DNA of 64,000 nt, taken from positions 45,895,734 through 45,959,733 of the forward strand of contig NC_081368.1 in assembly GCF_030684315.1 (NCBI RefSeq). Direction: 5' to 3'. Every line of letters starts with the position of its first letter. The stretch's first letter is position 1. Under the pieces are notes generated by a model, which made no database searches, was not told the origin of the DNA, and was given only the letters and a program-made list of their open reading frames with translations. Source of the DNA: Stegostoma tigrinum (taxonomy: Eukaryota). Shown piece after piece: positions 1-64,000 of the stretch. The translations under genes were made by a program, and so were the position numbers.

Positions 1-383
1 ATAAATCTTCTAATAGTCAGCAGGCAGCCTGTTGCCAACTCCAGCGAGATCATCTAATTGCTGCATTTCCTATCATGGGATGCATATCTTTCTCTTTAGT
101 CCTGCAGGCCATCAGGGATTAACAGTTTATTTGCACAACAGCTCCACTGGGCTCAGTAGCCCCTGCTGGTATTGTATTGTCATCAGTGATTGATCATCCA
201 GAGACTGGGAGGGAGATGGCACTGGGGATGGAGGGCACTTTCTACGGGTAGGAGATAATTAGATACAAGTGACAGGGATGGCCTCCTGTGACAACACACT
301 TCCCAATGGCAGGTTTTGAAGTCCATCATAACGTGTCCTACTCAAAAAGCAGCAATAAAATTAAAAGCAGTTGAGATAGAAGA

Positions 384-472
384 TGAAGGGTCTAGGCCCG
401 AAACGTCAGCTTTTGTGCTCCTGAGATGCTGCTTGGCCTGCTGTGTTCATCCAGCCTCACATTTTATTATCC
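384..472 (+). mobile_element. Penelope-like element (PLE) terminal fragment
   Basis: Matches the 3' end of the PLE at 44388-46069; flanked by direct repeat TGAGATAGAAGA (372-383, 473-484). Confidence 0.8.
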
Positions 473-1067
473 TGAGATAGAAGACTGATGCCATTGTAGG
501 ACAAGGGCCCAAGGAGGTCTTGAACTCATGATTGCCTTCTGGGGTAGATGGATGTCCCCAAAGCTATCAATTCTGGACTTAAATCCGAAGTGGGGTAGAA
601 AGCAATTGGTATTTCCCAACACTGTCCTGCTTCAAAACTCACTCTGGACACATGTATAAATTCAGTTCTATGAGCACCAGAACCAGGATGGAGATCAGAG
701 TGTGGGTCTAGTAATGGGGTCAGGATGAGAGGATTGGGGTAAATGATAGGCTTGGGGAGGTGGTTTTGGGATTGCAAGGGTTGGTGGTTAAGATGGATAG
801 CCAGGAGGAACAAGGTTGTGGATGGTGGTGGGTGCATTGGTCACCTAATTAGGAAAGGGGACCCTGAGAGAGTCACCTCTTCATCTCTCAGCCAAGGCTC
901 AAGTAGGACAACCAGCCAGGCCTTCCCCCTTCTTGACTTTAATGAAGGAGATGTATTAGACAGTCTGGTTCCACTCACAATTGATAAACCATGAAAACTG
1001 GAGAAAATGCATTCAAGAACAGGGAGTTGACTGAGTGCTTCCCTGAGGGGACACCTTTCCCAATGCT

Positions 1068-1290
1068 CAGAGATAATGTGAACTGCGGATGCTGGAGAAT
1101 CCAAGATAACAAAGTGTGAAGCTGGATGAACATAGCAGGCCAAGCAGAATCCCAGGAGCACAAAAGCTGATGTTTTGGGCCTAGACCCTTCATCATCATC
1201 TCTGATGAAGGGTCTAGGTCTGAAACGTCAGCTTTTGCGCTCCTGAGATGCTGCTTGGCCTGCTGTGTTCATCCAGCTTCACACTTTGTT
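1068..1290. mobile_element. Head-to-head palindromic pair of PLE termini
   Basis: Two inverted PLE ends; 15-bp TSD ACCTTTCCCAATGCT (1053-1067, 1291-1305). Confidence 0.85.
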
Positions 1291-2267
1291 ACCTTTCCCA
1301 ATGCTGTCTCTCTGCTAGAGCTATTCATCTGTTGCCACTCCACTGTCCTTTCATTGTAGCTCCGTGAATTGTTGTGTTCAAATATTGATCAAATTCTGTT
1401 TTGAAAGCCACAGTTAAATGCCTCTCCTTCATACGCAAGCAAGGCCATTCCAGATTCTAACCACTAGCAGTGCAAAAGGCTTTTTGCCAATTTAATTAAA
1501 CACAACTTGCCCATAACCAATCTATATTGACTTTCCCTACTTAACTCACATTTCACAAGTAAAGTTGACTTGAATTATTGTTTCTAAAATTTTCTCCATC
1601 ACTGATTTTAAGCTGACTGGTCAGTATTACTTGCTGGGCTTCTTGTTACTCACTGCAATTCTTCAGTCTTTGTTTACAGGGAAATTGGAAAATTATGGCC
1701 ATTGTCTCTGTAATTTCCACCTTTACTACCCTTTATTGTTCTTGGATGCATGTTTACTGGTTCTTACGACATAACAATTGTAAGTGGAACCAAATTATCC
1801 AACACATCTTCACTGTTAATTTTAAACCCTTCACATGTCTGAAGTATCTCCGTTTTTCACCGTGACTAGCACATGTGGACTGCAGTGGTTCAATAAGGCA
1901 GCTCACCAATGCCAATCAAGGGCAACTAGGGCAATAAAATGCTGCCAGCCAGCAATATCCACATCCCGTGAGTGAATCAAAACTAAACCTTCTTTCTTGG
2001 TATAGGCAGATGCAAAGTACAGATACAATTTCTCAGAACTTGCTGTTTAGTAACCCAAGTTGTCTAAAAACCAGACATTTTTAGAATGTACCATGAAACA
2101 TCTTAATGAAATATTGACTCAGTTGAAATGAAACTACTTGGACAATTTGGCTGTACGTTGCGTGACATCAGATTTGTTATCTGTTTTCAGCTGTTCACTG
2201 ATCCATTCTCAAGTTTTGGGTGATCCTTGACTCCAACTGATCAGGATCGGCCTGAACCACTGACTTC

Positions 2268-3190
2268 CTGGATAAGGACGTAGAAGGATGGGCGAGTAAA
2301 TTTGCAGACGACACTAAGGTCGGTGGTGTTGTGAATAGTGACAAAGGATGTTGTAGGTTACAGACAGACATAGATAAGCTGCAGAGCTGGGCTGAGAGGT
2401 GGCAAATCGAGTTTAATGCAGACATGTGTGAGGTGATGCATTTTGGTAGGAGTAACCAGAATGCAAAGTACTGGGCTAATGGTAAGATTCTTGGTAGTGT
2501 AGATGAGCAGAGGGATCTCGGTGTCCATGTACACAGATTCTTGAAAGTTGCCACCCAGGTTGACAGGGTTGTTAAGAAGGCATACAGAGTTTTAGCTTTT
2601 ATTAGTAGAGGGATTGAGTTCGGGAATCAAGAGGTTATGGTGAAGCTGTACAAAACGCTGTTCGGCCGCACTTGGAGTATTGCGTACAGTTCTGGTCACT
2701 GCATTATAAGAAGGATGTGGGAGCTTTGGAAAGGGTGCAGAGGAGATTTACTAGGATGTTGCCTGGTATGGAGGGAAGGTCTTACGAGGAAAGGCTACGG
2801 GACTTGAGGCTGTTTTCGTTAGAGAGAAGAAGGTTGAGAGGTGACTTAATTGAAACATATAAAATAATCAGAGGGTTAGATAGGGTGAATAGGGAGAGCC
2901 TTTTTCCTAGGATGGTGACGCCGACCACGAGGGGGCATAGCTTTAAATTGAGGGGTGAAAGATATAGGACAGATGCCAGAGGTAGTTTCTTTACTCAGAG
3001 AGTAGTAAGGGAAGGGAACACGTTGCCTGCAATGGTAATAGAATCGCCAACTTTAAGTACATTTAAGTCGTCATTGAAGAAGCATATGGACGTACATGGA
3101 ATAGTGTAGGTTAGATGGGCTTGAGATCGGTATGACACGTCGGCACAACATCGAGGGCCGAAGGGCTGTAATGTTCTATGTTCTATGTTC
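2268..3190 (+). mobile_element. 5'-truncated CR1-type LINE (RT C-terminus and 3' UTR)
   Basis: KFADDTK and LEYCVQFWS motifs, one frameshift, (TGTTCTA)n tail. Confidence 0.9.
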
Positions 3191-4562
3191 CCGTGAATTA
3201 CTGCAGCTAAGTACACAGAAAAGAAATCCTAAACGCGTTGCTGTTATGGTAGAATTGCCTGGAATAATATTTATTAACACTATCATCACAAATAGACAAT
3301 GAAATAATGTAAAAATAATTTCCTTTATACAAGACTTATAATTCAAAACTATCAAATATTACTTCATCAAACCTCCATCATTATTTCCTTCATTTTCTCC
3401 CAGGATTCCTGGCATTTAGTATTCAAGTGGTTTTGGCAAAATTGCACATTTGATTAAGACCAAAGGCACATCCAAAACAAATAATAAGTGTCTGTTTCAC
3501 TAAATCACTTTGTTTCAAATATTTATCCAATTTCCTACTCATAATTGTTATTTAATCAGCTTCCACCAACCTTTCAGGAAAAGTTACAAAGAAAAGTAAC
3601 AAAACATTACAATACAACGTATTAGCACCAGCTGCTAATATACAAAAGTCTAGAAATTACTGTACAATTTTAACACAATACATTTATATGGAATTAAACT
3701 ATTTGCCCTTTTGAAATAAATTTTGACTGATTTCAAATGAGCATATTAGGCCCTGGGTTAAAGTACCAAAATAATGACAAAAATATGAAATAACTCCAAG
3801 TTATTTCTTGTTAATTTCTATTAGGAATCTTTGTTTGTGTTCAATATTTTCCAACAATATTTCTTTTCCATTATTTTTATGTATTAACAGATAAAATATT
3901 TGTTGAACACACTATAAACTGTATTCTAATTTAGATCTATTAAAGTAATAAAAATGACTAGCGATTCTGATCAAGGATCATCCCTGATTTGTTAGCCTTC
4001 TTTTCAAATTCACATCGTTGTGTTCTGTTTTTACTCCAAATTCACAGAATAGGCAGTTTTTCCTTTTATGTTCCGATATTTATATTTGTATTTACAAGTG
4101 GTATCTTTTTAATAAAAACAATGTTGCCAAAAAACATAATTTAGCTTTGCAATAACAGAAAGGACAGACTCACTATTAGATTACAATTAGTTGACAATGT
4201 GCAATTGCCGCTATTATTATGACTGGAAGGTTAATGTCATAGAGGTAGTTTGAGGCTCTACTGAGATATATAAGCTATTCTTTCAGCATATATGACACCA
4301 TCAATAATGTGGTATTCAACTTCTTATCCTCACATTGGAATGTAACATGATGACAGTTTGGGTAGCACCAAACTTCACATCTGAGCCATATAGGCATCAC
4401 CCTAACATTGACTAAAATCTATTTCGAAGTGAAGGTGCATGTCGACACTTACTTGTATAAAAAAATTAAGACTTTTTCTTTTTACATCAGAATGGTAGAA
4501 TTATTGAATTATTAATATTCATGGTTTGTTGGATTTTTATCTCCCAGCCAGCTTCATATCAG

Positions 4563-4660
4563 ATAACAGTGCGGAGCTGGAGGAGCACAGCAGGTTAGGC
4601 AGCATCAGAGGAGCAGGAAAGGTGATGTTTCAGGTTGGGACCCTTTGTCAGAAATCATAT
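4563..4660 (-). mobile_element. PLE terminal fragment downstream of the SatP-YrdC stop codon
   Basis: Similar to PLE terminus; 14-bp TSD CAGCTTCATATCAG (4549-4562, 4661-4674). Confidence 0.7.
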
Positions 4661-4953
4661 CAGCTTCATATCAGGCCTTTTCAACCCAAAGATATAAAAT
4701 GTTGCTTGGATAAAGTGAACTAATACCTATAAAAGTGCAAAAACTCACAATTTCCCATATTCCTTTTAATGAAAGGAAAATTGTCGATGTTATTGCATTA
4801 GGCCTACTGCCACATTTATCAAACATAATGGGAAATTACCCATGTGTAACATATTGTGACTGCTATTTCTTGCACTCTGTGACTTTATGCCAGTGCTCCA
4901 TGTATCTTTGTTATCTGTTGGTTCTGAGGCATTCTTTCAGTGAGGGTTTGCTA

Positions 4954-5039
4954 TTAGTCAAGCTTGTTCTTCACTTGTTCAAAAATCTGCATGACTCTTA
5001 CTGTTGGGACGCATCCTTCTCTTAGAATGGTGATTCCTT
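4954..5039 (-). CDS. Last coding exon (GITILREGCVPTVRVMQIFEQVKNKLD*)
   Basis: Acceptor tttctttag; ILREG motif; TAA stop at 4956-4954. Confidence 0.85.
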
Positions 5040-8000
5040 CTAAAGAAAGTAAATATATTTTGTTAGAAACAGATTAATCATTGCCAAACCCACAACAATT
5101 ACCACTGAAGTGACCTTTAAGAAGCATTAATTGCAGACTTATTGAAAACTCCACACTACAACTAAGAACACTTTTAGAAACTGGGTCATGTGTAAAGATT
5201 GCTGCTGGGTTTAAGCTAGTTATTCGTAAAATCAGTTCACAATTGCATTTCTGTGATGGGCCTCAGAATTGTCAAGTTAAGTTAAATCTGGCTGACTGGC
5301 AGAAGTACTGACCTGTTCCTAGTAACAATACAATATTAATTGTGTCATATGCTAGGAGAGAAAATTGCTTAGCGCTAGATGTGACAACTATATGTGCAGC
5401 TGATCCAACTGTAATCCCATTTCATATTTCAACTACCATTGTTAACATATCAAAACTAAAGTGTGATTTAAATGAATTATACATACATATATAAGACTTA
5501 GTGTGTAAACTATTGTGGATGTTTTTGGATACAAGCAGTTTAATCAGCAGGCAAAGCAATTTATAACTAAAAATCTGTGATACCTTCATCAATCTTAGTA
5601 CAGTTGATGACAGTGGAAGCAACCAGTTCATTGGAGTCTCCGTCACATAAAACGGCATTAATTTTGTGCCCCAGGCGTCTATTGATAAAATGATAACATG
5701 AAACATTGAAAAATGCATTTATTGTGAGGTAAAACAACAAATAATTCCATGCCAATATTTGAATACGTACGAGATAACCATGTCATGATGGATGCTATCA
5801 GGCTCCCCACTTGGGTTGGCTGACGTAATCGCAAGTGGCCCAGTCATATTCACGAGATGTGCTGTCACAGTATGGTCAGGAACACGGATCATGATGCTGT
5901 CCTTGGTTCCAACATGGTCATATGCAGCACCAATGCCTTTAAAAAAGGATACCATCTGATTTTTCAGAATCTATTCTCATTTCTATTATTATTGATGAAC
6001 TGATAATAAACCAATTATTTGAAAAAGGATGAACAGATACTTCAAAGTGCTCTACTAATTGTGATACATACCTAGTTTCTTCAGCCATTCTCCTTTCTTC
6101 ACAATGCAGCTCATCCCTCCAGGGTAGACATGGTTCATAAACTCCCAGAGCAAGGGGCTGAATGGAGGATGCACTGCAGAAAGCTGATCGAGATTGGAGA
6201 TGCAGATACAAATAGGCTTCTCAGCAGGACGCTCCTGGAAAGCCATGGACACCAATTATATGCATTACAAGATTGATAAAGTGCACTTTGAGGAAAGATT
6301 ATATTATGGACTAAAAATAAAATGCTTTAAGAATCATGTCTAAATATAGAGTGTTTATGCCTCATTGCATTTTGCACACTTACCTTTATGTTGTAGATTC
6401 CTTCAATAGCTTTTGGGTGTTTACAGGAAGCTGCCAGAGCATACACGGTATCTGTTGGGATGCCACACACATGGCCAGAATCTAGAATTTTTGCAATAGT
6501 CCGTAGGCCACTAGTTTTCTGTGAAGAAGCAATGGAACAAGGCAAAGGGACTTGATCTTCCTTTTTGTTTGCTCCTACCTGTGATTTATGTATAAAAATA
6601 TAAATCGTGTCAGAAACATAATCCATTTTAATTGATACATTATAATGCAAATGACCCTGTTGTTCTTCGATATTGTTTGTATTTAAATAAAAGAGTAGAA
6701 CCTCCTTACATTATCCTTTGTAAATAAAATAAGAATGCAAGTTGATGGACTGTTAGAAAGTTATGTCAATTTGAAAGACATCTGAAATTTTCAATATGTT
6801 CTTGAACAGTTTATTAACTGCCAAGAAAGTGAACTACATAGCTATGATTCTTGACAGTTTACTCCTTAACTTGTGGATCTTTTCTGTGGTATTGCTCATA
6901 GAAGCTTGGATGCTAGGTTATTTCTTCCTGATGGGTATTTTACTAAACAAAAATACACAAGCTGAGGACAACATTGTTTAAATGTCTTTCATCTAAGGTA
7001 ATAATATGACTACTGTAGCTAGGTCAATGTAAGATTAATTGCTACTTTATGACAGGTTTGTAAAGTTGTAGATGCTTGGAAATGTTCAACTTCATGTAAG
7101 GATAACAAATGCATTAAATGGTGATTATAAAATGATTTTCATAGATTGCTGTCTAATATCAGAAGTAAAGTGGATTCTATTAAAACCTATAAAGACACAT
7201 TCATATAATAACATTATATTTGCATTCTTTCTTCATTAGGCCTCATATTACAAAAACATTATTTATTTTTCAAAATAAGTTTGTAATATTGGTCTAGCAA
7301 GTTTTACCACAATAAAGGAAGAGAGCAACTAAATGCTTACAAAATGCCTGCATGTTTAAGGTAATAAAAAATGCCTTCTACCCTCTTGCACATTCAGTCC
7401 GTATATCTTATTATAAATTCCCACTTCTATATTTATAATAGAAATGAGCTGTAATCATGCCTTCTGTGTATGACGCCCAAGAAGTTCTCAGTTCCTCAGC
7501 TCATTTTGCACAGCAACTCTTAAGTTCTAATCAGCATATCTGTCTTGTTTTGATGTAAACAAGAATGCAAAATAAAAGTTTAAAAGAATAGAATATATGA
7601 CTTTAAAGCAGGGATCGGATTACCTGCACTGAACCACTTATCTCCAGCCCTATAATTTCATTTGAGTGGAAGACCAATGCAGTAGATTGACAAATAATTT
7701 ACATTCAAAGTAAAAAGCCATCATATAGCAGTTACCTTCAAAAGGGAGTCACCCAGAGGAATGAGTTGTTTTCCAAACATGTGGTTGGCAAAAGAAGCCG
7801 TTTGTCCATAAACACAGACAAAACTGATTAAAGCCAGCATCACACCTGAAGGAATAACAATGAGAAAATCATAAGTGTTCATACGGCTATAAAATAAACA
7901 CTTTTAAAATTAAGATAACTTGAACAAATGTTTAACCTTCCAAAGGAAGAGGCAGGCGTTCCAGTGTGAATAGTAGAAAGCAGATGATTATCACTTCCAT

Positions 8001-11000
8001 AATGACTGTGACTATGAGAAGCACCACATTTACATAAAGAGCTGGGAAAGAGATCAAAAAAAACAAACTTATTCCTCATGGGCATCAAGCATTGAAGTAC
8101 ACTAACTGAAAAGGATTATGATTTAAAACACTCACCCAAGATAACCAGAAACATGTTGACAATAAGGAAAGCTATGGCTCCTGCAGTGAATCCACCATCA
8201 GAACTGGGATCAATGTTTAATAAATGACCTGCATAAAACACATATCTTTGAAACTCCTGAGATAACAAAGTGTAAGAGCTGGATGAACACAGCAGACCAA
8301 GCAGCATCGGAGGAGTAGGAAGGCTGACGTTTCGTGCCTAGATCATTCTCCAGCATCTGCAGTTCCTACTCTCTTTGAAACATCGTACAGGCAGAAGTGA
8401 ATATAAACATGTGATAGTATGGGAAAGTTGAGCAAGAAATGATCCATAGAAATTCCTTGTCTACTGAGAATTAAGAGTTAACTTGCTCTGAGAGATTCTT
8501 TGAAATTTTAATACATATTTAACTACTTCCTTCATTTCAACAGTTATTATTCTAAACTAAAATGGCCCAATGGCATGTTTTTAATGAGAAGAAATGTAAG
8601 CAATATTTTTAAGCATTCATAAAACAGTTCCAGGATAATGAAGGATTGGTCTTTCAAGATGGTTGTGTCGCGTAATTATATGAATTGTATCACGATACAA
8701 AATTACTTCACTTCTTCTACATGAAATCTGAACATAAAGTCAGAGATCCAGGGATTGGCACACAGGGAACAATGACATAATGTGAATATTTTGTCCATAC
8801 CTTTCTTCATGTGCTTCCTTATATAACACAGCTAAAATAAAAGATAACAAGATGTAGAGCTGAATGAACACAGGAGGCCAAGCAACATCAGAAGAGCAGG
8901 AAAGCTGATGTTTTGGGTGTAGACCCTTCTTCAGAAATTCAGATTTCTGAAGAAGGGTCCAGATCCGAAATGCCAGCCTTCCTGCTTCTCTGATGCTGCT
9001 TGACCTGCTGTGTTCATCCCGCTCTACACCTTGTTATCTCAGGTTCTCCAGCATCTGCAGTTCCTGCTATCTCCAAAAAAAACCTGCTCATCTATCTGAA
9101 CAATATACAGCAATATATTTTATGGTTGTGCGGCATTGTATTACTTCTGTGGTATGAAATGCTAGAAATGTCATGCAGAAATAAATAATTGTAAATTATG
9201 GGAAACAACTAATTCCTCTGGGTGACTCCCTTTTTAAGGTAACTGCTATATGTTGGCTTTTTACTTCAAGTGTTGATTATTTTACAATCTACTGCATTGG
9301 TCTTCCATTCAAATGAAATTATAGGGCTAGAGATAAATGGTTCAGTGCAGGTAATCAGATCCCTGCTTTAAAGTCACATATTCTGTTCTTTTAAACTTTT
9401 ATTTACAATTACACATGTAAATGTAAGCATCAAGTGAGGGGGAAGGTGTCATTCTCGTTGTCATTCCCTTGAACAGAAATATTTCAGTAAAAATGATCAT
9501 TTCCTACTAGGCAGATTGACAATATAATGGATGACTCTCCATGTTACAAAAAATAAACTGAAATTGTAAATATAAAACTTGAAAAAGAATGCAACTTTTA
9601 GAAAAACAATAAAAATGTATTTATTTGTTCATATTTCAAAATATACCTGCAAATCGAAGCCAGGTCCAAGTTGCCCAGACAGCTGCATAGCAGAAGGGTA
9701 ACACAGAGCCAAAGCGTCTTCCTCCACGAACTTGAATCCTGGACACATAGAGTTGGATCAGAGTTCCAGGGATCAGAACCCAAGGAATACTAAGATGAGC
9801 CTGGGCTTGGTCCATGTTTGCACTCTGGATGGCAGACAGGGCTGCAAGCCCATTGCAAATATAGAAGAGGGCATCTGGCAGCTGCACATTAGTAAAAACT
9901 GGGAGCTCATTAGCTTTGCTGATCCTCTGTTTTAGGGCAAATAGAACTCTCTGGAATGATTTGGAAGACACCATTTCGGTTCCAATAGGAATTAGTGCCT
10001 TTTCTGCTATAGAGTTGATCAGGCTGGCAAATGTTGCATAAAGGGACAGGGCCGTATACATAGAGCAAACTGCCCCAAAAAATCTGTAATATGATACAGT
10101 GTTAATCTGAGGAATAGTGGAGATAGTTAAAAGAACAAAAAACCCATTATGGATTATTTCAAGTTTGTTTCTGTTCAGAGACATTAGACATAAAATCAAA
10201 GCTGTGACCAAAAAAAACCAGTCTCCTGTCATTCTAGCTCTGCTGCTATCTAAATTGTTGGCATTTATGAGGACGGTTAAAATAAATTCCTCCCAGGACT
10301 TCACAAGCCAATACATACTATGGACACAATATTTAGTCGCAAAGTAGACATCATTACGTAAATATCCATAGTAGCTTGCATAAAGCTGTGCAATGGAATT
10401 GATGCTGACCCATACAGCTCCTACATAAAATGATTTAATGTACCTGAAACAGTAGAAAGCAAAGATAAAGGGAGAAATCACACTACACAAATTTCCAAGA
10501 GCCATTGGCTCTGCATATTTTGTGTTCTTCTTTTTCTCGTCATCATTAGCCTTAGAAGATGATTTATTGGCTGTTCCTAGAAGCAGCACATTGAATAATG
10601 CATTGCCAAACCCTGGAAGAATGTACCTCTGGGTGACTCCCTTTAAAAGCAGGGCAATGGCTCCATACAGCCCGAAGACAACAATCACTAGTTCAAATAT
10701 TCCTGATAGTATGAAAGCCCATTGGCTAAAGAGACCCACAGCCTCAAAAATGAGCGTAAGTGTTATGGCCCCAAAGACAAAAGGCATGATGTAATTAGTC
10801 GTAGCTGAACAGAATGATAGAGTAAATGCAACACTGATGTAAGCTACTAGCCCTGCCACAGCTGATTCACTAATAGGAGGCAAAGACACACTTGAACTAT
10901 CATTTGCAACACTGGTGTTTTTTAGATCCAGAATGTTTGAGGTGACATTAAGAGGGGAGTTTGCTCCCAGAATAATCCGAGTTGCCCCAAAGCTGCTCCA

Positions 11001-11975
11001 CAAAGCTGAAAATGTTATAAAGGCTGTGCCACCCAGATGGTCGTACTTTCTGAAGGACATTAGTCCGGCAACAAGTTGTGTCACTCCACCAATCAAAATA
11101 AGGTGAACACCTAGAAAAAAATGGAATTTTTAGTAGCACTGGCTTCTTTGATTAATTACTTAGGATATCAAATAGAGAGGCTTTAAACTTATTTCACCAT
11201 TGACCACCATAAACTTCAAAAATGTCGAAAAACAATATCTTCATTAGTGTCTTGAGCTAATGAGACCTTTTAAAAATGATCATTCAAAATCTTAGAACTG
11301 GTTAATACTGCAGTTTAGGTTTGTTTGTAAATACTTTCTTTTAACATCCCTGTGTTTCAGTATAACTTGGATTCTGACTGACTTCAAAGGGCAGCAGTGT
11401 GCCAACTCTTACCGGACGTGTCAAAGTGCTGGGATTTGAAAGTACATAGAGCTTTTCAAGTTAAGAAATGAATGCAGGAGTTTATACTTTATAAGTATGA
11501 TATGTAAAAATTAGTTGTGTCAAAGCAGGCCGAAGAAACATTGGAACAAGATTGAAGCTACTTTCTCCAGAAGTCAACAATGGGCTAAGAATTGTACATG
11601 TTTTTGCCCTATTTACAAAATGTAATATTTCGTGTCAGTTATGAAGTCTTACCATCATAAACCATTTTCCTGAGTAATAGTTGTTACAAAACATCTCAGA
11701 ATTTTTTGCATAATTCATGTTTAGTGGCTTTTGTGTTCCATGCAAAATCAGATGATATTTCATGTTGTGTAAGGTGATTACTAATCACAGCTGCAATAAG
11801 CTGCTATTTGTAACTAACCTGCCAAGATGTTTTCAGTTCCATTGGCCAAAATATTTGTATTGACTTGGGCAAAATTTTGAAGAGCTACAAGGAAGGCACT
11901 GATCACATTGGCCAAAAGCCCCAGGACTCCTGGCTCACTGTAAAATACAGCAGGAAAGCCTTCTGCACTAGACAT
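4954..11975 (-). CDS. Multi-exon gene: 3x GPR1/FUN34/YaaH (SatP/AceTr)-like carboxylate channel fused to a C-terminal YrdC/TsaC-like domain, ~877 aa
   Basis: Coding exons 11975-11819, 11110-9647, 8228-8136, 8041-7937, 7845-7736, 6578-6384, 6234-6072, 5936-5771, 5678-5584, 5039-4954. All introns are GT-AG with compatible phases (1,1,1,1,0,0,1,2,1); total 2634 nt with no internal stop. SatP-like motifs: YSEPGVLGL, GGVTQLVAGLMSFRKYDHLGGTAFITFSALW, LIPLG. YrdC motifs: PTDTVYAL, KERP..KP, IRVPDH, TSANPSG, STV, ILREG. Confidence 0.85.
5584..5678 (-). CDS. YrdC-like domain exon 4 (RLGHKINAVLCDGDSNELVASTVINC)
   Basis: Acceptor ttttatcaatag, donor G|GTATCA, phase 2-1; D.G...ST motif. Confidence 0.85.
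5771..5936 (-). CDS. YrdC-like domain exon 3 (IMIRVPDH...AITSANPSG)
   Basis: Acceptor ccttttttaaag, donor TC|GTACGT; S-x-N motif. Confidence 0.9.
6072..6234 (-). CDS. YrdC-like domain exon 2 (ERPAEKPICIC...YPGGMSCIV)
   Basis: Acceptor gctttccag, donor G|GTATGT; completes the K-x-R motif across the junction. Confidence 0.9.
6384..6578 (-). CDS. YrdC-like domain exon 1 (GIPTDTVYALAAS...IYNIK)
   Basis: Acceptor aatcacag, donor AAG|GTAAGT, phase 0-0; PT(D/E)TVY motif. Confidence 0.9.
7736..7845 (-). CDS. Exon, end of third AceTr-like unit (VMLALISFVCVYGQTASFANHMFGKQLIPLGDSLLK)
   Basis: Acceptor ttccttcag, donor AAG|GTAACT, phase 1-0; resembles the SatP C-terminal G..LPIG motif. Confidence 0.85.
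7937..8041 (-). CDS. Exon, third AceTr-like unit (ALYVNVVLLIVTVIMEVIIICFLLFTLERLPLPLE)
   Basis: Acceptor ctctttcccag, donor G|GTTAAA, 105 nt, phase 1-1; hydrophobic helix. Confidence 0.85.
8136..8228 (-). CDS. Exon, third AceTr-like unit (HLLNIDPSSDGGFTAGAIAFLIVNMFLVIL)
   Basis: Acceptor ttttatgcag, donor G|GTGAGT, 93 nt, phase 1-1. Confidence 0.85.
8255..8371. mobile_element. Intronic PLE terminal fragment
   Basis: PLE terminus; direct repeat TCTTTGAAAC (8245-8254, 8372-8381). Confidence 0.7.
8841..9075. mobile_element. Head-to-head palindromic pair of PLE termini (CTGAAGA variant)
   Basis: Inverted termini centred near 8938. Confidence 0.75.
9201..9404 (+). repeat. Inverted local duplicate of ~7570-7775 (exon end, donor site and intron)
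   Basis: Aligns by eye to the reverse complement of 7570-7775 with scattered substitutions. Confidence 0.9.
9647..11110 (-). CDS. Large 1464-nt exon encoding most of the three SatP/AceTr-like membrane units
   Basis: Matches ORF 9636..11096; acceptor ttttttctag, donor GCAG|GTATAT; many hydrophobic helices. Confidence 0.92.
11819..11975 (-). CDS. First coding exon of SatP-YrdC gene (MSSAEGFPAVFYSEPGVLGLLANVISAF...ENILA)
   Basis: Acceptor ttcattctag ends at 11987, ATG at 11975, donor G|GTTAGT. Contains an AceTr N-terminal (N/E)PxxLGL-like motif. Absent from the ORF track. Confidence 0.85.
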
Positions 11976-12497
11976 TTTCTTTGAGCCTAGAATGAATAAA
12001 TAAACGAATGTAGGAATTAAACAGCATCCATTTCATGAATCTTAAATGAATTAATTGATGATTAAAACACAACACCCACCATGAAATTGAATCTGCATTA
12101 ATGACAAACTATATGATTCACAAAAATATCACTTGCTTAGACAAATATAGCAGGCATAATAGATATGAAAAGACAGCATGACCTAATATGTAATAATATC
12201 CAAACTTTGCACAATATCATATAAATATAGACATGGTAATGTATATGTAAACAAATATGAGCTAGCAGTTTTGCCTCCTCAGACAAAATGGGAGTATAGC
12301 ACTGAGCTGACAAATTTCCCATTTCTGAGTCATTTTTCCCACAAATGGCAAGTCACCAATTAAGGGCAGTTGAACACCTTCGAAGGCCTATTACCAGAGA
12401 CTGGAGAAAATCTTTCAGTCAACCTCCAGGTTCGCTGAGGCACTGGGGAAAAAGCCAGATACTTGGAAATTGCCTCCAGTCAACATGCTCAAGAGTC

Positions 12498-13170
12498 AGT
12501 GATAATGGGAACTGCAGATGCCGGAGAATCCAAGATAACAAAGCGTAGAGCTGGATGAACACAGCAGGCCAAGTAGCATCTCAGGAGCACAAAAGCTGAT
12601 GTTTCGGGCCTAGACTCTTCATCAGAGAGGGGGATGGGGAGAGAGTTCGGGAATAAATAGGGAGAGAGGGGGAGGCAGACCGAAGATGAAGAGAAAAGAA
12701 GATAGGTAGAGAGGAGAGTATAGGTGAGAGGTAGGGAGGGGATAGGTCAGTCCAGGGAAGACGAACAGGTCAAGGAGGTGGGATGAGGTGGTAGGTAGGA
12801 AATGGAGGTGCAGCTTGAGGTGGGAGGAAGGGATGGGTGAGAGGAAGAACAGGTTAGGGAAGCGGAGACAAGCTGGGCTGGTTTTGGGATGCAGTGGGTG
12901 GAGGGGACGAGCTGGGCTGGTTTTGTGATGCAGTGCGGGGAGGGGAAGAACTGGGCTGGTTTTGGGATGCAGTGGGGGAAGGGGAGATTTTGAAGCTGGT
13001 GAAGTCCACATTGATACCATTGGGCTGCAGGGTTCCCAAGTGGAATATGAGTTGCTGTTCTTGCAACCTTCGGGTGGCATCATTGTGGCACTGCAGGAGG
13101 CCCATGATGAACATGTCGTCTGAGGAATGGTAGGGGGAGTTAAAATGGTTCGTGACTGGGAGGTGCAGTT
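12498..13170 (-). mobile_element. 5'-truncated Penelope-like element
   Basis: GIY-YIG C-terminus (RRLQEQQLIFHLGTLQPNGIN), 33-bp Pro-rich tandem units, terminus with hammerhead motif. Confidence 0.9.
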
Positions 13171-13910
13171 CTCCAGTCAGGCTTTGATGCCCTTCTCATC
13201 TGCCTGCATGGATTGTAAAGCAATTGAATCGAAAAACATTGAACTGAATTGCAATTTATGTATTTGGAAAAATTGTTATCATCTGCTGCATTCGACCACT
13301 ATGATAATAGTATAGTTCTTATAATTTTGCACTTTGTACTTCTTCTCCTTGCTTGAGCATCTCATCATTTTCCATCCTCTCATGCCCCTCTTAAAATCCT
13401 TGCTTTCTATCACCTCGCAAAGTCCATCTTGGTTCTCCCTGTGATCATCTCCTTTCTCATCTCCCTGAGACTTGGTGATGTCTATCTCCATCTCTGTGCC
13501 TTCACATCTCTTCTCATGGTAATTATGCACATTCTACATTTTTCCATCCATATCTATTCACAGTCAAGCCAATATGGGTCAGTAGAAAAGAGATGAAAAG
13601 TGAATGGCACTTGTTATGATTTGAGACAGGGGCAGCAGTGTTTTGATTATAGAGGGTAAAATGTGGAAACCATCTATGAAGGCAAAAGAATAATTAAACC
13701 TAGAGGTAACAAAACATGAATGAAGGATTCAGCATAATATAAACTAAGATAAGGTAAAGTCACAGGATGTTTCTCAGATGAAAATATGAGGTTTTATCAA
13801 TGGCATTAATGAGACGTCAGAAGCTGAACTCTGGTTCAAAAGTGACCTTAAGGTTGGGAATAGGCTGGCTTAATCTCAGAGCGTTATCAAGGGCAGGGTT
13901 GAAGTTGGAT

Positions 13911-13950
13911 GAGTTCTGAGGAAGGGTCTCCGGACCCGAAATGTTAACTC
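13911..13950 (+). ncRNA. Minimal hammerhead ribozyme in a PLE-derived repeat
   Basis: GAGTT-CTGAGGA-A-GGGTC-TCCG-GACCC-GAAA-TGTT-AACTC: stem I, CUGANGA core, stem II, GAAA. Confidence 0.6.
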
Positions 13951-14199
13951 TGATTTTTCCTTCCAGATGCTGCCAGACCTGCTGAGCTTTTCCAGCAACT
14001 TTGTTTTTGTTCATGAAGTTGGATGCCATGGACAGAATTTGGATTTGGGACTGAATGCAATGACTTCAGTCTTCCCAATTTTTGTTTGGAAATCCCTGCT
14101 TACTGGATATTGGAAATGCAGCCTGATAACTTACTACCAGTGGAAGAGTTGAGAGAGGTAAAGATGTTGTGAAAACATGCATGTGAGAAATAACTCGAT

Positions 14200-14455
14200 G
14201 ACTTTGGACTGAATAGAACCAATGCTGGAGATCATAGTGGGTCTGACAGCATCCAGGGAGAGAGCATGCTAATGTTTCAAGTCTAGATGATTCTTGTGAA
14301 TTGATGAGGCACTATTTACACTTCACTTCAGCTCTGATGAAGAGTCATCTGGATTCAAAACATTAGCTTGCTCTCTCTCCATGAATGCTACCTGACCCAC
14401 TGTGATCTCCAGCATTTGCTGTTTTCAGTCCAGATTGCAGCATCTGCAGTAATTT
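14200..14455. mobile_element. Older PLE family, inverted termini
   Basis: Inverted arms; degenerate hammerhead AGCT-CTGATGA...AAAAC-ATT-AGCT near 14331-14369; related to 56985-57120. Confidence 0.55.
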
Positions 14456-16062
14456 GTTCGTATGTCTTTGCAGGTGCCTGGGAGCAGCATATAGATAAGC
14501 AATAGGAGGGCCAAAGAATAGATCCTTGTGGGGGGCTGTGCATGATCAGGAGGAGAAACCACTGTAAGCGATTAATTTGGCTATAATTGGATAAATAAGA
14601 ATTGAAACATATTTCAATAGTCGCAACCAGCTGGACGAAGGTAAGTTTCATTGGAGGTGTATGGTGTGGATAACCATGTCAAAAGGCTGCAGACTGGTCA
14701 AGAACGGTGAGGAGAGAAAGTTTTCCTGTATGACGCTCACATAGGATGTCATTTGTGAATAAAACCCTTCAAAAACCCTATGATTAGGCTATTGACCACC
14801 TTGGCTAACATATGCTTCCACAGTTTGGCGTTCACATGAGGAGTCTCAGATGTCTATGTAAAAACGCTACAAACTAAAATTGTTGTTAAAGGAATATTCT
14901 GAATATTTCTGAACAAGGGTCCCATGCGAAACGTCAACTTTCCTCCTCCTCTGATGTGTTCCTCTAGCTCCGCACTGTGTTATCTCTGACTCCAGCATCG
15001 ACAGTTCTTGATACTTCTGATACTTACAATACTTGAAGTAATTAACTCATTCAACTCTACATTTGGTTATGATAATCAGCCAATCGAGGCTGCATTACAC
15101 AAACCGGTCGTTTTCAAAATTTCAAAAGAGCTTCGGTAACTAGAACTTTCAGAAAGTGAATTTAACAATATTAGAAAACGTACATGAGACTTGATGGCTT
15201 AGCTTAAAGAATGGGACGCCATCTCTTGGTAATGCATATATAACATCGGCGTAAAGTTCGGTAAAATTTCCTGTATGAGATCGCTGGAGAATCGCAACGT
15301 TACTCCGTTAATAGTGCAATCGTATTATTACGCTTTTTCTAGGAACAGCAGGTTATAATAGAAAACCACTGCTATTGCCAAATGCGAACAATGCAGAAAA
15401 TAACCACAGTGGCTGGAATTCTATGGAGAGACGAGGGAGGATTTGGCTGATGGCAAGTTTTTCCAGACAAATTCAGACAACAATTTTTAGGACACAAACT
15501 TGAGGAACCCCGAGAGATCTGCGAACCGAACTGGGTATAGAATCGTTAATTCAGTTATCGACTGTAACAGCCTCTCGGCGATGCGCCCCACTTGCTTTCT
15601 GAACGGTTAGAAGCGTTAGTATGAGATACTTAAGCTTAACCTGAAATTGTTTAAAGCATTATTCGTTAATCCTTACCGAATCTGATATCTCGATATTATA
15701 CAAATAGACATTTCTAGGCACAATAGACAAATTGAGACATAATTATGAACACATTTTAAACCACAGTCGAGTTGACACTAGAAAATTAATATCAGACCTC
15801 TCAAGGATTGTTATCGTTGTGAGTCTTCCACATCTTTGAGCTATATTTCAATTTATCGAAATCATTGATTTTTCTACAAATGCATATAAAAGATATATCT
15901 GATATCATTCAATACATAAGTAACGTAAAACCATCTCTATATGTACTGAATTATATCAGATTCGTCCTTTAAAATCATTTGGCTTTAGATGTTTAAATCA
16001 CTGAATTCCTTAGCTATGAACACATAATATCATGTAAAAGAATGAATGTTAATGTTGCTTAC

Positions 16063-16250
16063 ATGCAGTGTCCTCGGGGCACCTTCTTTGCTGTTATTTT
16101 AAACTATCGTGTCTCTCGGTTTTATAGGAGTTGGCATTGAAAGAGGAAATAGTAAGCATTATATTTCATAAATGTGACCAGCCCCCGAGGACTTTTCCCA
16201 AGATTTTTTTTTCCACTTGACGATCTGTCACAGCTAACTTCCTCGTTCGT
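16063..16250 (-). promoter_or_regulatory. Putative promoter and short non-coding first exon of the SatP-YrdC gene
   Basis: TATAAAA at 16126-16120; donor GTAAGC starting 16062; kB-like GGGAAAAGTCC 16199-16189; PU.1/ETS GAGGAAGTT 16244-16236; local CpG enrichment ~15000-16500. The first coding exon has an acceptor, so an upstream exon is needed, but its position is inferred. Confidence 0.45.
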
Positions 16251-16757
16251 CATAGTGGGGGCACCAACGTTAATGCATAGCAGCCAGCATCAAAGAGATC
16301 AGGAAATTGGAACAAGGAAAACATAAGTTCCGCGCCATTCCTTGAATGATCATTTATCAACTGTTTTCATATCTTATTCGAGGATAGACTTTACAATAAT
16401 TGGAAAGTCGTTTTTTAAAAGAATGTGTCGGGTCTGAAGCGGAGGCTTTTCATTTGAAAGAGACGCTGAATGAATACTATTGCAAGGCTATAGAGAATGT
16501 TTCTTCTGCTTTAATTGATCAACGAGAAATGAAGATTTACATCATATTTTTATTATGGAAAACTTCAGGTGACTGCTAAAATGGACCAAGCGAATTCCAC
16601 TATTTACCTTATTTAGACCAACTTTTTCAAACGACAATGATCAAAGAGTCAAACAGATATCAGAAATGCTTAGAAACATGCACCCTAGATGAGGGTGTTT
16701 TACGGCCCTCGGTTACAATACAGTGAAAGACATGGAAAAGAAACAATGTTAGAATAT

Positions 16758-18711
16758 TATCAGAGATAATGGGAACTGCAGATGCTGGAGATTCCAAGAT
16801 AATAAAATGTGAGGCTGGATGAACACAGCAGGCCAAGCAGCATCTCAGGAGCACAAAAGCTGACGTTTCGGGCCTAGACCCTTCATCAGAGAGGGGGATG
16901 GGGGGAGGGAACTGGAATAAATAGGGAGAGAGGGGGAGGCGGACCGAAGATGGAGAGTAAAGAAGATAGGTGGAGAGGGTGTAGGTGGGGAGGTAGGGAG
17001 GGGATAGGTCAGTCCAGGGAAGACGGACAGGTCAAGGAGGTGGGATGAGGTTAGTAGGTAGCTGGGGGTGCGGCTTGGGGTGGGAGGAAGGGATGGGTGA
17101 GAGGAAGAACCGGTTAGGGAGGCAGAGACAGGTTGGACTGGTTTTGGGATGCAGTGGGTGGGGGGGAAGAGCTGGGCTGGTTGTGTGGTGCAGTGGGGGG
17201 AGGGGATGAACTGGGCTGGTTTAGGGATGCAGTGGGGGAAGGGGAGATTTTGAAACTGGTGAAGTCCACATTGATACCATATGGCTGCAGGGTTCCCAGG
17301 CGGAATATGAGTTGCTGTTCCTGCAACCTTCGGGTGGCATCATTGTGGCAGTGCAGGAGGCCCATGATGGACATGTCATCAAGAGAATGGGAGGGGGAGT
17401 GGAAATGGTTTGCGACTGGGAGGTGCAGTTGTTTGTTGCGAACTGAGCGGAGGTGTTCTGCAAAGCGGTCCCCAAGCCTCCGCTTGGTTTCCCCAATGTA
17501 GAGAAAGCCGCACCGGCACATCCCAGATGTCCAAGTTCTTTAAGGACCGCAACTTTCCCCCCACGGTGATTGAGAACGCCCTTGACCGCGTCTCCCGCAT
17601 TTCCCGCGACACATCCCTCACACCCCGCCCCCGCCACAACCGCCCCAAGAGGATCCCCCTCGTTCTCACACACCACCCTACCAACCTCCGGATACAACGC
17701 ATTATCCTCCGACACTTCCGCCATTTACAATCCGACCCCACCACCCAAGACATTTTTCCATCCCCACCCCTGTCTGCTTTCCGGAGAGACCACTCTCTCC
17801 GTGACTCCCTTGTTCGCTCCACACTGCCCTCCAACCCCACCACACCCGGCACCTTCCCCTGCAACCGCAGGAAATGCTACACTTGTCCCCACACCTCCTC
17901 CCTCACCCCCATCCCAGGCCCCAAGATGACATTCCACATTAAGCAGAGGTTCACCTGCACATCTGCCAATGTGGTATACTGCATCCACTGTACCCGGTGC
18001 GGCTTTCTCTACATTGGGGAAACCAAGCGGAGGCTTGGGGACCGCTTTGCAGAACACCTCCGCTCAGTTCGCAACAAACAACTGCACCTCCCAGTCGCAA
18101 ACCATTTCCACTCCCCCTCCCATTCTCTTGATGACATGTCCATCATGGGCCTCCTGCACTGCCACAATGATGCCACCCGAAGGTTGCAGGAACAGCAACT
18201 CATATTCTGCCTGGGAACCCTGCAGCCATATGGTATCAATGTGGACTTCACCAGTTTCAAAATCTCCCCTTCCCCCACTGCATCCCTAAACCAGCCCAGT
18301 TCATCCCCTCCCCCCACTGCACCACACAACCAGCCCAGCTCTTCCCCCCCACCCACTGCATCCCAAAACCAGTCCAACCTGTCTCTGCCTCCCTAACCGG
18401 TTCTTCCTCTCACCCATCCCTTCCTCCCACCCCAAGCCGCACCCCCAGCTACCTACTAACCTCATCCCACCTCCTTGACCTGTCCGTCTTCCCTGGACTG
18501 ACCTATCCCCTCCCTACCTCCCCACCTACACCCTCTCCACCTATCTTCTTTACTCTCCATCTTCGGTCCGCCTCCCCCTCTCTCCCTATTTATTCCAGTT
18601 CCCTCCCCCCATCCCCCTCTCTGATGAAGGGTCTAGGCCCGAAACGTCAGCTTTTGTGCTCCTGAGATGCTGCTTGGCCTGCTGTGTTCATCCAGCCTCA
18701 CATTTTATTAT
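16758..18711 (+). mobile_element. Young Penelope-like element with ~720-bp inverted arms
   Basis: ORF 17410..18396 with GIY-YIG endonuclease (VVYCIHC..C..LYIGET.RRL..RF.EH); 16797-17517 is the reverse complement of ~17994-18711; 14-bp TSD CAATGTTAGAATAT (16744-16757, 18712-18725). Confidence 0.95.
18619..18650 (+). ncRNA. Minimal hammerhead ribozyme of the PLE terminus
   Basis: CT-CTGATGA-A-GGGT-CTAG-GCCC-GAAAC-GTC-AG; loopless palindromic stem III (ACGT), as in dimeric PLE hammerheads. Recurs in many copies in the window. Confidence 0.7.
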
Positions 18712-19329
18712 CAATGTTAGAATATGACGGATTTAAAGGCTTTCGAGGAACAAGATAGAAAAGTTAAACAAAATGAAGGCCGATTGCCGGAGCAAATATT
18801 CCCAAGAAGCTTCAGAAATTCTGCTCTGCTGTTCCATGATGCTGACAGGAACACCCAAGAGGGGCCATTATATAAATTGTCCGATTCTGCCTAACACAAA
18901 CTTCTTTTTCAAGTTGTTCACGGCCTCACATCAAATGTTAAGCATTGTATCCAAAGCGCGACTGATTTAATCTGATCTGGCGATCGTCTCCACTATATTC
19001 TCAAACCTCCTAACTTTGTGCAGCTCACTTCTGCCTCCTCAACACCTACAACGAGATTATCAGATTATACCCATTGTTTCAACTGTTCTTGTTTCAGAAC
19101 TGTATTTCTCTTATCTCTTCCAATGAACTGCCTCCACAGGCATACAGGACTCATCCGTTGCATTCCAAAACCTTAACGATTTCCAAGTTCCGACTTCTTC
19201 TCACAATAGATGTCCAAAGATTCGACACGTCTATTCGTTATCTGCGTGGCTGAGAGCTCCACATCTTCCATGAATGGAGGCTCAATCATTTTCCTACACT
19301 GGAGGAATTTGTTCTCACATTGAACAATT

Positions 19330-20030
19330 TCCCTGTTTCTTCCACTCCCTTCAAATGAAAGGATTTGCTCTCATAACTTCTAGGGGGGCCCTAGTTATAG
19401 CTACTGCTGCATGGGAAACGTTCTTTCTGTTAATGCCCCCAACCAATTTCCCATTTTGTTTACATTGATGATTGCAGTAATAATCCCTTTTCTTGCCCTC
19501 TCTCTGAACCGGATAATGTCATTGAATTTGCTTTTCATTCTGCTATCTCCTTGCTCTGGTATGACCCATTTTGACTTATTTTTTGCTCAACTCAGCTGTC
19601 TCCATTTTTGAAAACAGGCTAATTGCCCATTTCTGATAAAGCCTAATGATCTCTTCAACTATCCCATCCCACTTCCTAGAAGAACTCAATTTCAATCTTT
19701 CAGTTTGTCAGTCCCTCTCACATTTTCTAATGGTAGTACCTTCTATACAAGTGTTTTGATTCTTTGTTTCCTCAACTGAAGAATCCATCCAACTGAGAAA
19801 ATGAAGAGTTCATTCAGTGAAAAACTGTGTTCCTTCCATTCCCTTATTTCAGCGTTATACTGCCTTTTCAGAATTGCAATAGATTTCCCCTTGATCCCAA
19901 CAGCCTTCAACAGATCAACCTCCAGCCCTTCTGCAATCTCCAGCATGATGTCACCAACCTGTCCTTCTCTTTTTGCCCTCCAAATGCCCTCTGATTCTAT
20001 ACTCCACTCCCCAGCCACTTCCAACACTGC
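19330..20030 (+). mobile_element. Highly decayed PLE RT/linker remnant
   Basis: Weak similarity to 44400-45200; many stops. Confidence 0.4.
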
Positions 20031-21719
20031 TTCCTCTTCATACATTGAAGAGAGAGGGAATAATAATACTGCAGATCTTGAAAAAGATCTGTGCATGACT
20101 AAAACTTCTCATTATTCTGTCGGCTGACTATTGAACTGAACTGGATGATCAAGCCATGATCAGATTGAATGGCAGAACAGGCTTGAGGGGCCTATTCCTC
20201 CTGAGGAATTCTTCCTGAGCTCTGAGGAAGGGTCACCAAACCCAAAATGTTAGCTCTGTTTTTTTCCTTCACAGATGCTGCTAGACCTGCTGAGCTTTTC
20301 CAGCAATTTTGTTTTTGCGCCTTTTCCTCCTTTTCTTTTCGATATTTTTAAGTTTCTATTCTCAAGATTGCACAACAATAGTTTCTAATGTGAATTCAGA
20401 ATTTTGCAACAGAACCACTCCACCTCCAATGCTTTAGGAACAGCATATGGCAGGGAATAGATAGTAAGGGCGGAAATCATTCCCATATTTATAAATTTTC
20501 TGTAGGACCATTAAAGTATAGGGTCACATAATGGCACAGAAGGATATCTTTCAGCTTATCAAGTCTGCACCGATACTTTCTTAGTCCCACTGTCCTGCAT
20601 GTTCTCCTCAATCCTGCAGTATTTTTTTCTCCTTCAAAACATTATTAATAAATGCAGATACAGAGAGAGAGTGTAGAACAACAGCTCAGTTACTGGCAGT
20701 AAAGGAGAATAAATATTGAATAATTAGAAAAAGGAACACAACATATTGATACGGCTGAAAATCTACTAAAGAAGAAAAAGACTAAGATAAGTAAATCCTT
20801 TATGAAGCAGTTATTAGCTGATATTGACCAGTAGGTTGCAGCAGAAGTTGGACTAGTTTTAAAATCAGGACAAGAATTTGATTTCAGAGATTTAGAAAGG
20901 ATGCACTTACATTGGAAAAAAAAGCAGAATTTATTGGAACAGATGTTCCCAAAGGCAAGAACGTGAGATATTTCTTTAACATCAGAGAGAGGCTAAAAAT
21001 GTTAATTGTTTCAAAACTAAGGGTGGGGTCCTGAAACAGAACAGAATGTGTCAACAAGCAATCATAATGGAAATAATTCTGCAAAAATGAACTGGTTATT
21101 TCACAATTTCTTTACCTAGTTCTACCGGTCATTCTTTGCAGGGTGTGACAAAGATATTGAACTCAAAGAAGGAAAGCATAATAGAGTGCTTCACAAGTCT
21201 GTGTGTTTTTTTGTGAACATGTCATTTAACAATACGGTGTGATGAGGGCCTACAGGAGTCCAAATGCAACTGTTCTACTGGGCTGTCTAGATTCAGGCTG
21301 GCTTTTTTTTGCCGTTTTGCCTTTTTTTAAATATGGAGGACAAATTTTCCCAAATTCCCTTGCAGTATAAGCTGTAGTTCATTCATATTGAAGAAATATT
21401 TCTTGTAAATGATTGTACACCTAGTATCTTTTTTAAAAATTACTCTAGCAGCAGGCACAGGAAAATAAAAATTCACTGAACTGAGGCAACATCATTGATT
21501 TTTAAGAAGACGACGGTTAAGTCTCATAGGTGCTAGCCATGGGTGAATTCGTAGAGATGTAGCCTTTGAGTCGGAATGTTGTGGGTTCCATTCCAGGACC
21601 TGAACACCGCAAATTGAAGTGGGGTCATGGGGGCAATCATGAGAACTGTTGAGAAAAATTTGAAATGAATCTGAAAACTAGCCCTCATGGGTTGCAGTAG
21701 AATCACAATAAACTCACAA

Positions 21720-22390
21720 AATCAGAAAAAAAAGCCAACATAGGAGAAAGCAATTCTTTTGCCAAGTCTGTTTTGGATCTTTCACTGAATGGTGCAGTTA
21801 GCCCCATTCCTACTGTCTTTCACCTCCAAGAAATTTCCCAATTCCATTTTGAAGACAATCATTGAATTTACATATACAACCCTACTAAGCTCTATCTTTG
21901 AAATTCAAACTACTGGCTATGTAAGAACTTCTCTTTTAATCACACATTACCTAGTTCTTTTGCCAAATATTTTAAACCAGCATCTAATAGTTATCAAGCC
22001 TTCAAACACTGGAATCAATTTCTCTTCAACTTCTCCATCTGAATTCTTCCTGATTCCAAACATTTCTATCAGATGTCCTTTTCATCTTATCTGATGTGAT
22101 TAATCCAACTCTGCAGTTTTTCCATTAACCCATAACCACTCATCACTGGAACTATTTCTAGTAGTTTTCTCTACTATCTTCAAAACCTTTCTTTCTTCCA
22201 AAATTGTGAGCCCAGAACTGAACAGAATCTCCCAACCATGCCCAATCTAGCATTTTCTACAGGTTCCACATCATTTCTTGTTTTTTTTCTCTAAGCCACT
22301 CTTTATCAAGCTCAGGGTCCTTGGTTCTTAAATAATAGCACTGTTAACTAATTTTGCCACCATTAAGCATTGTGTACAAACACTCACATC
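21720..22390 (-). mobile_element. Decayed CR1-type LINE 3' region
   Basis: Weak similarity to the other CR1 3' ends; boundaries approximate. Confidence 0.45.
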
Positions 22391-23599
22391 TTTTACAGTT
22401 CTTGTGCTCCTTCAGAATAATTTTTTGTCAACTTCCAGGCATCAAAAGCAATATATGCTAGTGTATTGAATAAAAATGGAGAAGACATGTCTAGAGAATC
22501 TCATTATAGTATATGCATTAAACTTGCAACTTGTCACGGTGTGTGATGTATGTCATCTGCCAACATAATAATCATGCAGAAAAGCAAGCGTCAAACTACT
22601 GGGGAAGCCTATTAAACATTGTGGCATGCTTGAACTCCACCAACCTCTCCCTTCTACCAGAATTAAGTCAGGACAGAAAATCCCAAAGTTCGGCTTTTTA
22701 CCGTGCCACCAGTTGAGACCCTCAAATAGGCACATAAATAGTCCAGTTGGTAGGCCTGTTGATACGTGGTGTGCATAAAAGGTTGACCTGGTCAGACTGC
22801 TTGTCGGCTCCTTGTTCAAAAGGCACATGCCTGATCAAAGGATGCAACATCAGAAAGTGGGTCCACTGAGGCCATCCTTCCTGCCACTGAACTACCTACA
22901 CCTGGTGATCTATACCATTTGCCAGGCCTCTTCTTAAGGATGCTCAGTGCACCTGAGGCATGTGGGGAAGCTGAACTTGAAGTGGACAAAATGTATCTAT
23001 TTGGTGTTGCCCTTCTCCATATCTATAAAGGACAACTATCCCTTTTACCACAAATGTTTGCACGAGTGCCCTTGAGACAAACATTAGTCACAGTATTTGA
23101 TATATGGTCTCTGCCAGAAACTAACAAAGAGACAATAGTTGCTTCCTATAGCTTTCTTGACCAAGAAAATAAAAATATGAGATCAAGCAAACAAGGACAG
23201 TTTTTTTTGCTACTGCTAAGAAAAGATGTGATGTCGTGATAAATGATTGGCCAGGACTGGATTTATGGCTGGAAAGGGTTGTTGGGACAGCAAGGTTTGG
23301 TGAGGGGTGTTAAGGTGAGGTAGTTGGTACAATGAATTCCTTCTCAGGATTCACTCATCCAATCCCTTTCCTTATCAGACCATTGCTGCCACCATCTGAA
23401 CCTGGATGGTATTACCTTTAGGACGTCACCAAACAGTGATCAGGACTCTGAGTAAGCACAAAAGAAGCCTTTTTTCTGTTTCTCAGTGACACGATTATTT
23501 TCTCTGAAAGACTTTGGTTTTAGTTCAATCAAACTAGCAAACTGAGTTATGTTAATGTTAAGCAAAGGAACTTCTTATTGACATGTTGCATGGAGGAAC

Positions 23600-24280
23600 A
23601 AGGAAATACAGAAAAATAGAAACAGGACAAGTATCTTTGGCACATCAAGCCTATTCCACTATTCAGTTAGGTTACCATAACCTAAATTAAATCAATAATT
23701 TACCTTAATGAAATTTTTTGCACAATCTTCAAATCAAATTATTTCATTAGTGTTGACAAATCTATTCATTTCTGTCTTGAACATACTCAATGATTTCTGT
23801 TGTCCTCCTGGGTAGAAAATTCCAGAGGTACATCACCTTCTGAATGAAGAAACTTCCCATCTCAGTTTAAATAACTTCAAACGTTTCCGATTCCTTCTCA
23901 ATCTTTGAAATTGTAAGGAGTATGATCTCAATTTCCTTAATTTCTCCTTATAAATCAATCCTGCCATCCCATTGATTATTCTGGTCAGTCTCTGTCATAC
24001 TCCCTAAATGGTAATACATCCTTTCTTACATAAGGAGACCGAACCACACAAAGATTCTAGATGCAGTCTCACCAAGCCACTGTACATTCACAGCTAGGTA
24101 TCTTTACTCATGTACTTAAATGCCCTTATAATGAATGCCTATATATCAGTCACACTCCTCATTGTTTGCTGCACCGGCATGTGTGCTACTAGTGATTAAA
24201 GACAGACTGTTCCATTTGTACACCAGCTCTTCCCAACCTCTCACCATTTAAGGAGTATCCAATGTATCTGTTTGTGGTAG
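23600..24280 (-). mobile_element. Decayed CR1-type LINE 3' region
   Basis: LNGERL-like and LVRLHLE-like segments on the minus strand. Confidence 0.55.
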
Positions 24281-25179
24281 ATTTGGATTTTTGGATGATC
24301 AAGGAGAGAATGATGTTTGCTGATGGGCCATTTAGGGAATAAAAAGACCACTGTGGTTGAACCATCGTTTGGATCTGCCAGGTGACAGTGAACGTCAATC
24401 AAAAAATGGCCATGCTAGAACAAGTTGTAGCTTTGGGTCACAGCAGTGTTGGTTGTTTTGAATGCCAGCATAGGGTGTATGAAGGGAGATAATTGCTGAT
24501 GCTGGAGAGACTTGCAAACATGTAGCCAAAGCGACCTGCTTTGGTCTTAGATGAGCCCAAAGGTTTCTGCTGTTTCTGGCCCCATAAAATGTAAACAGAA
24601 GATTAATCAGTGGCACCCTCTTTGACAAAGAAGATAACCAACAAGAGGTGGTCCACACATTGCTCAAAGAAAGAATTAGTGGGGATCTTCGGGCTTGACA
24701 GAGCAATGCACCTAAATGAGGAAGTGGACTGGTCAATCAGTGGGAAAACCTGAAAGGCTGGACACACTGATAATAGATGATTACCCAATATTTCCAAAGC
24801 TGTGCAGCCCCCACCCCGTCAAAAAAAACTCAGTAATTTTCCAGTGAAGGGTTATAAGCAGAAACTGTGCTTTAATACATTTGATACGTATAAGTAATAT
24901 AAAGCATTGCATCGAATTTAGATAAATTCAAAACAAAAGATTGTGAAACACCAGCGCAGTATATACACCACCTATTTACATCAACGGAAAAAAAGAAGAG
25001 GATGATGGTGGTCATGTCCCTGTCACTATCCTATCTGCCCTGGAGGTGGGCAGGTACATGAAAAAAAAGAGTAAAATAGACCTTTTACAGAACAGTGATT
25101 TTATCTCTTCCTTGTGTGTAACTGGGGTTTAGGGTCAATGGAAATGCTAACATAGCCTCTTCCGATGAAATGACGACAT

Positions 25180-25345
25180 CATGGAAAGTCCAATCCTTAG
25201 TTATGCAAATCTTTGATAATAAAATTTGACAAGGAGGCGGTGGGGTTTGGGGGTGGAGGGGTATGCTGACGAGTGACGTGCGCTTTCGGCTTACTCGCAA
25301 CACCAAAATGCTATATAAATGCCCAAGTCAAGAGAGCAGAATTAG
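25180..25345 (+). promoter_or_regulatory. ACOD1-like promoter
   Basis: TATATAAA 25312-25319; kB-like GGAAAGTCC 25183-25191; overlapping C/EBP-like TTATGCAA and octamer ATGCAAAT 25201-25210; CRE/HRE-like TGACGTG 25274-25280; CpG-enriched through ~26850. Confidence 0.65.
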
Positions 25346-25414
25346 ACTTAATTCTCCTAGTGAAATTTATCCCATTGTGAAAGCAAGAGCAGCTACAAAG
25401 AGAAAGGCGACAGG

Positions 25415-25606
25415 ATGTTCTCCAAACTTCTGGTAGCTATTGCGTTAATGTTGAAACAAAAAAATCTTTGATCTATGATTGCAAGCTTTTGTTATTTTAA
25501 ATATATTATTTATTTGCTAACATTGATTCATTCTGCTTCCGTCTTTAGAAATTTCAGCTCAGCTTAACAACTGGAAAACGCCTGCACCATAAAATTTCTC
25601 GCGAAG
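25415..25606 (+). CDS. ACOD1: ACOD1-like exons 1-2 (25415-25432, 25549-25606): MFSKLL/KFQLSLTTGKRLHHKISRE
   Basis: ATG ~100 nt after TATA; donors GTAGCT (weak) and GTAAAT; acceptor gtctttag; phases join exon 3. Basic, nearly acid-free peptide. Confidence 0.65.
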
Positions 25607-28600
25607 GTAAATATACTTGGCTTCTGTCTGAAAAAGAACTGAAATGGTTATTCGTTGTCTGTCCGTGTGTACCTCCATTCCGCAGCCTGGTGTGCAGTAC
25701 CACAAGCTGCGCTAAAGAGGAGAGGCGCACTGCATCGTAGTGTACCTGAGTTGTTTGCTTCAACTCAAAAGTCTAAGAAACTTGAGATAGAGTCCATTCA
25801 AATATACAATAATAGCACTAACGGTTCAACCAAACGTATTCATTGCAGCGCGGCACAAGTTGCTGCTCGTTATTGGGTCAATTTCAACACAGATCTCGGA
25901 CTGTGTCATGAAAGCGAAGATCCGAAAGACTTTGTTTCCTTTCAACTTCAGCACTTGAGAGCGCTCGTGGGAGCGGGGATATTTCTCATTGCAAAGTCAG
26001 CTTTGTTTTCTGACAGTTCCATAGAACGCGTTCCGGTGGGAACTACAACGGTTTGACTCGGACGGTTCAGTGCTTTAAACAAATGAAATCGTCATATGTG
26101 TAATTATGTAACTATTTTTTTTACCCCTCTTGTTAGCTTTCGAGGCGCCGGATTTGAAAAAGACGGTGACGAGCAGTTTTGGCTCATTTATCTCGGGAGT
26201 TGAAGTTGATCATCTCTCGGAGACGGTTTTACAGAGGAGCAAACGCATGATCCTAGACAACATTGGAGTCGGAATCCTGGGCAGCACCAGCCCGGTGTTT
26301 GATATTTGCCTAAATTACTGCCAGGTAACTTACACACAACCTCACAGTCACGGGCGCGCTAGGCGCCGCTCCACATCCTATTCCGATTCCATCATTAATA
26401 CCTGGGCCAGATTCCGTCAAGCAGCGAAAGTGCCGCTTGAAACTAAACTAGTAGCTACCTCAATGCTGGCCACTGCAAGCTGCTTCCCAATGTTTGCAGG
26501 TTAGCTCTAAGCGGACTGCGAGCTGTGACAGCAATGCGACCCACGTTACGACAGCCTCCCTTTTATTTCAAGTGAATTTGGTGGGATGCTCAGGCACAGA
26601 GACTGACAGCTCCAATGTCCACATCCGACGATTACTCATCAGGAGACACACAACCCGCTTTCTGTACTGATGGGAGTCACTGTTTGAGCTGCTTTCCCTT
26701 ACAGTGCGGTCCTTTATTCTCTAACCCGCTCCCCTTGCTTCCTTCCAACAGCAAATGTACGCTCAAGACCCAGTCAGCTCAGTCTACGGACGCAAAGGAT
26801 TAAGACTTTCGCCGACTCTGGCCGCTTTCGCCAATGGAGTCGCGGTAAGATGTTTGCACCTAATGACTTTCTGGGTTTCACAAACTAGTCAATAAACAGA
26901 AAGAATGTTCATGATGAAACCTGAGCCTGCCACTTATTGGTGTTTCCATAGCTTTAATTTATGTTGTCTCATCTTCACCCCTTAGGCACATTCAATGGAT
27001 TTTGATGATACTTGGCACCCTGCCACCCACCCGTCTGGAGCTGTACTTCCCGCCCTCCTTGCTGCTGCCCAGATGTTACCTACAAACTCCAAACCCACTG
27101 GACTCGACTTCCTCTTGGCTTTTAATGTGGGCATTGAAGTTCAGGGCAGGTTAATGCACTTCTCGCAAGAGGCGAACAACATCCCCAAGAGGTGAGACAC
27201 TGGTACAAAACTCCAAACATTAATGCGGAAGCCAGATTTTGCAGCGGGCGTTGAACTCATGGCGCTTTGCTGTTGGTCAGCCTTAAACTTGCCAGCATTC
27301 ATTCACGGGGTTCTGCATTAGAGGAAATTATCATTAGACAGAAAGGTACCACCTACAGGGGTGTGAATAGTGCAAGAAATTTTACATTACAGTTTCTTCA
27401 TCAACCAAATTTAAAACTTCCACCTGGAATAAGAAAAGTATAAACCAGGAAGTGTAGATGAAAACATTTAATGGTGTGCAAAATTATTTACAGAGCATAA
27501 AAATAAAAATCGTGAACGTCAGGTCTGATTAAGAGGGAAATAAGCATTTCATAAAAGTTTTTGAAAAGTAATTAATATTTGAAGAAATTAGATTCTTCAC
27601 TACAAAAGTTTTTTTTTAGGGCCAGAGAATTTATTTCATAGTAATTAAGGTTTATTCCATTGACTAAAATCATTTAATCAATAAAATAATTTAAATAGAC
27701 ATGACCTAACTTTTTCTCATGTGTTTAATGGGTAACGAGCGGTCATTGCTACACTTCCAGAACATCATGTGCTTGAATGTGAGACTCTGAAAAATATACT
27801 GAGCAACAAAATTCATGGGTATACATAGCAATTTGGATCAGTTCAGTGTCTCACAAAGGAATGGCTCGAAGTTGCTATCCGATTTGCTTATTAATAGTAA
27901 CGTTGCTATTTATTACACAAATTCAGGTAATATAGTTGCATGTAACATTTTAGAAAAAAACAGTACTTTTTTGCAATTAATTGAAAGCATTATGTAAATA
28001 ACTACTCAGTGACAGTCAAGCCATTTGAAAGCAAAGGATCTGATTAATAAAAGAGCAATTATGGATCTGCTAATTGCAATAACACTGTTAATTCTGTTTA
28101 ACTGAAGTGTAATTGTGTAAAATAATGAATAAACAAAAGGGTCAGGTGCTTGAATTTTTTTTTTAATTTGACAGATTTCACCCTCCCAGTGTGGTTGGGA
28201 CAATGGGCAGTGCTGCAGCCATAGCCAAATTCCTTTCACTTAATGACAATCAATGTGTTCATGCCCTAGCTATTGCAGCTTCACTCTCAGGGGCACCAAT
28301 GGCCAATGCAGCCACTCAGGCAAAACCCATCCATATTGGCAATGCCACACGGCTGGGCTTTGAGGCAGCTCTCCTTGCTTCTAAAGGAATGGAAGGAAAT
28401 GTGAAAATTCTCGACAAGACACTTGGCTGCTTTGGATTTTCTGCTTTTTATGGTGACTACGAACCTCAGAAAATTGCTCCACTTGAACAGACACGATTTC
28501 TACTTGAGGACCAAGATATTGCATTTAAGCGCTTCCCTGCTCATCTAGGTATGCACTGGATAGTAGATGCTGCTGTCTCAGTTAGGCAGTTGGCAACTGC

Positions 28601-29093
28601 TAATGATGGTGCTTTTTCACCCTCTATGATTGACAGAATAATTCTGCATGTCCCTGTTTCCCGTTACATCAACAGGCCATTCCCAGAAACAGAACATGAG
28701 GCTCGCCATTCCTTCCAGTTTAATGCCTGCTCTGCATTGTTGGATGGTGAAGTGAACATTGAATCATTCAGTGAAACTAAACTGCAACGAGATAGTCTCA
28801 ATGATTTACTTAAAAAAGTGGAGCTTCAACATCCTGAAGATAATGTGGCCAGTTTTGAGAAGATGTATGGAGAAGTAGTTCTCCTCCTGAGGAATAGAGA
28901 TGTGCTCAGGGGAAGATGTGACACCTTCTATGGACACTGGAGAAACCCACTGTCTAGAGAATCACTACTCGACAAATTCAGAAGTAATGCTTCCTATGTA
29001 TTGGAGCAAAACAAAATAGAAGCTATTATCAACACAGTTGAGAACCTTGAAGAAGTGAGGAATAGTTCCACGTTAGCCTCTTATTTGCAGTGA
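25415..29093 (+). CDS. ACOD1: Cis-aconitate decarboxylase (ACOD1/IRG1-like, probably an irg1l-type paralogue), ~493 aa, MmgE/PrpD family
   Basis: Exons 25415-25432, 25549-25606, 26137-26324, 26752-26844, 26986-27191, 28175-29093; GT-AG, phases 0,1,0,0,2; 1482 nt. Motifs: KRMILDNIGVG, AHSMDFDDTWHPATHPSGAVLP, RFHPP, ATQAKPIHIGNA, FKRFPAHLG, RYINRPFP, EARHSFQF, FYGHWRNPL. Confidence 0.95.
26137..26324 (+). CDS. ACOD1: ACOD1-like exon 3
   Basis: TVTSSFGSFI...RSKRMILDNIGVGILGS; acceptor cttgttag, donor CAG|GTAACT. Confidence 0.92.
26752..26844 (+). CDS. ACOD1: ACOD1-like exon 4
   Basis: QMYAQDPVSSVYGRKGLRLSPTLAAFANGVA; acceptor ccttccaacag, donor GCG|GTAAGA. Confidence 0.92.
26986..27191 (+). 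CDS. ACOD1: ACOD1-like exon 5 (catalytic His region)
   Basis: AHSMDFDDTWHPATHPSG...NNIPKR; acceptor ccccttag, donor AG|GTGAGA. Confidence 0.95.
28175..29093 (+). CDS. ACOD1: ACOD1-like last exon
   Basis: ORF 28191..29093 extended to acceptor aatttgacag; FHPPSVVG to TGA stop. Confidence 0.95.
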
Positions 29094-31237
29094 AAAGTAT
29101 CAAATTTCTTGCACTCATGTTTAAATATGATTTAACAGGTTGATCATGCGTTTTCATGTTTTATAGGTGGTATGTAATCTGTGCAATAGGGTTTAATCTT
29201 CTGAAACCATTGAGAATGACATTGTTGGCATTACAATCTATTTCTACTAAAAGGGCAAAACTTTGATCAACAGATTGGTCAGCTATATGATATTCTGGGA
29301 ATAGGGGAATAAGGTAATTTTAATGTTTTGTACATTTGCAAAAACAACATGATTATTGAAATGCATTCAAGGCAGATTACAGTGAGGTATCAGAGAAGTA
29401 GAGTGGTACTCTGTGGTACTCTGCAGGTTGGTAAAGAAATTATCACCACAGGTAGCAAACAGGCTGTAGTCATGAGGCAGTTTGCTTTCAGAGAGATATT
29501 ATGCCTTTCTCTTTTGTAGTTTTTCATTGAATCATGATGATGTGTAGGAATGCATTTAAAATCCCAAAGTCACCAGTAACTAAGGAGAAAGGTTATTATC
29601 TTAGTTAGCAAAGACCATTTCTTTTGTGCAGAGTCATTTTTTGCACATTCAAATGTGGCTGTGGATCGCAAACATACATGGCTTATCACAATGTAGGAAC
29701 GATTGAATTGTCTGCTCTTGTTGGGATTGTCCAATCTTTTCCATGTCACTTCTTTTCCTTATTTTCTTCAGTTCTTTGCTGTTTGGTGGAAACAAAAATC
29801 ATTACTTGAGCCTGCTGCCCAGGTAATACCTTCTTTTATATTTTCTCTCAGCAAGTGCTGCATTTTCTGACAAGATAGGTAATGGCTCAAAAATGGGGAC
29901 AGGAGAGTTACTACCTGTGAAACACGAATGATTATTCCATTGAAACTGCCATTGAAGCCTATCATCAGAGGTTTTCTTTTGTTAAGCATTCCAAGGTTCT
30001 GTGATCCCTGTAGGACCTTGATTGTTTTTTATGAAGGAACAGTGCACTCGCTGAAAGTTCCATGAGTGAAGCAGTTGAAGACAAAATGATTTCAATGAAT
30101 CTGGCCTGCTGCTACCTTTGGAACCATGCCCATGGACAAATCTATACTTTGTTTGCTACCAGCTGCCCTAGCCCAAAACTAGTTCACCTGCATCATCACC
30201 CATTTGATGCCCTTTCGCACCCAGATTTGATGTAAATGCCATGGGAGCCTCAAAAGAATGACTGCCGTTTTTGCAACTCTAATAGGTAATTGGCCAGCAA
30301 GCTCCACCAATCAGCCACCCAAAAATCAGAATTGATTGCCATATCTATGCTGAACAGCCATTGTTTTTGTCTGGCTTTTAGATGTTTGAATATTTAGAAT
30401 TCCCAGGGTAGCCTTGGAACACTTCCAAATGAAGCCCCTGAACTAATAGTAAACCTAGGTATTGGGAAAGTGCAAGCTTTCATTGTATTTAATTACAAAA
30501 GCAGCAATATTGTGTTCCACTGAAAGCACAGGTAATTTTCTCAAGCTTTTCCATCTCTCAGCCTAGGAATTTCAACTCCCTCGTCTTTCTCACTTGTTTT
30601 CGTGAATTCTGATGTTTGCACATGCATGAAAAAATGATAATTGACAAGGTTATTTAATAGACAGGAATATAGAAATGTTTCAGAACATTTTGTTTTAGGT
30701 TACATGATACCCTCATAATTATGTAAAAAATAAAGAACCTAACAGATTGCTTTGCATCATATGTAGGACTTGGACCTCTAAAGTAATTGGGCATTTGTAA
30801 TAGTTATTATTCTCATAAACTGTGATTCTGCTGGTACTCAGGGTACATTCACAGTCCAAGTTTAGTTTTCAAGCACAGACTTTGAAGATTCAGGTTGATA
30901 TTAAATTTCTGCAAAATTGGGTGTTAAGGCCTAGATGAATGCCAAGCAGAAGAGGTGCAAGATATCTTGCTGCAGCAAGTTTTATTCCACTACATTGCTG
31001 GTGTTCAACCAAGCTCTGGCTCTAGACTATGTTTGCATTCACCCTATAACTGCAGTATGGTGAAAGGAAAAAACTGATTTGAACTGATCCTACAGTTATA
31101 TTGTAGACACATTAGTTCTATTCTAAAGGTATCACATATCCTGTACATTTTTATGTAATTCAGTACGTCATAATTATTATTTTGTTTAATTAACAATGGA
31201 TTATTTGTTAAATGTTTGTTAACTTTAATAACCTTGC

Positions 31238-31243
31238 AATAAA
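31238..31243 (+). terminator. Candidate polyadenylation signal of the ACOD1-like gene
   Basis: AATAAA at the end of an AT-rich, repeat-poor tract ~2.1 kb after the stop codon; unverified. Confidence 0.35.
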
Positions 31244-32067
31244 AAATGTAATTTAAAAATTAATTGGCTTACATTGTTCATATGCTCTATTCTTACACGC
31301 GTGCTTTGATTTGCTGATTGGACACACATGCTGACAAATCACTCAAATGCCTAATGATGGTATTGAACGTTCTCTCAGAAGAATCGCAAGTACCGAAGGT
31401 CTTTCTTTCAATCATACTTCAGAAAGAGAAGGGTGTCACAGTGCTCAACTGCTAGTATATCTGGATTACCTGCACCTGTTTCAATATGATGAAACATTTC
31501 TGGAAAGCCAGGAACATCTTATTGGCGAAGACCTAAAGAAACTGTGAAGATGGTATACAGATCCAATGAAACTAACAGCCACTTGCAGCTAGAAATTTGA
31601 CTCACCACACAGGGCTTGCTGCTGGACTAAACTCAAATAAAATTGTTACAGTGCAGCCAGGAAAATCACTGTTCTCACGCCCACACCTTCCAGCACCACG
31701 CTTGCTTTATCAGCTATCAAATAGGGAATTTGCTCTGTCGCCTGGCTGCAGAACTGTAAGTGCAGGATGGGTGTCCTTTTTACTTGCCCTTTCTGTCTTA
31801 ACAATATCTGCTTATTCCTCTTTCAAGCATTTTTAAACTGCTTAACAATTTTTGCCTCCTTACTGTGTCACTCCCCTCTAATTGGCTCTTCATTCAGTCA
31901 AACTCTTTCCTGGCATTACACAGATTTTGGCAGGTTTCATATTATCTCACATCAAGTCTTTTTCACGCAGCAGCAATCCTGGATTGCAAATGTTTGTTTA
32001 AATTGTTTTAAGGCCTCATACTTCCTTATCACTACACTTTCCTGAACGGCACCAACACAACACGTGA

Positions 32068-32297
32068 TTAATGAAATGTGAGGCTGGATGAACACAGCAG
32101 GCCCAGCAGCATCTCAGGAGCGCAAAAGCTGACGTTTCGGGCCTAGACCCTTCATCAGAGAGGCCCTCTCTGATGAAGGGTCTAGGCCCGAAACGTCAGC
32201 TTTTGTGCTCCTGAGATGCTGCTGGGCCTGCTGTGTTCATCCAGCCTCACATTTCATTATCTTGGATTCTCCAGCATCTGCAGTTCCCATTATCACT
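32068..32297. mobile_element. Head-to-head palindromic pair of PLE termini
   Basis: Near-perfect ~90-bp arms centred at ~32164; 14-bp TSD AACACAACACGTGA (32054-32067, 32298-32311). Confidence 0.9.
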
Positions 32298-33088
32298 AAC
32301 ACAACACGTGAACTCTGTTTCTATCACTCTGCTGTATTCTCTTCTGTTTCTACTATTTCCAGAACAGTGTTCAGTCACATGGGTCTTGCACTTGCATTGT
32401 CTCCCAAAAACAGATCATCTCTCCACATTTCACTTGTCTTGAAACCTTCTTAAACAATTTTGATTACCTCTTAAAATGTCCTACTTTATTTTGAAATGTA
32501 TTAATGGTGCACATTTTAAGTGCATAATGTTGAAAACATTATGCACTTAAAATAGACATCATCAATAAATTTCAAAATAAAGTACAGGTTATTGTTCTTG
32601 CAGTTACCCTCTTACTGTGTTTCTTTGACATAGCTCTTGGCTACCAGAGTCCATGGGAACAATTTGGTCTGCCTTCCTACAAATGTAGTCACAAAGTGGA
32701 GTATAACTAGTAAAGCAGCAGGAATTTGCATTACTTTGTTCCAGTTCAGAATAGTAAATTATTGTTATGGACCAGAACAAACCCCCTCAACTATTAAGAA
32801 GATAGCCTAGACACTAACGTTTTGTTATAGTAAAGGCATGCCGGATGCAATTTGATTGGTCAAACTACCAGTCTTGAAGCAAAAAAACACTTTATTCATA
32901 TATTATTGTTAAAATACTACAAAAGAAAGAAAATTTGGTCTAACTTTAACTCTATTGGTAAACTTAAAAGGATAGTATTTTGTTTAACTACTATAATAAC
33001 ATCAAATAAGCACACCTTTAGCAAAAGGTGAGTTCAGTAAAATGGATTGCCTTATAGACAATTCCCTATTCAAGGAGGAAAGGTAACA

Positions 33089-33404
33089 NNNNNNNNNNNN
33101 NNNNNNNNNNNNNNNNNNNNNNNNNNNNNNNNNNNNNNNNNNNNNNNNNNNNNNNNNNNNNNNNNNNNNNNNNNNNNNNNNNNNNNNNNNNNNNNNNNNN
33201 NNNNNNNNNNNNNNNNNNNNNNNNNNNNNNNNNNNNNNNNNNNNNNNNNNNNNNNNNNNNNNNNNNNNNNNNNNNNNNNNNNNNNNNNNNNNNNNNNNNN
33301 NNNNNNNNNNNNNNNNNNNNNNNNNNNNNNNNNNNNNNNNNNNNNNNNNNNNNNNNNNNNNNNNNNNNNNNNNNNNNNNNNNNNNNNNNNNNNNNNNNNN
33401 NNNN
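33089..33404. other. Assembly gap (316 N)
   Basis: Run of N inside the putative LTR. Confidence 1.
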
Positions 33405-34029
33405 TTTTGCAGCTTCCAAACCCAGCTTCAAGACTCCAGCAACTGCTACAGAAAACCAGACCTAAAAGTCTTGGTTCTGTGGGAGCTTGCCCCACCCATT
33501 CAGGCTGTTTCTATTGTTCCAATTTTAATTTTAATAAAAGCCCAAGGGCTCACAAACTTTTTCAGTAGTGGTTCTGAGTAGACTGCTTGCCATTTTTGTC
33601 TCAATCTTTCCTCATAAAAACATCAGGACAAATTACATCTCTTAAAGCCACAGTATTGTCACACCACCCAACTTAAAAATGAAACATCAATATATAAAGA
33701 TTGATTCATTTTTAAAATACTTTAGGATTATGCTATTAGTATACTACAGTACATTTACATTACATTGACTCTAGGCAAGCCAACATTCACCAATACAGTC
33801 CATTTCGGACCATTGTTCCCACCATCGAATGCCTTTGATTTCCTTCATCAAAGTTGCAACACATTGTCAATTCAGTTTTCTTATCCTGCCACAGGTATAA
33901 TTTTCAAAGTGAATGGCAAAAATAATAATCTCCATTTAAACAGTCTGGAATTTTTATCCTTAAAGTTTCTCCAAAACCTTTAAGGGATTATGCTTGCTAT
34001 ATACAATAGTGTGAGGCTGGCTGACTCAC

Positions 34030-34975
34030 AGAGCAGGTTTGTTGTTCCACAGGCGTTTCATTACATCCCCAGTGCAGCCTCTAATGAAGCGTTGGTCTGT
34101 TTTCCTGCCTGGCTCTTAAATTCAGGGGTCCATTGCGATGGAATGCCTCACTTCCGGGTTTCCTCCATAGTAGAATGTATACAGGGTCGAGTTCTATGTG
34201 TTTGTTAATAGCCTGCCTTGTGGAGTGCCATGCTTCCAGGAATTCTTGTACTTGTCTCTGCATAGCCTGTCGCAGGATCTTGGTGTTGCCCCAGTTGAAG
34301 TCGTGGTTCTCCTTGTCCATGTGGATTGAGATGAGTGAGTATTGGTTGTGTCTTTTTGTAGCCACTACCCTACATCAGGAACATGCCAGAACACACCACA
34401 AGACTTCTATGACCACTAGGCATCAGAATGGCACACAAGCCCACATCAACCCTACGACAAGTGCTCACCCAAACTAAAGACCCACTCCCCACCATGGACA
34501 GGACCAATGTCATCTACAAGATCCCTGCAGAGACTGCGCGAAACACTATATCTGACAAACAGGAAGGAAACTAACAACAAGTGCACATGAACAACAACTG
34601 GTTGCAAAAAGAATACTCACTCATCTCAATCCACATGGACAAGGAGAACAACGACTTGGACTAGGACAACACCAAGATCCTGGGACAGGCTGGGCAGAGA
34701 CAAGCACGAGAATTCCTGGAAGCATGGCACTCCACGAAGGTGGCCAATAACAAACACATTGAACTCGACCCCATATATATTCCACTATGGAGGAAACCCA
34801 GAAGGAAGGCAATCCATTGCAATGGACCCCAGAGTTTAAAAGCCACGCTTCATCAGAGGCTGCACTGAGGATGTTACCAAGCATGGTAAAGAAACGTCTG
34901 CGGAAAAACAAACCAGCTCGGTGAGCCAACCAACCTCAACACCCACAACCCGAATCTACAAATCTACTCCAAAAC
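34030..34975 (+). mobile_element. Second PLE family with inverted arm, nested in the Gypsy element
   Basis: GIY-YIG remnant (NVIYKI..YI.QTGRKL, REFLEAWHS); ~34075-34362 is inverted relative to ~34597-34870; hammerhead at 34860-34903. Confidence 0.8.
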
Positions 34976-36523
34976 CTTAGATATGTAATAGTCCCAGAAA
35001 GCTTATTGGCAATATAAATGTTGAAATGTTACAATGTCAATACCAAGCTCAAGGTTTCTTTCTCAATTGCGGAATATTTATTTTGATGATTATTCAATTT
35101 TCTGGAAAAATACCCAACAGGTTTTTCTATCTTCTCATCATCTTCTTGCAAGAGTACAGCACTGACACCCACATCACTTACATTGATAGCCATCTTGAAT
35201 GGCTATATGCAATTAGATGTGGCTATCACTGGGGCAGTGGTTTGTCTCTCCACTGAAATTTTCTGCACTTCTTCAAAAGTCTGTAATTGAGCAACCGCAT
35301 GGTTAAAATTTGGTATGAACTTCTGATAAAAACCACTCAGTCCCAGGAGTCTTAGCACTTCCCTTTTCATTGATGGTATGGGAAACTCCCCAGTAACTTT
35401 TGTTCGCACATCCCTCGGAGCCATCTGTCAATGTTTGATAAATTGGCCCAGGAAGGTGACTTGGGCTTTTTGCAAACTCACTTTTAGCTAGGTTTATCAC
35501 CAAGTCCGCCTCCTGATGTTTATTGAACAATCCTGATACGTGCACCAAATGTTCCTTCTATGTGTTATGGAAGATCATCGATATAAGCCACAAAGTTGGA
35601 TAATTCAAAATGACTTCACTGGTTTGCCTTTGAAATGCGGCTGGCACTTTTTCTTACCAAATGGCATGGCTTTAAATTGGTACAGTCTACTCTGCACCAT
35701 GAAAGCCAAAATTTCCTTCGCTCTTTCAGATAAACATATTTGCCAGTATCCTATAAATATGCCCAACTTTGAAATATAAGTTGCTTGTCCCACCTTGTTA
35801 ACACAGTCTTGCATACATGGAATATGATATGACTTAGATTTTGTAACTGCATTGGCTTTGTGATGGTCCACATATAATCCACACAAAACCATCTGCTTTT
35901 GACACCATTACTATGGGTGAGCTCCAGTCGCTGCAATTCACTTCAATTATATTGTCTTTGAGCATGCACTCAATCGCTTTTTGAATCTGTACCAACTTTA
36001 GAGGGTTAAGTCATCAAATGCTTTGCTACTTTCATGTACTGTCTAGCCAATTCACCTGTTCTATTTAATTATTCCCTAAAATTTGACATATAGTCCAAAT
36101 GTCTGGTCTCTGAACTCACCGATTTCTCCTTAATCAATTTCAATGGTCATCTTACCTCATGCCCAAAATCTATTTCAAATTGACAGAATTTAGTGGATAT
36201 ATTTGGTGCATCCCTACGGTATAAAGTATAATGAAATTCCATTATCCAAATCCTCTGGATAGTCTTGACTATATGCTTTCAGCATAGTCTTTAAAGTTTG
36301 ATGTCACCATTCTAATGCTCCTTGTAGTTCTGGATGGTACTCAGTAGTTTTGAATTGTTCTATTCCTAGCCTGTCCATAACATCCTTGAATAACTTTGAC
36401 ATAAAATCTGACCTTTGATCTGATTGTATCTCTGTGGGTAGGCCATGTCTAGTGAAAAATGACAGTAATTCTTCTACAATGCTTTTAACCAAGATGCTGC
36501 ATAATGGAATAGCCCCTGGAAAT

Positions 36524-36692
36524 GAACACGGCAGGCCAAGCAGCATCAGAGGAACAGAAAGGCTGATGTTTCGGGCCTAGACCCTTCTTCAGGAATGGAA
36601 GGCTTTTCCGAAGAAGGGTCTAGGCCCAAAATGTCAGCCTTGCTGCTCCTCTGATGCTGCTTGGCCTGCTGTGTTCATCCGGCTCTGCACCT
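36524..36692. mobile_element. Head-to-head PLE termini inserted in the Gypsy integrase
   Basis: Inverted PLE ends centred near 36600. Confidence 0.75.
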
Positions 36693-38110
36693 AATACTGA
36701 CTCCCACATTTTTTTTAGGTAGCAGTCCTTTGCAATCAATTAAAACTCGTTGAAAGGTTCCTCAAATGCAGGAATGAGTAGTAAAGGTGCTGGTTTTTAT
36801 CACTGCATGAGGTTTTCTATTTAGCTGACACATATGACATGTGAAGCAAACTTCAATCACATGCATATACAATCCAGGCCAATAAAAATGTTTTTTGTAT
36901 AATTGCTTGAGTTTTCCTTACTCCCAAATGACTTCCAACTGTATATTCATATGCTACCCACAATACCTCCTTTCCAGAGCCCATCAGTAATACAACTCCA
37001 TGAACTTCTGCCCATTTCTCATCTGCCTGAATATGTGATGGTCTCTATTTCCCCATCAAGACATCATTTTTAAGGTTGTAACATTCTGGGTAAAACTCTT
37101 TTTTTCGATATAACTGCTTTAGTTTTTCATCTTTCCATTGTAATTCAGCTAAATTTTCTGTACTAAATATAGTCACTTCTCCCTCCACCTGTTCTTGTGT
37201 TATTCTCAACCATTTGATCAAACATAGTATCTGATTATTGAACTTCAACTTCCTTATCTTTATTCCTTGGTTTCTCCTTCTGTTTCCACCTGCAGCCACG
37301 TAGTTGGGAAAAATCCCAGGATATGCTTCCTGTAACACCTCAGTTGCCTGATTATCCACTGGCTTTTCAATATGCATCACTCCCACCCGTACATTCTTTG
37401 GCAGCTTTTTAGCTTCAAACGTTTTGTTTTCCTTTACCACTTCAACAAAGCTCACTGGCTTACCCTGTTTTCCCAAATCCGCCTTCACGGTGCTTTTTCT
37501 AAACCATCAACACTGTGACTTCATGTAGCCTTCTTAATTACAATGATAACAGCTGAGGTTTATAGCTTCTCTTTCACCCTCATGAGTTTCCTTTCTACCC
37601 TGTGGTAAACTATCTTACCGTCTTCAATGAGATCTTCTCTTCCCTTGCCACCTGAGGATTTTTCTTTTCCCCAATTCCTATCCCTCACAGTTTGAAATTA
37701 ATGTTGGAAACCAAATTTTGATTTATGAACCAACTCACAATCATCTGCCATTTCTGTTGCTCTCTGCTTTTCCCCATGAGTAATACTTTAAAGAAGTTTA
37801 CTAAATTCATGAAGCATTATTTTCTGTTTGCAAAACCATGTTGCCTCTGCCTGATTGTAGTTTAATTTTGGAATTGTCCTCTTATTATTTCCTTATAATG
37901 GGATTGTAGTATTTTTACGATGACAATTGTTAGACAAACTGGCCTATAGTTTCTAACCTGCTGCTTTATTGTTTTCTTGAATAAAGTGAAACATTTGCAA
38001 AATACAATTATTTGAGAGCCATAGGGATTAAGGCTGAATCTCCAACTATTTACAATCTATTTTAATATTTTCAGGGAAGTATTGGCTGTATTGCGGACAA
38101 ATCTATTTGT

Positions 38111-39835
38111 GTGGCTGAGGAAATGGCTGAAGAATTCAATAATTACTTTGCATCAGTCTTCACAGTCCAAGACATGAGTAATCTCCCAAAAATTGAAGAG
38201 GATCGGGGGAGAGAGCTGAGTATGATGGCCATCACTAAGGAAAAAGTGCTAGTAAAACTGATTGGCCTGAACATGGGTAAATCACCTTGCCCAGATGGAC
38301 TACACCCCAGAATTCTAAAAGAGAAAGTTGAAGATATAGTGGAAGATCTTTCAGGAATCACTGGAGTCAGGGAGGGTCCCAGAGGGCTGGAAAATCACTA
38401 ATGTGACACCCCTGTTTAAAAAGGGAGTAAAGAAAGAGACAGAAAATTACAGGCTGATTAGCCTAACCTCGGCCCTGGGTAAGATTTTGGAGTCCATTGT
38501 AAAGGATGAGATTGCTGAATATTTGGAAGTGTATGGTAAAGTAGGGTAAAGTCAGCATGGTTTCCTTAAGGGGAGGGCATGCCTGACAGATCTGCTACAA
38601 TTGTTTGAGGAAGTAACAAGCAAAGTAGAGTAAGGAGAGCCAGTGGATGTTTTCTACATGGACTTCAAGAAGGCCTTTGACAAGGTGCCACACAAAAGAC
38701 TATTGAGTAAGATAAGGGCCACTGATGTTAGAGGCAAGGTGCTAGCATGGATAGAAGATTGGCTGTCTGGCAGAAAGCCAGAGAGTGGGGATAAAGGGTC
38801 TTTCTCAGGATGGCAGCTGGTGACAAGTGGTATTCCGCAATGGTTCGTGTTGGGACCACAACTTTTCACTTTATACATTAATGATCTAGATGAAGGAACT
38901 GTGGGCATTCTGGCTAAGTTTGCAGATTGTACAAAGATAGGTGGAGGGACAGGTAGAATTGAGGATTTAGGGATGTTGCAGAAGGATTTGGACAGGTTAG
39001 GGCTGTGGGCAAAGAAGTGGCAGATGGAGTACAACGTGGGAAAGTGTGAGCTCATGCACTTTGGTAAGAAAAACAAAAGCATGGACTATTTTCTAAATGG
39101 GGAGAAAATTCAGAAGTCTGAAGTGCAAAGAGACTTTGGAGTTCTAGTCCAGGATTCTCTCGAGGTAAACTTGCAGGTTGAGTCAGTAGTCAGGAAGGCA
39201 AATGCAATGTTGGCATTTATTTTGAGATGATTGAATATAAAATCTGATATACTCCTGATGCTTTATAAGCCTTTGGTCAGGTTGCATTTGGAGTATTGTG
39301 TGCAGTTTCAAGCCCCGAATCTCAGGAAGCATACTGGCCCTGGAGTGGGTTCAGAAGATGTTCACTTGAATGCCCCAGGAATGAAAAGCTTAAAATATGA
39401 GGAACGTTTGAGCACTCTGGGGATAAATTCATTGGCATTTAGAAGGATGAGGGGGGATCTAATTGAACCTTACAAAATGCTGAATGGCCTGGACAGAGTG
39501 GATGTTGGGAAGATGCTTCCATTAGTAGGAGAGACTAGGACCTGAGGGTACACCCTTAGCGGAAAGGGAAGACCTTTTAGAAGAGAGATTAGGAGAAATG
39601 TCTTCTGCCAGAGAGTGGTGAATCTATGGAATTCACTGCCATGTAAGGCTGTGGAGGCCAGGTCATTGAGTACATTTGTGACTGAGATAGATAGGTTCTT
39701 GCTTATCAAGGGGATGAAGGGTTATGGGGAGAAAGCGGGAGAATGGGTTTGAGGAAATTAGCAGCCATGATTGAATGATGGGGCAGATTCAATGGCCAAA
39801 TGGCCTAATTTCTGCTCCTACGTCTTATGGTCTTA
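38111..39835 (+). mobile_element. CR1-type LINE ORF2 remnant (RT)
   Basis: KSPCPDGLHPRILKE, YMDFKKAFDKVPH, SGIPQ..VLGP, YINDLD, KFAD; tail TCTTATGGTCTTA. Confidence 0.92.
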
Positions 39836-41104
39836 GATAAGAAAATCAGTGCATTCCAAATGGAATCAGTTATCACTGATTAGCCAATTGATGTTAAGTT
39901 TGATGCAGGAGCTCACATCATTTCCTTATCAGATCATTTACCACAGGTAAAGAAGCGGAAATTATAGGCTTTAGGGATGAAAATATATGGTCCAGGTAGA
40001 AAAGTATTCAAGATTAAAGGTATTGTACAAGCATCACTGTGGCACAAATGGTATAGAATAGAGAGAATGCAGATGTAATTCATTATTAAGAAAATTTACT
40101 CTTGAGCATGCATATATCTTGACCTCAGAATACTGGAAGTATTAAGTAAGGTTAGTCACACTGGACAGTGAACAAACTGTTGGGGTAATCCAGAGGAATT
40201 TGAAGAAATGGGGTTAAGGATTGTGGTGAGGGAATCTCAAGGTGAATGGGGGATTGTGGAGCAGCATCAGAGGGCATGGAAGGCTGTGGGAGTGGATGTT
40301 ACTGATGTGACTACAGCCACAGCCTTCTCAGGACGACCGTAAAGGAGTGAGGTGGACATCATTAATATGTTCGGGTCAGAATGGGCAATTGTATACAAAT
40401 CTCAATGTGGTAGATCACTATGTTGGGAGAGTACGTCACTAAGGGCTGCCAGGGTAGTGTAATAGGATTGTGCAATGCAGGCTGATAACCAGATACAGCC
40501 CACTGCTGATGGTGTCCAGCGTAGGCTGTGTTCCTGCCATTCACTTTTTCTTTGCTAGATGCAAAAATCTACAACAAAATGGCTGGAACAATGCATAACA
40601 TAAGCAGAATAAGTGTCAGTTTGATGGTGAAGTGCCCAGGATCCATGTTTGCTGACACCACGACATTACAGATACAATAACATGAAGCAGCTGTTTGCAA
40701 AGTGCGGCTACAATGAATGTGCAATTCTTTTATTGTGCACTTACTGTGCATTCAGATTGAGGGTACACAACGGTCAAAGACGATTTGCTACATGCCATTA
40801 GTGCTTGTAAGTTGAACTTGGACATCTCAATAGCTGTTAGCAAAAAGGATACAAAAGACCAATGCTGGCTGAGGGGAAATATTATTCTTGTAACTTCTTG
40901 TGCGAACCACACACATTGAGTCTTCATTTAATGTCTAAGGGTAACAATGTTCTGTGCTGAACGCAGAATGAGGTGCAGTATTTGATACTTGGGCGTAGGG
41001 TTAGGAGGATGGTTTTGCACTCCCTTTCTGCTAAATGGGTTTGCCACTCAACAAGCGTGGCACCTTTACCAAGTTGCTACACATGATAACACTAAATGTG
41101 GTTT

Positions 41105-41450
41105 AAAGCAGACAGGGTAAATGCTGAGGGGATGCTTCCCCTCATGGGAGAGGCTAGGATCAGAGTGCACAGACTCAGAATAAAGGGGTGTCAATTTAAG
41201 TCTGAGATGAGGAGGAATTTCTTCTCTCAGAGGGTTGTGGGACTTCGGAACTTGTTGCCACAAAGAGCTGTGGGGCAGATTCTTTTTGCATATTTAAGGC
41301 TGAGATGGATCATACTTCATCAGTCGGGGAATCAAGGGTAAAATGCAGGAAAACAATTGTGTGGAATGCTGGGTCAGCCGTGATATTACTAAATAGTGGG
41401 ACAGACTCGAAGGAGAGACTGTCCTTATTCTGTTCCTGTTTCTTATGGTA
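41105..41450 (+). mobile_element. CR1-type LINE 3' fragment
   Basis: RRNFFSQRVV.L.NLLPQRAV. Confidence 0.75.
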
Positions 41451-41759
41451 TGATCTTGTCTCCCCCTGTTATCTGTATCTAACGTGTCTTACTGAGTGAA
41501 GTGTGCTTAGTCCTCATCAGGACATGCCACCGATGACTGTTCTGAGTTTGAAGAAACTCTTTTACTCCTTCTGTGTCCTTTCTAGTAAGTCAAAGGTGCT
41601 GCTGCTGGGGAAGTTGGTTGCTGTCACTGGCTTCCAAAGTTGGTGCAGGCAGAGGCAGGAAGATCAAGGCTGGTGGCAAAGTAAGGAGCAGCAGCTGACT
41701 GGCTCAGAAACGGACGAGCAGTCAGCTCAGGGAGAGGTCACAGGGCCCCTCTGGATAGG

Positions 41760-42650
41760 TGGAATTTACAGGAGACCGACAGCTTTATGAACTTGTCTTC
41801 ATTTCCTGGGGCTGAGTGAGGCACAATGCCTACGCAGATTTCTGCTAGTGTGTGACATGGTGATGGAACTGTACTGGATGCTGGAATGGGACCCAAGGAA
41901 GGTAAGAGCAAGATGCCATCCATACCTAGTGGGTGGGAAAGTCACAGCTGAACTAAATCCTCATTTGATTGGCTGCTCCTGGGGAACGAGGGTGACCTGC
42001 GTGGAATCTCTCAGTCATACACTCACTAAAATACCAGGGCAACGACCACTCCACATCTGTGTAAGGTCACAAACCAGCTCATTCCATTCCCTCATGATAA
42101 AGTCAGTGCCACAGCTTGTGCAGTAGGATTTGGGAATATATCTAGCATCCCTCAGGTGGAGGGAGCCATCAATAATACATTTATCGCACTTAGAGGGTCA
42201 TATCACACCACAGCTGACTTCATTATTAGAAAGAGTTTTCATTTAATTATTGTCCAATTGATTTGTGATCACCATTATCACTTCCTGGAGCTGTGTCCCT
42301 ACTACTCTGACAAATCCCATGATTTGTACATTCTGGAGCACTCTTATGCCTTGAGAATCCAGACGACTTATAAGGTTGTTTACTGCGAGACAAGGACTAC
42401 CAAAGCAACCAGGACACAACACCACGACTGATGCAGAGCTCTGTTACAATGCCATCCATGCAGCAACTGGTACTGTGGTGAGCAAAGTATAGGGCTCGTC
42501 AAGAGGTGGTTCCAGTGCTTGGACTGATCTTAGGGGGCACGCTGGTAAGGCCTATAAAGAATGAACTACCTCATCCTGGCATGCTGTGCCCTGTACAATT
42601 GGACCAGACAATGAAGTGATGACCTAGCTATGGAAGAACTGGGGGAGCAG
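41760..42650 (+). mobile_element. Decayed PIF/Harbinger (HARBI1-like) transposase
   Basis: Remnants GKVTAELN, GDLRGISQ, PQVEGAINNT, RKSFH...VQLICDH, YNAIH, ILACCALYN. Confidence 0.7.
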
Positions 42651-44254
42651 ATGAGGACAAGGACATTGTGGTGCAGGATGCTGACATTGTCTATGTCAGA
42701 GTTCAGCTACAACAGATCCTACAATCCAAGAAAAACCTTATTGATATTGCTCCCAATAGAAGAGAGCTGGTTGCAGCACACAATCATTGACCCTCAAATA
42801 TTTTGGATACCATGTCAAAATCTGGTTTAGCACTGACTAAAATTCAGATGAAAAAAATACTAGCAAAGTTTTCAAGATGATGCAACCAATGTGAAAAAGA
42901 ATGAGCAGCACAATTCATTAATCAATCTTTAACTGAAATTTGGCAACACCACACACTATGGTGACGAAAGTGGAATGATTTGAATATATTTATGATGAAA
43001 CAACCTGTGTTTAAGAGGAAGAACTAAATTCCACATCTCCCCAAGAAGAAACAACAATCCCAGCAACAGAGCTGAGTCAACTGCAACCATTATCTAAATG
43101 ACTGAAGATACGACATATTAGGTTCACTAATACAGAAGTACTGAGGGTGAATGATGATGTTTAATCAAGTTCACACCTTCATATAAATAGTCTACATGCT
43201 GCAAAATAGGCTTATCAGCAGACTGGGAATTAAGATTTGTAGGAAATCAAGGGTGCTCCTGAAAAGGAAATGGACCTGCTGCCTGGTTTAGCAGGACTGA
43301 TATTATCACTGAATGATATCCAAGAACTAATAAGTCCTCTAGTGTAGAGAGATTTTGTGCAACTCACAGGGTTGAGAACAGAATCAATGTCAATAGTCCT
43401 CAAGCCAAAGACCCACCAATCTTTCAAGATGAAAAAGAATGCATTGTGGAAGAACTGTGAAACCTTGAGACTGCCTGTTTTCTACGGTCAGAGATTGGAG
43501 GAAATGTGGGGAGTGGCATTTACGAACATTTGTGTACACAAGCATATGAATGTTAATCGTGGAAAACTGTTTGTGGGAGGAGGTTGTACAAGACAATGGT
43601 TCTGAAGGGATTAACAAAGAAGACTGCATTAAGATCCATTCAATCTGATGATGTTATAAGTTCTTGAGTGGGAAAAGGCAGAATGTTTCAGGATCTTTGA
43701 CAATGAAGACCTATATCCTCAGTTTCCACATAGTCTCTGTAACAATGTCTAACCTATGAATATAAACTGTACCTGATTGCTATTATGCAATTAATTACAT
43801 CTTGTTTAGGACAACAGCCTTTTCTCATCAAGACTCAGCTCTCCCACTCGCCTCTGCCATTGTAAACCAGCCAGCCCTCAGACCCCGTCAACAAAAGAGG
43901 ATGGCGGCAGCAATCCAATCTTAGTCACAAACTGGCAGCAGTTAGCAATGTTGCTCAAGGTTGTTCAAAAAAAAAACAAAAGCATATAATTTAAATGGAA
44001 AAAGTTGCAAACTGCTGTGATATTGGAGTATGGAAGCCCTTATTTATGAATCACAAATAATGATTTCAAAGGTAAAGCAAGAAATTGAAAAGGCAATTGA
44101 ATACTGGCCTTTATTACAAAGGGGGATTGTGTATAAAGGTAGGACATTAGTAAGACCGCACCAAGAGTGTTGTATACAGAACCAAACACCTTGGTCAAGG
44201 AAGTAACAACTGCTTAAGAGGATAAATTGAACAGATTGGTCTTCTACAGAAGTT

Positions 44255-46523
44255 GACTAGTCATGTTGCAACTGTTTAAAACTTCAGTTAGGCCACATTT
44301 GGAGCATTGTGTACAATTCTGGTTGCTACACTACATGAAGAATGTTGAAGCTTTGGAGAGGATGCAAAGGAGGTTTACCAGGATATTTATTTGCCAGGAC
44401 AAAGGGGGTGGCCATGGGCACCTGCATGGGCCCCAGGTATGCCTGCCTCTTTGTAGGTTACGTGGAACAGTCCCTCTTCCGCACCTACACAGGTCCCAAA
44501 CCCCACCTCTTCCTCCGTTACATTGATGACTGTATCGGCGCCGCCTCTTGCTCCCCAGAGGAGCCCGAACAGTTCATCCACTTCACCAACACCTTCCACC
44601 CCAACCTTCAGTTCACCTGGGCCATCTCCAGCACATCCCTCACCTTCCTGGACCTCTCAGTCTCCATCTCAGGCAACCAGCTTGTAACTGATGTCCATTT
44701 CAAGCCCACCGACTCCCACAGCTACCTAGAATACACCTCCTCCCACCGACCCTCCTGCAAAAATTCCATCCCCTATTCCCAATTCCTCCACCTCCGCCGC
44801 ATCTGCCCCCACAATGAGGCATTCCACTCACGCGCATCCCAGATGTCCAAGTTCTTCAAGGACCGGAACTTGCCCCCCACAGTGGTCGAGAACGCCCTTG
44901 ACCCCGTCTCCTGCATTTCCCGCAACACATCCCTCACACCCCACCCCCGCCACAACCACCCAAAGAGGATCCCCCTCATTCTCACACACCACCCCACCAA
45001 CCTCCGGATACAACACATCATCCTCCGACACTTCCGCCATCTACAATCCGACCCCACCACCCAAGACATTTTTCCATCCCCACCCTTGTCTGCTTTCCGG
45101 AGAAACCACTCTCTCCGTGACTCCCTTGTTTGCTCCACACTGCCCTCTAACCCCACCACACCCGGCACCTTCCCCTTCAACCGCACGAAGTGCTACACTT
45201 GCCCCCACACTTCCTCCCTCACCCCCATCCCAGGCCCCAAGATGACATTCCACATTAAGCAGAGGTTCACCTGCACATCTGCCAATGTGGTATACTGCAT
45301 CCATTGTACCCGGTGTGGCTTCCTCTACATTGGGGAAATCAAGCGGAGGCTTGGGGACCGCTTTGCAGAACACCTCCGCTCGGTTCGCAACAAACAATTG
45401 CACCTCCCAGTCGCGAACCATTTTAACTCCCCCTCCCATTCCTCAGATGACACGTCCATCATGGGCCTCCTGCAGTGCCACAATGATACCACCCGAAGGT
45501 TGCAGGAACAGCAACTCATATTCCGCTCGGGAACCCTGCAGCCCAATGGTATCAATGTGGGCTTCACCAGCTTCAAAATCTCCCCTTCCCCCACCGCATC
45601 CCAAAACCAACCCAGTTCGTCCCCTCCCCCCAGTGCACCACACAACCAGCCCAGCTCTTCCCCTCCCCCCATTGCATCCCAAAACCAGCCCAACCTGTCT
45701 CTGCCTCCCTAACCTGTTCTTCCTCTCACCCATCCCTTCCTCCCACCCCAAGCCGCACCTCCATTTCCTACCTACTAACCTCATCCCACCTCCTTGGCCT
45801 GTCCGTCTTCCCTGGACTGACCTATCCCCTCCCTACCTCCCCACCTATACTCTACTCTCCACTTATCTTCTTTTCTCTCCATCTTCGGTCCGCCTCCCCC
45901 TCTCTCCCTATTTATTCCAGAACTCTCACCCCATCCCCCTCTCTGATGAAGGGTCTAGGCCCGAAACGTCAGCTTTTGTGCTCCTGAGATGCTGCTGGGC
46001 CTGCTGTGTTCATCCAGCTCCACACTTTATTATCTTGGATCCTCCAGCATCTGCAGTTCCCATTATCACTTTACCAGGATATTGCCTGGATTAGAGTGAA
46101 TTAACTATAATGCAAGGCTGGCAAGCTTAAATTAATTTTGCGAGATTGCCAGAGGCTGAGAGACAACCTGATAGAAGTATGAGAGGCATGAATAGGGTGG
46201 AAAGTTGGAAACTTTTTCGCAGGGTGGAAATGTCAAATACTAGGAGGTATAAGGTGAGAGGGGGAAAGTTTAATGGAGATGTGTGAGACAGGTTTTTTGG
46301 CAGAGGATGGTAAGTGGCTGGAATTCACTGCCAGTGAAGGTGGTAGAGCTAGACACAATAGCAATGCTTAAGAGGCATTTAGACAGACAGATGAGCAGGC
46401 AGGGACTACAGGGATATAGACCATGTGCAGGCAGATGAAACTGGTTAAGATTGGCATCATGATTGATACAGACATAATGGGTCAAAGGGCCTGTTCCTGT
46501 GATGTGCTGTTCAATGTTCTATA
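44255..46523 (+). mobile_element. CR1-type LINE 3' fragment interrupted by a PLE
   Basis: VRPHLEHCVQFW...RRFTRI resumes at 46070; tail TGTTCAATGTTCTA. Confidence 0.8.
44388..46069 (+). mobile_element. Penelope-like element, 5'-truncated, open RT-GIY-YIG frame
   Basis: ORF to 45712 with GVAMG, RYIDD, FLD and VVYC...YIGE; 14-bp TSD TTTACCAGGATATT (44374-44387, 46070-46083). Confidence 0.95.
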
Positions 46524-47049
46524 GACTAACTACTGGAGTTTAGAAGAATAAAAAGTGACTTTTGTGAATGTGCAAGATTCTATCAGTCTTGAAAGGATAA
46601 GTGGTGCAAGAATGATTCCCCTCATGGGGAAGATCAAAAACTGCAGACACAGTTACAAACTAAAGCGTTGACAATTAAGATGAAAATGAGGAGGAATTCT
46701 TTTCCTAGAGGGTCATCAGTCTTTGTAATCATCTTCATGAGACAACAGAGTAAGCTGGTATATAATGATATTTATTACTTTGATTATATTCAAAGCTGAG
46801 TTAGACAGGTGTCTTTAAGAGAGTAAAGAGCTGTGGAGATCAAGAAAGTATATTGATTTGAGACCACAGTCACATCAGGCATGATATTAGAATGGCCCAA
46901 GACTGCTTCTTTTTCTTAAGGTATTCTTATCTGTTGCATTGATATTTGGGAATGAGGGCAGTCTTGGTGTGTAGCATGAAGTAATATGTGTTGATATGTC
47001 CTGAACCTTGACATAAGGTTTGCAAAACGGCCCCAGGATACTTTTTGCC

Positions 47050-48800
47050 GCAGAAACCACTATTTATTCCCTAACTAGTAGTCTGTGTTACGTACCTGGT
47101 GCCAAGAATCAGGATATCTTTTCTGGGCTGGGAGAATCTTGCAGTGGGAGTGGAAGGATTCAGTTTTCATAATCCATGTTAAGTACAAACACCATAGGCA
47201 GACGAAGAAAAGGATTCTCCTGAGGGGTAACAAGCAGCTTGCGGCTAAAATAGAAAGCAGAAGTACAATGTAAATAACCTCTACATTACTACTGAGCCAT
47301 GTGCAAATTGACACAGGATAGTTTGAATTAGAGAGGTAGCTACATGTCTCAGGATTGATGCAGGAAAAATGGGTGCTAATTTGTGTGCACTGGCACTATT
47401 ACTGGGGAAATAGGGAGCTTTTCCATTGGGATGGGCTTCATTTAAATCATACTGATATCAGTGTCCTGGTGAATCATGTAGCTGGGATTGTAGATAGGAC
47501 TTTAAACTAATTAGCCAGGGCAAGGGTTCAGTTGAAGAGAAGTTTAAAAAAGCAACAAGAAATGAGAGAGACCATAGTTGCACGGTAGTAAAGAGGTGAA
47601 TGATGATTGAAGTATGGCAGGAAGTGCTGCAAAACAGAGAAGATTGCAGCAGAAATTAGAATCAGTCAGCGTAATAGTGATTAAGTTTAATTTTACAGCT
47701 CTTGACCTGAACTCATTTAGCATTTGATGCAAGACAAATGAGATTTTGGCACAAATTGAAATAAATAACCATGACTTGTTAGCCATTGTGGAGACATTGT
47801 TGCAGGGTGACCAAAACTGGGAACTCAAATTCAAGGGTATACCAATACCAGAAAAATAGACAAAAATTAGTGTTAGAATTAGCCTTATTGTCACATGTAC
47901 TCAGATGAGTACAGTGGGAAGTTTGTACATTGCCCCTTACAGCGCCATCTTATGTACAGAGGTACCTAGTTACAGCTTCTTCAGTTACAAGATCTTAGAA
48001 AATAGAGAAGTAAAAAATCCAGCATTGCAGAAATAAAAAGTTCAGAGCAACAGTCTTCCAACCCAGGACATACTGGCACCTAGCCTCCAGTCCACTCTGG
48101 GCTCCAGACTGCGCTGGGCTTTACCTTAAGGTTCATGAGGCTGGGAGCGTGCTCTGGAATCACCTTGAGGCACGGACACCATATTGAGGCCATGGCAGGC
48201 CGAGAGACCACCAAGTACCATAGGAAAACTGCCACACCGTGCTGGGAGGATGCCACAGGAGGCCAGTCCTATGCCAGGCTGAGAGGACATCTTGTGTCTG
48301 TGCTGACGCCAGGGAGTCATCAGAGGCTGGCAGTTGCCAGGGCACCAGGAGTTGTTGGAGGTTGGGAGAGAAGAAGGGAAAAAAGACACAAAGAGAAACA
48401 AAGAGAATAAAAAGAAAAAGAGCGCGTGGGGTGGATGAGTTCCAGTTGAAGCGTCCTACTCTGCAGTCATCTCAGACCAGACGCAAAAGGAAAAGCAGCT
48501 GAGATAGCTTTGTTACTAATGGAAGATGGTAATGTGTTGCTGAGTAGTAATACGGGTGGAAAAGCTTGTGATGTGAAATCAGTTGTAATGGAAATAGTGT
48601 ATGAAGGGAAAGAAGTCATGAGTGAGAGTTGTTTATAAACCCAGAAGAATTGCCTCACTAGAAGGATGAAGTGTAAATCAGGAAATAATGGAGATGTCTC
48701 AGGAGGACATTGCAATTTTTATAGATAATTGTAATTTGCATACTGACTGGAAAAATCAGATAGGCAAGGGCAACATGGAAGAAAAATCTGTGGAGTGCAT
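47050..48800 (+). mobile_element. Decayed CR1 5' region (ORF1 esterase and APE) with an unrelated ~600-bp insert (~47870-48475)
   Basis: CYVPGA-like and WDGLHLN esterase motifs; DLLAIVET APE motif; many stops. Confidence 0.55.
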
Positions 48801-49570
48801 TAGGAATCATAAAATCATACAGCACAGAAGAAGCCATTTAGGCTATCAAGTCTGTGCTATGAAAAGTATGCTACTACCAACACTTTATCATACTTGGCCT
48901 TATTTTTGAATGTTATGACACTTGAAGCACTCATTCAAATACGTTTTAAGGGTCTGAGGTTTCTTGCTGCAACTGCACTCCCAGGCAGAATATTCCAGAC
49001 CCCACGTTTTCTCTCACATCGTCACTAAATCTCCTGCTTTTAACTTTTATATGATGTCTCACTTGTGATTGACTCTGACTAAGGGGAACAGTTGTTTTCT
49101 ATTCCCTCTGTTCATGCTTTTCATAATCCTATACACCTCAGTCAGGTCTCCCCCAACTTTCTCTGTTCCAAAGAAAATAACCCAAGCTTATCCAGCCTCT
49201 CTTCATAGCTGAGGTGCTCCATCCCAGGCAAGATCCTAGTGAAGTGATAATGGGAGCTGCAGATGCTGGAGAATCCAAGATAACAAAATGTGGAGCTGGA
49301 TGAACACAGCAGGCCAAGCAGCATCTCAGGAGCACAAAAGCTCTCTGATGAAGGGTCTAGGCCTGAAACATCAGCTTTTGTGCTCCTGAGATGCTGCTTG
49401 GCCTGCTGTGTTCATCCAGCTCCACACTTTGTTATCTAAGATCCTAGTGAAACTCCCTCGCACTCCATCTAGTGGATTCACATCCTACCTTTACTGTGGT
49501 GATTAGAATTGCACACAGTACTAGAGCTTTGGCCTAACCAAAGTCCTGTTCAGCTCCAACATGTTCCCTC
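48800..49570 (-). mobile_element. CR1-type LINE 3' fragment containing a PLE palindrome (49244-49437)
   Basis: FTRILPGMEHLSYEERLDKLGLFSLE; 14-bp TSD AAGATCCTAGTGAA (49230-49243, 49438-49451). Confidence 0.85.
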
Positions 49571-49574
49571 TCTC

Positions 49575-50750
49575 TCTCTCCACCTCCATTCACAACTGGA
49601 TGCAAGAGCTTGGATCTTATCTGTTGGTTGTGGGATTGCTTAGTTCTGTCCAATACTTGCTGCTCATGCTGTTTGGCACACATGTAGTCCTGTGTGGTAG
49701 CTTTACCAGGATGACACCTCATTTTTAGGTACGCTTAGTGCTGCTCCTGGCAAGCCCTTTTGCACTCTTCATCGAACCAGGGTGGATCTCCTGGCTTAAT
49801 GGTATTGGTTGAGTGGGGGATATGCTGGGCCATGAGGTTACAGATTGTGCTGGAGTACAATTCTGCTACTGTAGATGGCCCACAGCACGTCAAAGTTTCC
49901 CAGTCTTGAGTTGTGAGATCTGTTCGAAGTTTGTCCCGTTTAGCACAGTGATAGCACAACACATTATGATAGAGGGTATCCTCAATGTGAAGATGGGACT
50001 TTACCTTCACAAGGACTGTGTGGTGGTTGCTCTTACTGATTCTGTCATTGACAGATGCATCTGTGGCTGGTGAGGATGAGATCAAGTATGTTTGCCCCTT
50101 TTGTTAGTTCCCTCACCACCTGCCACTGACCCAGTTTAGAAGCTATGTCCTCTAGGACCTGACTAGCTCGATCAGAAGTATTGTTTCCGAGCCACTCTTG
50201 ATGGTGGGTATTTGAATCCCCCACCCGGAGTAAATCTTGCAGACTTGCCGCTTTCCGTGCTTCGTTCAAATATTGTTCAACATTGAGGAGTACCGATTCA
50301 GCAGCCATGGGAAGAATGGCATGTAGTGATTAGCACAAGATTTCCTTGCCCATATTTAGCCTGAAGCCATGAGACTTCATGGGATTGGGAGCCAATATTG
50401 AGGACTCCCAGGACAACTCCCTCCCAACTGTACACCACTGTGCCACCAGTTTCGCTAGTCTGTACTGGCGATGGGACAGGTCATTCTTGGGATGGTGGTG
50501 TCTGGGACATTATAAGGTATGATTCTGTTAGTATGTTTATGTCAGGCTGTTCCTTGGCTAGACTGTGAGACAGTTCTCTCAATTCTGGTCACAGCTAGGT
50601 CCCAGATGTTGGTAAGAAGGACTTTACAGGTTCAACAGGTTCTGTTTCTGCCTTTGTCTTTTCCAGCCTAGATCGATGTTAAGTGACCAGTTTGATTTCA
50701 TTACTTTGCAGCTTTTGATATAAATGAGTGGCTTGCTCAGCTATTTGAGA
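49575..50750 (-). mobile_element. Non-LTR retrotransposon AP-endonuclease region
   Basis: VGDSNTHHQEWLG, NILDLILT, SNHHTV, PWFDEEC. Confidence 0.75.
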
Positions 50751-51000
50751 GGACAGTTAAGAGTCTACCATGATTCTGTGGGTCTGGAGTCATAGGCAGG
50801 CCAAACCAGGTGAGGCTATCAGATTTCCTTCCCCAAAAGATGTTAATGAACCAGATGGGCTTTGTGGTCATCAGAAGATTCTTAGTTCCAGATTATTTTA
50901 TATTAATTTCAAATTCCCTGTTTGAACTTGGGTCCCCAGAACATTAGCTGAATTTCTGGATTATTAGTCTAACAATAATATCACAAGGCCATTGCCTCCC
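50750..51000 (-). mobile_element. SINE, same family as 53295-53645
   Basis: Reverse-complement similarity to 53295-53570. Confidence 0.6.
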
Positions 51001-51901
51001 CCATGTAGTCTCAGACTATTTAGACAGTCACACATGGGAATGTTCACGTAGTCAGTTTCAAATGTACATTATTTAAGGAACCAGAGCATAGTCTTTGGTA
51101 GCTTCAAATTACTGAAGCATCTGATTTGGAGAAGGGTAGGGAGTACTCCTGTGTTCTGGTGAAAATTTATCCTTCTACTAATATCATTAAAAAAAGCAGC
51201 TGCTCATAAGCTCACCAAGATTCATTATGTCCTATTATGACTTCATTTAAAAGCACCTCATTGTTCATATAACACTTTGGGTAATTCCAACATCATGAAA
51301 GATAACATTGTGCATAAATGGAAGCCTTTCTTATGTTTCACCACAACAACTTTTAGTGAACTCAATATTCCTTTTTCACAACTTAAAATTGCCTGCAATC
51401 TAGATTCACAATTACAAACAAAACCCAAGCAGGATATTCTACCATCGCAGACAAGTAAAGAATAAGGGTAATCTTTTCTGCTAACTGATACTATTTGGCC
51501 ACATTTTCCTGATTCAAATCCGGAAAGATTAGAGACAGCAGGGCAGAACCAAGACATAAAAAGAAAGACCTTAAGGAATTCTTTAAGTACAAAGCACCAG
51601 AAGTCAGGGAGAGAGAGAAAGAGACAGTGAATCTAAGAAGGAACAGCTGAGCAGAGCAGTGGAAAAATATTTCGAGGAGCAGCCCTGTATTACCTTCACT
51701 CAATAAAGACTCAGTACTGCATAAAAAAATGACCTCAAGTAAAAGGAACAATGTGAATGTTATTCTGTTTTACCATCTACTGGGCAAACAATGTTGTGCA
51801 TTGTTAGATAACCAAGTGTTTCATACTTACACAAATTAAATATTTAATCATAAAATGAACTGGTGGCAATTAATTCATTTAAAATCATTGTACGATAAAT
51901 A

Positions 51902-52830
51902 TTGGATACACTGTTGTTTGTTACTTATATAAATGATTTGAATGCAAGCATGGTGAGTAAATTTGTGGATGACACCAAAGTTGATGGTATAGTGGCCAGT
52001 GAAGAAGGTTATCTAAGATTTCAAAGGGTTCTTGATCAATTGGGCCCACGGACTGAGGAGTGGCAGATGAAGTTTAATTTGGATAAAGTGGGTTGTTGCA
52101 TTTTGGTAAAGCAAGCAAGGGCAGGACTCAAAAATTATTGGTAGAGCCCTGAGTTATGTTGTAGAACAGACACCGAAGTGTTCAAGTAGATAGTTCTTTC
52201 AAAGTTACATCACAGGTAGACAGGCTGATTGACAAGACATTTAATACACCTGCCTTCGTCTCTCAGACCATCGAGTAGCGCAGTTAGGATGTCATGTTGT
52301 GGTCGTACAGGACATTGTTGAGGCCACTTTGATCATCCTGATCATCCTGTACAGGAAGGATATTATGAAAATGGAGAGGGCTCAGAAAATTGACTCTTAC
52401 AAAGATGTTCCCGGGACTGGAGGGTTTGAGTTGTAAGGGGAGGTGGATAGGCTGGGTCCTTTTCTCACTGGTGCGTAGAAGATTGAATGATGACCTTACA
52501 GAGGTTTATAAAATCATGGGGGACATAAATAATGTAGCAAAGGTCAAAGATAACATATGTTTAAGGTCAGAGGAGAAAGATTTAAAAAAGACCTGAGGAA
52601 CAACTTTTTCCAAACAGAAGATGGTTTGTATGTGGAATGAGCTGCCAAAGAAAGCAGTGATTCAGGTACAGTTAAAACATTTACAAGACATTTGGACAGG
52701 TATGTGAATAGGAAAGGTTTAGAGGGGACCAAACTCAGGTAAATGGGATGAGTTTAGTTTGGGAATTTTTGTCAGCATGGATGAATTGGATCTAAGGGTC
52801 TGTTTCTGTGCTGCGCGTCTCTATGACTCT
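51902..52830 (+). mobile_element. CR1-type LINE 3' fragment
   Basis: YINDL, SKFVDDTK; tail TCTATGACTCT. Confidence 0.85.
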
Positions 52831-53294
52831 GGTAAGAATTAAGTGATGTGATGTAATTATTTGTTGGTGAGCACTGATTAGATGCTCATTTCCAAATGTT
52901 TGTTGTAGGAGCTTGCCCATAGGAAATGCATATTGAACGCTTCTGACTATATCTAGTGGACCTAAGTCACGGAACAGACAGCTACTACAGGAACTCTAAA
53001 TGCAAGATCTAGATCAGTAAAATGTCAGATAAAGAGCTGTGCAATTTAATGCAAAGACTATTTAAGTATGGTCCAAACCCAGCTCTTTAATCCTGGCAGT
53101 GGGGTCCAGCAGGTTTATCCCTGAATTCTCATGATGCATTGTTCTGTCATTATCTCTTAGATGCCACTGGCAATGTCTGGACCACCTCAAGAATATTGTG
53201 GTTGACCCTGATCTTCTCTGCATCTTGGAGATATCTCCAGTTGTGAAGAGCACAGCATGCCACAGAGATATGGCATTTCTTGGTCCTTTCTTTA

Positions 53295-53645
53295 GGGGAG
53301 GTGATGGTCTAAATGTATAATTTCTGGAATGTTAATCCAGAGACAGAGGTAATGTTCCAGGGACCTGGGGTTGAATTCAGCAGATGGTGGAATTTGAATT
53401 AAATAAAAATCTAGAAATGGAATCTACCAATGATGGTGAATCCATTGTGAATTGTCAGGGAAAAGCCATCTGGTTCAATTATGTCATTTAGGGAAGGAAA
53501 TTGATTCCTTTATATGGTATGGTCTATATGTAACTCCAGACCCACAGCAATGAAGTTCACTCTTAACTGGTCTCTTGACAATTAGGGATGGACAACAAAT
53601 GCTACCTAGCCAGGAATACCCTCATCCCGTAAAGGAATTAAAAAA
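53295..53645 (+). mobile_element. tRNA-derived SINE
   Basis: B-box-like GGTTGAATTC; 3' end resembles the LINE tail at ~1870-1985; A-rich tail. Confidence 0.6.
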
Positions 53646-53649
53646 AAAA

Positions 53650-53960
53650 CGCCTTGCCAGAATGGTCCAGGCGTTGAAACCTCGTCTGAAGGAGGCCTAT
53701 GATCTGTTGTGCTGACTTCGCTGATGGTATTGTAATTGCTTTCTCCTTTAACATAGCATTTTCCAATGCTGTAACACAAGAAGGAGTCTGTCACCTGAAA
53801 AGCCCATCTCAGATGCATGAGCTGATAATCTGTGGGGATTGTTGGGACAAAGAAAAGCATTTTCGTAATGAAGTAACCAATTGTAATGAAGTGTAATGAG
53901 ATGTTTGGATGCAACATGATGGAGGGCTTTGTAAGGAGGCCAGTGTCATAGCTCAATAAA
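53650..53960 (-). mobile_element. Decayed Harbinger transposase C-terminal remnant
   Basis: QQIIGLLQTRFQRLDHSG resembles the HARBI1-family IGLLKxRFRCLD motif. Confidence 0.5.
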
Positions 53961-54244
53961 GAGACCTGAAGTATTTGACCCTAATCTGATGTATTTTTTA
54001 GACTCAAATTGTTAATGCAACATGTGAGAGTGAAATTCTAGCATTAAGCCCTCTGATAGCGCTCCCTCCCAAAATAAGACATTGTGGAGCATTGTAATGT
54101 CCTTGCATACTTACAGTTGTGAATGTGAGAACTCCAAAACAATGTCTTCCAGTATCATTTATGAAGTATGATTCAGAGACGGAAAATCCAGGTAATCCAA
54201 TGAGTACAGTCCCAGTCTAATCAATTTCTCTTCATACGCCATCT

Positions 54245-54467
54245 CAACTTCAGAATTAACCTAGTGAACCTCATCTGCATCTCCTCCAATGCCAGTACAT
54301 CCTTTTGCAAGTAAAGAGGCCAAAACCATACACAGTGCTTCAGGGGCGGCCTCTCCAGCACCCTATACAACTGCAGCACAACCTCCCTATTTTTAAACTC
54401 CATCCCTCCAGCAATGAAGGACAATATTCCATTTGCCTTCTTAATTATCTGCTGCACCTGCAAACCA
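54245..54467 (-). mobile_element. CR1-type LINE fragment
   Basis: KKANGILSFI...LYRVL.RP.L.HCV.FW. Confidence 0.8.
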
Positions 54468-55047
54468 ACCTCCTGCAGTGCCACAATGATGCCACCCGAA
54501 GGTTGCAGGAACAGCAACTCATATTCCGCCTGGGAACCCTGCAGCCTAATGGTATCAATGTGGACTTCGCCAGTTTCAAAATCTCCCCTTCCCCTACTGC
54601 ATCCCTAAACCAGCCCAGTTCGTCCCCTCCCCCCACTGCACCACACAACCAGCCCAGCTCTTCCCCCCCACCCACTGCATCCCAAAACCAGTCCAACCTG
54701 TCTCTGCCTCCCTAACCGGTTCTTCCTCTCACCCATCCCTTCCTCCCACCCCAAGCCGCACCCCCATCTACCTACTAACCTCATCCCACCTCCTTGACCT
54801 GTCCGTCTTCCCTGGACTGACCTATCCCCTCCCTACCTCCCCACCTTTACTCTCTCCACCTATCTTCTTTACTCTCCATCTTCGGTCCGCCTCCCCCTCT
54901 CTCCCTATTTATTCCAGTTCCCTCTCCCCATCCTCCTCTCTGATGAAGGGTCTGGGCCCGAAACGTCAGCTTTTGTGCTCCTGAGATGCTGCTTGGCCTG
55001 CTGTGTTCATCCAGCCTCACATTTTATTATCTTGGAATTCTCCAGCA
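54468..55047 (+). mobile_element. 5'-truncated Penelope-like element
   Basis: Nearly identical to 18150-18711. Confidence 0.92.
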
Positions 55048-56984
55048 TCTGCAGTTCCCATTATCTCTTGTGATTTGTGATTTGTGAGTTCTTTAGGCTG
55101 TAACTTTCGAAGCTGATTCTTGCATAAAGGATAACCTGCTAATGAATTGCCATTTGATGCCAGACAGGTAGTATTATCGAAGTAATGTTTGCATGATAAA
55201 GGCAATTCCCATGAGCAGGGCCTCACATTTAAACAATCATCCTTTTACCCCAAAAAGAAACAAAAACAGTAGCTTGTCTAGACCCGAAATGTCAGCTTTC
55301 CTGCTCCTCTGATGCTGCTTGGCCTGCTGTATTCAACCAGCTCTACACCTTGTTATATTATACTAGCTTACTCCATCATATTTGCATGCGATGCCAGCAT
55401 TTTGTCTTGTTATTGTACAACTGACTTTGGATCAAAGATCCCAATATTTGTGCCTGAAATGAAAATTTCTTAACATCAATAATTGGATTTTTCCATTTTC
55501 ATCTTATTTTCTCAGCTTTCTTGCCATTGCATACACTGATCAAGGGAATGGAAAATCATGCACAAAATCAATTGGTTTGAATTATCTAATTATTACTGTA
55601 GTATGTTCTTACTTTTCTTCATTTCTTATTTCATTGTATTTGAATATCGGATGAACTGTCAGGACTGGTCATGCAATGTTGTGCATTGTTAGAAAATTAT
55701 GTTTTTAGCATACTCAAACATTAAATATTTCACTAGAGCATGAGTGGTGTGCCTCACTATTTGTGATTCAACCATTTTGAATGTTCCATATTTGCTTACA
55801 GTTTTGCAAACCTAATTTCCATTTCGCATATTGCTAACTATTGTCATTTTCTGAATGTCTTGATAATATATAATTAGGGTTGAATGCTTCCCAAATATGC
55901 AAATAATATTGCCTCCAAGACCTGGCTTCTGTAAGTGCTTGACACAGAAGAGTTATTGGAATTTGCATGTTGTGCAAGGCATTGTATTGCTATAAGGGCA
56001 CAGATACAATATGGTTGACTTGGACATTAAGTTTCCATATATCTATGGATTACGAAAACTGGAAAATAGACATATTTAATCATCCTGTACAGCAAAAGAA
56101 CTGGGAAATCAAAAAAAAAGGACACTGGGGTCAGTCAAATAGGTTGGTTGGATGGCTGGTTTGCAATGCAGAATGATGCCAACTGCATGGGTTCAATTCC
56201 CACCAGTTGAGATTACCATGAAGAACTCCTCATTCTCTCCCCACACGTGAGGTATGATGGGCCTCAGGTTAAACCATCACCAGTCATCTCTCTCTAATGA
56301 GAAAGCAATTTTAAAAGATCATCATGGCTTTACTTTTGTATGCTGTTTACAGAAAAAAATCACTTTATGAAAATAATGTCCACAAAGATTTTTAAGTGAG
56401 AAATAAGGGTAGAGTTTCATTGCTTTAATCATTAAACAACTGACCTGAAAAACCCTAATAGATCTGGGCTGCAGTGGCCTAGCAACATTATCTAGACTGA
56501 AAAAATGATTTTCTTTTCAGAACACACCTATAAGCTGTGGCCGATTGAAGGAGATGTTTCCAAGGATATAGTGAGGTTTGTTTCTTGGCCTGTAAGACTC
56601 AGAGCTTGGAGCTGATAGAACACTCTCTATACCTCAATGAGGTAGTTTGAAAGAAAAGACAACATTTTAAGTACAAGGACTAGAAACTGCTTCTCAACTG
56701 AGCTCGAAATATAATTTAAAGATTTTCATTATTCCGTGACTGAGACCAATTAGATCTTCTCAACAGGAATTCAAATGAACAATGAGAAGTCAATCCATTT
56801 TTGTCATCTAAATTTGCCCTTGACCTGCAGCTGTGAGATTCCCTTCTACGTTTTGCCTATTTTTTTCTCCACCCATTATAATGGCTCTGCTGAGTTGTGC
56901 ATGCATCTGTGCTTGCATGTGCATTGTGTGTTTGGGATTAAGGGAGACCTAGCTTGATTCACATATTATTTTAGCTGATGTCGG

Positions 56985-58050
56985 AGCAAATTACTGCAGA
57001 TGCCAGAATCTGTACTGAAAACAATAAATGTTGGAGATCACAGTGTGTCAGGCAGAATCCATGGAGTGAAAGCAAGCTAATGTTTCAAGTCGGGGTGACT
57101 CTTCATTAAAGCTGACGTGAAGTGTGGTGGGGACAGCACTTATGCTTTAGTTGGTCGGGGGAGTGGAATGTGGGCTAATACGGTGCTGGTCAAGAAAAGA
57201 TGTTGATAGTTCAGATTAAGTGATCAGAATGTGAGAATGGTAAAATAATGAAAAAGCAGACAGTCCCGCAAGGGTGTGGGGAGGGAAGAGAGAAGATAAA
57301 AGAGAGTGTAACAAGCTAAAACAAGGGGAAGAAATGGAATAATATAACAAATAAAGCTAAAAGAAAGGGAAGGATTGGAGTTGGTTCACAATTTGAAAGT
57401 ATTGAACTCAATATTAAGTATTAAATTAAGATTGTAAAGTGCCTGGTCTGAAGTTGAGATGTTGTTCCTGCAGGTTGTGCTGTGATTCACCAGAACACTG
57501 CAGCATGCTGAGTTTGGGGGAGGTATGTGTGAAATACTGCTTCACCTGGAAAGATTGTTTAGGGCCTTGGATGATGGACAGGGAGGTGGTGTAGGGCAGG
57601 TTTTGCATCGACTGTGGTTACATGGGAATGTGCTGTGGGAAGTGAAGGTGGCGTAGACGGTCACAGAATGGAATAGGATCCCAGAGAGAATGATCCCTGT
57701 GAAATGCAGACAGTGGGAGTGAGGGGAAGATGTGTTTGGTGGTGGTGTTCTGCTGGTGTTGTCTGAAATGGCAGAGAATGATCCTGTGAATGCAGAGGCT
57801 GGTGGGATAAGAAGTGAGGACAAGGGGAACTTGATCATGTTGTGAGTGATGGAAAGGAGCAAGAGTGAAAGCATGTGAAATAAGTCAGATGTGGTTGAGG
57901 GCCCCGTCAACCATAATGGGTGGGAAACCACAGTTATGGAAGAAGGAAGCTATATCAGCAGCATTGAACACATGCAACATAGGTGAAGGAACTGGGGGAA
58001 TGGGAGGGAGAATGTCAGGACGTGTGGTGTGACTAGTTGTAGTGAAGGTA
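56985..58050 (-). mobile_element. Older Penelope-like element
   Basis: IQGPKQSFQVKQYFT, LQEQHLNFRPGTLQ; decayed terminus. Confidence 0.7.
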
Positions 58051-58759
58051 GCTATGGGAGTCAGTGGCTTATCTTAGCTGATAACCAGATTGCCATTTAA
58101 TTAACGAATATGTTTGCCTACAACAATCATATTATTTTTGAGTTAATTTAAAGCCTAGTGAAAATCTTTTTTGTTGCAGTCAAATGTAATAAAAAGAAAC
58201 TACTTGACCAGTTTTTGATGATTCAGTAGGTTATTTACACTTTGGCACAGATTGTGGGGTAGTGGAGCTTGATTTCTGGTACCCTTTACCTGCAAAAGTC
58301 ATAAAAATGTGCATCAAAGCACTTGAAAGGATATTTCAACAAATTTGTTCAGTACGCTCAGTGATAATGAAGCAAATAGTTCTTGCAAGTCAAATAAATG
58401 ACATTTACCTACTTAAGGCAGACTCCAAGAATGTTCCACTTGTACTTCACAGTTGCCAAAATAAAAGTGTTTCAATGTGCTATACTGGGACACAATTTTT
58501 GTCTGTTTAAGGTGTGAGTGATTTAAATTACTGTTGCTTTATCGTCTCTGCTTGATGATTATGAAATAAATGCAGCTGCTATAATTAAAGTCCATCACAG
58601 AAAACAATTTTTTAAAATAATTTCTCTCTCAGGATACAAGTGTCACTGGCCAGAACAGTATTTTACAATCGCTAATTGTCCTTCACAAGTTGGTAGTGAC
58701 CATCATTTCAATGAAAAACAAAATTCCAAGGTACAGATCCACCATCCCAAGTTAACTAA

Positions 58760-60140
58760 GAGTTTAAAGATAATATCAAACTTAAAGATAAAACATCTAA
58801 TTGTTAGGTTGTAAGTCAGAAGATTGGACAGCAAAGAATGATGAAAAGATTGTTATGGAGAGGAAAATAGAATATATGAGAAAGCCATCTAGAAACATAA
58901 GAACAGATAGTAAGATTTTCTATAGAGATTCAAATGTTCATTGGTCATATAGAAAGTAAGTTTGTGGAATTAATAATGGAAAATAAGAGAATGGAAGATG
59001 AACTGAATAGGTGATTTGCATCAATCTTTACTATAGAGGTTACAAGTCACATTCCCATAAATAGCTGTTAACCAAGAAATAGAAGGGAGGAAAGATTCCA
59101 ACTTTTTCAATCATTGCAGAAGTGGTACTGAGCAAATAGTTGGAGCTGTGTGCTGACAAATGCCAAAGTCCTGACGGGCATCATCCTTAGTCTTAAAAGA
59201 GGTGGCTTGTAAGATAATTGACAAAGTTATTTTAATTGTTCAAAAGGCCTTTGATTTAGCCAAGTTCCTTTAGATGGGAATATAATGAATGTAAGTTTTG
59301 TGTTTAAAAAGAAGAGACAGAAAGCAGGAAAGTACAGGCCAGACAGCTTAATGATTGCCATAAGGAAGATGTTCGAAGTTTTCATAAAAGGTGTCGTAGC
59401 AGGATACTTAGGAACATTCAAGGTGACCAGATAGAACCGACATGGTTTAGCAAAGGGAAATCACAATTAACTAATTTTCTGGAATTCTTTCAGGAAGTAA
59501 ACTACTGTCGATAAATAGGAACAAGTGGAGGGTCTGCACTTAGATTTCCAGAAAATATTTGGATGGTGTCACATCAAATCTTAATGCAAGGAAGTAAAAG
59601 TTCTTGGTTTAGACTGTATATGGATTAAAAATTATTCAGCTAACAGAATATTTAGGTATTATTTTCCATATTTAAGGAAGGATGTAAATGCATTGGTGGT
59701 GCAGAAAAGATTTACTAGATTACCTGGAACGCGTGGGAAGTCTTAAGAGGAAGGGTTGGACAGGCTATCTTATGTGCTGGAGTTTTGAAAAGTAAGAAGT
59801 GATTTAATTGAAATATACAAGTGGTCTAGACAGGGTGTAAGTTAATACTTCCTCTTGTGAGAGAATTTAATAGCTTGAATATTGAATATACTTTTTGTAT
59901 ATCAGTGGTCACTCATTTAAGATAGATATAAGATTCTTTATTTCTCTCTGAGAGATGGGAGATTTTGGAAATCTTCCTGAAAAGGGTAGTGGAAACACAG
60001 CCTTTGAATATTTTTAAGGCAAGGTTAAATACATTCTTGATAAACAAGGGAGTGAAAGATTATCAGAGGTATGTAGGAATGTGGAGTAAAAGGATCAGAG
60101 GTGATCTCAATGAATAGTGGATCACGCTCAAGGGTTGATT
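58760..60140 (+). mobile_element. Decayed CR1-type LINE ORF2
   Basis: Remnants PSPDG.HP, YRP.SL, HGL.KGKS..TN.LEFFQEV. Confidence 0.7.
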
Positions 60141-61229
60141 GGCTGTATGTGAGTTGCTTTCATAAGCCACTGCAGTCCATGTAGTATAGGTGCACCCATA
60201 GTGGGTGTTAGGAAGGGAACTCCAGGAATTTGACCTAGTGACAATCTAATGGTTAAAAAGAAAAGACTTGCATTTAAATTGCAATTTTCATGACAACCAG
60301 AGGTCTCAATATGATTTGCAACCCATGAAACACATGAAGTGAAGATACTATTGTCATTTAGGACACAGAACTGTCACTGTGCACTCACCAACTTTCCAGA
60401 AACACCACTGTGATATCGACCAGATAATTAGATAATGAGTTAAAGGTGCAGTTTCCAAATAAATGGGTATCTTGAATACTGAACTTTAGGTGAATATCAG
60501 CAAAAGCACTACTGAGTGGCTATTTCCAAGGCCACAAACTCAATGAGACCTGACAGCAGATAAGAAGCAAGTTATGACCAGGGAATGAAGGTCAGGCATT
60601 ATGAATAAATACCAGCATAAGAAATGTTGAATAGAATTGTATTAGCCCCACTAATGTAGTTTTGGAAGAAAGGATGGGAGAGGAATTTGTGGAAGTTATA
60701 CAATCGATCTTCCTGCCTTAATACAATCTAGCCAGAGTTAGGGTTAGAATGATACCAATCCTCACTCAGGAGGGGCACGTTGAGCTAGCCATTTGCCTCC
60801 ACACAAAAAAAATGTTAGAAAGGGATAGAGAAGAAAATCTTATTTCTTCTATGTGCATTCTTCTGACTTCATCTGGATCCAACAAATCTTTCAAAGCCAG
60901 TGCAGCCGACAGAAAGAACTTAGCAGCTGCTTCCAAGACAGCAAGTGAGGGCATTTGTTTAGCCTCTGCAATATTTTAATGGGGTCAAAATGACCCAGAA
61001 ATCATTTAGAAAGGCTCATGAAAATCATACCTTCAGAAGTTCAGTACATACCTGTTAAAGATATGCTAGCTTTCAGTAGATTTTGCTTTGGAAGATAGGA
61101 TTTTCTTTGCAGTTGATTTTCTGTTTCTTTAGTTATCTATTCACTTTATTGATTGTAGTTGAATTGCATTCCGCACCTCATAATTCTTTATTCATTACTG
61201 AATGATATTGTGATCACAACGGACAATAA

Positions 61230-62135
61230 CAGAGGGTGATGGTGGAGGGTTGTTTTTCAGACTGGAGGCCTGTGACCAGCAGTGTTGCACAGGGATGGGT
61301 ACTGGATCCACTTCTGTTCGTCATTTATATAAACAGTTTGGATGAGAATATAGGAGGCATGGTTAGTGAGTTTTCAGATGATACCAAAATTAGTAGTATA
61401 ATGGACAGTGAAACACATTGTCTAAGATTACAAAGAAATCCTGTTTGGTAGAACAAACAAGGGCAGGACTTGTAAAATTAATGGCAGGGCCCAAGGTACT
61501 GTTATAGAACAAAGACCTAGGGGTTCAGGTACATAATTCTTTAAAATTTGTATCACAGGTACACAGGGTGGTTAAGAAGGCATTTAGCACACTTGCCTTC
61601 GTTGCTCAGAACTTTTGAGTATAGGAGTTGGGATGTCTCGATAAGTTGTACAGGATGTTGGTGAGGCCTCTTCTGGAGTACTGTGTGCCTTTCTGGTCAA
61701 TATAGGAAGGATATTATTAAATTGGAGAGGGTTCAGAAAAGATTTACCAGGATGTTGCCAGGAATGGAGATTTTGAGTTATAAAAATAGGATAGGCTAGG
61801 CCTTTTTTCACTGGAGCGTAGGAGGTTGAGGGGTGACCTTACAGAGGTTTATAAAATCATGAGTGGCATATTTTTAAGGTATGAGGAGAAAGTTTTATAA
61901 AGGAATGAGGGGCAAGTTTTTTTTTAGAGAGTGGTTTGGTGTGTGGAATAAACTTCCAGAGGAAGTGGTGGATGCAGGTAGTTACAAATTTTAAAAGACA
62001 TTTGGATAAGGACATGAATAAGAAAGGCTTGGAGGGATATGGGCCAAATGCAGGCAAGTGGGACTAGTTTAGTTTGGGAACATGGTCAGCATGGACGAGT
62101 TGAACCAGAGGGTCTGTTTCCATGCTGTATAACTC
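61230..62135 (+). mobile_element. CR1-type LINE 3' fragment
   Basis: SDWRPVTS.V.QG.VL.PLLFVIYIN, FSDDTK. Confidence 0.85.
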
Positions 62136-63189
62136 TAAGTAAATTCATATCTTCAGTATATTGAAGTGTACCAGCAATTGAATGGCAAAATATATTTTTT
62201 CACTACCATCCTTGGTATGATATAATCACAGTCTATCATTTGCTTCATTTGTTTCACTCCTTTTCTATTATCTTCCGTTACTCAACTTATCCTTTCATTG
62301 CCTTCAGTCTTTTGCTGCTCCTTTCTGCTTTTGTTGCATTACATTCTTCCCATCTCATACCTCTACTTCGGATGACTGTCTATACATCATCACCTTGGTT
62401 AAAACCTAACTTGTGTGCAATACCATCTTGCTTCTGTGAAGCCTTCCCACATTGTAAAGATATTTTAGTACTTAGCCTGCCCAAACTGCCAAGTTGGTAG
62501 AGAAGCGCTCAAGACTGAGACAGATGTTAGTTTCTGACTCTTAAATTCACTTGCCCTTTGCTTTGTTCAACCACTCTCATCTTCACTTTTGACCATTTTT
62601 GGCAGAACTTTAATCATGCTTCATCCCTGTTAGTTGCCTCATAATATCTTTCTTTGGCATTCAAGTCCAAGATATGTAAATTTTTGGGTCTCTCTGACAC
62701 ACACTTGCTGACCTATCCCTTACCAAAATCAGATAAAATGTGACCGGATCTCTTTTCTTTTGTGAAAACTACTGCTATTCAAATATTTTAAAGTAGACAT
62801 ATGTAATACCAGAATCCAATTCTCTTTAACCCCTCTCATCTGCCTCATTCAGTGTTACCTTCAAGACATGTCCATTGCATTTCTTTATTATTACAATAGA
62901 GACTATCCATTCAGCTTTGGTGAAGCTTTGGGTTACAGGTCCAAATTTGTCTTTGGGTGTCCATTTCATTCTCAAAATTCTACTTTAAGTAGGGCACAAT
63001 ATTACTGTTGTTTGGGTCAATGGAAGAGAAATGGAAGCATATGTCTTTGCATTGCTCCTGCCTTCTCTTCTGATTTTAGCACGGAGAAAGAGGTGTAGAT
63101 ATAAAAATTTTCTGCGAAGCTGGAATAAATTCTGATTGGAGCCGGTTCCTATCCTGAGTTGCAACACCCCCTGCGCTGGGCTTATAGAC

Positions 63190-64000
63190 AAAGAGAACAA
63201 AGAATAATACAGCACAGGAACAGGCCTTTGGCCCTCCTAGCCTGCGCCGACACATTTTACTCTTCCACACTAAAACTATCTTCACTTACGGGATCCATTT
63301 CCTCTATTCCCTTTCTATTTGTGTATTCATCCAGGTGTCTCTTGAACATTGCTTTGCATCTGCTTACACCACCTCCTCTGGTATGTTCCAGGCACTCACC
63401 ACCCTTTGTGTGACAAACGTGCCACGCATATCTCTTTTAAGCATCCTCCCACTGCTACTTGAAATTGTGTCCCCTAGTAATTGATACCTCTCCCCGGGAA
63501 TAAAGCCTCATACTTTCCACTCTATCCATGACATTCACAATCTTGTAAACTTCTATCAGCTTGCCTCTCAACTGCCTATGTTCCAGTGAAAACAAACCCA
63601 GTATCTCCAACCTTTCTTCATAGCTAAAATCCCCCCATACTAGGCAACATCCTGGTAAACCTTTTCTGTACCCTCTCCAAAGCCTCCACATCCTTCTGGT
63701 AGTGTGGTGACCAGAACTGTATACAATATTCCAAGTGTGGCCTAATTCATGTTCTATAAAGCTACGGTATAACTTGTCGATCCTGAAACTCAACGCACCT
63801 TCCAACAAAGGCAAGCATGCCATAGGCCTTTTTTAAAACAACCTTAACCACCTCCACTGCTTGCAGTGATCTGCAGGCCTGCACACCCAGATCCTCTGCA
63901 TATCAATACTCTTAAGGGTTCTGCTAGTCACTGTAAAATTTCCTTCCAAAATGCATAACTTCACATTTGTCCAGATTAACCTTCATCTACTATTTTTCTG
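63190..64000 (-). mobile_element. CR1-type LINE 3' fragment running off the window end
   Basis: FSYEERLEILGLFSLE..LRG.LIEVYKI. Confidence 0.85.

Follow-up and report, generated by a model that had tools for sequence, protein, structure and literature searches.

A shark IRG1L gene lies head-to-head with a triple SatP/AceTr–YrdC fusion gene in a candidate itaconate cluster

Genes and promoters at the locus

The stretch of DNA analyzed here, called the window, comprises 64,000 nucleotides (64 kb) from the shark Stegostoma tigrinum. It harbors two intact, divergent genes: one specifying a fusion of SatP/AceTr repeats to a YrdC domain (positions 4954–11975, minus strand) and the other, IRG1L, specifying a cis-aconitate decarboxylase (25415–29093, plus strand). 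Both were recovered as open spliced frames at the limits proposed in an earlier note on this DNA, which had also called them the only intact genes in the 64 kb; indeed, a search for a third, non-repeat gene came up empty. The EXOC1/Sec3-like neighbor ends at ~66.1 kb, about 2 kb past the window. Between the fusion and IRG1L promoters sits a Penelope-like (GIY-YIG) repeat of ~2 kb (16745–18736, no strand assigned; PF01541 E 0.0011, below the cut-off) that is multi-copy in the region. The observation made in the note is confirmed apart from its kB-like motifs, and its interpretation is partly supported.

The fusion gene encodes 876 aa in 10 coding exons, all GT–AG and joined in a stop-free frame. 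On the minus strand, exons 1–5 occupy 11975–11819, 11110–9647, 8228–8136, 8041–7937, and 7845–7736, and exons 6–10 occupy 6578–6384, 6234–6072, 5936–5771, 5678–5584, and 5036–4954. The NCBI model of the gene ends at 543 aa, versus the 876 aa of the spliced frame predicted here. The gene is the ortholog of zebrafish si:ch211-153b23.3 (b23.3). Its product is 92.6% identical over 877 columns to the full-length shark protein P0140 and 60–69% identical to coelacanth, frog, lizard, bird, and teleost proteins, and full-length orthologs were found in other sharks. The vertebrate Ato (AceTr)–Sua5/YciO/YrdC fusion family was described by Ghasemi et al. (iScience 2026; PMC13316224). The window gene resembles that family in its three AceTr repeats, C-terminal YrdC domain, and length of about 900 aa, and it belongs to the clade of si:ch211-153b23.3, one of two in the family. 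An ESM Atlas search with the fusion returned the same family only.

IRG1L encodes 493 aa in six coding exons (plus strand; 25415–25432, 25549–25606, 26137–26324, 26752–26844, 26986–27191, and 28175–29093). The protein is the single match in its own genome and scores over the cut-offs of the MmgE/PrpD domains PF03972 and PF19305. The conserved His/Lys substrate set is present. Specifically, the protein carries D124, T128, H134, H190, K238, and K306, which we take to correspond to human D93, T97, H103, H159, K207, and K272. Its N-terminal leader is basic by composition (6 K/R in 30 aa). The note had named an ACOD1-like enzyme: the assignment to the itaconate-synthase family stands, but the leader, the neighbors, and the lack of IRG1 in sharks mark the gene as the paralog IRG1L, not IRG1/ACOD1. 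A synteny preprint (bioRxiv 10.1101/2022.06.17.496652) reports that sharks possess IRG1L only, IRG1 being missing, that IRG1L was lost in therian mammals and retained in platypus, and that zebrafish IRG1L is a matrix enzyme. Itaconate production by zebrafish IRG1L is published.

The two promoters, which the note had placed ~9 kb apart, each have a TATA box: the distance from 16126 (minus) to 25312 (plus) is 9,186 bp. On the fusion side, the putative promoter and first intron (15001–16500, minus strand) are CpG-rich and contain TATAAAA at 16126–16120 and GAS-like palindromes at 16338 and 15337; we infer only, near 16095–16060, a short non-coding first exon. The putative IRG1L promoter (25180–25414, plus strand) carries TATATAAAT at 25312, a C/EBP-like TTATGCAA at 25201, a CRE-like TGACGT at 25274, and a one-mismatch kB motif at 25183, single motifs that may be chance occurrences. 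The claimed CpG enrichment is borne out, with an observed/expected ratio in 15001–16000 of 1.10, the top of 662 1-kb intervals in 664 kb (median 0.23), and of 0.72–0.82 across 25001–27000 on the IRG1L side. The kB-like motifs are not: GGGRNWYYCC with one mismatch gave 95 matches versus 128.9 expected from shuffles, no kB motif lies in 16000–16700, and a perfect match is absent near either promoter. Because there are fewer matches than chance would yield, the kB-motif argument fails. A shared bidirectional promoter was also considered and rejected, since 9.2 kb and a repeat separate the two promoters.

A channel-like membrane part joined to a YrdC domain

The membrane part of the fusion (7736–11975, minus strand) consists of three six-helix SatP-like repeats, at about aa 8–218, 248–424, and 458–632. 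The AF2 model of the ortholog P0140 has 18 membrane-length helices, and repeat 1, the only repeat with a structural match, aligns with SatP 5ys8 (VIA; Z 20.8, rmsd 2.8, 172 aligned). HMMs of the repeats match each other and E. coli SatP (E 3e-8, 1e-7, and 4e-3 in a five-sequence set). PF01184 is weak, at 18.7 bits on the big exon versus a cut-off of 25, and the AceTr NCBIfam model also falls below its cut-off. The six-helix fold (Z about 21) is common to the fusion, the acetate–succinate channel SatP/YaaH (5ZUG, 5YS3), and yeast Ato1/Ady2, as are SatP residues Q50 and W76, which every sampled row retains in each repeat. Unlike those proteins, the fusion possesses three diverged repeats in one chain, an enzyme domain, and an outer loop with conserved sequons. 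This loop (aa 100–133 of repeat 1) is rich in N-glycosylation sequons, and 93 of 95 orthologs have a sequon there. Thus, the loop points to the secretory pathway.

The pore departs from that of SatP. N8 is replaced by E, and the NPAPLGL signature reads EPGVLGL, EPMALG, and PDALFY in repeats 1, 2, and 3, respectively. The FLY constriction is likewise not kept: the F17 position is N, D, and N (11, 10, and 11 of 11 sampled rows), Y72 is F/Y, H, and Y, and L131 is I, L, and V. Repeat 2 places Asp and His in the pore. In yeast Ato1, the F98A substitution, equivalent to SatP F17, causes succinate to be carried (AceTr mutagenesis paper). These departures, including the Asp and His of repeat 2, could equally point to another solute.

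The YrdC/TsaC-type domain (4954–6578, minus strand; about aa 655–876) contains K708-x-R710 and S801-x-N803 along with T685, R780, S839, and R855. PF01300 is over its cut-off, TIGR00057 scores 130.9 bits on P0140 versus a cut-off of 123.2, and the domain aligns with Sua5 6f89 (VIA; Z 16.0, rmsd 3.0, 190 aligned). By the published TsaC/Sua5 definitions of the ATP tetrad and threonine site (Pa-Sua5 numbering), the KxR/SxN tetrad is intact in 95/95 orthologs of paralog 1, which also keeps the equivalents of T35, R121, S181, and R195. The H67 position is Cys in 81/95, matching the YRDC exon of this shark. The YrdC domain of paralog 2 is altered: 96/106 sequences have K-x-Q, and in 106/106 a Trp stands where Pa-Sua5 has His67. 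The YrdC domains are more conserved (0.85–0.87) than the membrane repeats (0.69–0.81). A tree without canonical eukaryotic YRDC places the fused domains in a separate clade (support 100/100), to which stand-alone tandem YrdC proteins of gastropods also belong. The shark's canonical YRDC resides on another contig.

The YrdC domains of the two fusion paralogs are predicted to pair. The modeled YrdC-1–YrdC-2 complex scored 0.84 versus 0.40 for the best control, the runs agreed on 100% of contacts, and partner pLDDT was at least 84. The mark applied for pairing is passed by 51/78 solved versus 2/108 mismatched pairs in a microbial benchmark, and by 39/65 novel versus 2/126 unrelated pairs in a eukaryotic benchmark. 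Because the predicted interface is pseudo-symmetric, it does not tell a heterodimer from a homodimer.

A five-gene cluster and its response to infection

The shark cluster extends over 235 kb and contains five genes. In order, fusion-2 and a GATD3-like gene make up one head-to-head pair, GLOD5 follows, and fusion-1 (the window gene) and IRG1L make up a second head-to-head pair. The GATD3-like gene was found by tblastn with E. coli ElbB and missed by PF01965, and Pfam produced no match for three GATD3-like exon references or for a 52-aa GLOD5 exon. The earlier note included neither this continuation beyond the window nor the triple repeat of the membrane part.

According to bioRxiv 10.1101/2022.06.17.496652, pIRG1 and IRG1L, and not IRG1, are neighbored by VOC, YrdC, 2OG oxygenase, and GAT domains, and the YrdC/VOC/GAT linkage to IRG1L/pIRG1 runs from mollusc (oyster) to vertebrate while IRG1 has different neighbors. 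The shark locus is like this IRG1L/paleo-IRG1 locus in its leader and its VOC, YrdC, and GAT neighbors. It differs with respect to the 2OG oxygenase, which an exon-level search of low sensitivity (PF03171, PF05721, PF14226) did not find on the contig. Conserved linkage, which the note had offered as a test, is therefore both published from mollusc to vertebrate and directly seen in this shark. The preprint's authors note no SatP domains and see no obvious functional clustering. Conversely, the main text of PMC13316224 is silent on itaconate, on IRG1 and ACOD1, and on synteny and platypus, and "itacon" is absent both from that paper and from the AceTr mutagenesis paper. The fusion family and the YrdC–IRG1L synteny are thus known separately, and neither paper joins them; in the non-subscription literature, we found no paper linking AceTr–YrdC fusions to IRG1L or itaconate. 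New here are the cluster context, the induction, the active versus altered YrdC domains and their predicted pairing, the pore substitutions, the likeness of shark GLOD5 to a pseudomonad VOC protein, and the monotreme fusions.

Fusions are present in oyster, scallop, snail, argonaut, amphioxus, non-mammalian vertebrates, platypus, and echidna, whereas PMC13316224 calls the family absent from mammals. Among the matches listed (120 per search), no therian fusion appears and the only mammalian fusions are those of monotremes, the same range as is published for IRG1L. Both fusion paralogs lie on equal-sized contigs in 17/21 species and on different-sized contigs in 4/21, as read by eye.

Expression was assessed in one species, using Shigella-infected zebrafish (23,516 genes). 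The note had suggested co-induction as a further test, and irg1l, b23.3, and si:ch211-153b23.4 (b23.4) do rise together and rank with the most strongly induced genes: log2FC is 6.04 for b23.3 (4th row), 5.81 for irg1l (6th row), 4.05 for b23.4, and 3.08 for b23.5, all with padj < 1e-12. The housekeeping paralogs yrdc (0.27) and gatd3a (-0.36) are flat, as is exoc1 (0.12), and neither glod5 (0.65, padj 0.50) nor b23.7 (1.50, padj 0.20) is significantly induced in this dataset. One WGCNA module has irg1l, b23.3, and b23.5 as hubs. Across 18 conditions, the unlinked gene sult5a1 co-varies with irg1l (r 0.91) as b23.3 does (r 0.88); thus, co-expression is not specific to the cluster.

Parallels in bacterial and fungal itaconate clusters

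Shark GLOD5 exons share 53–69% identity with the VOC gene of a Stutzerimonas itaconate-type operon, where that gene stands between acyl-CoA dehydrogenase and MmgE/PrpD, the slot of the lactonase PA0880. PA0880 acts on 2-hydroxyparaconate and shares 59.7% identity with Ustilago Rdo1; the shark–fungal VOC likeness runs via PA0880. In the Pseudomonas itaconate/methylsuccinate operon PA0878-0886, too, MmgE/PrpD directly adjoins a GLOD5-type VOC gene. Unlike the shark cluster, that operon is degradative, uses a TRAP-type transporter, and has no SatP or YrdC, and its MmgE is a methylsuccinate isomerase only 26–29% identical to IRG1L. Of 80 bacterial VOC loci examined, eight have an MmgE neighbor (seven of them in Stutzerimonas/Pseudomonas), none a nearby SatP, and one a nearby YrdC. 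In 401 genomes from a single phylum, the 15 best IRG1L matches (24–31% identity) have no SatP, YrdC, ElbB, or VOC nearby. A bacterial operon ancestor in which an IRG1-like gene accompanies SatP or YrdC was sought and not found in the 80 VOC loci or around those 15 matches.

The fungal clusters (Aspergillus terreus cadA-mttA-mfsA; Ustilago tad1-itp1-cyp3-rdo1) group an itaconate-forming enzyme with a transporter-like gene and with a small gene of the VOC type, as does the shark cluster; the accounts used here name neither YrdC nor GATD3 among their genes. The Aspergillus cadA parallel drawn in the note survives insofar as an enzyme is clustered with a transporter-like gene, but not in the type of transporter. 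The analogy is loose because neither A. terreus transporter is of the AceTr type: one is a mitochondrial tricarboxylate carrier (MCF) and the other an MFS exporter. Moreover, the Ustilago cluster has cyp3, whereas no P450 or other oxygenase was found in the shark cluster. Reading through the ORFs of the 664 kb, we noticed no MCF/MFS transporter; the membrane proteins in the shark cluster have the AceTr fold.

Candidate functions of the cluster

Itaconate is an antibacterial acid and a central immunometabolite, and animals rarely have metabolic gene clusters. We consider it probable that the five genes form a functional cluster serving a shared pathway. The best explanation, which we hold tentatively, is that IRG1L makes itaconate and that the paired fusions form a six-barrel channel for an itaconate-type dicarboxylate. 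The notion is that, following infection, IRG1L would make itaconate in mitochondria, from which it would exit via ordinary carriers. The two paralogous fusions would pair, with three repeats from each of two protomers rebuilding the SatP hexamer as a six-barrel ring in the plasma membrane or a vesicle membrane; a two-protomer ring hypothesis for the family is already in PMC13316224. Loss of the gate Phe would let a C4–C5 dicarboxylate (itaconate or related) pass. The cytosolic YrdC dimer, with one full ATP tetrad and one altered, would make carbamoyl-adenylate from ATP, bicarbonate, and an amino acid, and this product would gate the channel or derivatize a metabolite instead of serving tRNA modification. 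Finally, GLOD5 would open an itaconate-derived lactone. That itaconate or a derivative is the cargo is possible, with slightly less assurance than the explanation as a whole. Direct use by the YrdC domain of the CO2 released by IRG1L is doubtful because IRG1L is a matrix enzyme in zebrafish and the sequon-rich loop suggests that the fusion enters the secretory pathway.

An alternative, rather unlikely in our estimation, is a substrate-channeling synthetase: through the channel, YrdC would receive bicarbonate, an amine, or a small acid and would form carbamoyl-adenylate for a defense metabolite assembled with the remaining cluster enzymes, itaconate being precursor or co-product and not cargo. 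The threonine-, bicarbonate-, and ATP-binding positions kept in paralog 1 (the mostly Cys H67 position aside), the greater conservation of YrdC than of the membrane repeats, and the gastropod stand-alone tandem proteins of the same clade agree with this possibility, and YrdC-like folds work outside tRNA in HypF, TobZ, and VtdB. Against it, a reading of ORFs and exon candidates across the 664 kb, done without profile search, turned up no Kae1/TsaD-like acceptor, the oxygenase was not found on the contig, and the CO2 of IRG1L is released in another compartment.

Slightly less likely still is that the genes are co-regulated neighbors with no common pathway, in which case common inflammation enhancers would drive them, the fusion would serve pH or fuel control by moving acetate, ammonia, or short-chain acids other than acetate, and YrdC would be regulatory. 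Equal co-variation of unlinked genes, the uninduced glod5, separate promoters with a retroelement between them, fusions in microbial-eukaryote-type records, and the preprint authors' reading of the synteny are compatible with mere proximity. Yet, as the same preprint reports, the linkage spans oyster to vertebrates while the IRG1 paralog has other neighbors. Fusion and IRG1L also match in monotreme-only retention among mammals (in the matches listed), infection induces the cluster copies but not housekeeping yrdc or gatd3a, and VOC genes of the same family occur in bacterial and fungal itaconate clusters.

Judging from sequence features, it is very improbable that the fusion acts as a second, membrane-anchored YRDC to raise t6A tRNA modification in infection: the fusion ortholog passes the TIGR00057 cut-off and has the same residue set as the YRDC exon of this shark, but canonical YRDC is on another contig, the fused domains fall in a separate, fully supported clade (in the tree lacking canonical eukaryotic YRDC), paralog 2 has no catalytic Arg, and three channel domains and the linkage would go unexplained.

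Returning to the itaconate channel, b23.3 and b23.4, two uncharacterized, strongly induced zebrafish genes, become candidate itaconate-pathway channel-enzymes, the vertebrate Ato–YrdC family gains a physiological context, and GLOD5 gains a suggested substrate class. If true, this arrangement would bear on the mucosal defense of fish, poultry, and shellfish. More speculatively, and improbable as a complete scenario, an ancient metabolic cluster, present in molluscs, amphioxus, and all non-therian vertebrates and older than the protostome–deuterostome split, would turn itaconate into further antimicrobials, either a hydroxyparaconate/itatartarate-type lactone as in smut fungi or a derivative carbamoylated by the YrdC dimer. 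The products would be secreted via the heterodimeric six-barrel channel-enzyme, and therians would have lost the module, keeping only IRG1. Related SatP–YrdC fusions, next to which a metagenome scan found nothing, occur in an MMETSP transcript and in metagenome proteins (microbial-eukaryote-type records); thus, the fusion may predate its link to IRG1L.

Genes in the window

On the minus strand, a triple SatP/AceTr–YrdC fusion gene (11975 to 4954; fusion-1) comprises ten GT-AG exons that specify an 876-aa protein in a stop-free frame. The predicted product shares 92.6% identity with the full-length Chiloscyllium protein over 877 columns and 60–69% identity with seven proteins from coelacanth, frog, lizard, bird, and teleost. 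NCBI lists a protein identical to its large exon as si:ch211-153b23.3 of Stegostoma tigrinum. The NCBI model, of 543 aa only, reads through the exon-2 donor; the exons downstream of its end are intact, and the full-length form is present in other sharks. This open frame, together with fold matches to SatP and Sua5/TsaC, bears out the fusion proposed in the earlier note. Intron 2 contains, in reverse orientation, a short near-duplicate of the terminal part of exon 7845–7736 (9197–9247).

On the plus strand, the IRG1L gene (25415 to 29093; six exons, 493 aa) encodes a basic leader and MmgE/PrpD domains, retains the His and Lys substrate residues, and is the sole match in its own 3.2-Gb genome. 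The earlier description, ACOD1-like, holds insofar as the MmgE/PrpD enzyme gene is intact, but the paralogue is IRG1L. According to the available part of bioRxiv 10.1101/2022.06.17.496652, sharks possess IRG1L alone, and zebrafish IRG1L, located in the mitochondrial matrix, produces itaconate.

As noted earlier, both putative promoters have TATA boxes, at 16126 (−) and 25312 (+), 9,186 bp apart. Both are also CpG-enriched: observed/expected is 1.10 at 15001–16000, the top of 662 windows (median 0.23), and 0.72–0.82 at 25001–27000. The kB-like motifs ascribed to these promoters are not enriched, with 95 one-mismatch matches vs 128.9 expected and 0 within 16000–16700. A Penelope-like repeat (16745–18736) separates the two promoters.

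A larger cluster

The cluster is real, larger than first noted, and partly anticipated in print; its mechanism is a proposal. We examined 664 kb of contiguous own-genome sequence. Left of the window lie a GLOD5-type VOC gene (about −58 to −64 kb; flanking pieces L007, L008), a GATD3/ElbB-like gene (about −186 to −181 kb; L038:4100-9100), and a second triple-SatP-YrdC gene (about −197 to −207 kb; L036:3300-10000, L037:1-3300), named si:ch211-153b23.4 in other species. The latter two are head-to-head, ~11 kb apart, with CpG-rich starts, and mirror the fusion-1/IRG1L pair. A second GATD3 copy is on contig C14. We take zebrafish si:ch211-153b23.5 to be the GATD3-like gene of that species' cluster. 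An EXOC1/Sec3-like gene (about 66–152 kb in window numbering, minus strand; L012-L020) ends ~2 kb past the window. Three Pfam models, applied to exons at low sensitivity, found no 2OG oxygenase on this contig.

A predicted channel

An AlphaFold2 model of the Chiloscyllium orthologue of fusion-1 (95-sequence alignment; mean pLDDT 75) shows three blocks of helices, 18 of membrane length in all, and an alpha/beta domain. Its repeat 1 aligns with a SatP structure (Z 20.8, rmsd 2.8, 172 aligned), its C-terminus with Sua5/TsaC (Z 16.0, rmsd 3.0, 190 aligned). Profiles of single repeats match one another and E. coli SatP. Among 11 sampled rows per repeat, the acetate-channel signature is absent (N8 is E), repeats 1–3 have N, D, and N in place of gate F17, and Q50 and W76 are retained. 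In yeast Ato1, the equivalent gate change, F98A, makes succinate transport possible (PMC8379382, in the part available). N-glycosylation sequons in the post-helix-3 loop (93/95 orthologues) point, by analogy with SatP topology, to a plasma or vesicle membrane protein with its YrdC domain on the cytosol side. This anatomy could also describe a channel supplying a synthetase, a reading we consider unlikely.

Shared pathway or shared regulation

The cluster genes probably belong to a common pathway. The accessible text of bioRxiv 10.1101/2022.06.17.496652 describes VOC, YrdC, 2OG-oxygenase, and GAT domains as syntenic to pIRG1 and IRG1L, not IRG1. Both fusion genes apparently share one contig in 17/21 species (same-sized contigs paired by eye, at chromosome-level resolution only); differing assemblies may explain some of the exceptions (Amia, Arapaima, Astyanax, Scleropages). 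Among the matches listed, the named fusion carriers are oyster, scallop, snail, argonaut, amphioxus, every non-mammalian vertebrate class sampled, platypus, and echidna, and no therian is named among those listed (120 of 194, 120 of 437, 120 of 389). Within mammals, the fusion (matches listed) and IRG1L (same preprint) have the same range.

In Shigella-infected zebrafish (PMC6980646, available part; 23,516 genes), si:ch211-153b23.3, irg1l, si:ch211-153b23.4, and si:ch211-153b23.5 are induced (log2FC 6.04, 5.81, 4.05, and 3.08), and yrdc, gatd3a, and exoc1 are flat. The anticipated co-induction with irg1l extends to these three si:ch211-153b23 genes but not to glod5 and si:ch211-153b23.7, which show no significant induction in that source. 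One module's hubs include irg1l, si:ch211-153b23.3, and si:ch211-153b23.5 (PMC11140123, in part).

By exon, shark GLOD5 is 53–69% identical to the VOC of a Stutzerimonas itaconate-type operon, and bacterial GLOD5 relatives directly adjoin an MmgE/PrpD gene in 8/80 loci (seven Stutzerimonas/Pseudomonas, one Desulfobacterales). This operon also has dehydratase, acyl-CoA dehydrogenase, CoA-transferase, CitE-like lyase, and DctP genes, the layout of PA0878-0886. In that operon, the VOC PA0880 converts 2-hydroxyparaconate to itatartarate by ring opening and shares 59.7% identity with Rdo1 from the Ustilago itaconate cluster (PMC9875883 and PMC12290011, available parts). In the Desulfobacterales locus (L126:4896-6732), the MmgE/PrpD gene directly follows the VOC gene.

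Co-regulation only, without a common pathway, is rather unlikely. Against functional linkage stand the uninduced glod5 and si:ch211-153b23.7; unlinked genes, e.g., sult5a1, that follow irg1l equally closely (r 0.91 vs 0.86–0.90; 13 genes picked from the available PMC8877790 table); 72/80 bacterial VOC loci lacking an MmgE neighbour; the absence of SatP from all 80, and of SatP, YrdC, ElbB, and VOC from the surroundings of the 15 top bacterial matches to IRG1L; and related SatP-YrdC fusions in an MMETSP transcript and in metagenome proteins, which suggest that the fusion exists in microbial eukaryotes. Four such proteins (P0359, P0363, P0366, P0370; 900–1140 aa; MMETSP transcript and metagenomes) form their own branch.

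The YrdC domains

Fusion-1 YrdC retains the KxR/SxN tetrad (95/95 orthologues) and four of five threonine ligands (definitions from PMC6004061, in part); the fifth is Cys, likewise in canonical shark YRDC, encoded on a separate contig from the cluster. Additional t6A synthesis, which would give these domains the canonical role, is very improbable. The second fusion, about 30% identical to fusion-1 with the same folds, has lost most pore motifs from its first repeat; its YrdC has K-x-Q, not K-x-R, in 96/106 orthologues, and the His67 position in its amino-acid pocket is Trp in 106/106. In an 86-row, midpoint-rooted tree that leaves out canonical eukaryotic YRDC, the fused domains form one clade (100/100), separate from prokaryotic TsaC/Sua5, with mollusc members in both paralogues. 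Within the paralogue-2 clade, P0391 (from frog), P0412, and P0467 form a fast-evolving long-branch group. Gastropod proteins P0121-P0123 consist solely of fusion-clade YrdC domains in tandem. Littorina and Batillaria have two copies; a Haliotis model, perhaps an artefact of assembly or annotation, has about six that are nearly identical.

The YrdC domains of the two fusions are predicted to pair (score 0.84, best control 0.40; contact agreement 100%; partner pLDDT at least 84). The pairing mark is attained by 51/78 solved and 2/108 mismatched pairs in a microbial benchmark, and by 39/65 novel and 2/126 unrelated pairs in a eukaryotic one. The predicted interface is pseudo-symmetric; therefore, homodimers fit equally well. 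The score may also stem from predictor memory of a similar structure.

Proposed mechanism

We propose an inducible itaconate-handling module with a predicted channel-enzyme, a chain that, taken whole, we give somewhat less than an even chance. IRG1L, as in zebrafish, would produce itaconate in the shark matrix. Two protomers of three repeats each would rebuild a SatP-like six-barrel ring (ring hypothesis from PMC13316224, in part), whose widened polar gate could pass itaconate or a related dicarboxylate. On the cytosolic side, a YrdC dimer in which one site is complete and the other altered would form carbamoyl-adenylate, which would either gate the channel or derivatise a metabolite. GLOD5, judging by homology and gene context, would act on an itaconate lactone. 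This mechanism is directly testable.

The available part of PMC13316224 describes the fusion family as a triple AceTr joined to Sua5/YrdC, divides it into two clades, and hypothesises a ring; its main text mentions no itaconate, IRG1, ACOD1, synteny, or platypus. Our literature search, outside subscription journals, found no publication joining this family with IRG1L or itaconate; the parts are already known separately, and the link therefore appears new. The Aspergillus-type transporter parallel drawn earlier is loose, since fungal itaconate clusters, in the available part of PMC11626831, use transporters from families other than AceTr. The shark locus appears to be an animal variant of the itaconate gene cluster, with a predicted channel-enzyme replacing the fungal carriers.

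Penelope-like GIY-YIG retroelement fragments (window 12478–13170, 16745–18736, 44339–46091) are very common in the region, and CR1/LINE-like fragments lie near 2200–3100 and 38600–39200. Broken ORFs that by eye resemble an LTR retroelement, with pieces like protease, RNase H, and integrase (L035:52-5920), lie ~214–220 kb left of the window, just past the second fusion gene.

What the first reader, a model, noticed from the sequence alone, without database searches (positions are those of the whole stretch)
4954..11975. In-frame fusion of an AceTr/SatP-like channel to a YrdC/TsaC-like domain
Seen: the last membrane exon ends in phase 0 (LLK|) and the first YrdC exon starts in phase 0 (|VGANKK) after a 1157-nt GT-AG intron, with no obvious separate start for the YrdC part. 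Established: canonical YRDC is a soluble t6A tRNA-modification enzyme, and I know of no AceTr member in mammals. A membrane-tethered YrdC paralogue on a carboxylate channel is an architecture I do not recognise as characterised. It could be a transport-coupled enzyme or an ATP/bicarbonate/amino-acid-gated channel.
Basis: partly seen in the sequence, partly recalled or inferred. Interest (0 to 1): 0.88.

Follow-up and report, generated by a model that had tools for sequence, protein, structure and literature searches.

The report
Channel-enzyme fusion in animal itaconate cluster
A shark gene fuses three copies of a microbial-type organic-acid channel to an ATP-using YrdC enzyme domain; this layout was described in print in 2026, but the gene sits in a conserved cluster with the itaconate-making immune enzyme IRG1L and likely makes and exports a small itaconate-like antimicrobial ring compound.

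Summary
The fusion is real. Ten exons give an 877-aa open frame; 119 of 120 long orthologues (sharks to platypus; zebrafish si:ch211-153b23.3) carry both parts, and intron-free skate and frog contigs and single-ORF algal-like copies confirm it. The membrane part is three AceTr/SatP repeats, not one; the YrdC domain keeps its ATP and amino-acid ligands; canonical YRDC lies elsewhere. This architecture is already published, in silico only (PMC13316224). New here is the context: the gene lies head-to-head with IRG1L, near GLOD5, a PhyH-type dioxygenase (broken in this shark) and a GATD3-like gene. In infected zebrafish it is the 4th most induced gene, beside irg1l and the dioxygenase. The GLOD5 is 54-64% identical to the Pseudomonas itaconate-operon VOC protein, a family shown to hydrolyse 2-hydroxyparaconate, so the cluster mirrors the Ustilago itaconate cluster. 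Best guess (0.4): YrdC adenylates a beta-hydroxy dicarboxylate-like substrate that closes to a five-membered lactone or carbamate, exported with itaconate through repeat 1. Chemistry and transport are untested; glod5 is not induced, and algal-like copies lack the cluster.

The parts
11819..11975 (-). Coding exon 1 (aa 1-52): start codon, TM1 of AceTr repeat 1 with invariant Asn23 at the SatP Phe17 gate position; a splice acceptor just before the ATG implies an unlocated 5' UTR exon
9647..11110 (-). Exon 2 (aa 53-540): rest of repeat 1, all of repeat 2, first half of repeat 3
10620..11942 (-). AceTr repeat 1 (aa 12-216, spans intron 1): most conserved repeat, likely the working pore; outer TM3-4 loop with N-glycosylation sequons
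   Evidence: VIA Z 20.1, rmsd 2.8, 180 aligned to SatP 5ys3 (on orthologue P0001)
9993..10511 (-). AceTr repeat 2 (aa 253-425), polar Asp/Ser-His-Asn pore positions
   Evidence: profile hit to SatP 5zug E 2e-10; hhalign to repeat 1 prob 96%
7769..9881 (-). AceTr repeat 3 (aa 463-632), spread over exons 2-5
   Evidence: hhalign prob 92-97% to repeats 1 and 2; VIA Z 14.2 to UreI 3ux4
8136..8228 (-). Exon 3
7937..8041 (-). Exon 4
7736..7845 (-). Exon 5, last membrane exon, ends phase 0
6579..7735 (-). Intron 5, 1157 nt, GT-AG, joins the channel and YrdC parts; holds an in-frame ATG at 6626 and three AATAAA/ATTAAA words
6384..6578 (-). Exon 6: basic linker and start of YrdC (Thr687, Ala690, Lys708)
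6072..6234 (-). Exon 7: Arg710, Lys714, Cys719
5771..5936 (-). Exon 8: Arg780, Ser801/Asn803, Ser805/Gly806
5584..5678 (-). Exon 9: Ser839/Thr840
4954..5039 (-). Exon 10: Arg856 and stop (tandem acceptor; 5039 fits the orthologue)
25415..29093 (+). IRG1L (cis-aconitate decarboxylase-like, MmgE/PrpD), six exons, intact 492 aa, head-to-head with the fusion (13,440 nt ATG to ATG); the only PF03972 locus found in this genome

Best explanation
This is one spliced gene for an 18-helix membrane protein of three AceTr/SatP repeats with a predicted cytosolic YrdC domain, lying in a conserved IRG1L gene cluster, and it likely works as a make-and-export unit of the itaconate defence pathway: the YrdC domain would adenylate a beta-hydroxy dicarboxylate-like substrate that closes to a five-membered ring, and the repeat-1 pore would pass that ring acid and probably itaconate out of the cytosol. 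Shown: gene structure, fold match, kept active-site residues, cluster in this genome, co-induction in zebrafish (published data), kinship of the cluster's GLOD5 with the Pseudomonas itaconate-operon lactonase. Inferred: N-in topology in plasma or phagosomal membrane (sequons outside, basic linkers inside); a wider, polar pore (Phe gate to Asn); catalysis rather than sensing. Speculative: the substrate. Two isosteric options: Ser/Thr plus CO2 giving 2-oxazolidinone-4-carboxylate (known decay product of TC-AMP when no Kae1/TsaD partner takes it), or itatartarate/hydroxymethylsuccinate, the carbon analogue of N-carboxy-serine, giving 2-hydroxyparaconate/paraconate. GLOD5 would be the self-protecting lactonase and the PhyH-type dioxygenase would play the part of fungal Cyp3. 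My odds by step: one fused protein 0.97; functional tie to the IRG1L pathway 0.7; pore passes itaconate or a derivative 0.5; ring-closing adenylation 0.3.
For: Fusion: 119 of the 120 listed hits of 854 aa or more carry YrdC motifs (the length filter favours fused forms); Logan contigs of 2,856-3,491 nt hold whole 867-880-aa proteins from skate- and frog-like clusters, too short for introns (RNA origin inferred); single ORFs of 1104, 1056 and 872 codons in algal-like contigs. Fold: AF2 model of orthologue P0001, pLDDT 83.7, 18 helices plus YrdC; SatP Z 20.1, Sua5 Z 27.5. Active site: of the P. abyssi Sua5 ligands named in PMC6004061 (passages), Thr35, Arg58, Arg121, Ser143, Ser147, Ser181 are invariant in 130-133 rows, Lys56 133/134, Arg195 126/131. 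Enzyme, not just sensor: stand-alone copies of this YrdC clade nest with the frog and mollusc fusions, 8 X. laevis records of 230-318 aa (genes versus isoforms not checked) and a double-YrdC in Littorina. Topology: sequons in the repeat-1 outer loop in 119 of 121 (7.1 per 100 aa against 0.1-1.2 in linkers); linkers 14-16% Lys/Arg. Pore: Phe17 position is Asn in 124/124 (repeat 1) and 125/125 (repeat 3), Asp in 106/126 (repeat 2); invariant Arg73, His77 in repeat 1; F98A at this site lets yeast Ato1 carry succinate and AceTr members can export acids (PMC8379382, passages). Cluster: IRG1L, GLOD5, PhyH-like and ElbB/GATD3-like genes within 215 kb of contig C18; the same four domain types flank IRG1L/pIRG1 from oyster to vertebrates (10.1101/2022.06.17.496652, Results read); fusion and dioxygenase share contig length in 20 of 23 species seen in both hit lists. 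Co-induction in Shigella-infected zebrafish: si:ch211-153b23.3 log2FC 6.04 (4th of about 23,500 rows), irg1l 5.81, zgc:174917 5.68, canonical yrdc 0.27 n.s. (PMC6980646 supplement 8); irg1l.3 and .5 are hubs of one module in PMC11140123. GLOD5: three exons match the 126-aa VOC of the P. aeruginosa dehydratase-VOC-PrpD-CoA-transferase-lyase-TRAP operon at 56, 64 and 54%; that operon's VOC is a 2-hydroxyparaconate lactonase, 59.7% like Ustilago Rdo1 (PMC9875883, passages); next PDB hit after human GLOD5 is Salmonella STM3117. TC-AMP decays to the oxazolidinone, half-life 3.5 min (PMC6004061); TsaC accepts only beta-hydroxy amino acids (PMC7430679, passages).
Against: No transport or enzyme data exist for any member. 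SatP Glu57, essential for acetate transport (PMC8379382), is absent from repeats 1 and 2 and mostly from repeat 3, so some or all pores may not conduct. The dioxygenase is single-copy and broken in this shark (frameshift at the iron motif, in-frame stop, further frameshift) while the fusion is intact, so it is not an obligate partner; no amniote appears among its 120 listed hits of 143. Zebrafish glod5 is not induced (log2FC 0.65, padj 0.50) and GLOD5 survives in humans without the cluster. Algal-like fusions show none of the other cluster genes in 100.5 kb of 14 loci, so the ancestral job did not need itaconate. The anamniote YrdC pocket resembles canonical YRDC (Cys at the His67 site in both; TIGR00057 130.9 over cut-off 123.2), and amniotes put Phe there (20 rows), which may not suit a hydroxylated substrate. 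Zebrafish IRG1L is in the mitochondrial matrix, a compartment away from this channel, and that preprint saw no obvious functional clustering. Only 1 of 3 bacterial GLOD5 neighbourhoods inspected was an itaconate operon. No YrdC-fold enzyme is known to me to adenylate a carbon carboxylate (recalled).
Confidence: 0.4

Rival explanations
1. Ligand-gated carboxylate channel: the YrdC domain binds ATP, an amino acid and bicarbonate as a sensor and opens or closes an itaconate/short-acid pore; turnover is incidental.
For: Fused over a very long time; the repeat1-2 linker is as conserved as the pore (0.82); algal-like copies add a C-terminal domain that the Atlas ranks with GAF domains (0.92-0.94), a signalling trait; no carbamoyl-acceptor enzyme in the cluster.
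Against: Every catalytic-site ligand is under near-total constraint; channel-less copies of the same clade were kept and multiplied in frogs and gastropods. The GAF call is weak: no Pfam hit, low pLDDT.
Confidence: 0.2
2. Import-coupled TC-AMP synthase: the pore brings in bicarbonate or another small acid and the YrdC domain feeds diffusible TC-AMP to KEOPS to raise t6A during inflammation (close to the suggestion in PMC13316224).
For: TIGR00057 over cut-off; KxR/SxN tetrad intact; TC-AMP is described as diffusible (PMC6004061); mitochondrial YRDC has a high Km for bicarbonate, 13 mM (cited in PMC7430679); fits the cluster-free algal-like copies.
Against: Canonical YRDC is present on contig C28 and is enough for therians, none of which appear among the listed hits; clade-wide Gly-to-Ala/Cys change in the PTxTxYG motif; does not explain 500+ million years of linkage and co-induction with IRG1L.
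Confidence: 0.15
3. Carbonyl and acid-stress module: GATD3-like and GLOD5 act as glyoxalases in activated phagocytes and the channel exports D-lactate or acetate; YrdC traps Ser/Thr as carbamates and itaconate is only co-regulated.
For: ElbB-type glyoxalase match over all four exons; VOC fold; AceTr members export lactate (PMC8379382); induction by toxicants as well as infection (listing).
Against: The closest characterised GLOD5 relatives are itaconate-linked; the polar, widened gate points to larger acids; the role given to YrdC is ad hoc.
Confidence: 0.15
4. Two neighbouring genes wrongly joined, or a read-through rarity; the YrdC part is mainly a soluble protein from its own start.
For: In-frame ATGs at 6626 and 7780 and poly(A)-like words in intron 5; short YrdC-only and membrane-only annotations exist; zebrafish Ensembl lists .3 and a YrdC-like .4 apart with different fold changes (their relation was not resolved).
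Against: Intron-free contigs with the whole frame in skates and frogs; single-ORF fusions in algal-like contigs; 119 of 120 long hits fused. A YrdC-only isoform beside the fusion stays possible.
Confidence: 0.03

Closest known systems
Vertebrate ATO (triple Gpr1/Fun34/YaaH plus Sua5/YciO/YrdC), Ghasemi et al. 2026, PMC13316224; zebrafish si:ch211-153b23.3
   Same: Same family: about 900 aa, three six-helix repeats, C-terminal YrdC, two vertebrate clades (the second seen here in 5 rows).
   Different: That paper is in silico, has 0 mentions of itaconate or IRG1 in its main text (supplements not read), says 'except mammals' (monotremes have it) and covers fungi and animals only (algal-like fusions found here).
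SatP/Ato1 (AceTr, PF01184) acetate-succinate channels
   Same: Fold (Z 20.1, 17.4), Gln50, Trp76, aromatic Tyr72 site in repeats 1 and 3, E/N-P-x-x-L-G start of TM1 in repeats 1 and 2.
   Different: Three repeats in one chain; Phe17 gate polar; Glu57 lost; new invariant Arg/His in repeat 1; glycosylated outer loop; fused enzyme.
TsaC/YRDC/Sua5 threonylcarbamoyl-AMP synthase (PF01300)
   Same: Fold (Z 27.5), KxR/SxN tetrad, four of five Thr ligands.
   Different: Paralogue beside canonical YRDC; membrane-bound; no SUA5 or Kae1 domain; Gly38 to Ala/Cys/Thr; His67 site Cys/Phe/Trp/Thr; infection-induced in zebrafish where yrdc is not.
Ustilago maydis itaconate gene cluster (tad1, adi1, cyp3, rdo1, itp1, mtt1, ria1; PMC4720413) and Aspergillus terreus cadA cluster
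   Same: Works like it by parts: decarboxylase, oxygenase, Rdo-family VOC, plasma-membrane exporter, co-expression.
   Different: Only the VOC (and, with A. terreus, the PrpD-fold decarboxylase) is homologous; oxygenase is 2OG-Fe(II) not P450, transporter AceTr not MFS; adds YrdC and GATD3-like; genes spread over 215 kb; no products shown in animals.
Bacterial itaconate-degradation operons (P. aeruginosa PA0878-0886 with Rdo/PA0880; Salmonella STM3117 cluster)
   Same: Share the GLOD5/Rdo VOC protein (54-64% identity).
   Different: Catabolic and defensive on the bacterial side; no YrdC or AceTr gene in the operon seen.
HypF and TobZ/NodU carbamoyltransferases
   Same: YrdC-fold module used for chemistry other than t6A (Z 11-19).
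   Different: They carry a Kae1-like transfer domain and use carbamoyl phosphate; neither is present here.

Membership tests
Vertebrate ATO fusion family (PMC13316224) | Three tandem six-helix AceTr repeats | tested here: met
   hhalign 92-97% between repeats; 18 helices in AF2 model of P0001; single-domain AceTr proteins hit all three repeat profiles
Vertebrate ATO fusion family (PMC13316224) | C-terminal PF01300 domain in the same chain, about 900 aa | tested here: met
   877 aa model; orthologues
AceTr/SatP | Six-helix SatP fold | tested here: met
   VIA Z 20.1, rmsd 2.8, 180 aligned (orthologue model); profile E 2e-10 to 5zug
AceTr/SatP | PF01184 / NF038013 over curated cut-off | tested here: inconclusive
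   exon 2 19.4 bits of 25; of 8 vertebrate orthologues 5 pass, 21-44 bits; NF038013 29.5 of 50
AceTr/SatP | NPAPLGL signature | tested here: inconclusive
   variant E-P-x-x-L-G in repeats 1 and 2, degenerate in repeat 3
AceTr/SatP | Hydrophobic F-L-Y constriction | tested here: not met
   Phe site is Asn/Asp/Asn; Tyr site His in repeat 2
AceTr/SatP | Gln50 and Glu57 needed for acetate transport | tested here: not met
   Gln kept in all repeats (120-127 of 125-127), Glu replaced by Ser/Ala/Gly/Gln, Asp in 26 of 125 in repeat 3
AceTr/SatP | Six-unit ring (here a dimer of triples) | not testable with these tools
   two full membrane parts exceed the size limit of the complex tool
AceTr/SatP | Carboxylate transport | not testable with these tools
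   needs expression and flux assays
TsaC/YRDC (t6A) | KxR...SxN ATP tetrad | tested here: met
   Lys708 133/134, Arg710 133/133, Ser801 and Asn803 130/130
TsaC/YRDC (t6A) | Thr ligands Thr35, Arg121, Ser181, Arg195 | tested here: met
   133/133, 130/130, 130/130, 126/131
TsaC/YRDC (t6A) | His67 side-chain ligand and PTxTxYG glycine | tested here: not met
   Cys100/Phe20/Trp6/Thr5 and Ala120/Cys7/Thr5; the shark's canonical YRDC also has Cys but keeps Gly
TsaC/YRDC (t6A) | Being the organism's t6A orthologue | tested here: not met
   canonical YRDC on G000:C28
TsaC/YRDC (t6A) | Makes TC-AMP and supports t6A in vivo | not testable with these tools
   needs enzyme assay and sua5 complementation
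YciO | Lacks Lys50/Arg52 (PMC2685093) | tested here: not met
   both present, so not YciO
Sua5/TsaC2; HypF; TobZ | Extra SUA5 or Kae1-like domain | tested here: not met
   chain ends 2 residues after the last YrdC helix
Fungal-type itaconate gene cluster | Aconitate decarboxylase gene | tested here: met
   intact IRG1L-like gene; activity shown for zebrafish IRG1L in 10.1101/2022.06.17.496652
Fungal-type itaconate gene cluster | Rdo-family VOC gene | tested here: met
   GLOD5, 54-64% to the Pseudomonas operon VOC
Fungal-type itaconate gene cluster | Itaconate oxygenase | tested here: inconclusive
   a 2OG-Fe(II) enzyme (HQD in 115 of 120) of unknown substrate, broken in this shark
Fungal-type itaconate gene cluster | Itaconate exporter | tested here: inconclusive
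   AceTr-type rather than MFS; substrate untested
Fungal-type itaconate gene cluster | Co-regulation of members | tested here: inconclusive
   zebrafish: fusion, irg1l, dioxygenase.4.5 induced; glod5 not

The most novel reading that the evidence does not exclude
Molluscs, amphioxus and egg-laying vertebrates keep a true metabolic gene cluster that upgrades itaconate to a more potent antimicrobial lactone (2-hydroxyparaconate or an aza-analogue): IRG1L makes itaconate, the PhyH-type enzyme oxidises it, a repurposed universal tRNA enzyme closes the ring by adenylation at the mouth of its own channel, and GLOD5 gives self-resistance. Therians lost all but GLOD5, which would assign the orphan human enzyme a substrate, and would explain why bacteria carry Rdo/STM3117 in their itaconate operons.
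Probability: 0.25. Interest if true: 0.9.

Novelty: new variant of a known kind. Interest (0 to 1): 0.66.

Why it matters
The domain layout alone is published, so the finding as first stated is not new. The value is in joining three separate observations that my searches did not find joined in print: the triple-AceTr-YrdC protein, the IRG1L neighbourhood, and the itaconate-lactonase family of GLOD5. Together they give an animal counterpart of the fungal itaconate cluster, a candidate itaconate exporter for non-therian phagocytes, a candidate non-tRNA chemistry for a YrdC enzyme, and a direct test for human GLOD5. All can be tried in zebrafish and with purified proteins.

Tried and rejected
No RNA holder listed for this stretch, so no reads were laid; this is no evidence on expression. 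Complex prediction of repeat 3 with repeat 1 gave no answer (0.19, mark 0.34). Family searches of the own genome missed the AceTr gene itself (PF01184), the GATD3-like gene (PF01965), GLOD5 (PF00903) and the dioxygenase (PF05721): small exons, not absence. A bacterial ancestor of the whole cluster was not found: one GTDB locus for the dioxygenase with unrelated neighbours; plasmid PrpD hits only 28-32% and not followed. No second YrdC paralogue in 264 kb around the window. SatP alignments from the PDB were not displayed, so SatP numbering rests on offsets from PMC8379382 and on two single-domain AceTr proteins; other SatP labels are recalled. The GAF-like tail of algal-like copies was not confirmed by Pfam or fold. 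Promoter motifs were listed without a chance control and are not used. The YrdC tree left out five second-clade rows that lack the anchor motif and has long-branch warnings. Three look-ups of earlier findings were empty. Supplements of PMC13316224 and of the bioRxiv IRG1 preprint were not read and may bear on novelty.

Full report
Observation. Ten minus-strand exons from 11975 to 4954 with nine GT-AG introns give 877 codons and a single final stop. Intron 5 is 1157 nt, phase 0 on both sides, closed in all frames. Each exon matches the 877-aa Chiloscyllium punctatum protein P0001 at 81-94%, so the host is a shark (inferred from best hits). Two details need correcting: in-frame ATGs exist at 6626 and 7780, so a YrdC-only isoform is not excluded, and monotremes have the gene.

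One gene, not two. Of 201 hits of 854 aa or more, 120 were listed; 119 carry the YrdC motifs, the exception being an unrelated chimeric frog model. That search was limited to long proteins, and shorter partial models exist. Independent of annotation, Logan contigs of only 2,856-3,491 nt hold complete 867-880-aa proteins in skate-like and frog-like clusters; the gene spans 7.0 kb here, so these are most simply spliced mRNAs. Fused relatives occur in amphioxus, scallop and oyster and as single ORFs in contigs that look diatom-like (GC 40%) or haptophyte-like (GC 62%) (taxon guessed). No therian or arthropod name appears among the listed hits.

Anatomy. The membrane part is three repeats (hhalign 92-97%). 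An AlphaFold model of P0001 (139 sequences, pLDDT 83.7) has 18 helices and a YrdC domain. Repeat 1 matches SatP (Z 20.1, rmsd 2.8, 180 residues), repeat 3 matches UreI (Z 14.2), the YrdC domain matches Sua5 (Z 27.5); repeat 2 hits SatP by profile (E 2e-10). An algal-like copy folds the same way (SatP Z 17.4). Sequons crowd the repeat-1 TM3-4 loop (119 of 121) and the linkers are basic, which predicts N-in topology, a cytosolic YrdC domain and a secretory-pathway membrane. Repeat 1 is the most conserved repeat (0.80-0.81 against 0.72) and keeps Asn23, Gln64, Arg73, His77 and Trp90 from animals to the algal-like copies. The SatP Phe17 gate is Asn, Asp (Ser in this shark) and Asn in the three repeats; in yeast Ato1 shrinking this residue admits succinate (PMC8379382, passages). 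Against activity, Glu57, essential in SatP, is gone. In the YrdC domain the ATP tetrad and four of five threonine ligands of P. abyssi Sua5 (PMC6004061, passages) are 96-100% conserved; the His site varies by lineage (Cys, Phe in 20 amniote rows, Trp in algal-like rows) and the motif glycine is Ala/Cys/Thr. Canonical YRDC is on contig C28. Having Lys/Arg, it is not YciO (PMC2685093, passages).

Prior art. Ghasemi et al., iScience June 2026 (PMC13316224; abstract, sections 8, 9, 14 and passages read) already report vertebrate ATOs with three repeats and a Sua5/YrdC fusion, propose a dimer that rebuilds the SatP hexamer, and leave function open. So the architecture is known. Their main text never mentions itaconate or IRG1.

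Context. An intact 492-aa IRG1L-like gene starts 13,440 nt from the fusion's ATG on the other strand. To the left on contig C18 lie GLOD5 (45.831-45.841 Mb), a PhyH-type dioxygenase, orthologue of zebrafish zgc:174917 (45.815-45.819 Mb), and an intact 225-aa ElbB/GATD3-like gene (45.710-45.715 Mb); an EXOC1-like gene bounds the right side. A preprint on IRG1 evolution (10.1101/2022.06.17.496652, Results read, figure not seen) lists the same VOC, YrdC, 2OG-Fe(II) and GAT domains beside IRG1L and paleo-IRG1, shows zebrafish IRG1L makes itaconate, finds IRG1L in molluscs, amphioxus and non-therian vertebrates, the same range as my hits, but saw no obvious functional cluster and did not note the transporter. 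Fusion and dioxygenase share contig length in 20 of 23 species I found in both lists, with near-adjacent locus tags in four. In Shigella-infected zebrafish (PMC6980646, supplement 8) si:ch211-153b23.3 is the 4th most induced row (log2FC 6.04), irg1l 6th (5.81), zgc:174917 8th (5.68).4 4.05.5 3.08; glod5 (0.65) and yrdc (0.27) are not significant.

The functional clue. All three core GLOD5 exons match, at 56, 64 and 54%, the 126-aa VOC protein of a P. aeruginosa operon with the layout of PA0878-0886. That VOC (Rdo) is a 2-hydroxyparaconate lactonase, protects against this antimicrobial itaconate derivative, and is 59.7% identical to Rdo1 of the Ustilago itaconate cluster (PMC9875883, passages), which also holds an oxygenase and an exporter (PMC4720413, PMC11626831, passages). 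The animal cluster thus has the same four job slots, plus YrdC and GATD3-like. One of three bacterial neighbourhoods I opened was such an operon.

Mechanism. TsaC adenylates the carbamate of N-carboxy-threonine and needs a beta-hydroxyl (PMC7430679); without an acceptor the product decays in minutes, about half to 5-methyl-2-oxazolidinone-4-carboxylate (PMC6004061). By my own structural comparison, N-carboxy-serine is the aza-analogue of hydroxymethylsuccinate and itatartarate, and the oxazolidinone is the aza-analogue of the paraconate lactones. A partner-less YrdC at a dicarboxylate-sized pore, in a cluster with a paraconate lactonase relative, is therefore best read as a ring-closing, exporting step. 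Channel-less copies multiplied in frogs and snails favour catalysis over sensing. This step is inference, not result. Against it: the dioxygenase is a pseudogene in this shark, glod5 is not induced, the algal-like copies lack the cluster in 100.5 kb of 14 loci and may carry a GAF tail, and the pocket is close enough to YRDC that plain TC-AMP synthesis cannot be excluded.

Verdict. Real and conserved; architecture already known in silico; cluster-level reading new as far as ten literature searches show (listings were partial for the broad ones, e.g. 25 of 31, none with GLOD5). Best explanation 0.4; gated channel 0.2; t6A feed 0.15; carbonyl-stress module 0.15; split genes 0.03. Interest 0.66.

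Noticed in passing
L015:1800-3300 and L016:9265-10000 (G000:C18 45.815-45.819 Mb, minus): Single-copy PhyH-type dioxygenase (zgc:174917 orthologue) is broken in this shark: frameshift at the iron-binding motif, in-frame stop, second frameshift; intact in Chiloscyllium and other sharks. Best NCBIfam hit of the family is the SyrB2-like chlorinating enzyme (E 8e-19, far under cut-off) but it keeps HQD.
   Followed up: yes
L013:2041-5311 and L014:5500-6520 (minus): GLOD5 orthologue with a short N-terminal leader; close relative of Pseudomonas Rdo and Salmonella STM3117. Suggests a substrate test for human GLOD5.
   Followed up: yes
L036:4096-9059 (+): Intact 225-aa ElbB/GATD3-like gene without an N-terminal leader; role in the cluster unknown.
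   Followed up: partly
L042:256-3567, L043:123-3290, L052:769-3384: Single-ORF AceTr-YrdC fusions in algal-like metagenome contigs, with a C-terminal extension the Atlas ranks with GAF domains; not covered by the 2026 paper; no IRG1-cluster neighbours.
   Followed up: partly
alignment A1: Three pocket signatures: Ala/Cys/Ser in anamniotes, Ala/Phe/Gly in 20 amniote rows, Thr/Thr/Gly in a second paralogue clade (lungfish, Polypterus, Amia, Huso, Aldrovandia); may mark substrate shifts.
   Followed up: partly
proteins P0180, P0191, P0328-P0336: Stand-alone YrdC copies of this clade: a double-domain protein in Littorina and eight X. laevis records on the contig that bears the fusion.
   Followed up: partly
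window 25180-25320: IRG1L promoter has TATA, C/EBP-like, CRE-like and a near-consensus kappaB word; no chance control run.
   Followed up: no
L019:6529-8004 to L023:5910-6314 (minus): EXOC1/Sec3-like gene to the right of IRG1L.
   Followed up: no
window 35032-37506 (minus): Degraded LTR-type retroelement (integrase, RT, RNase H fragments); Penelope/GIY-YIG-like and LINE fragments and shark SINEs elsewhere; one N run at 33089-33404.
   Followed up: no
window 22835-23236 (+): 134-codon open frame between the fusion and IRG1L with no Pfam hit; the fusion's 5' UTR exon was not located in this interval.
   Followed up: no
L094:3472-7258: A Ralstonia GLOD5 relative sits beside RraA/HMG-CHA aldolases and an aminotransferase, a possible route for branched hydroxy-dicarboxylates.
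   Followed up: no
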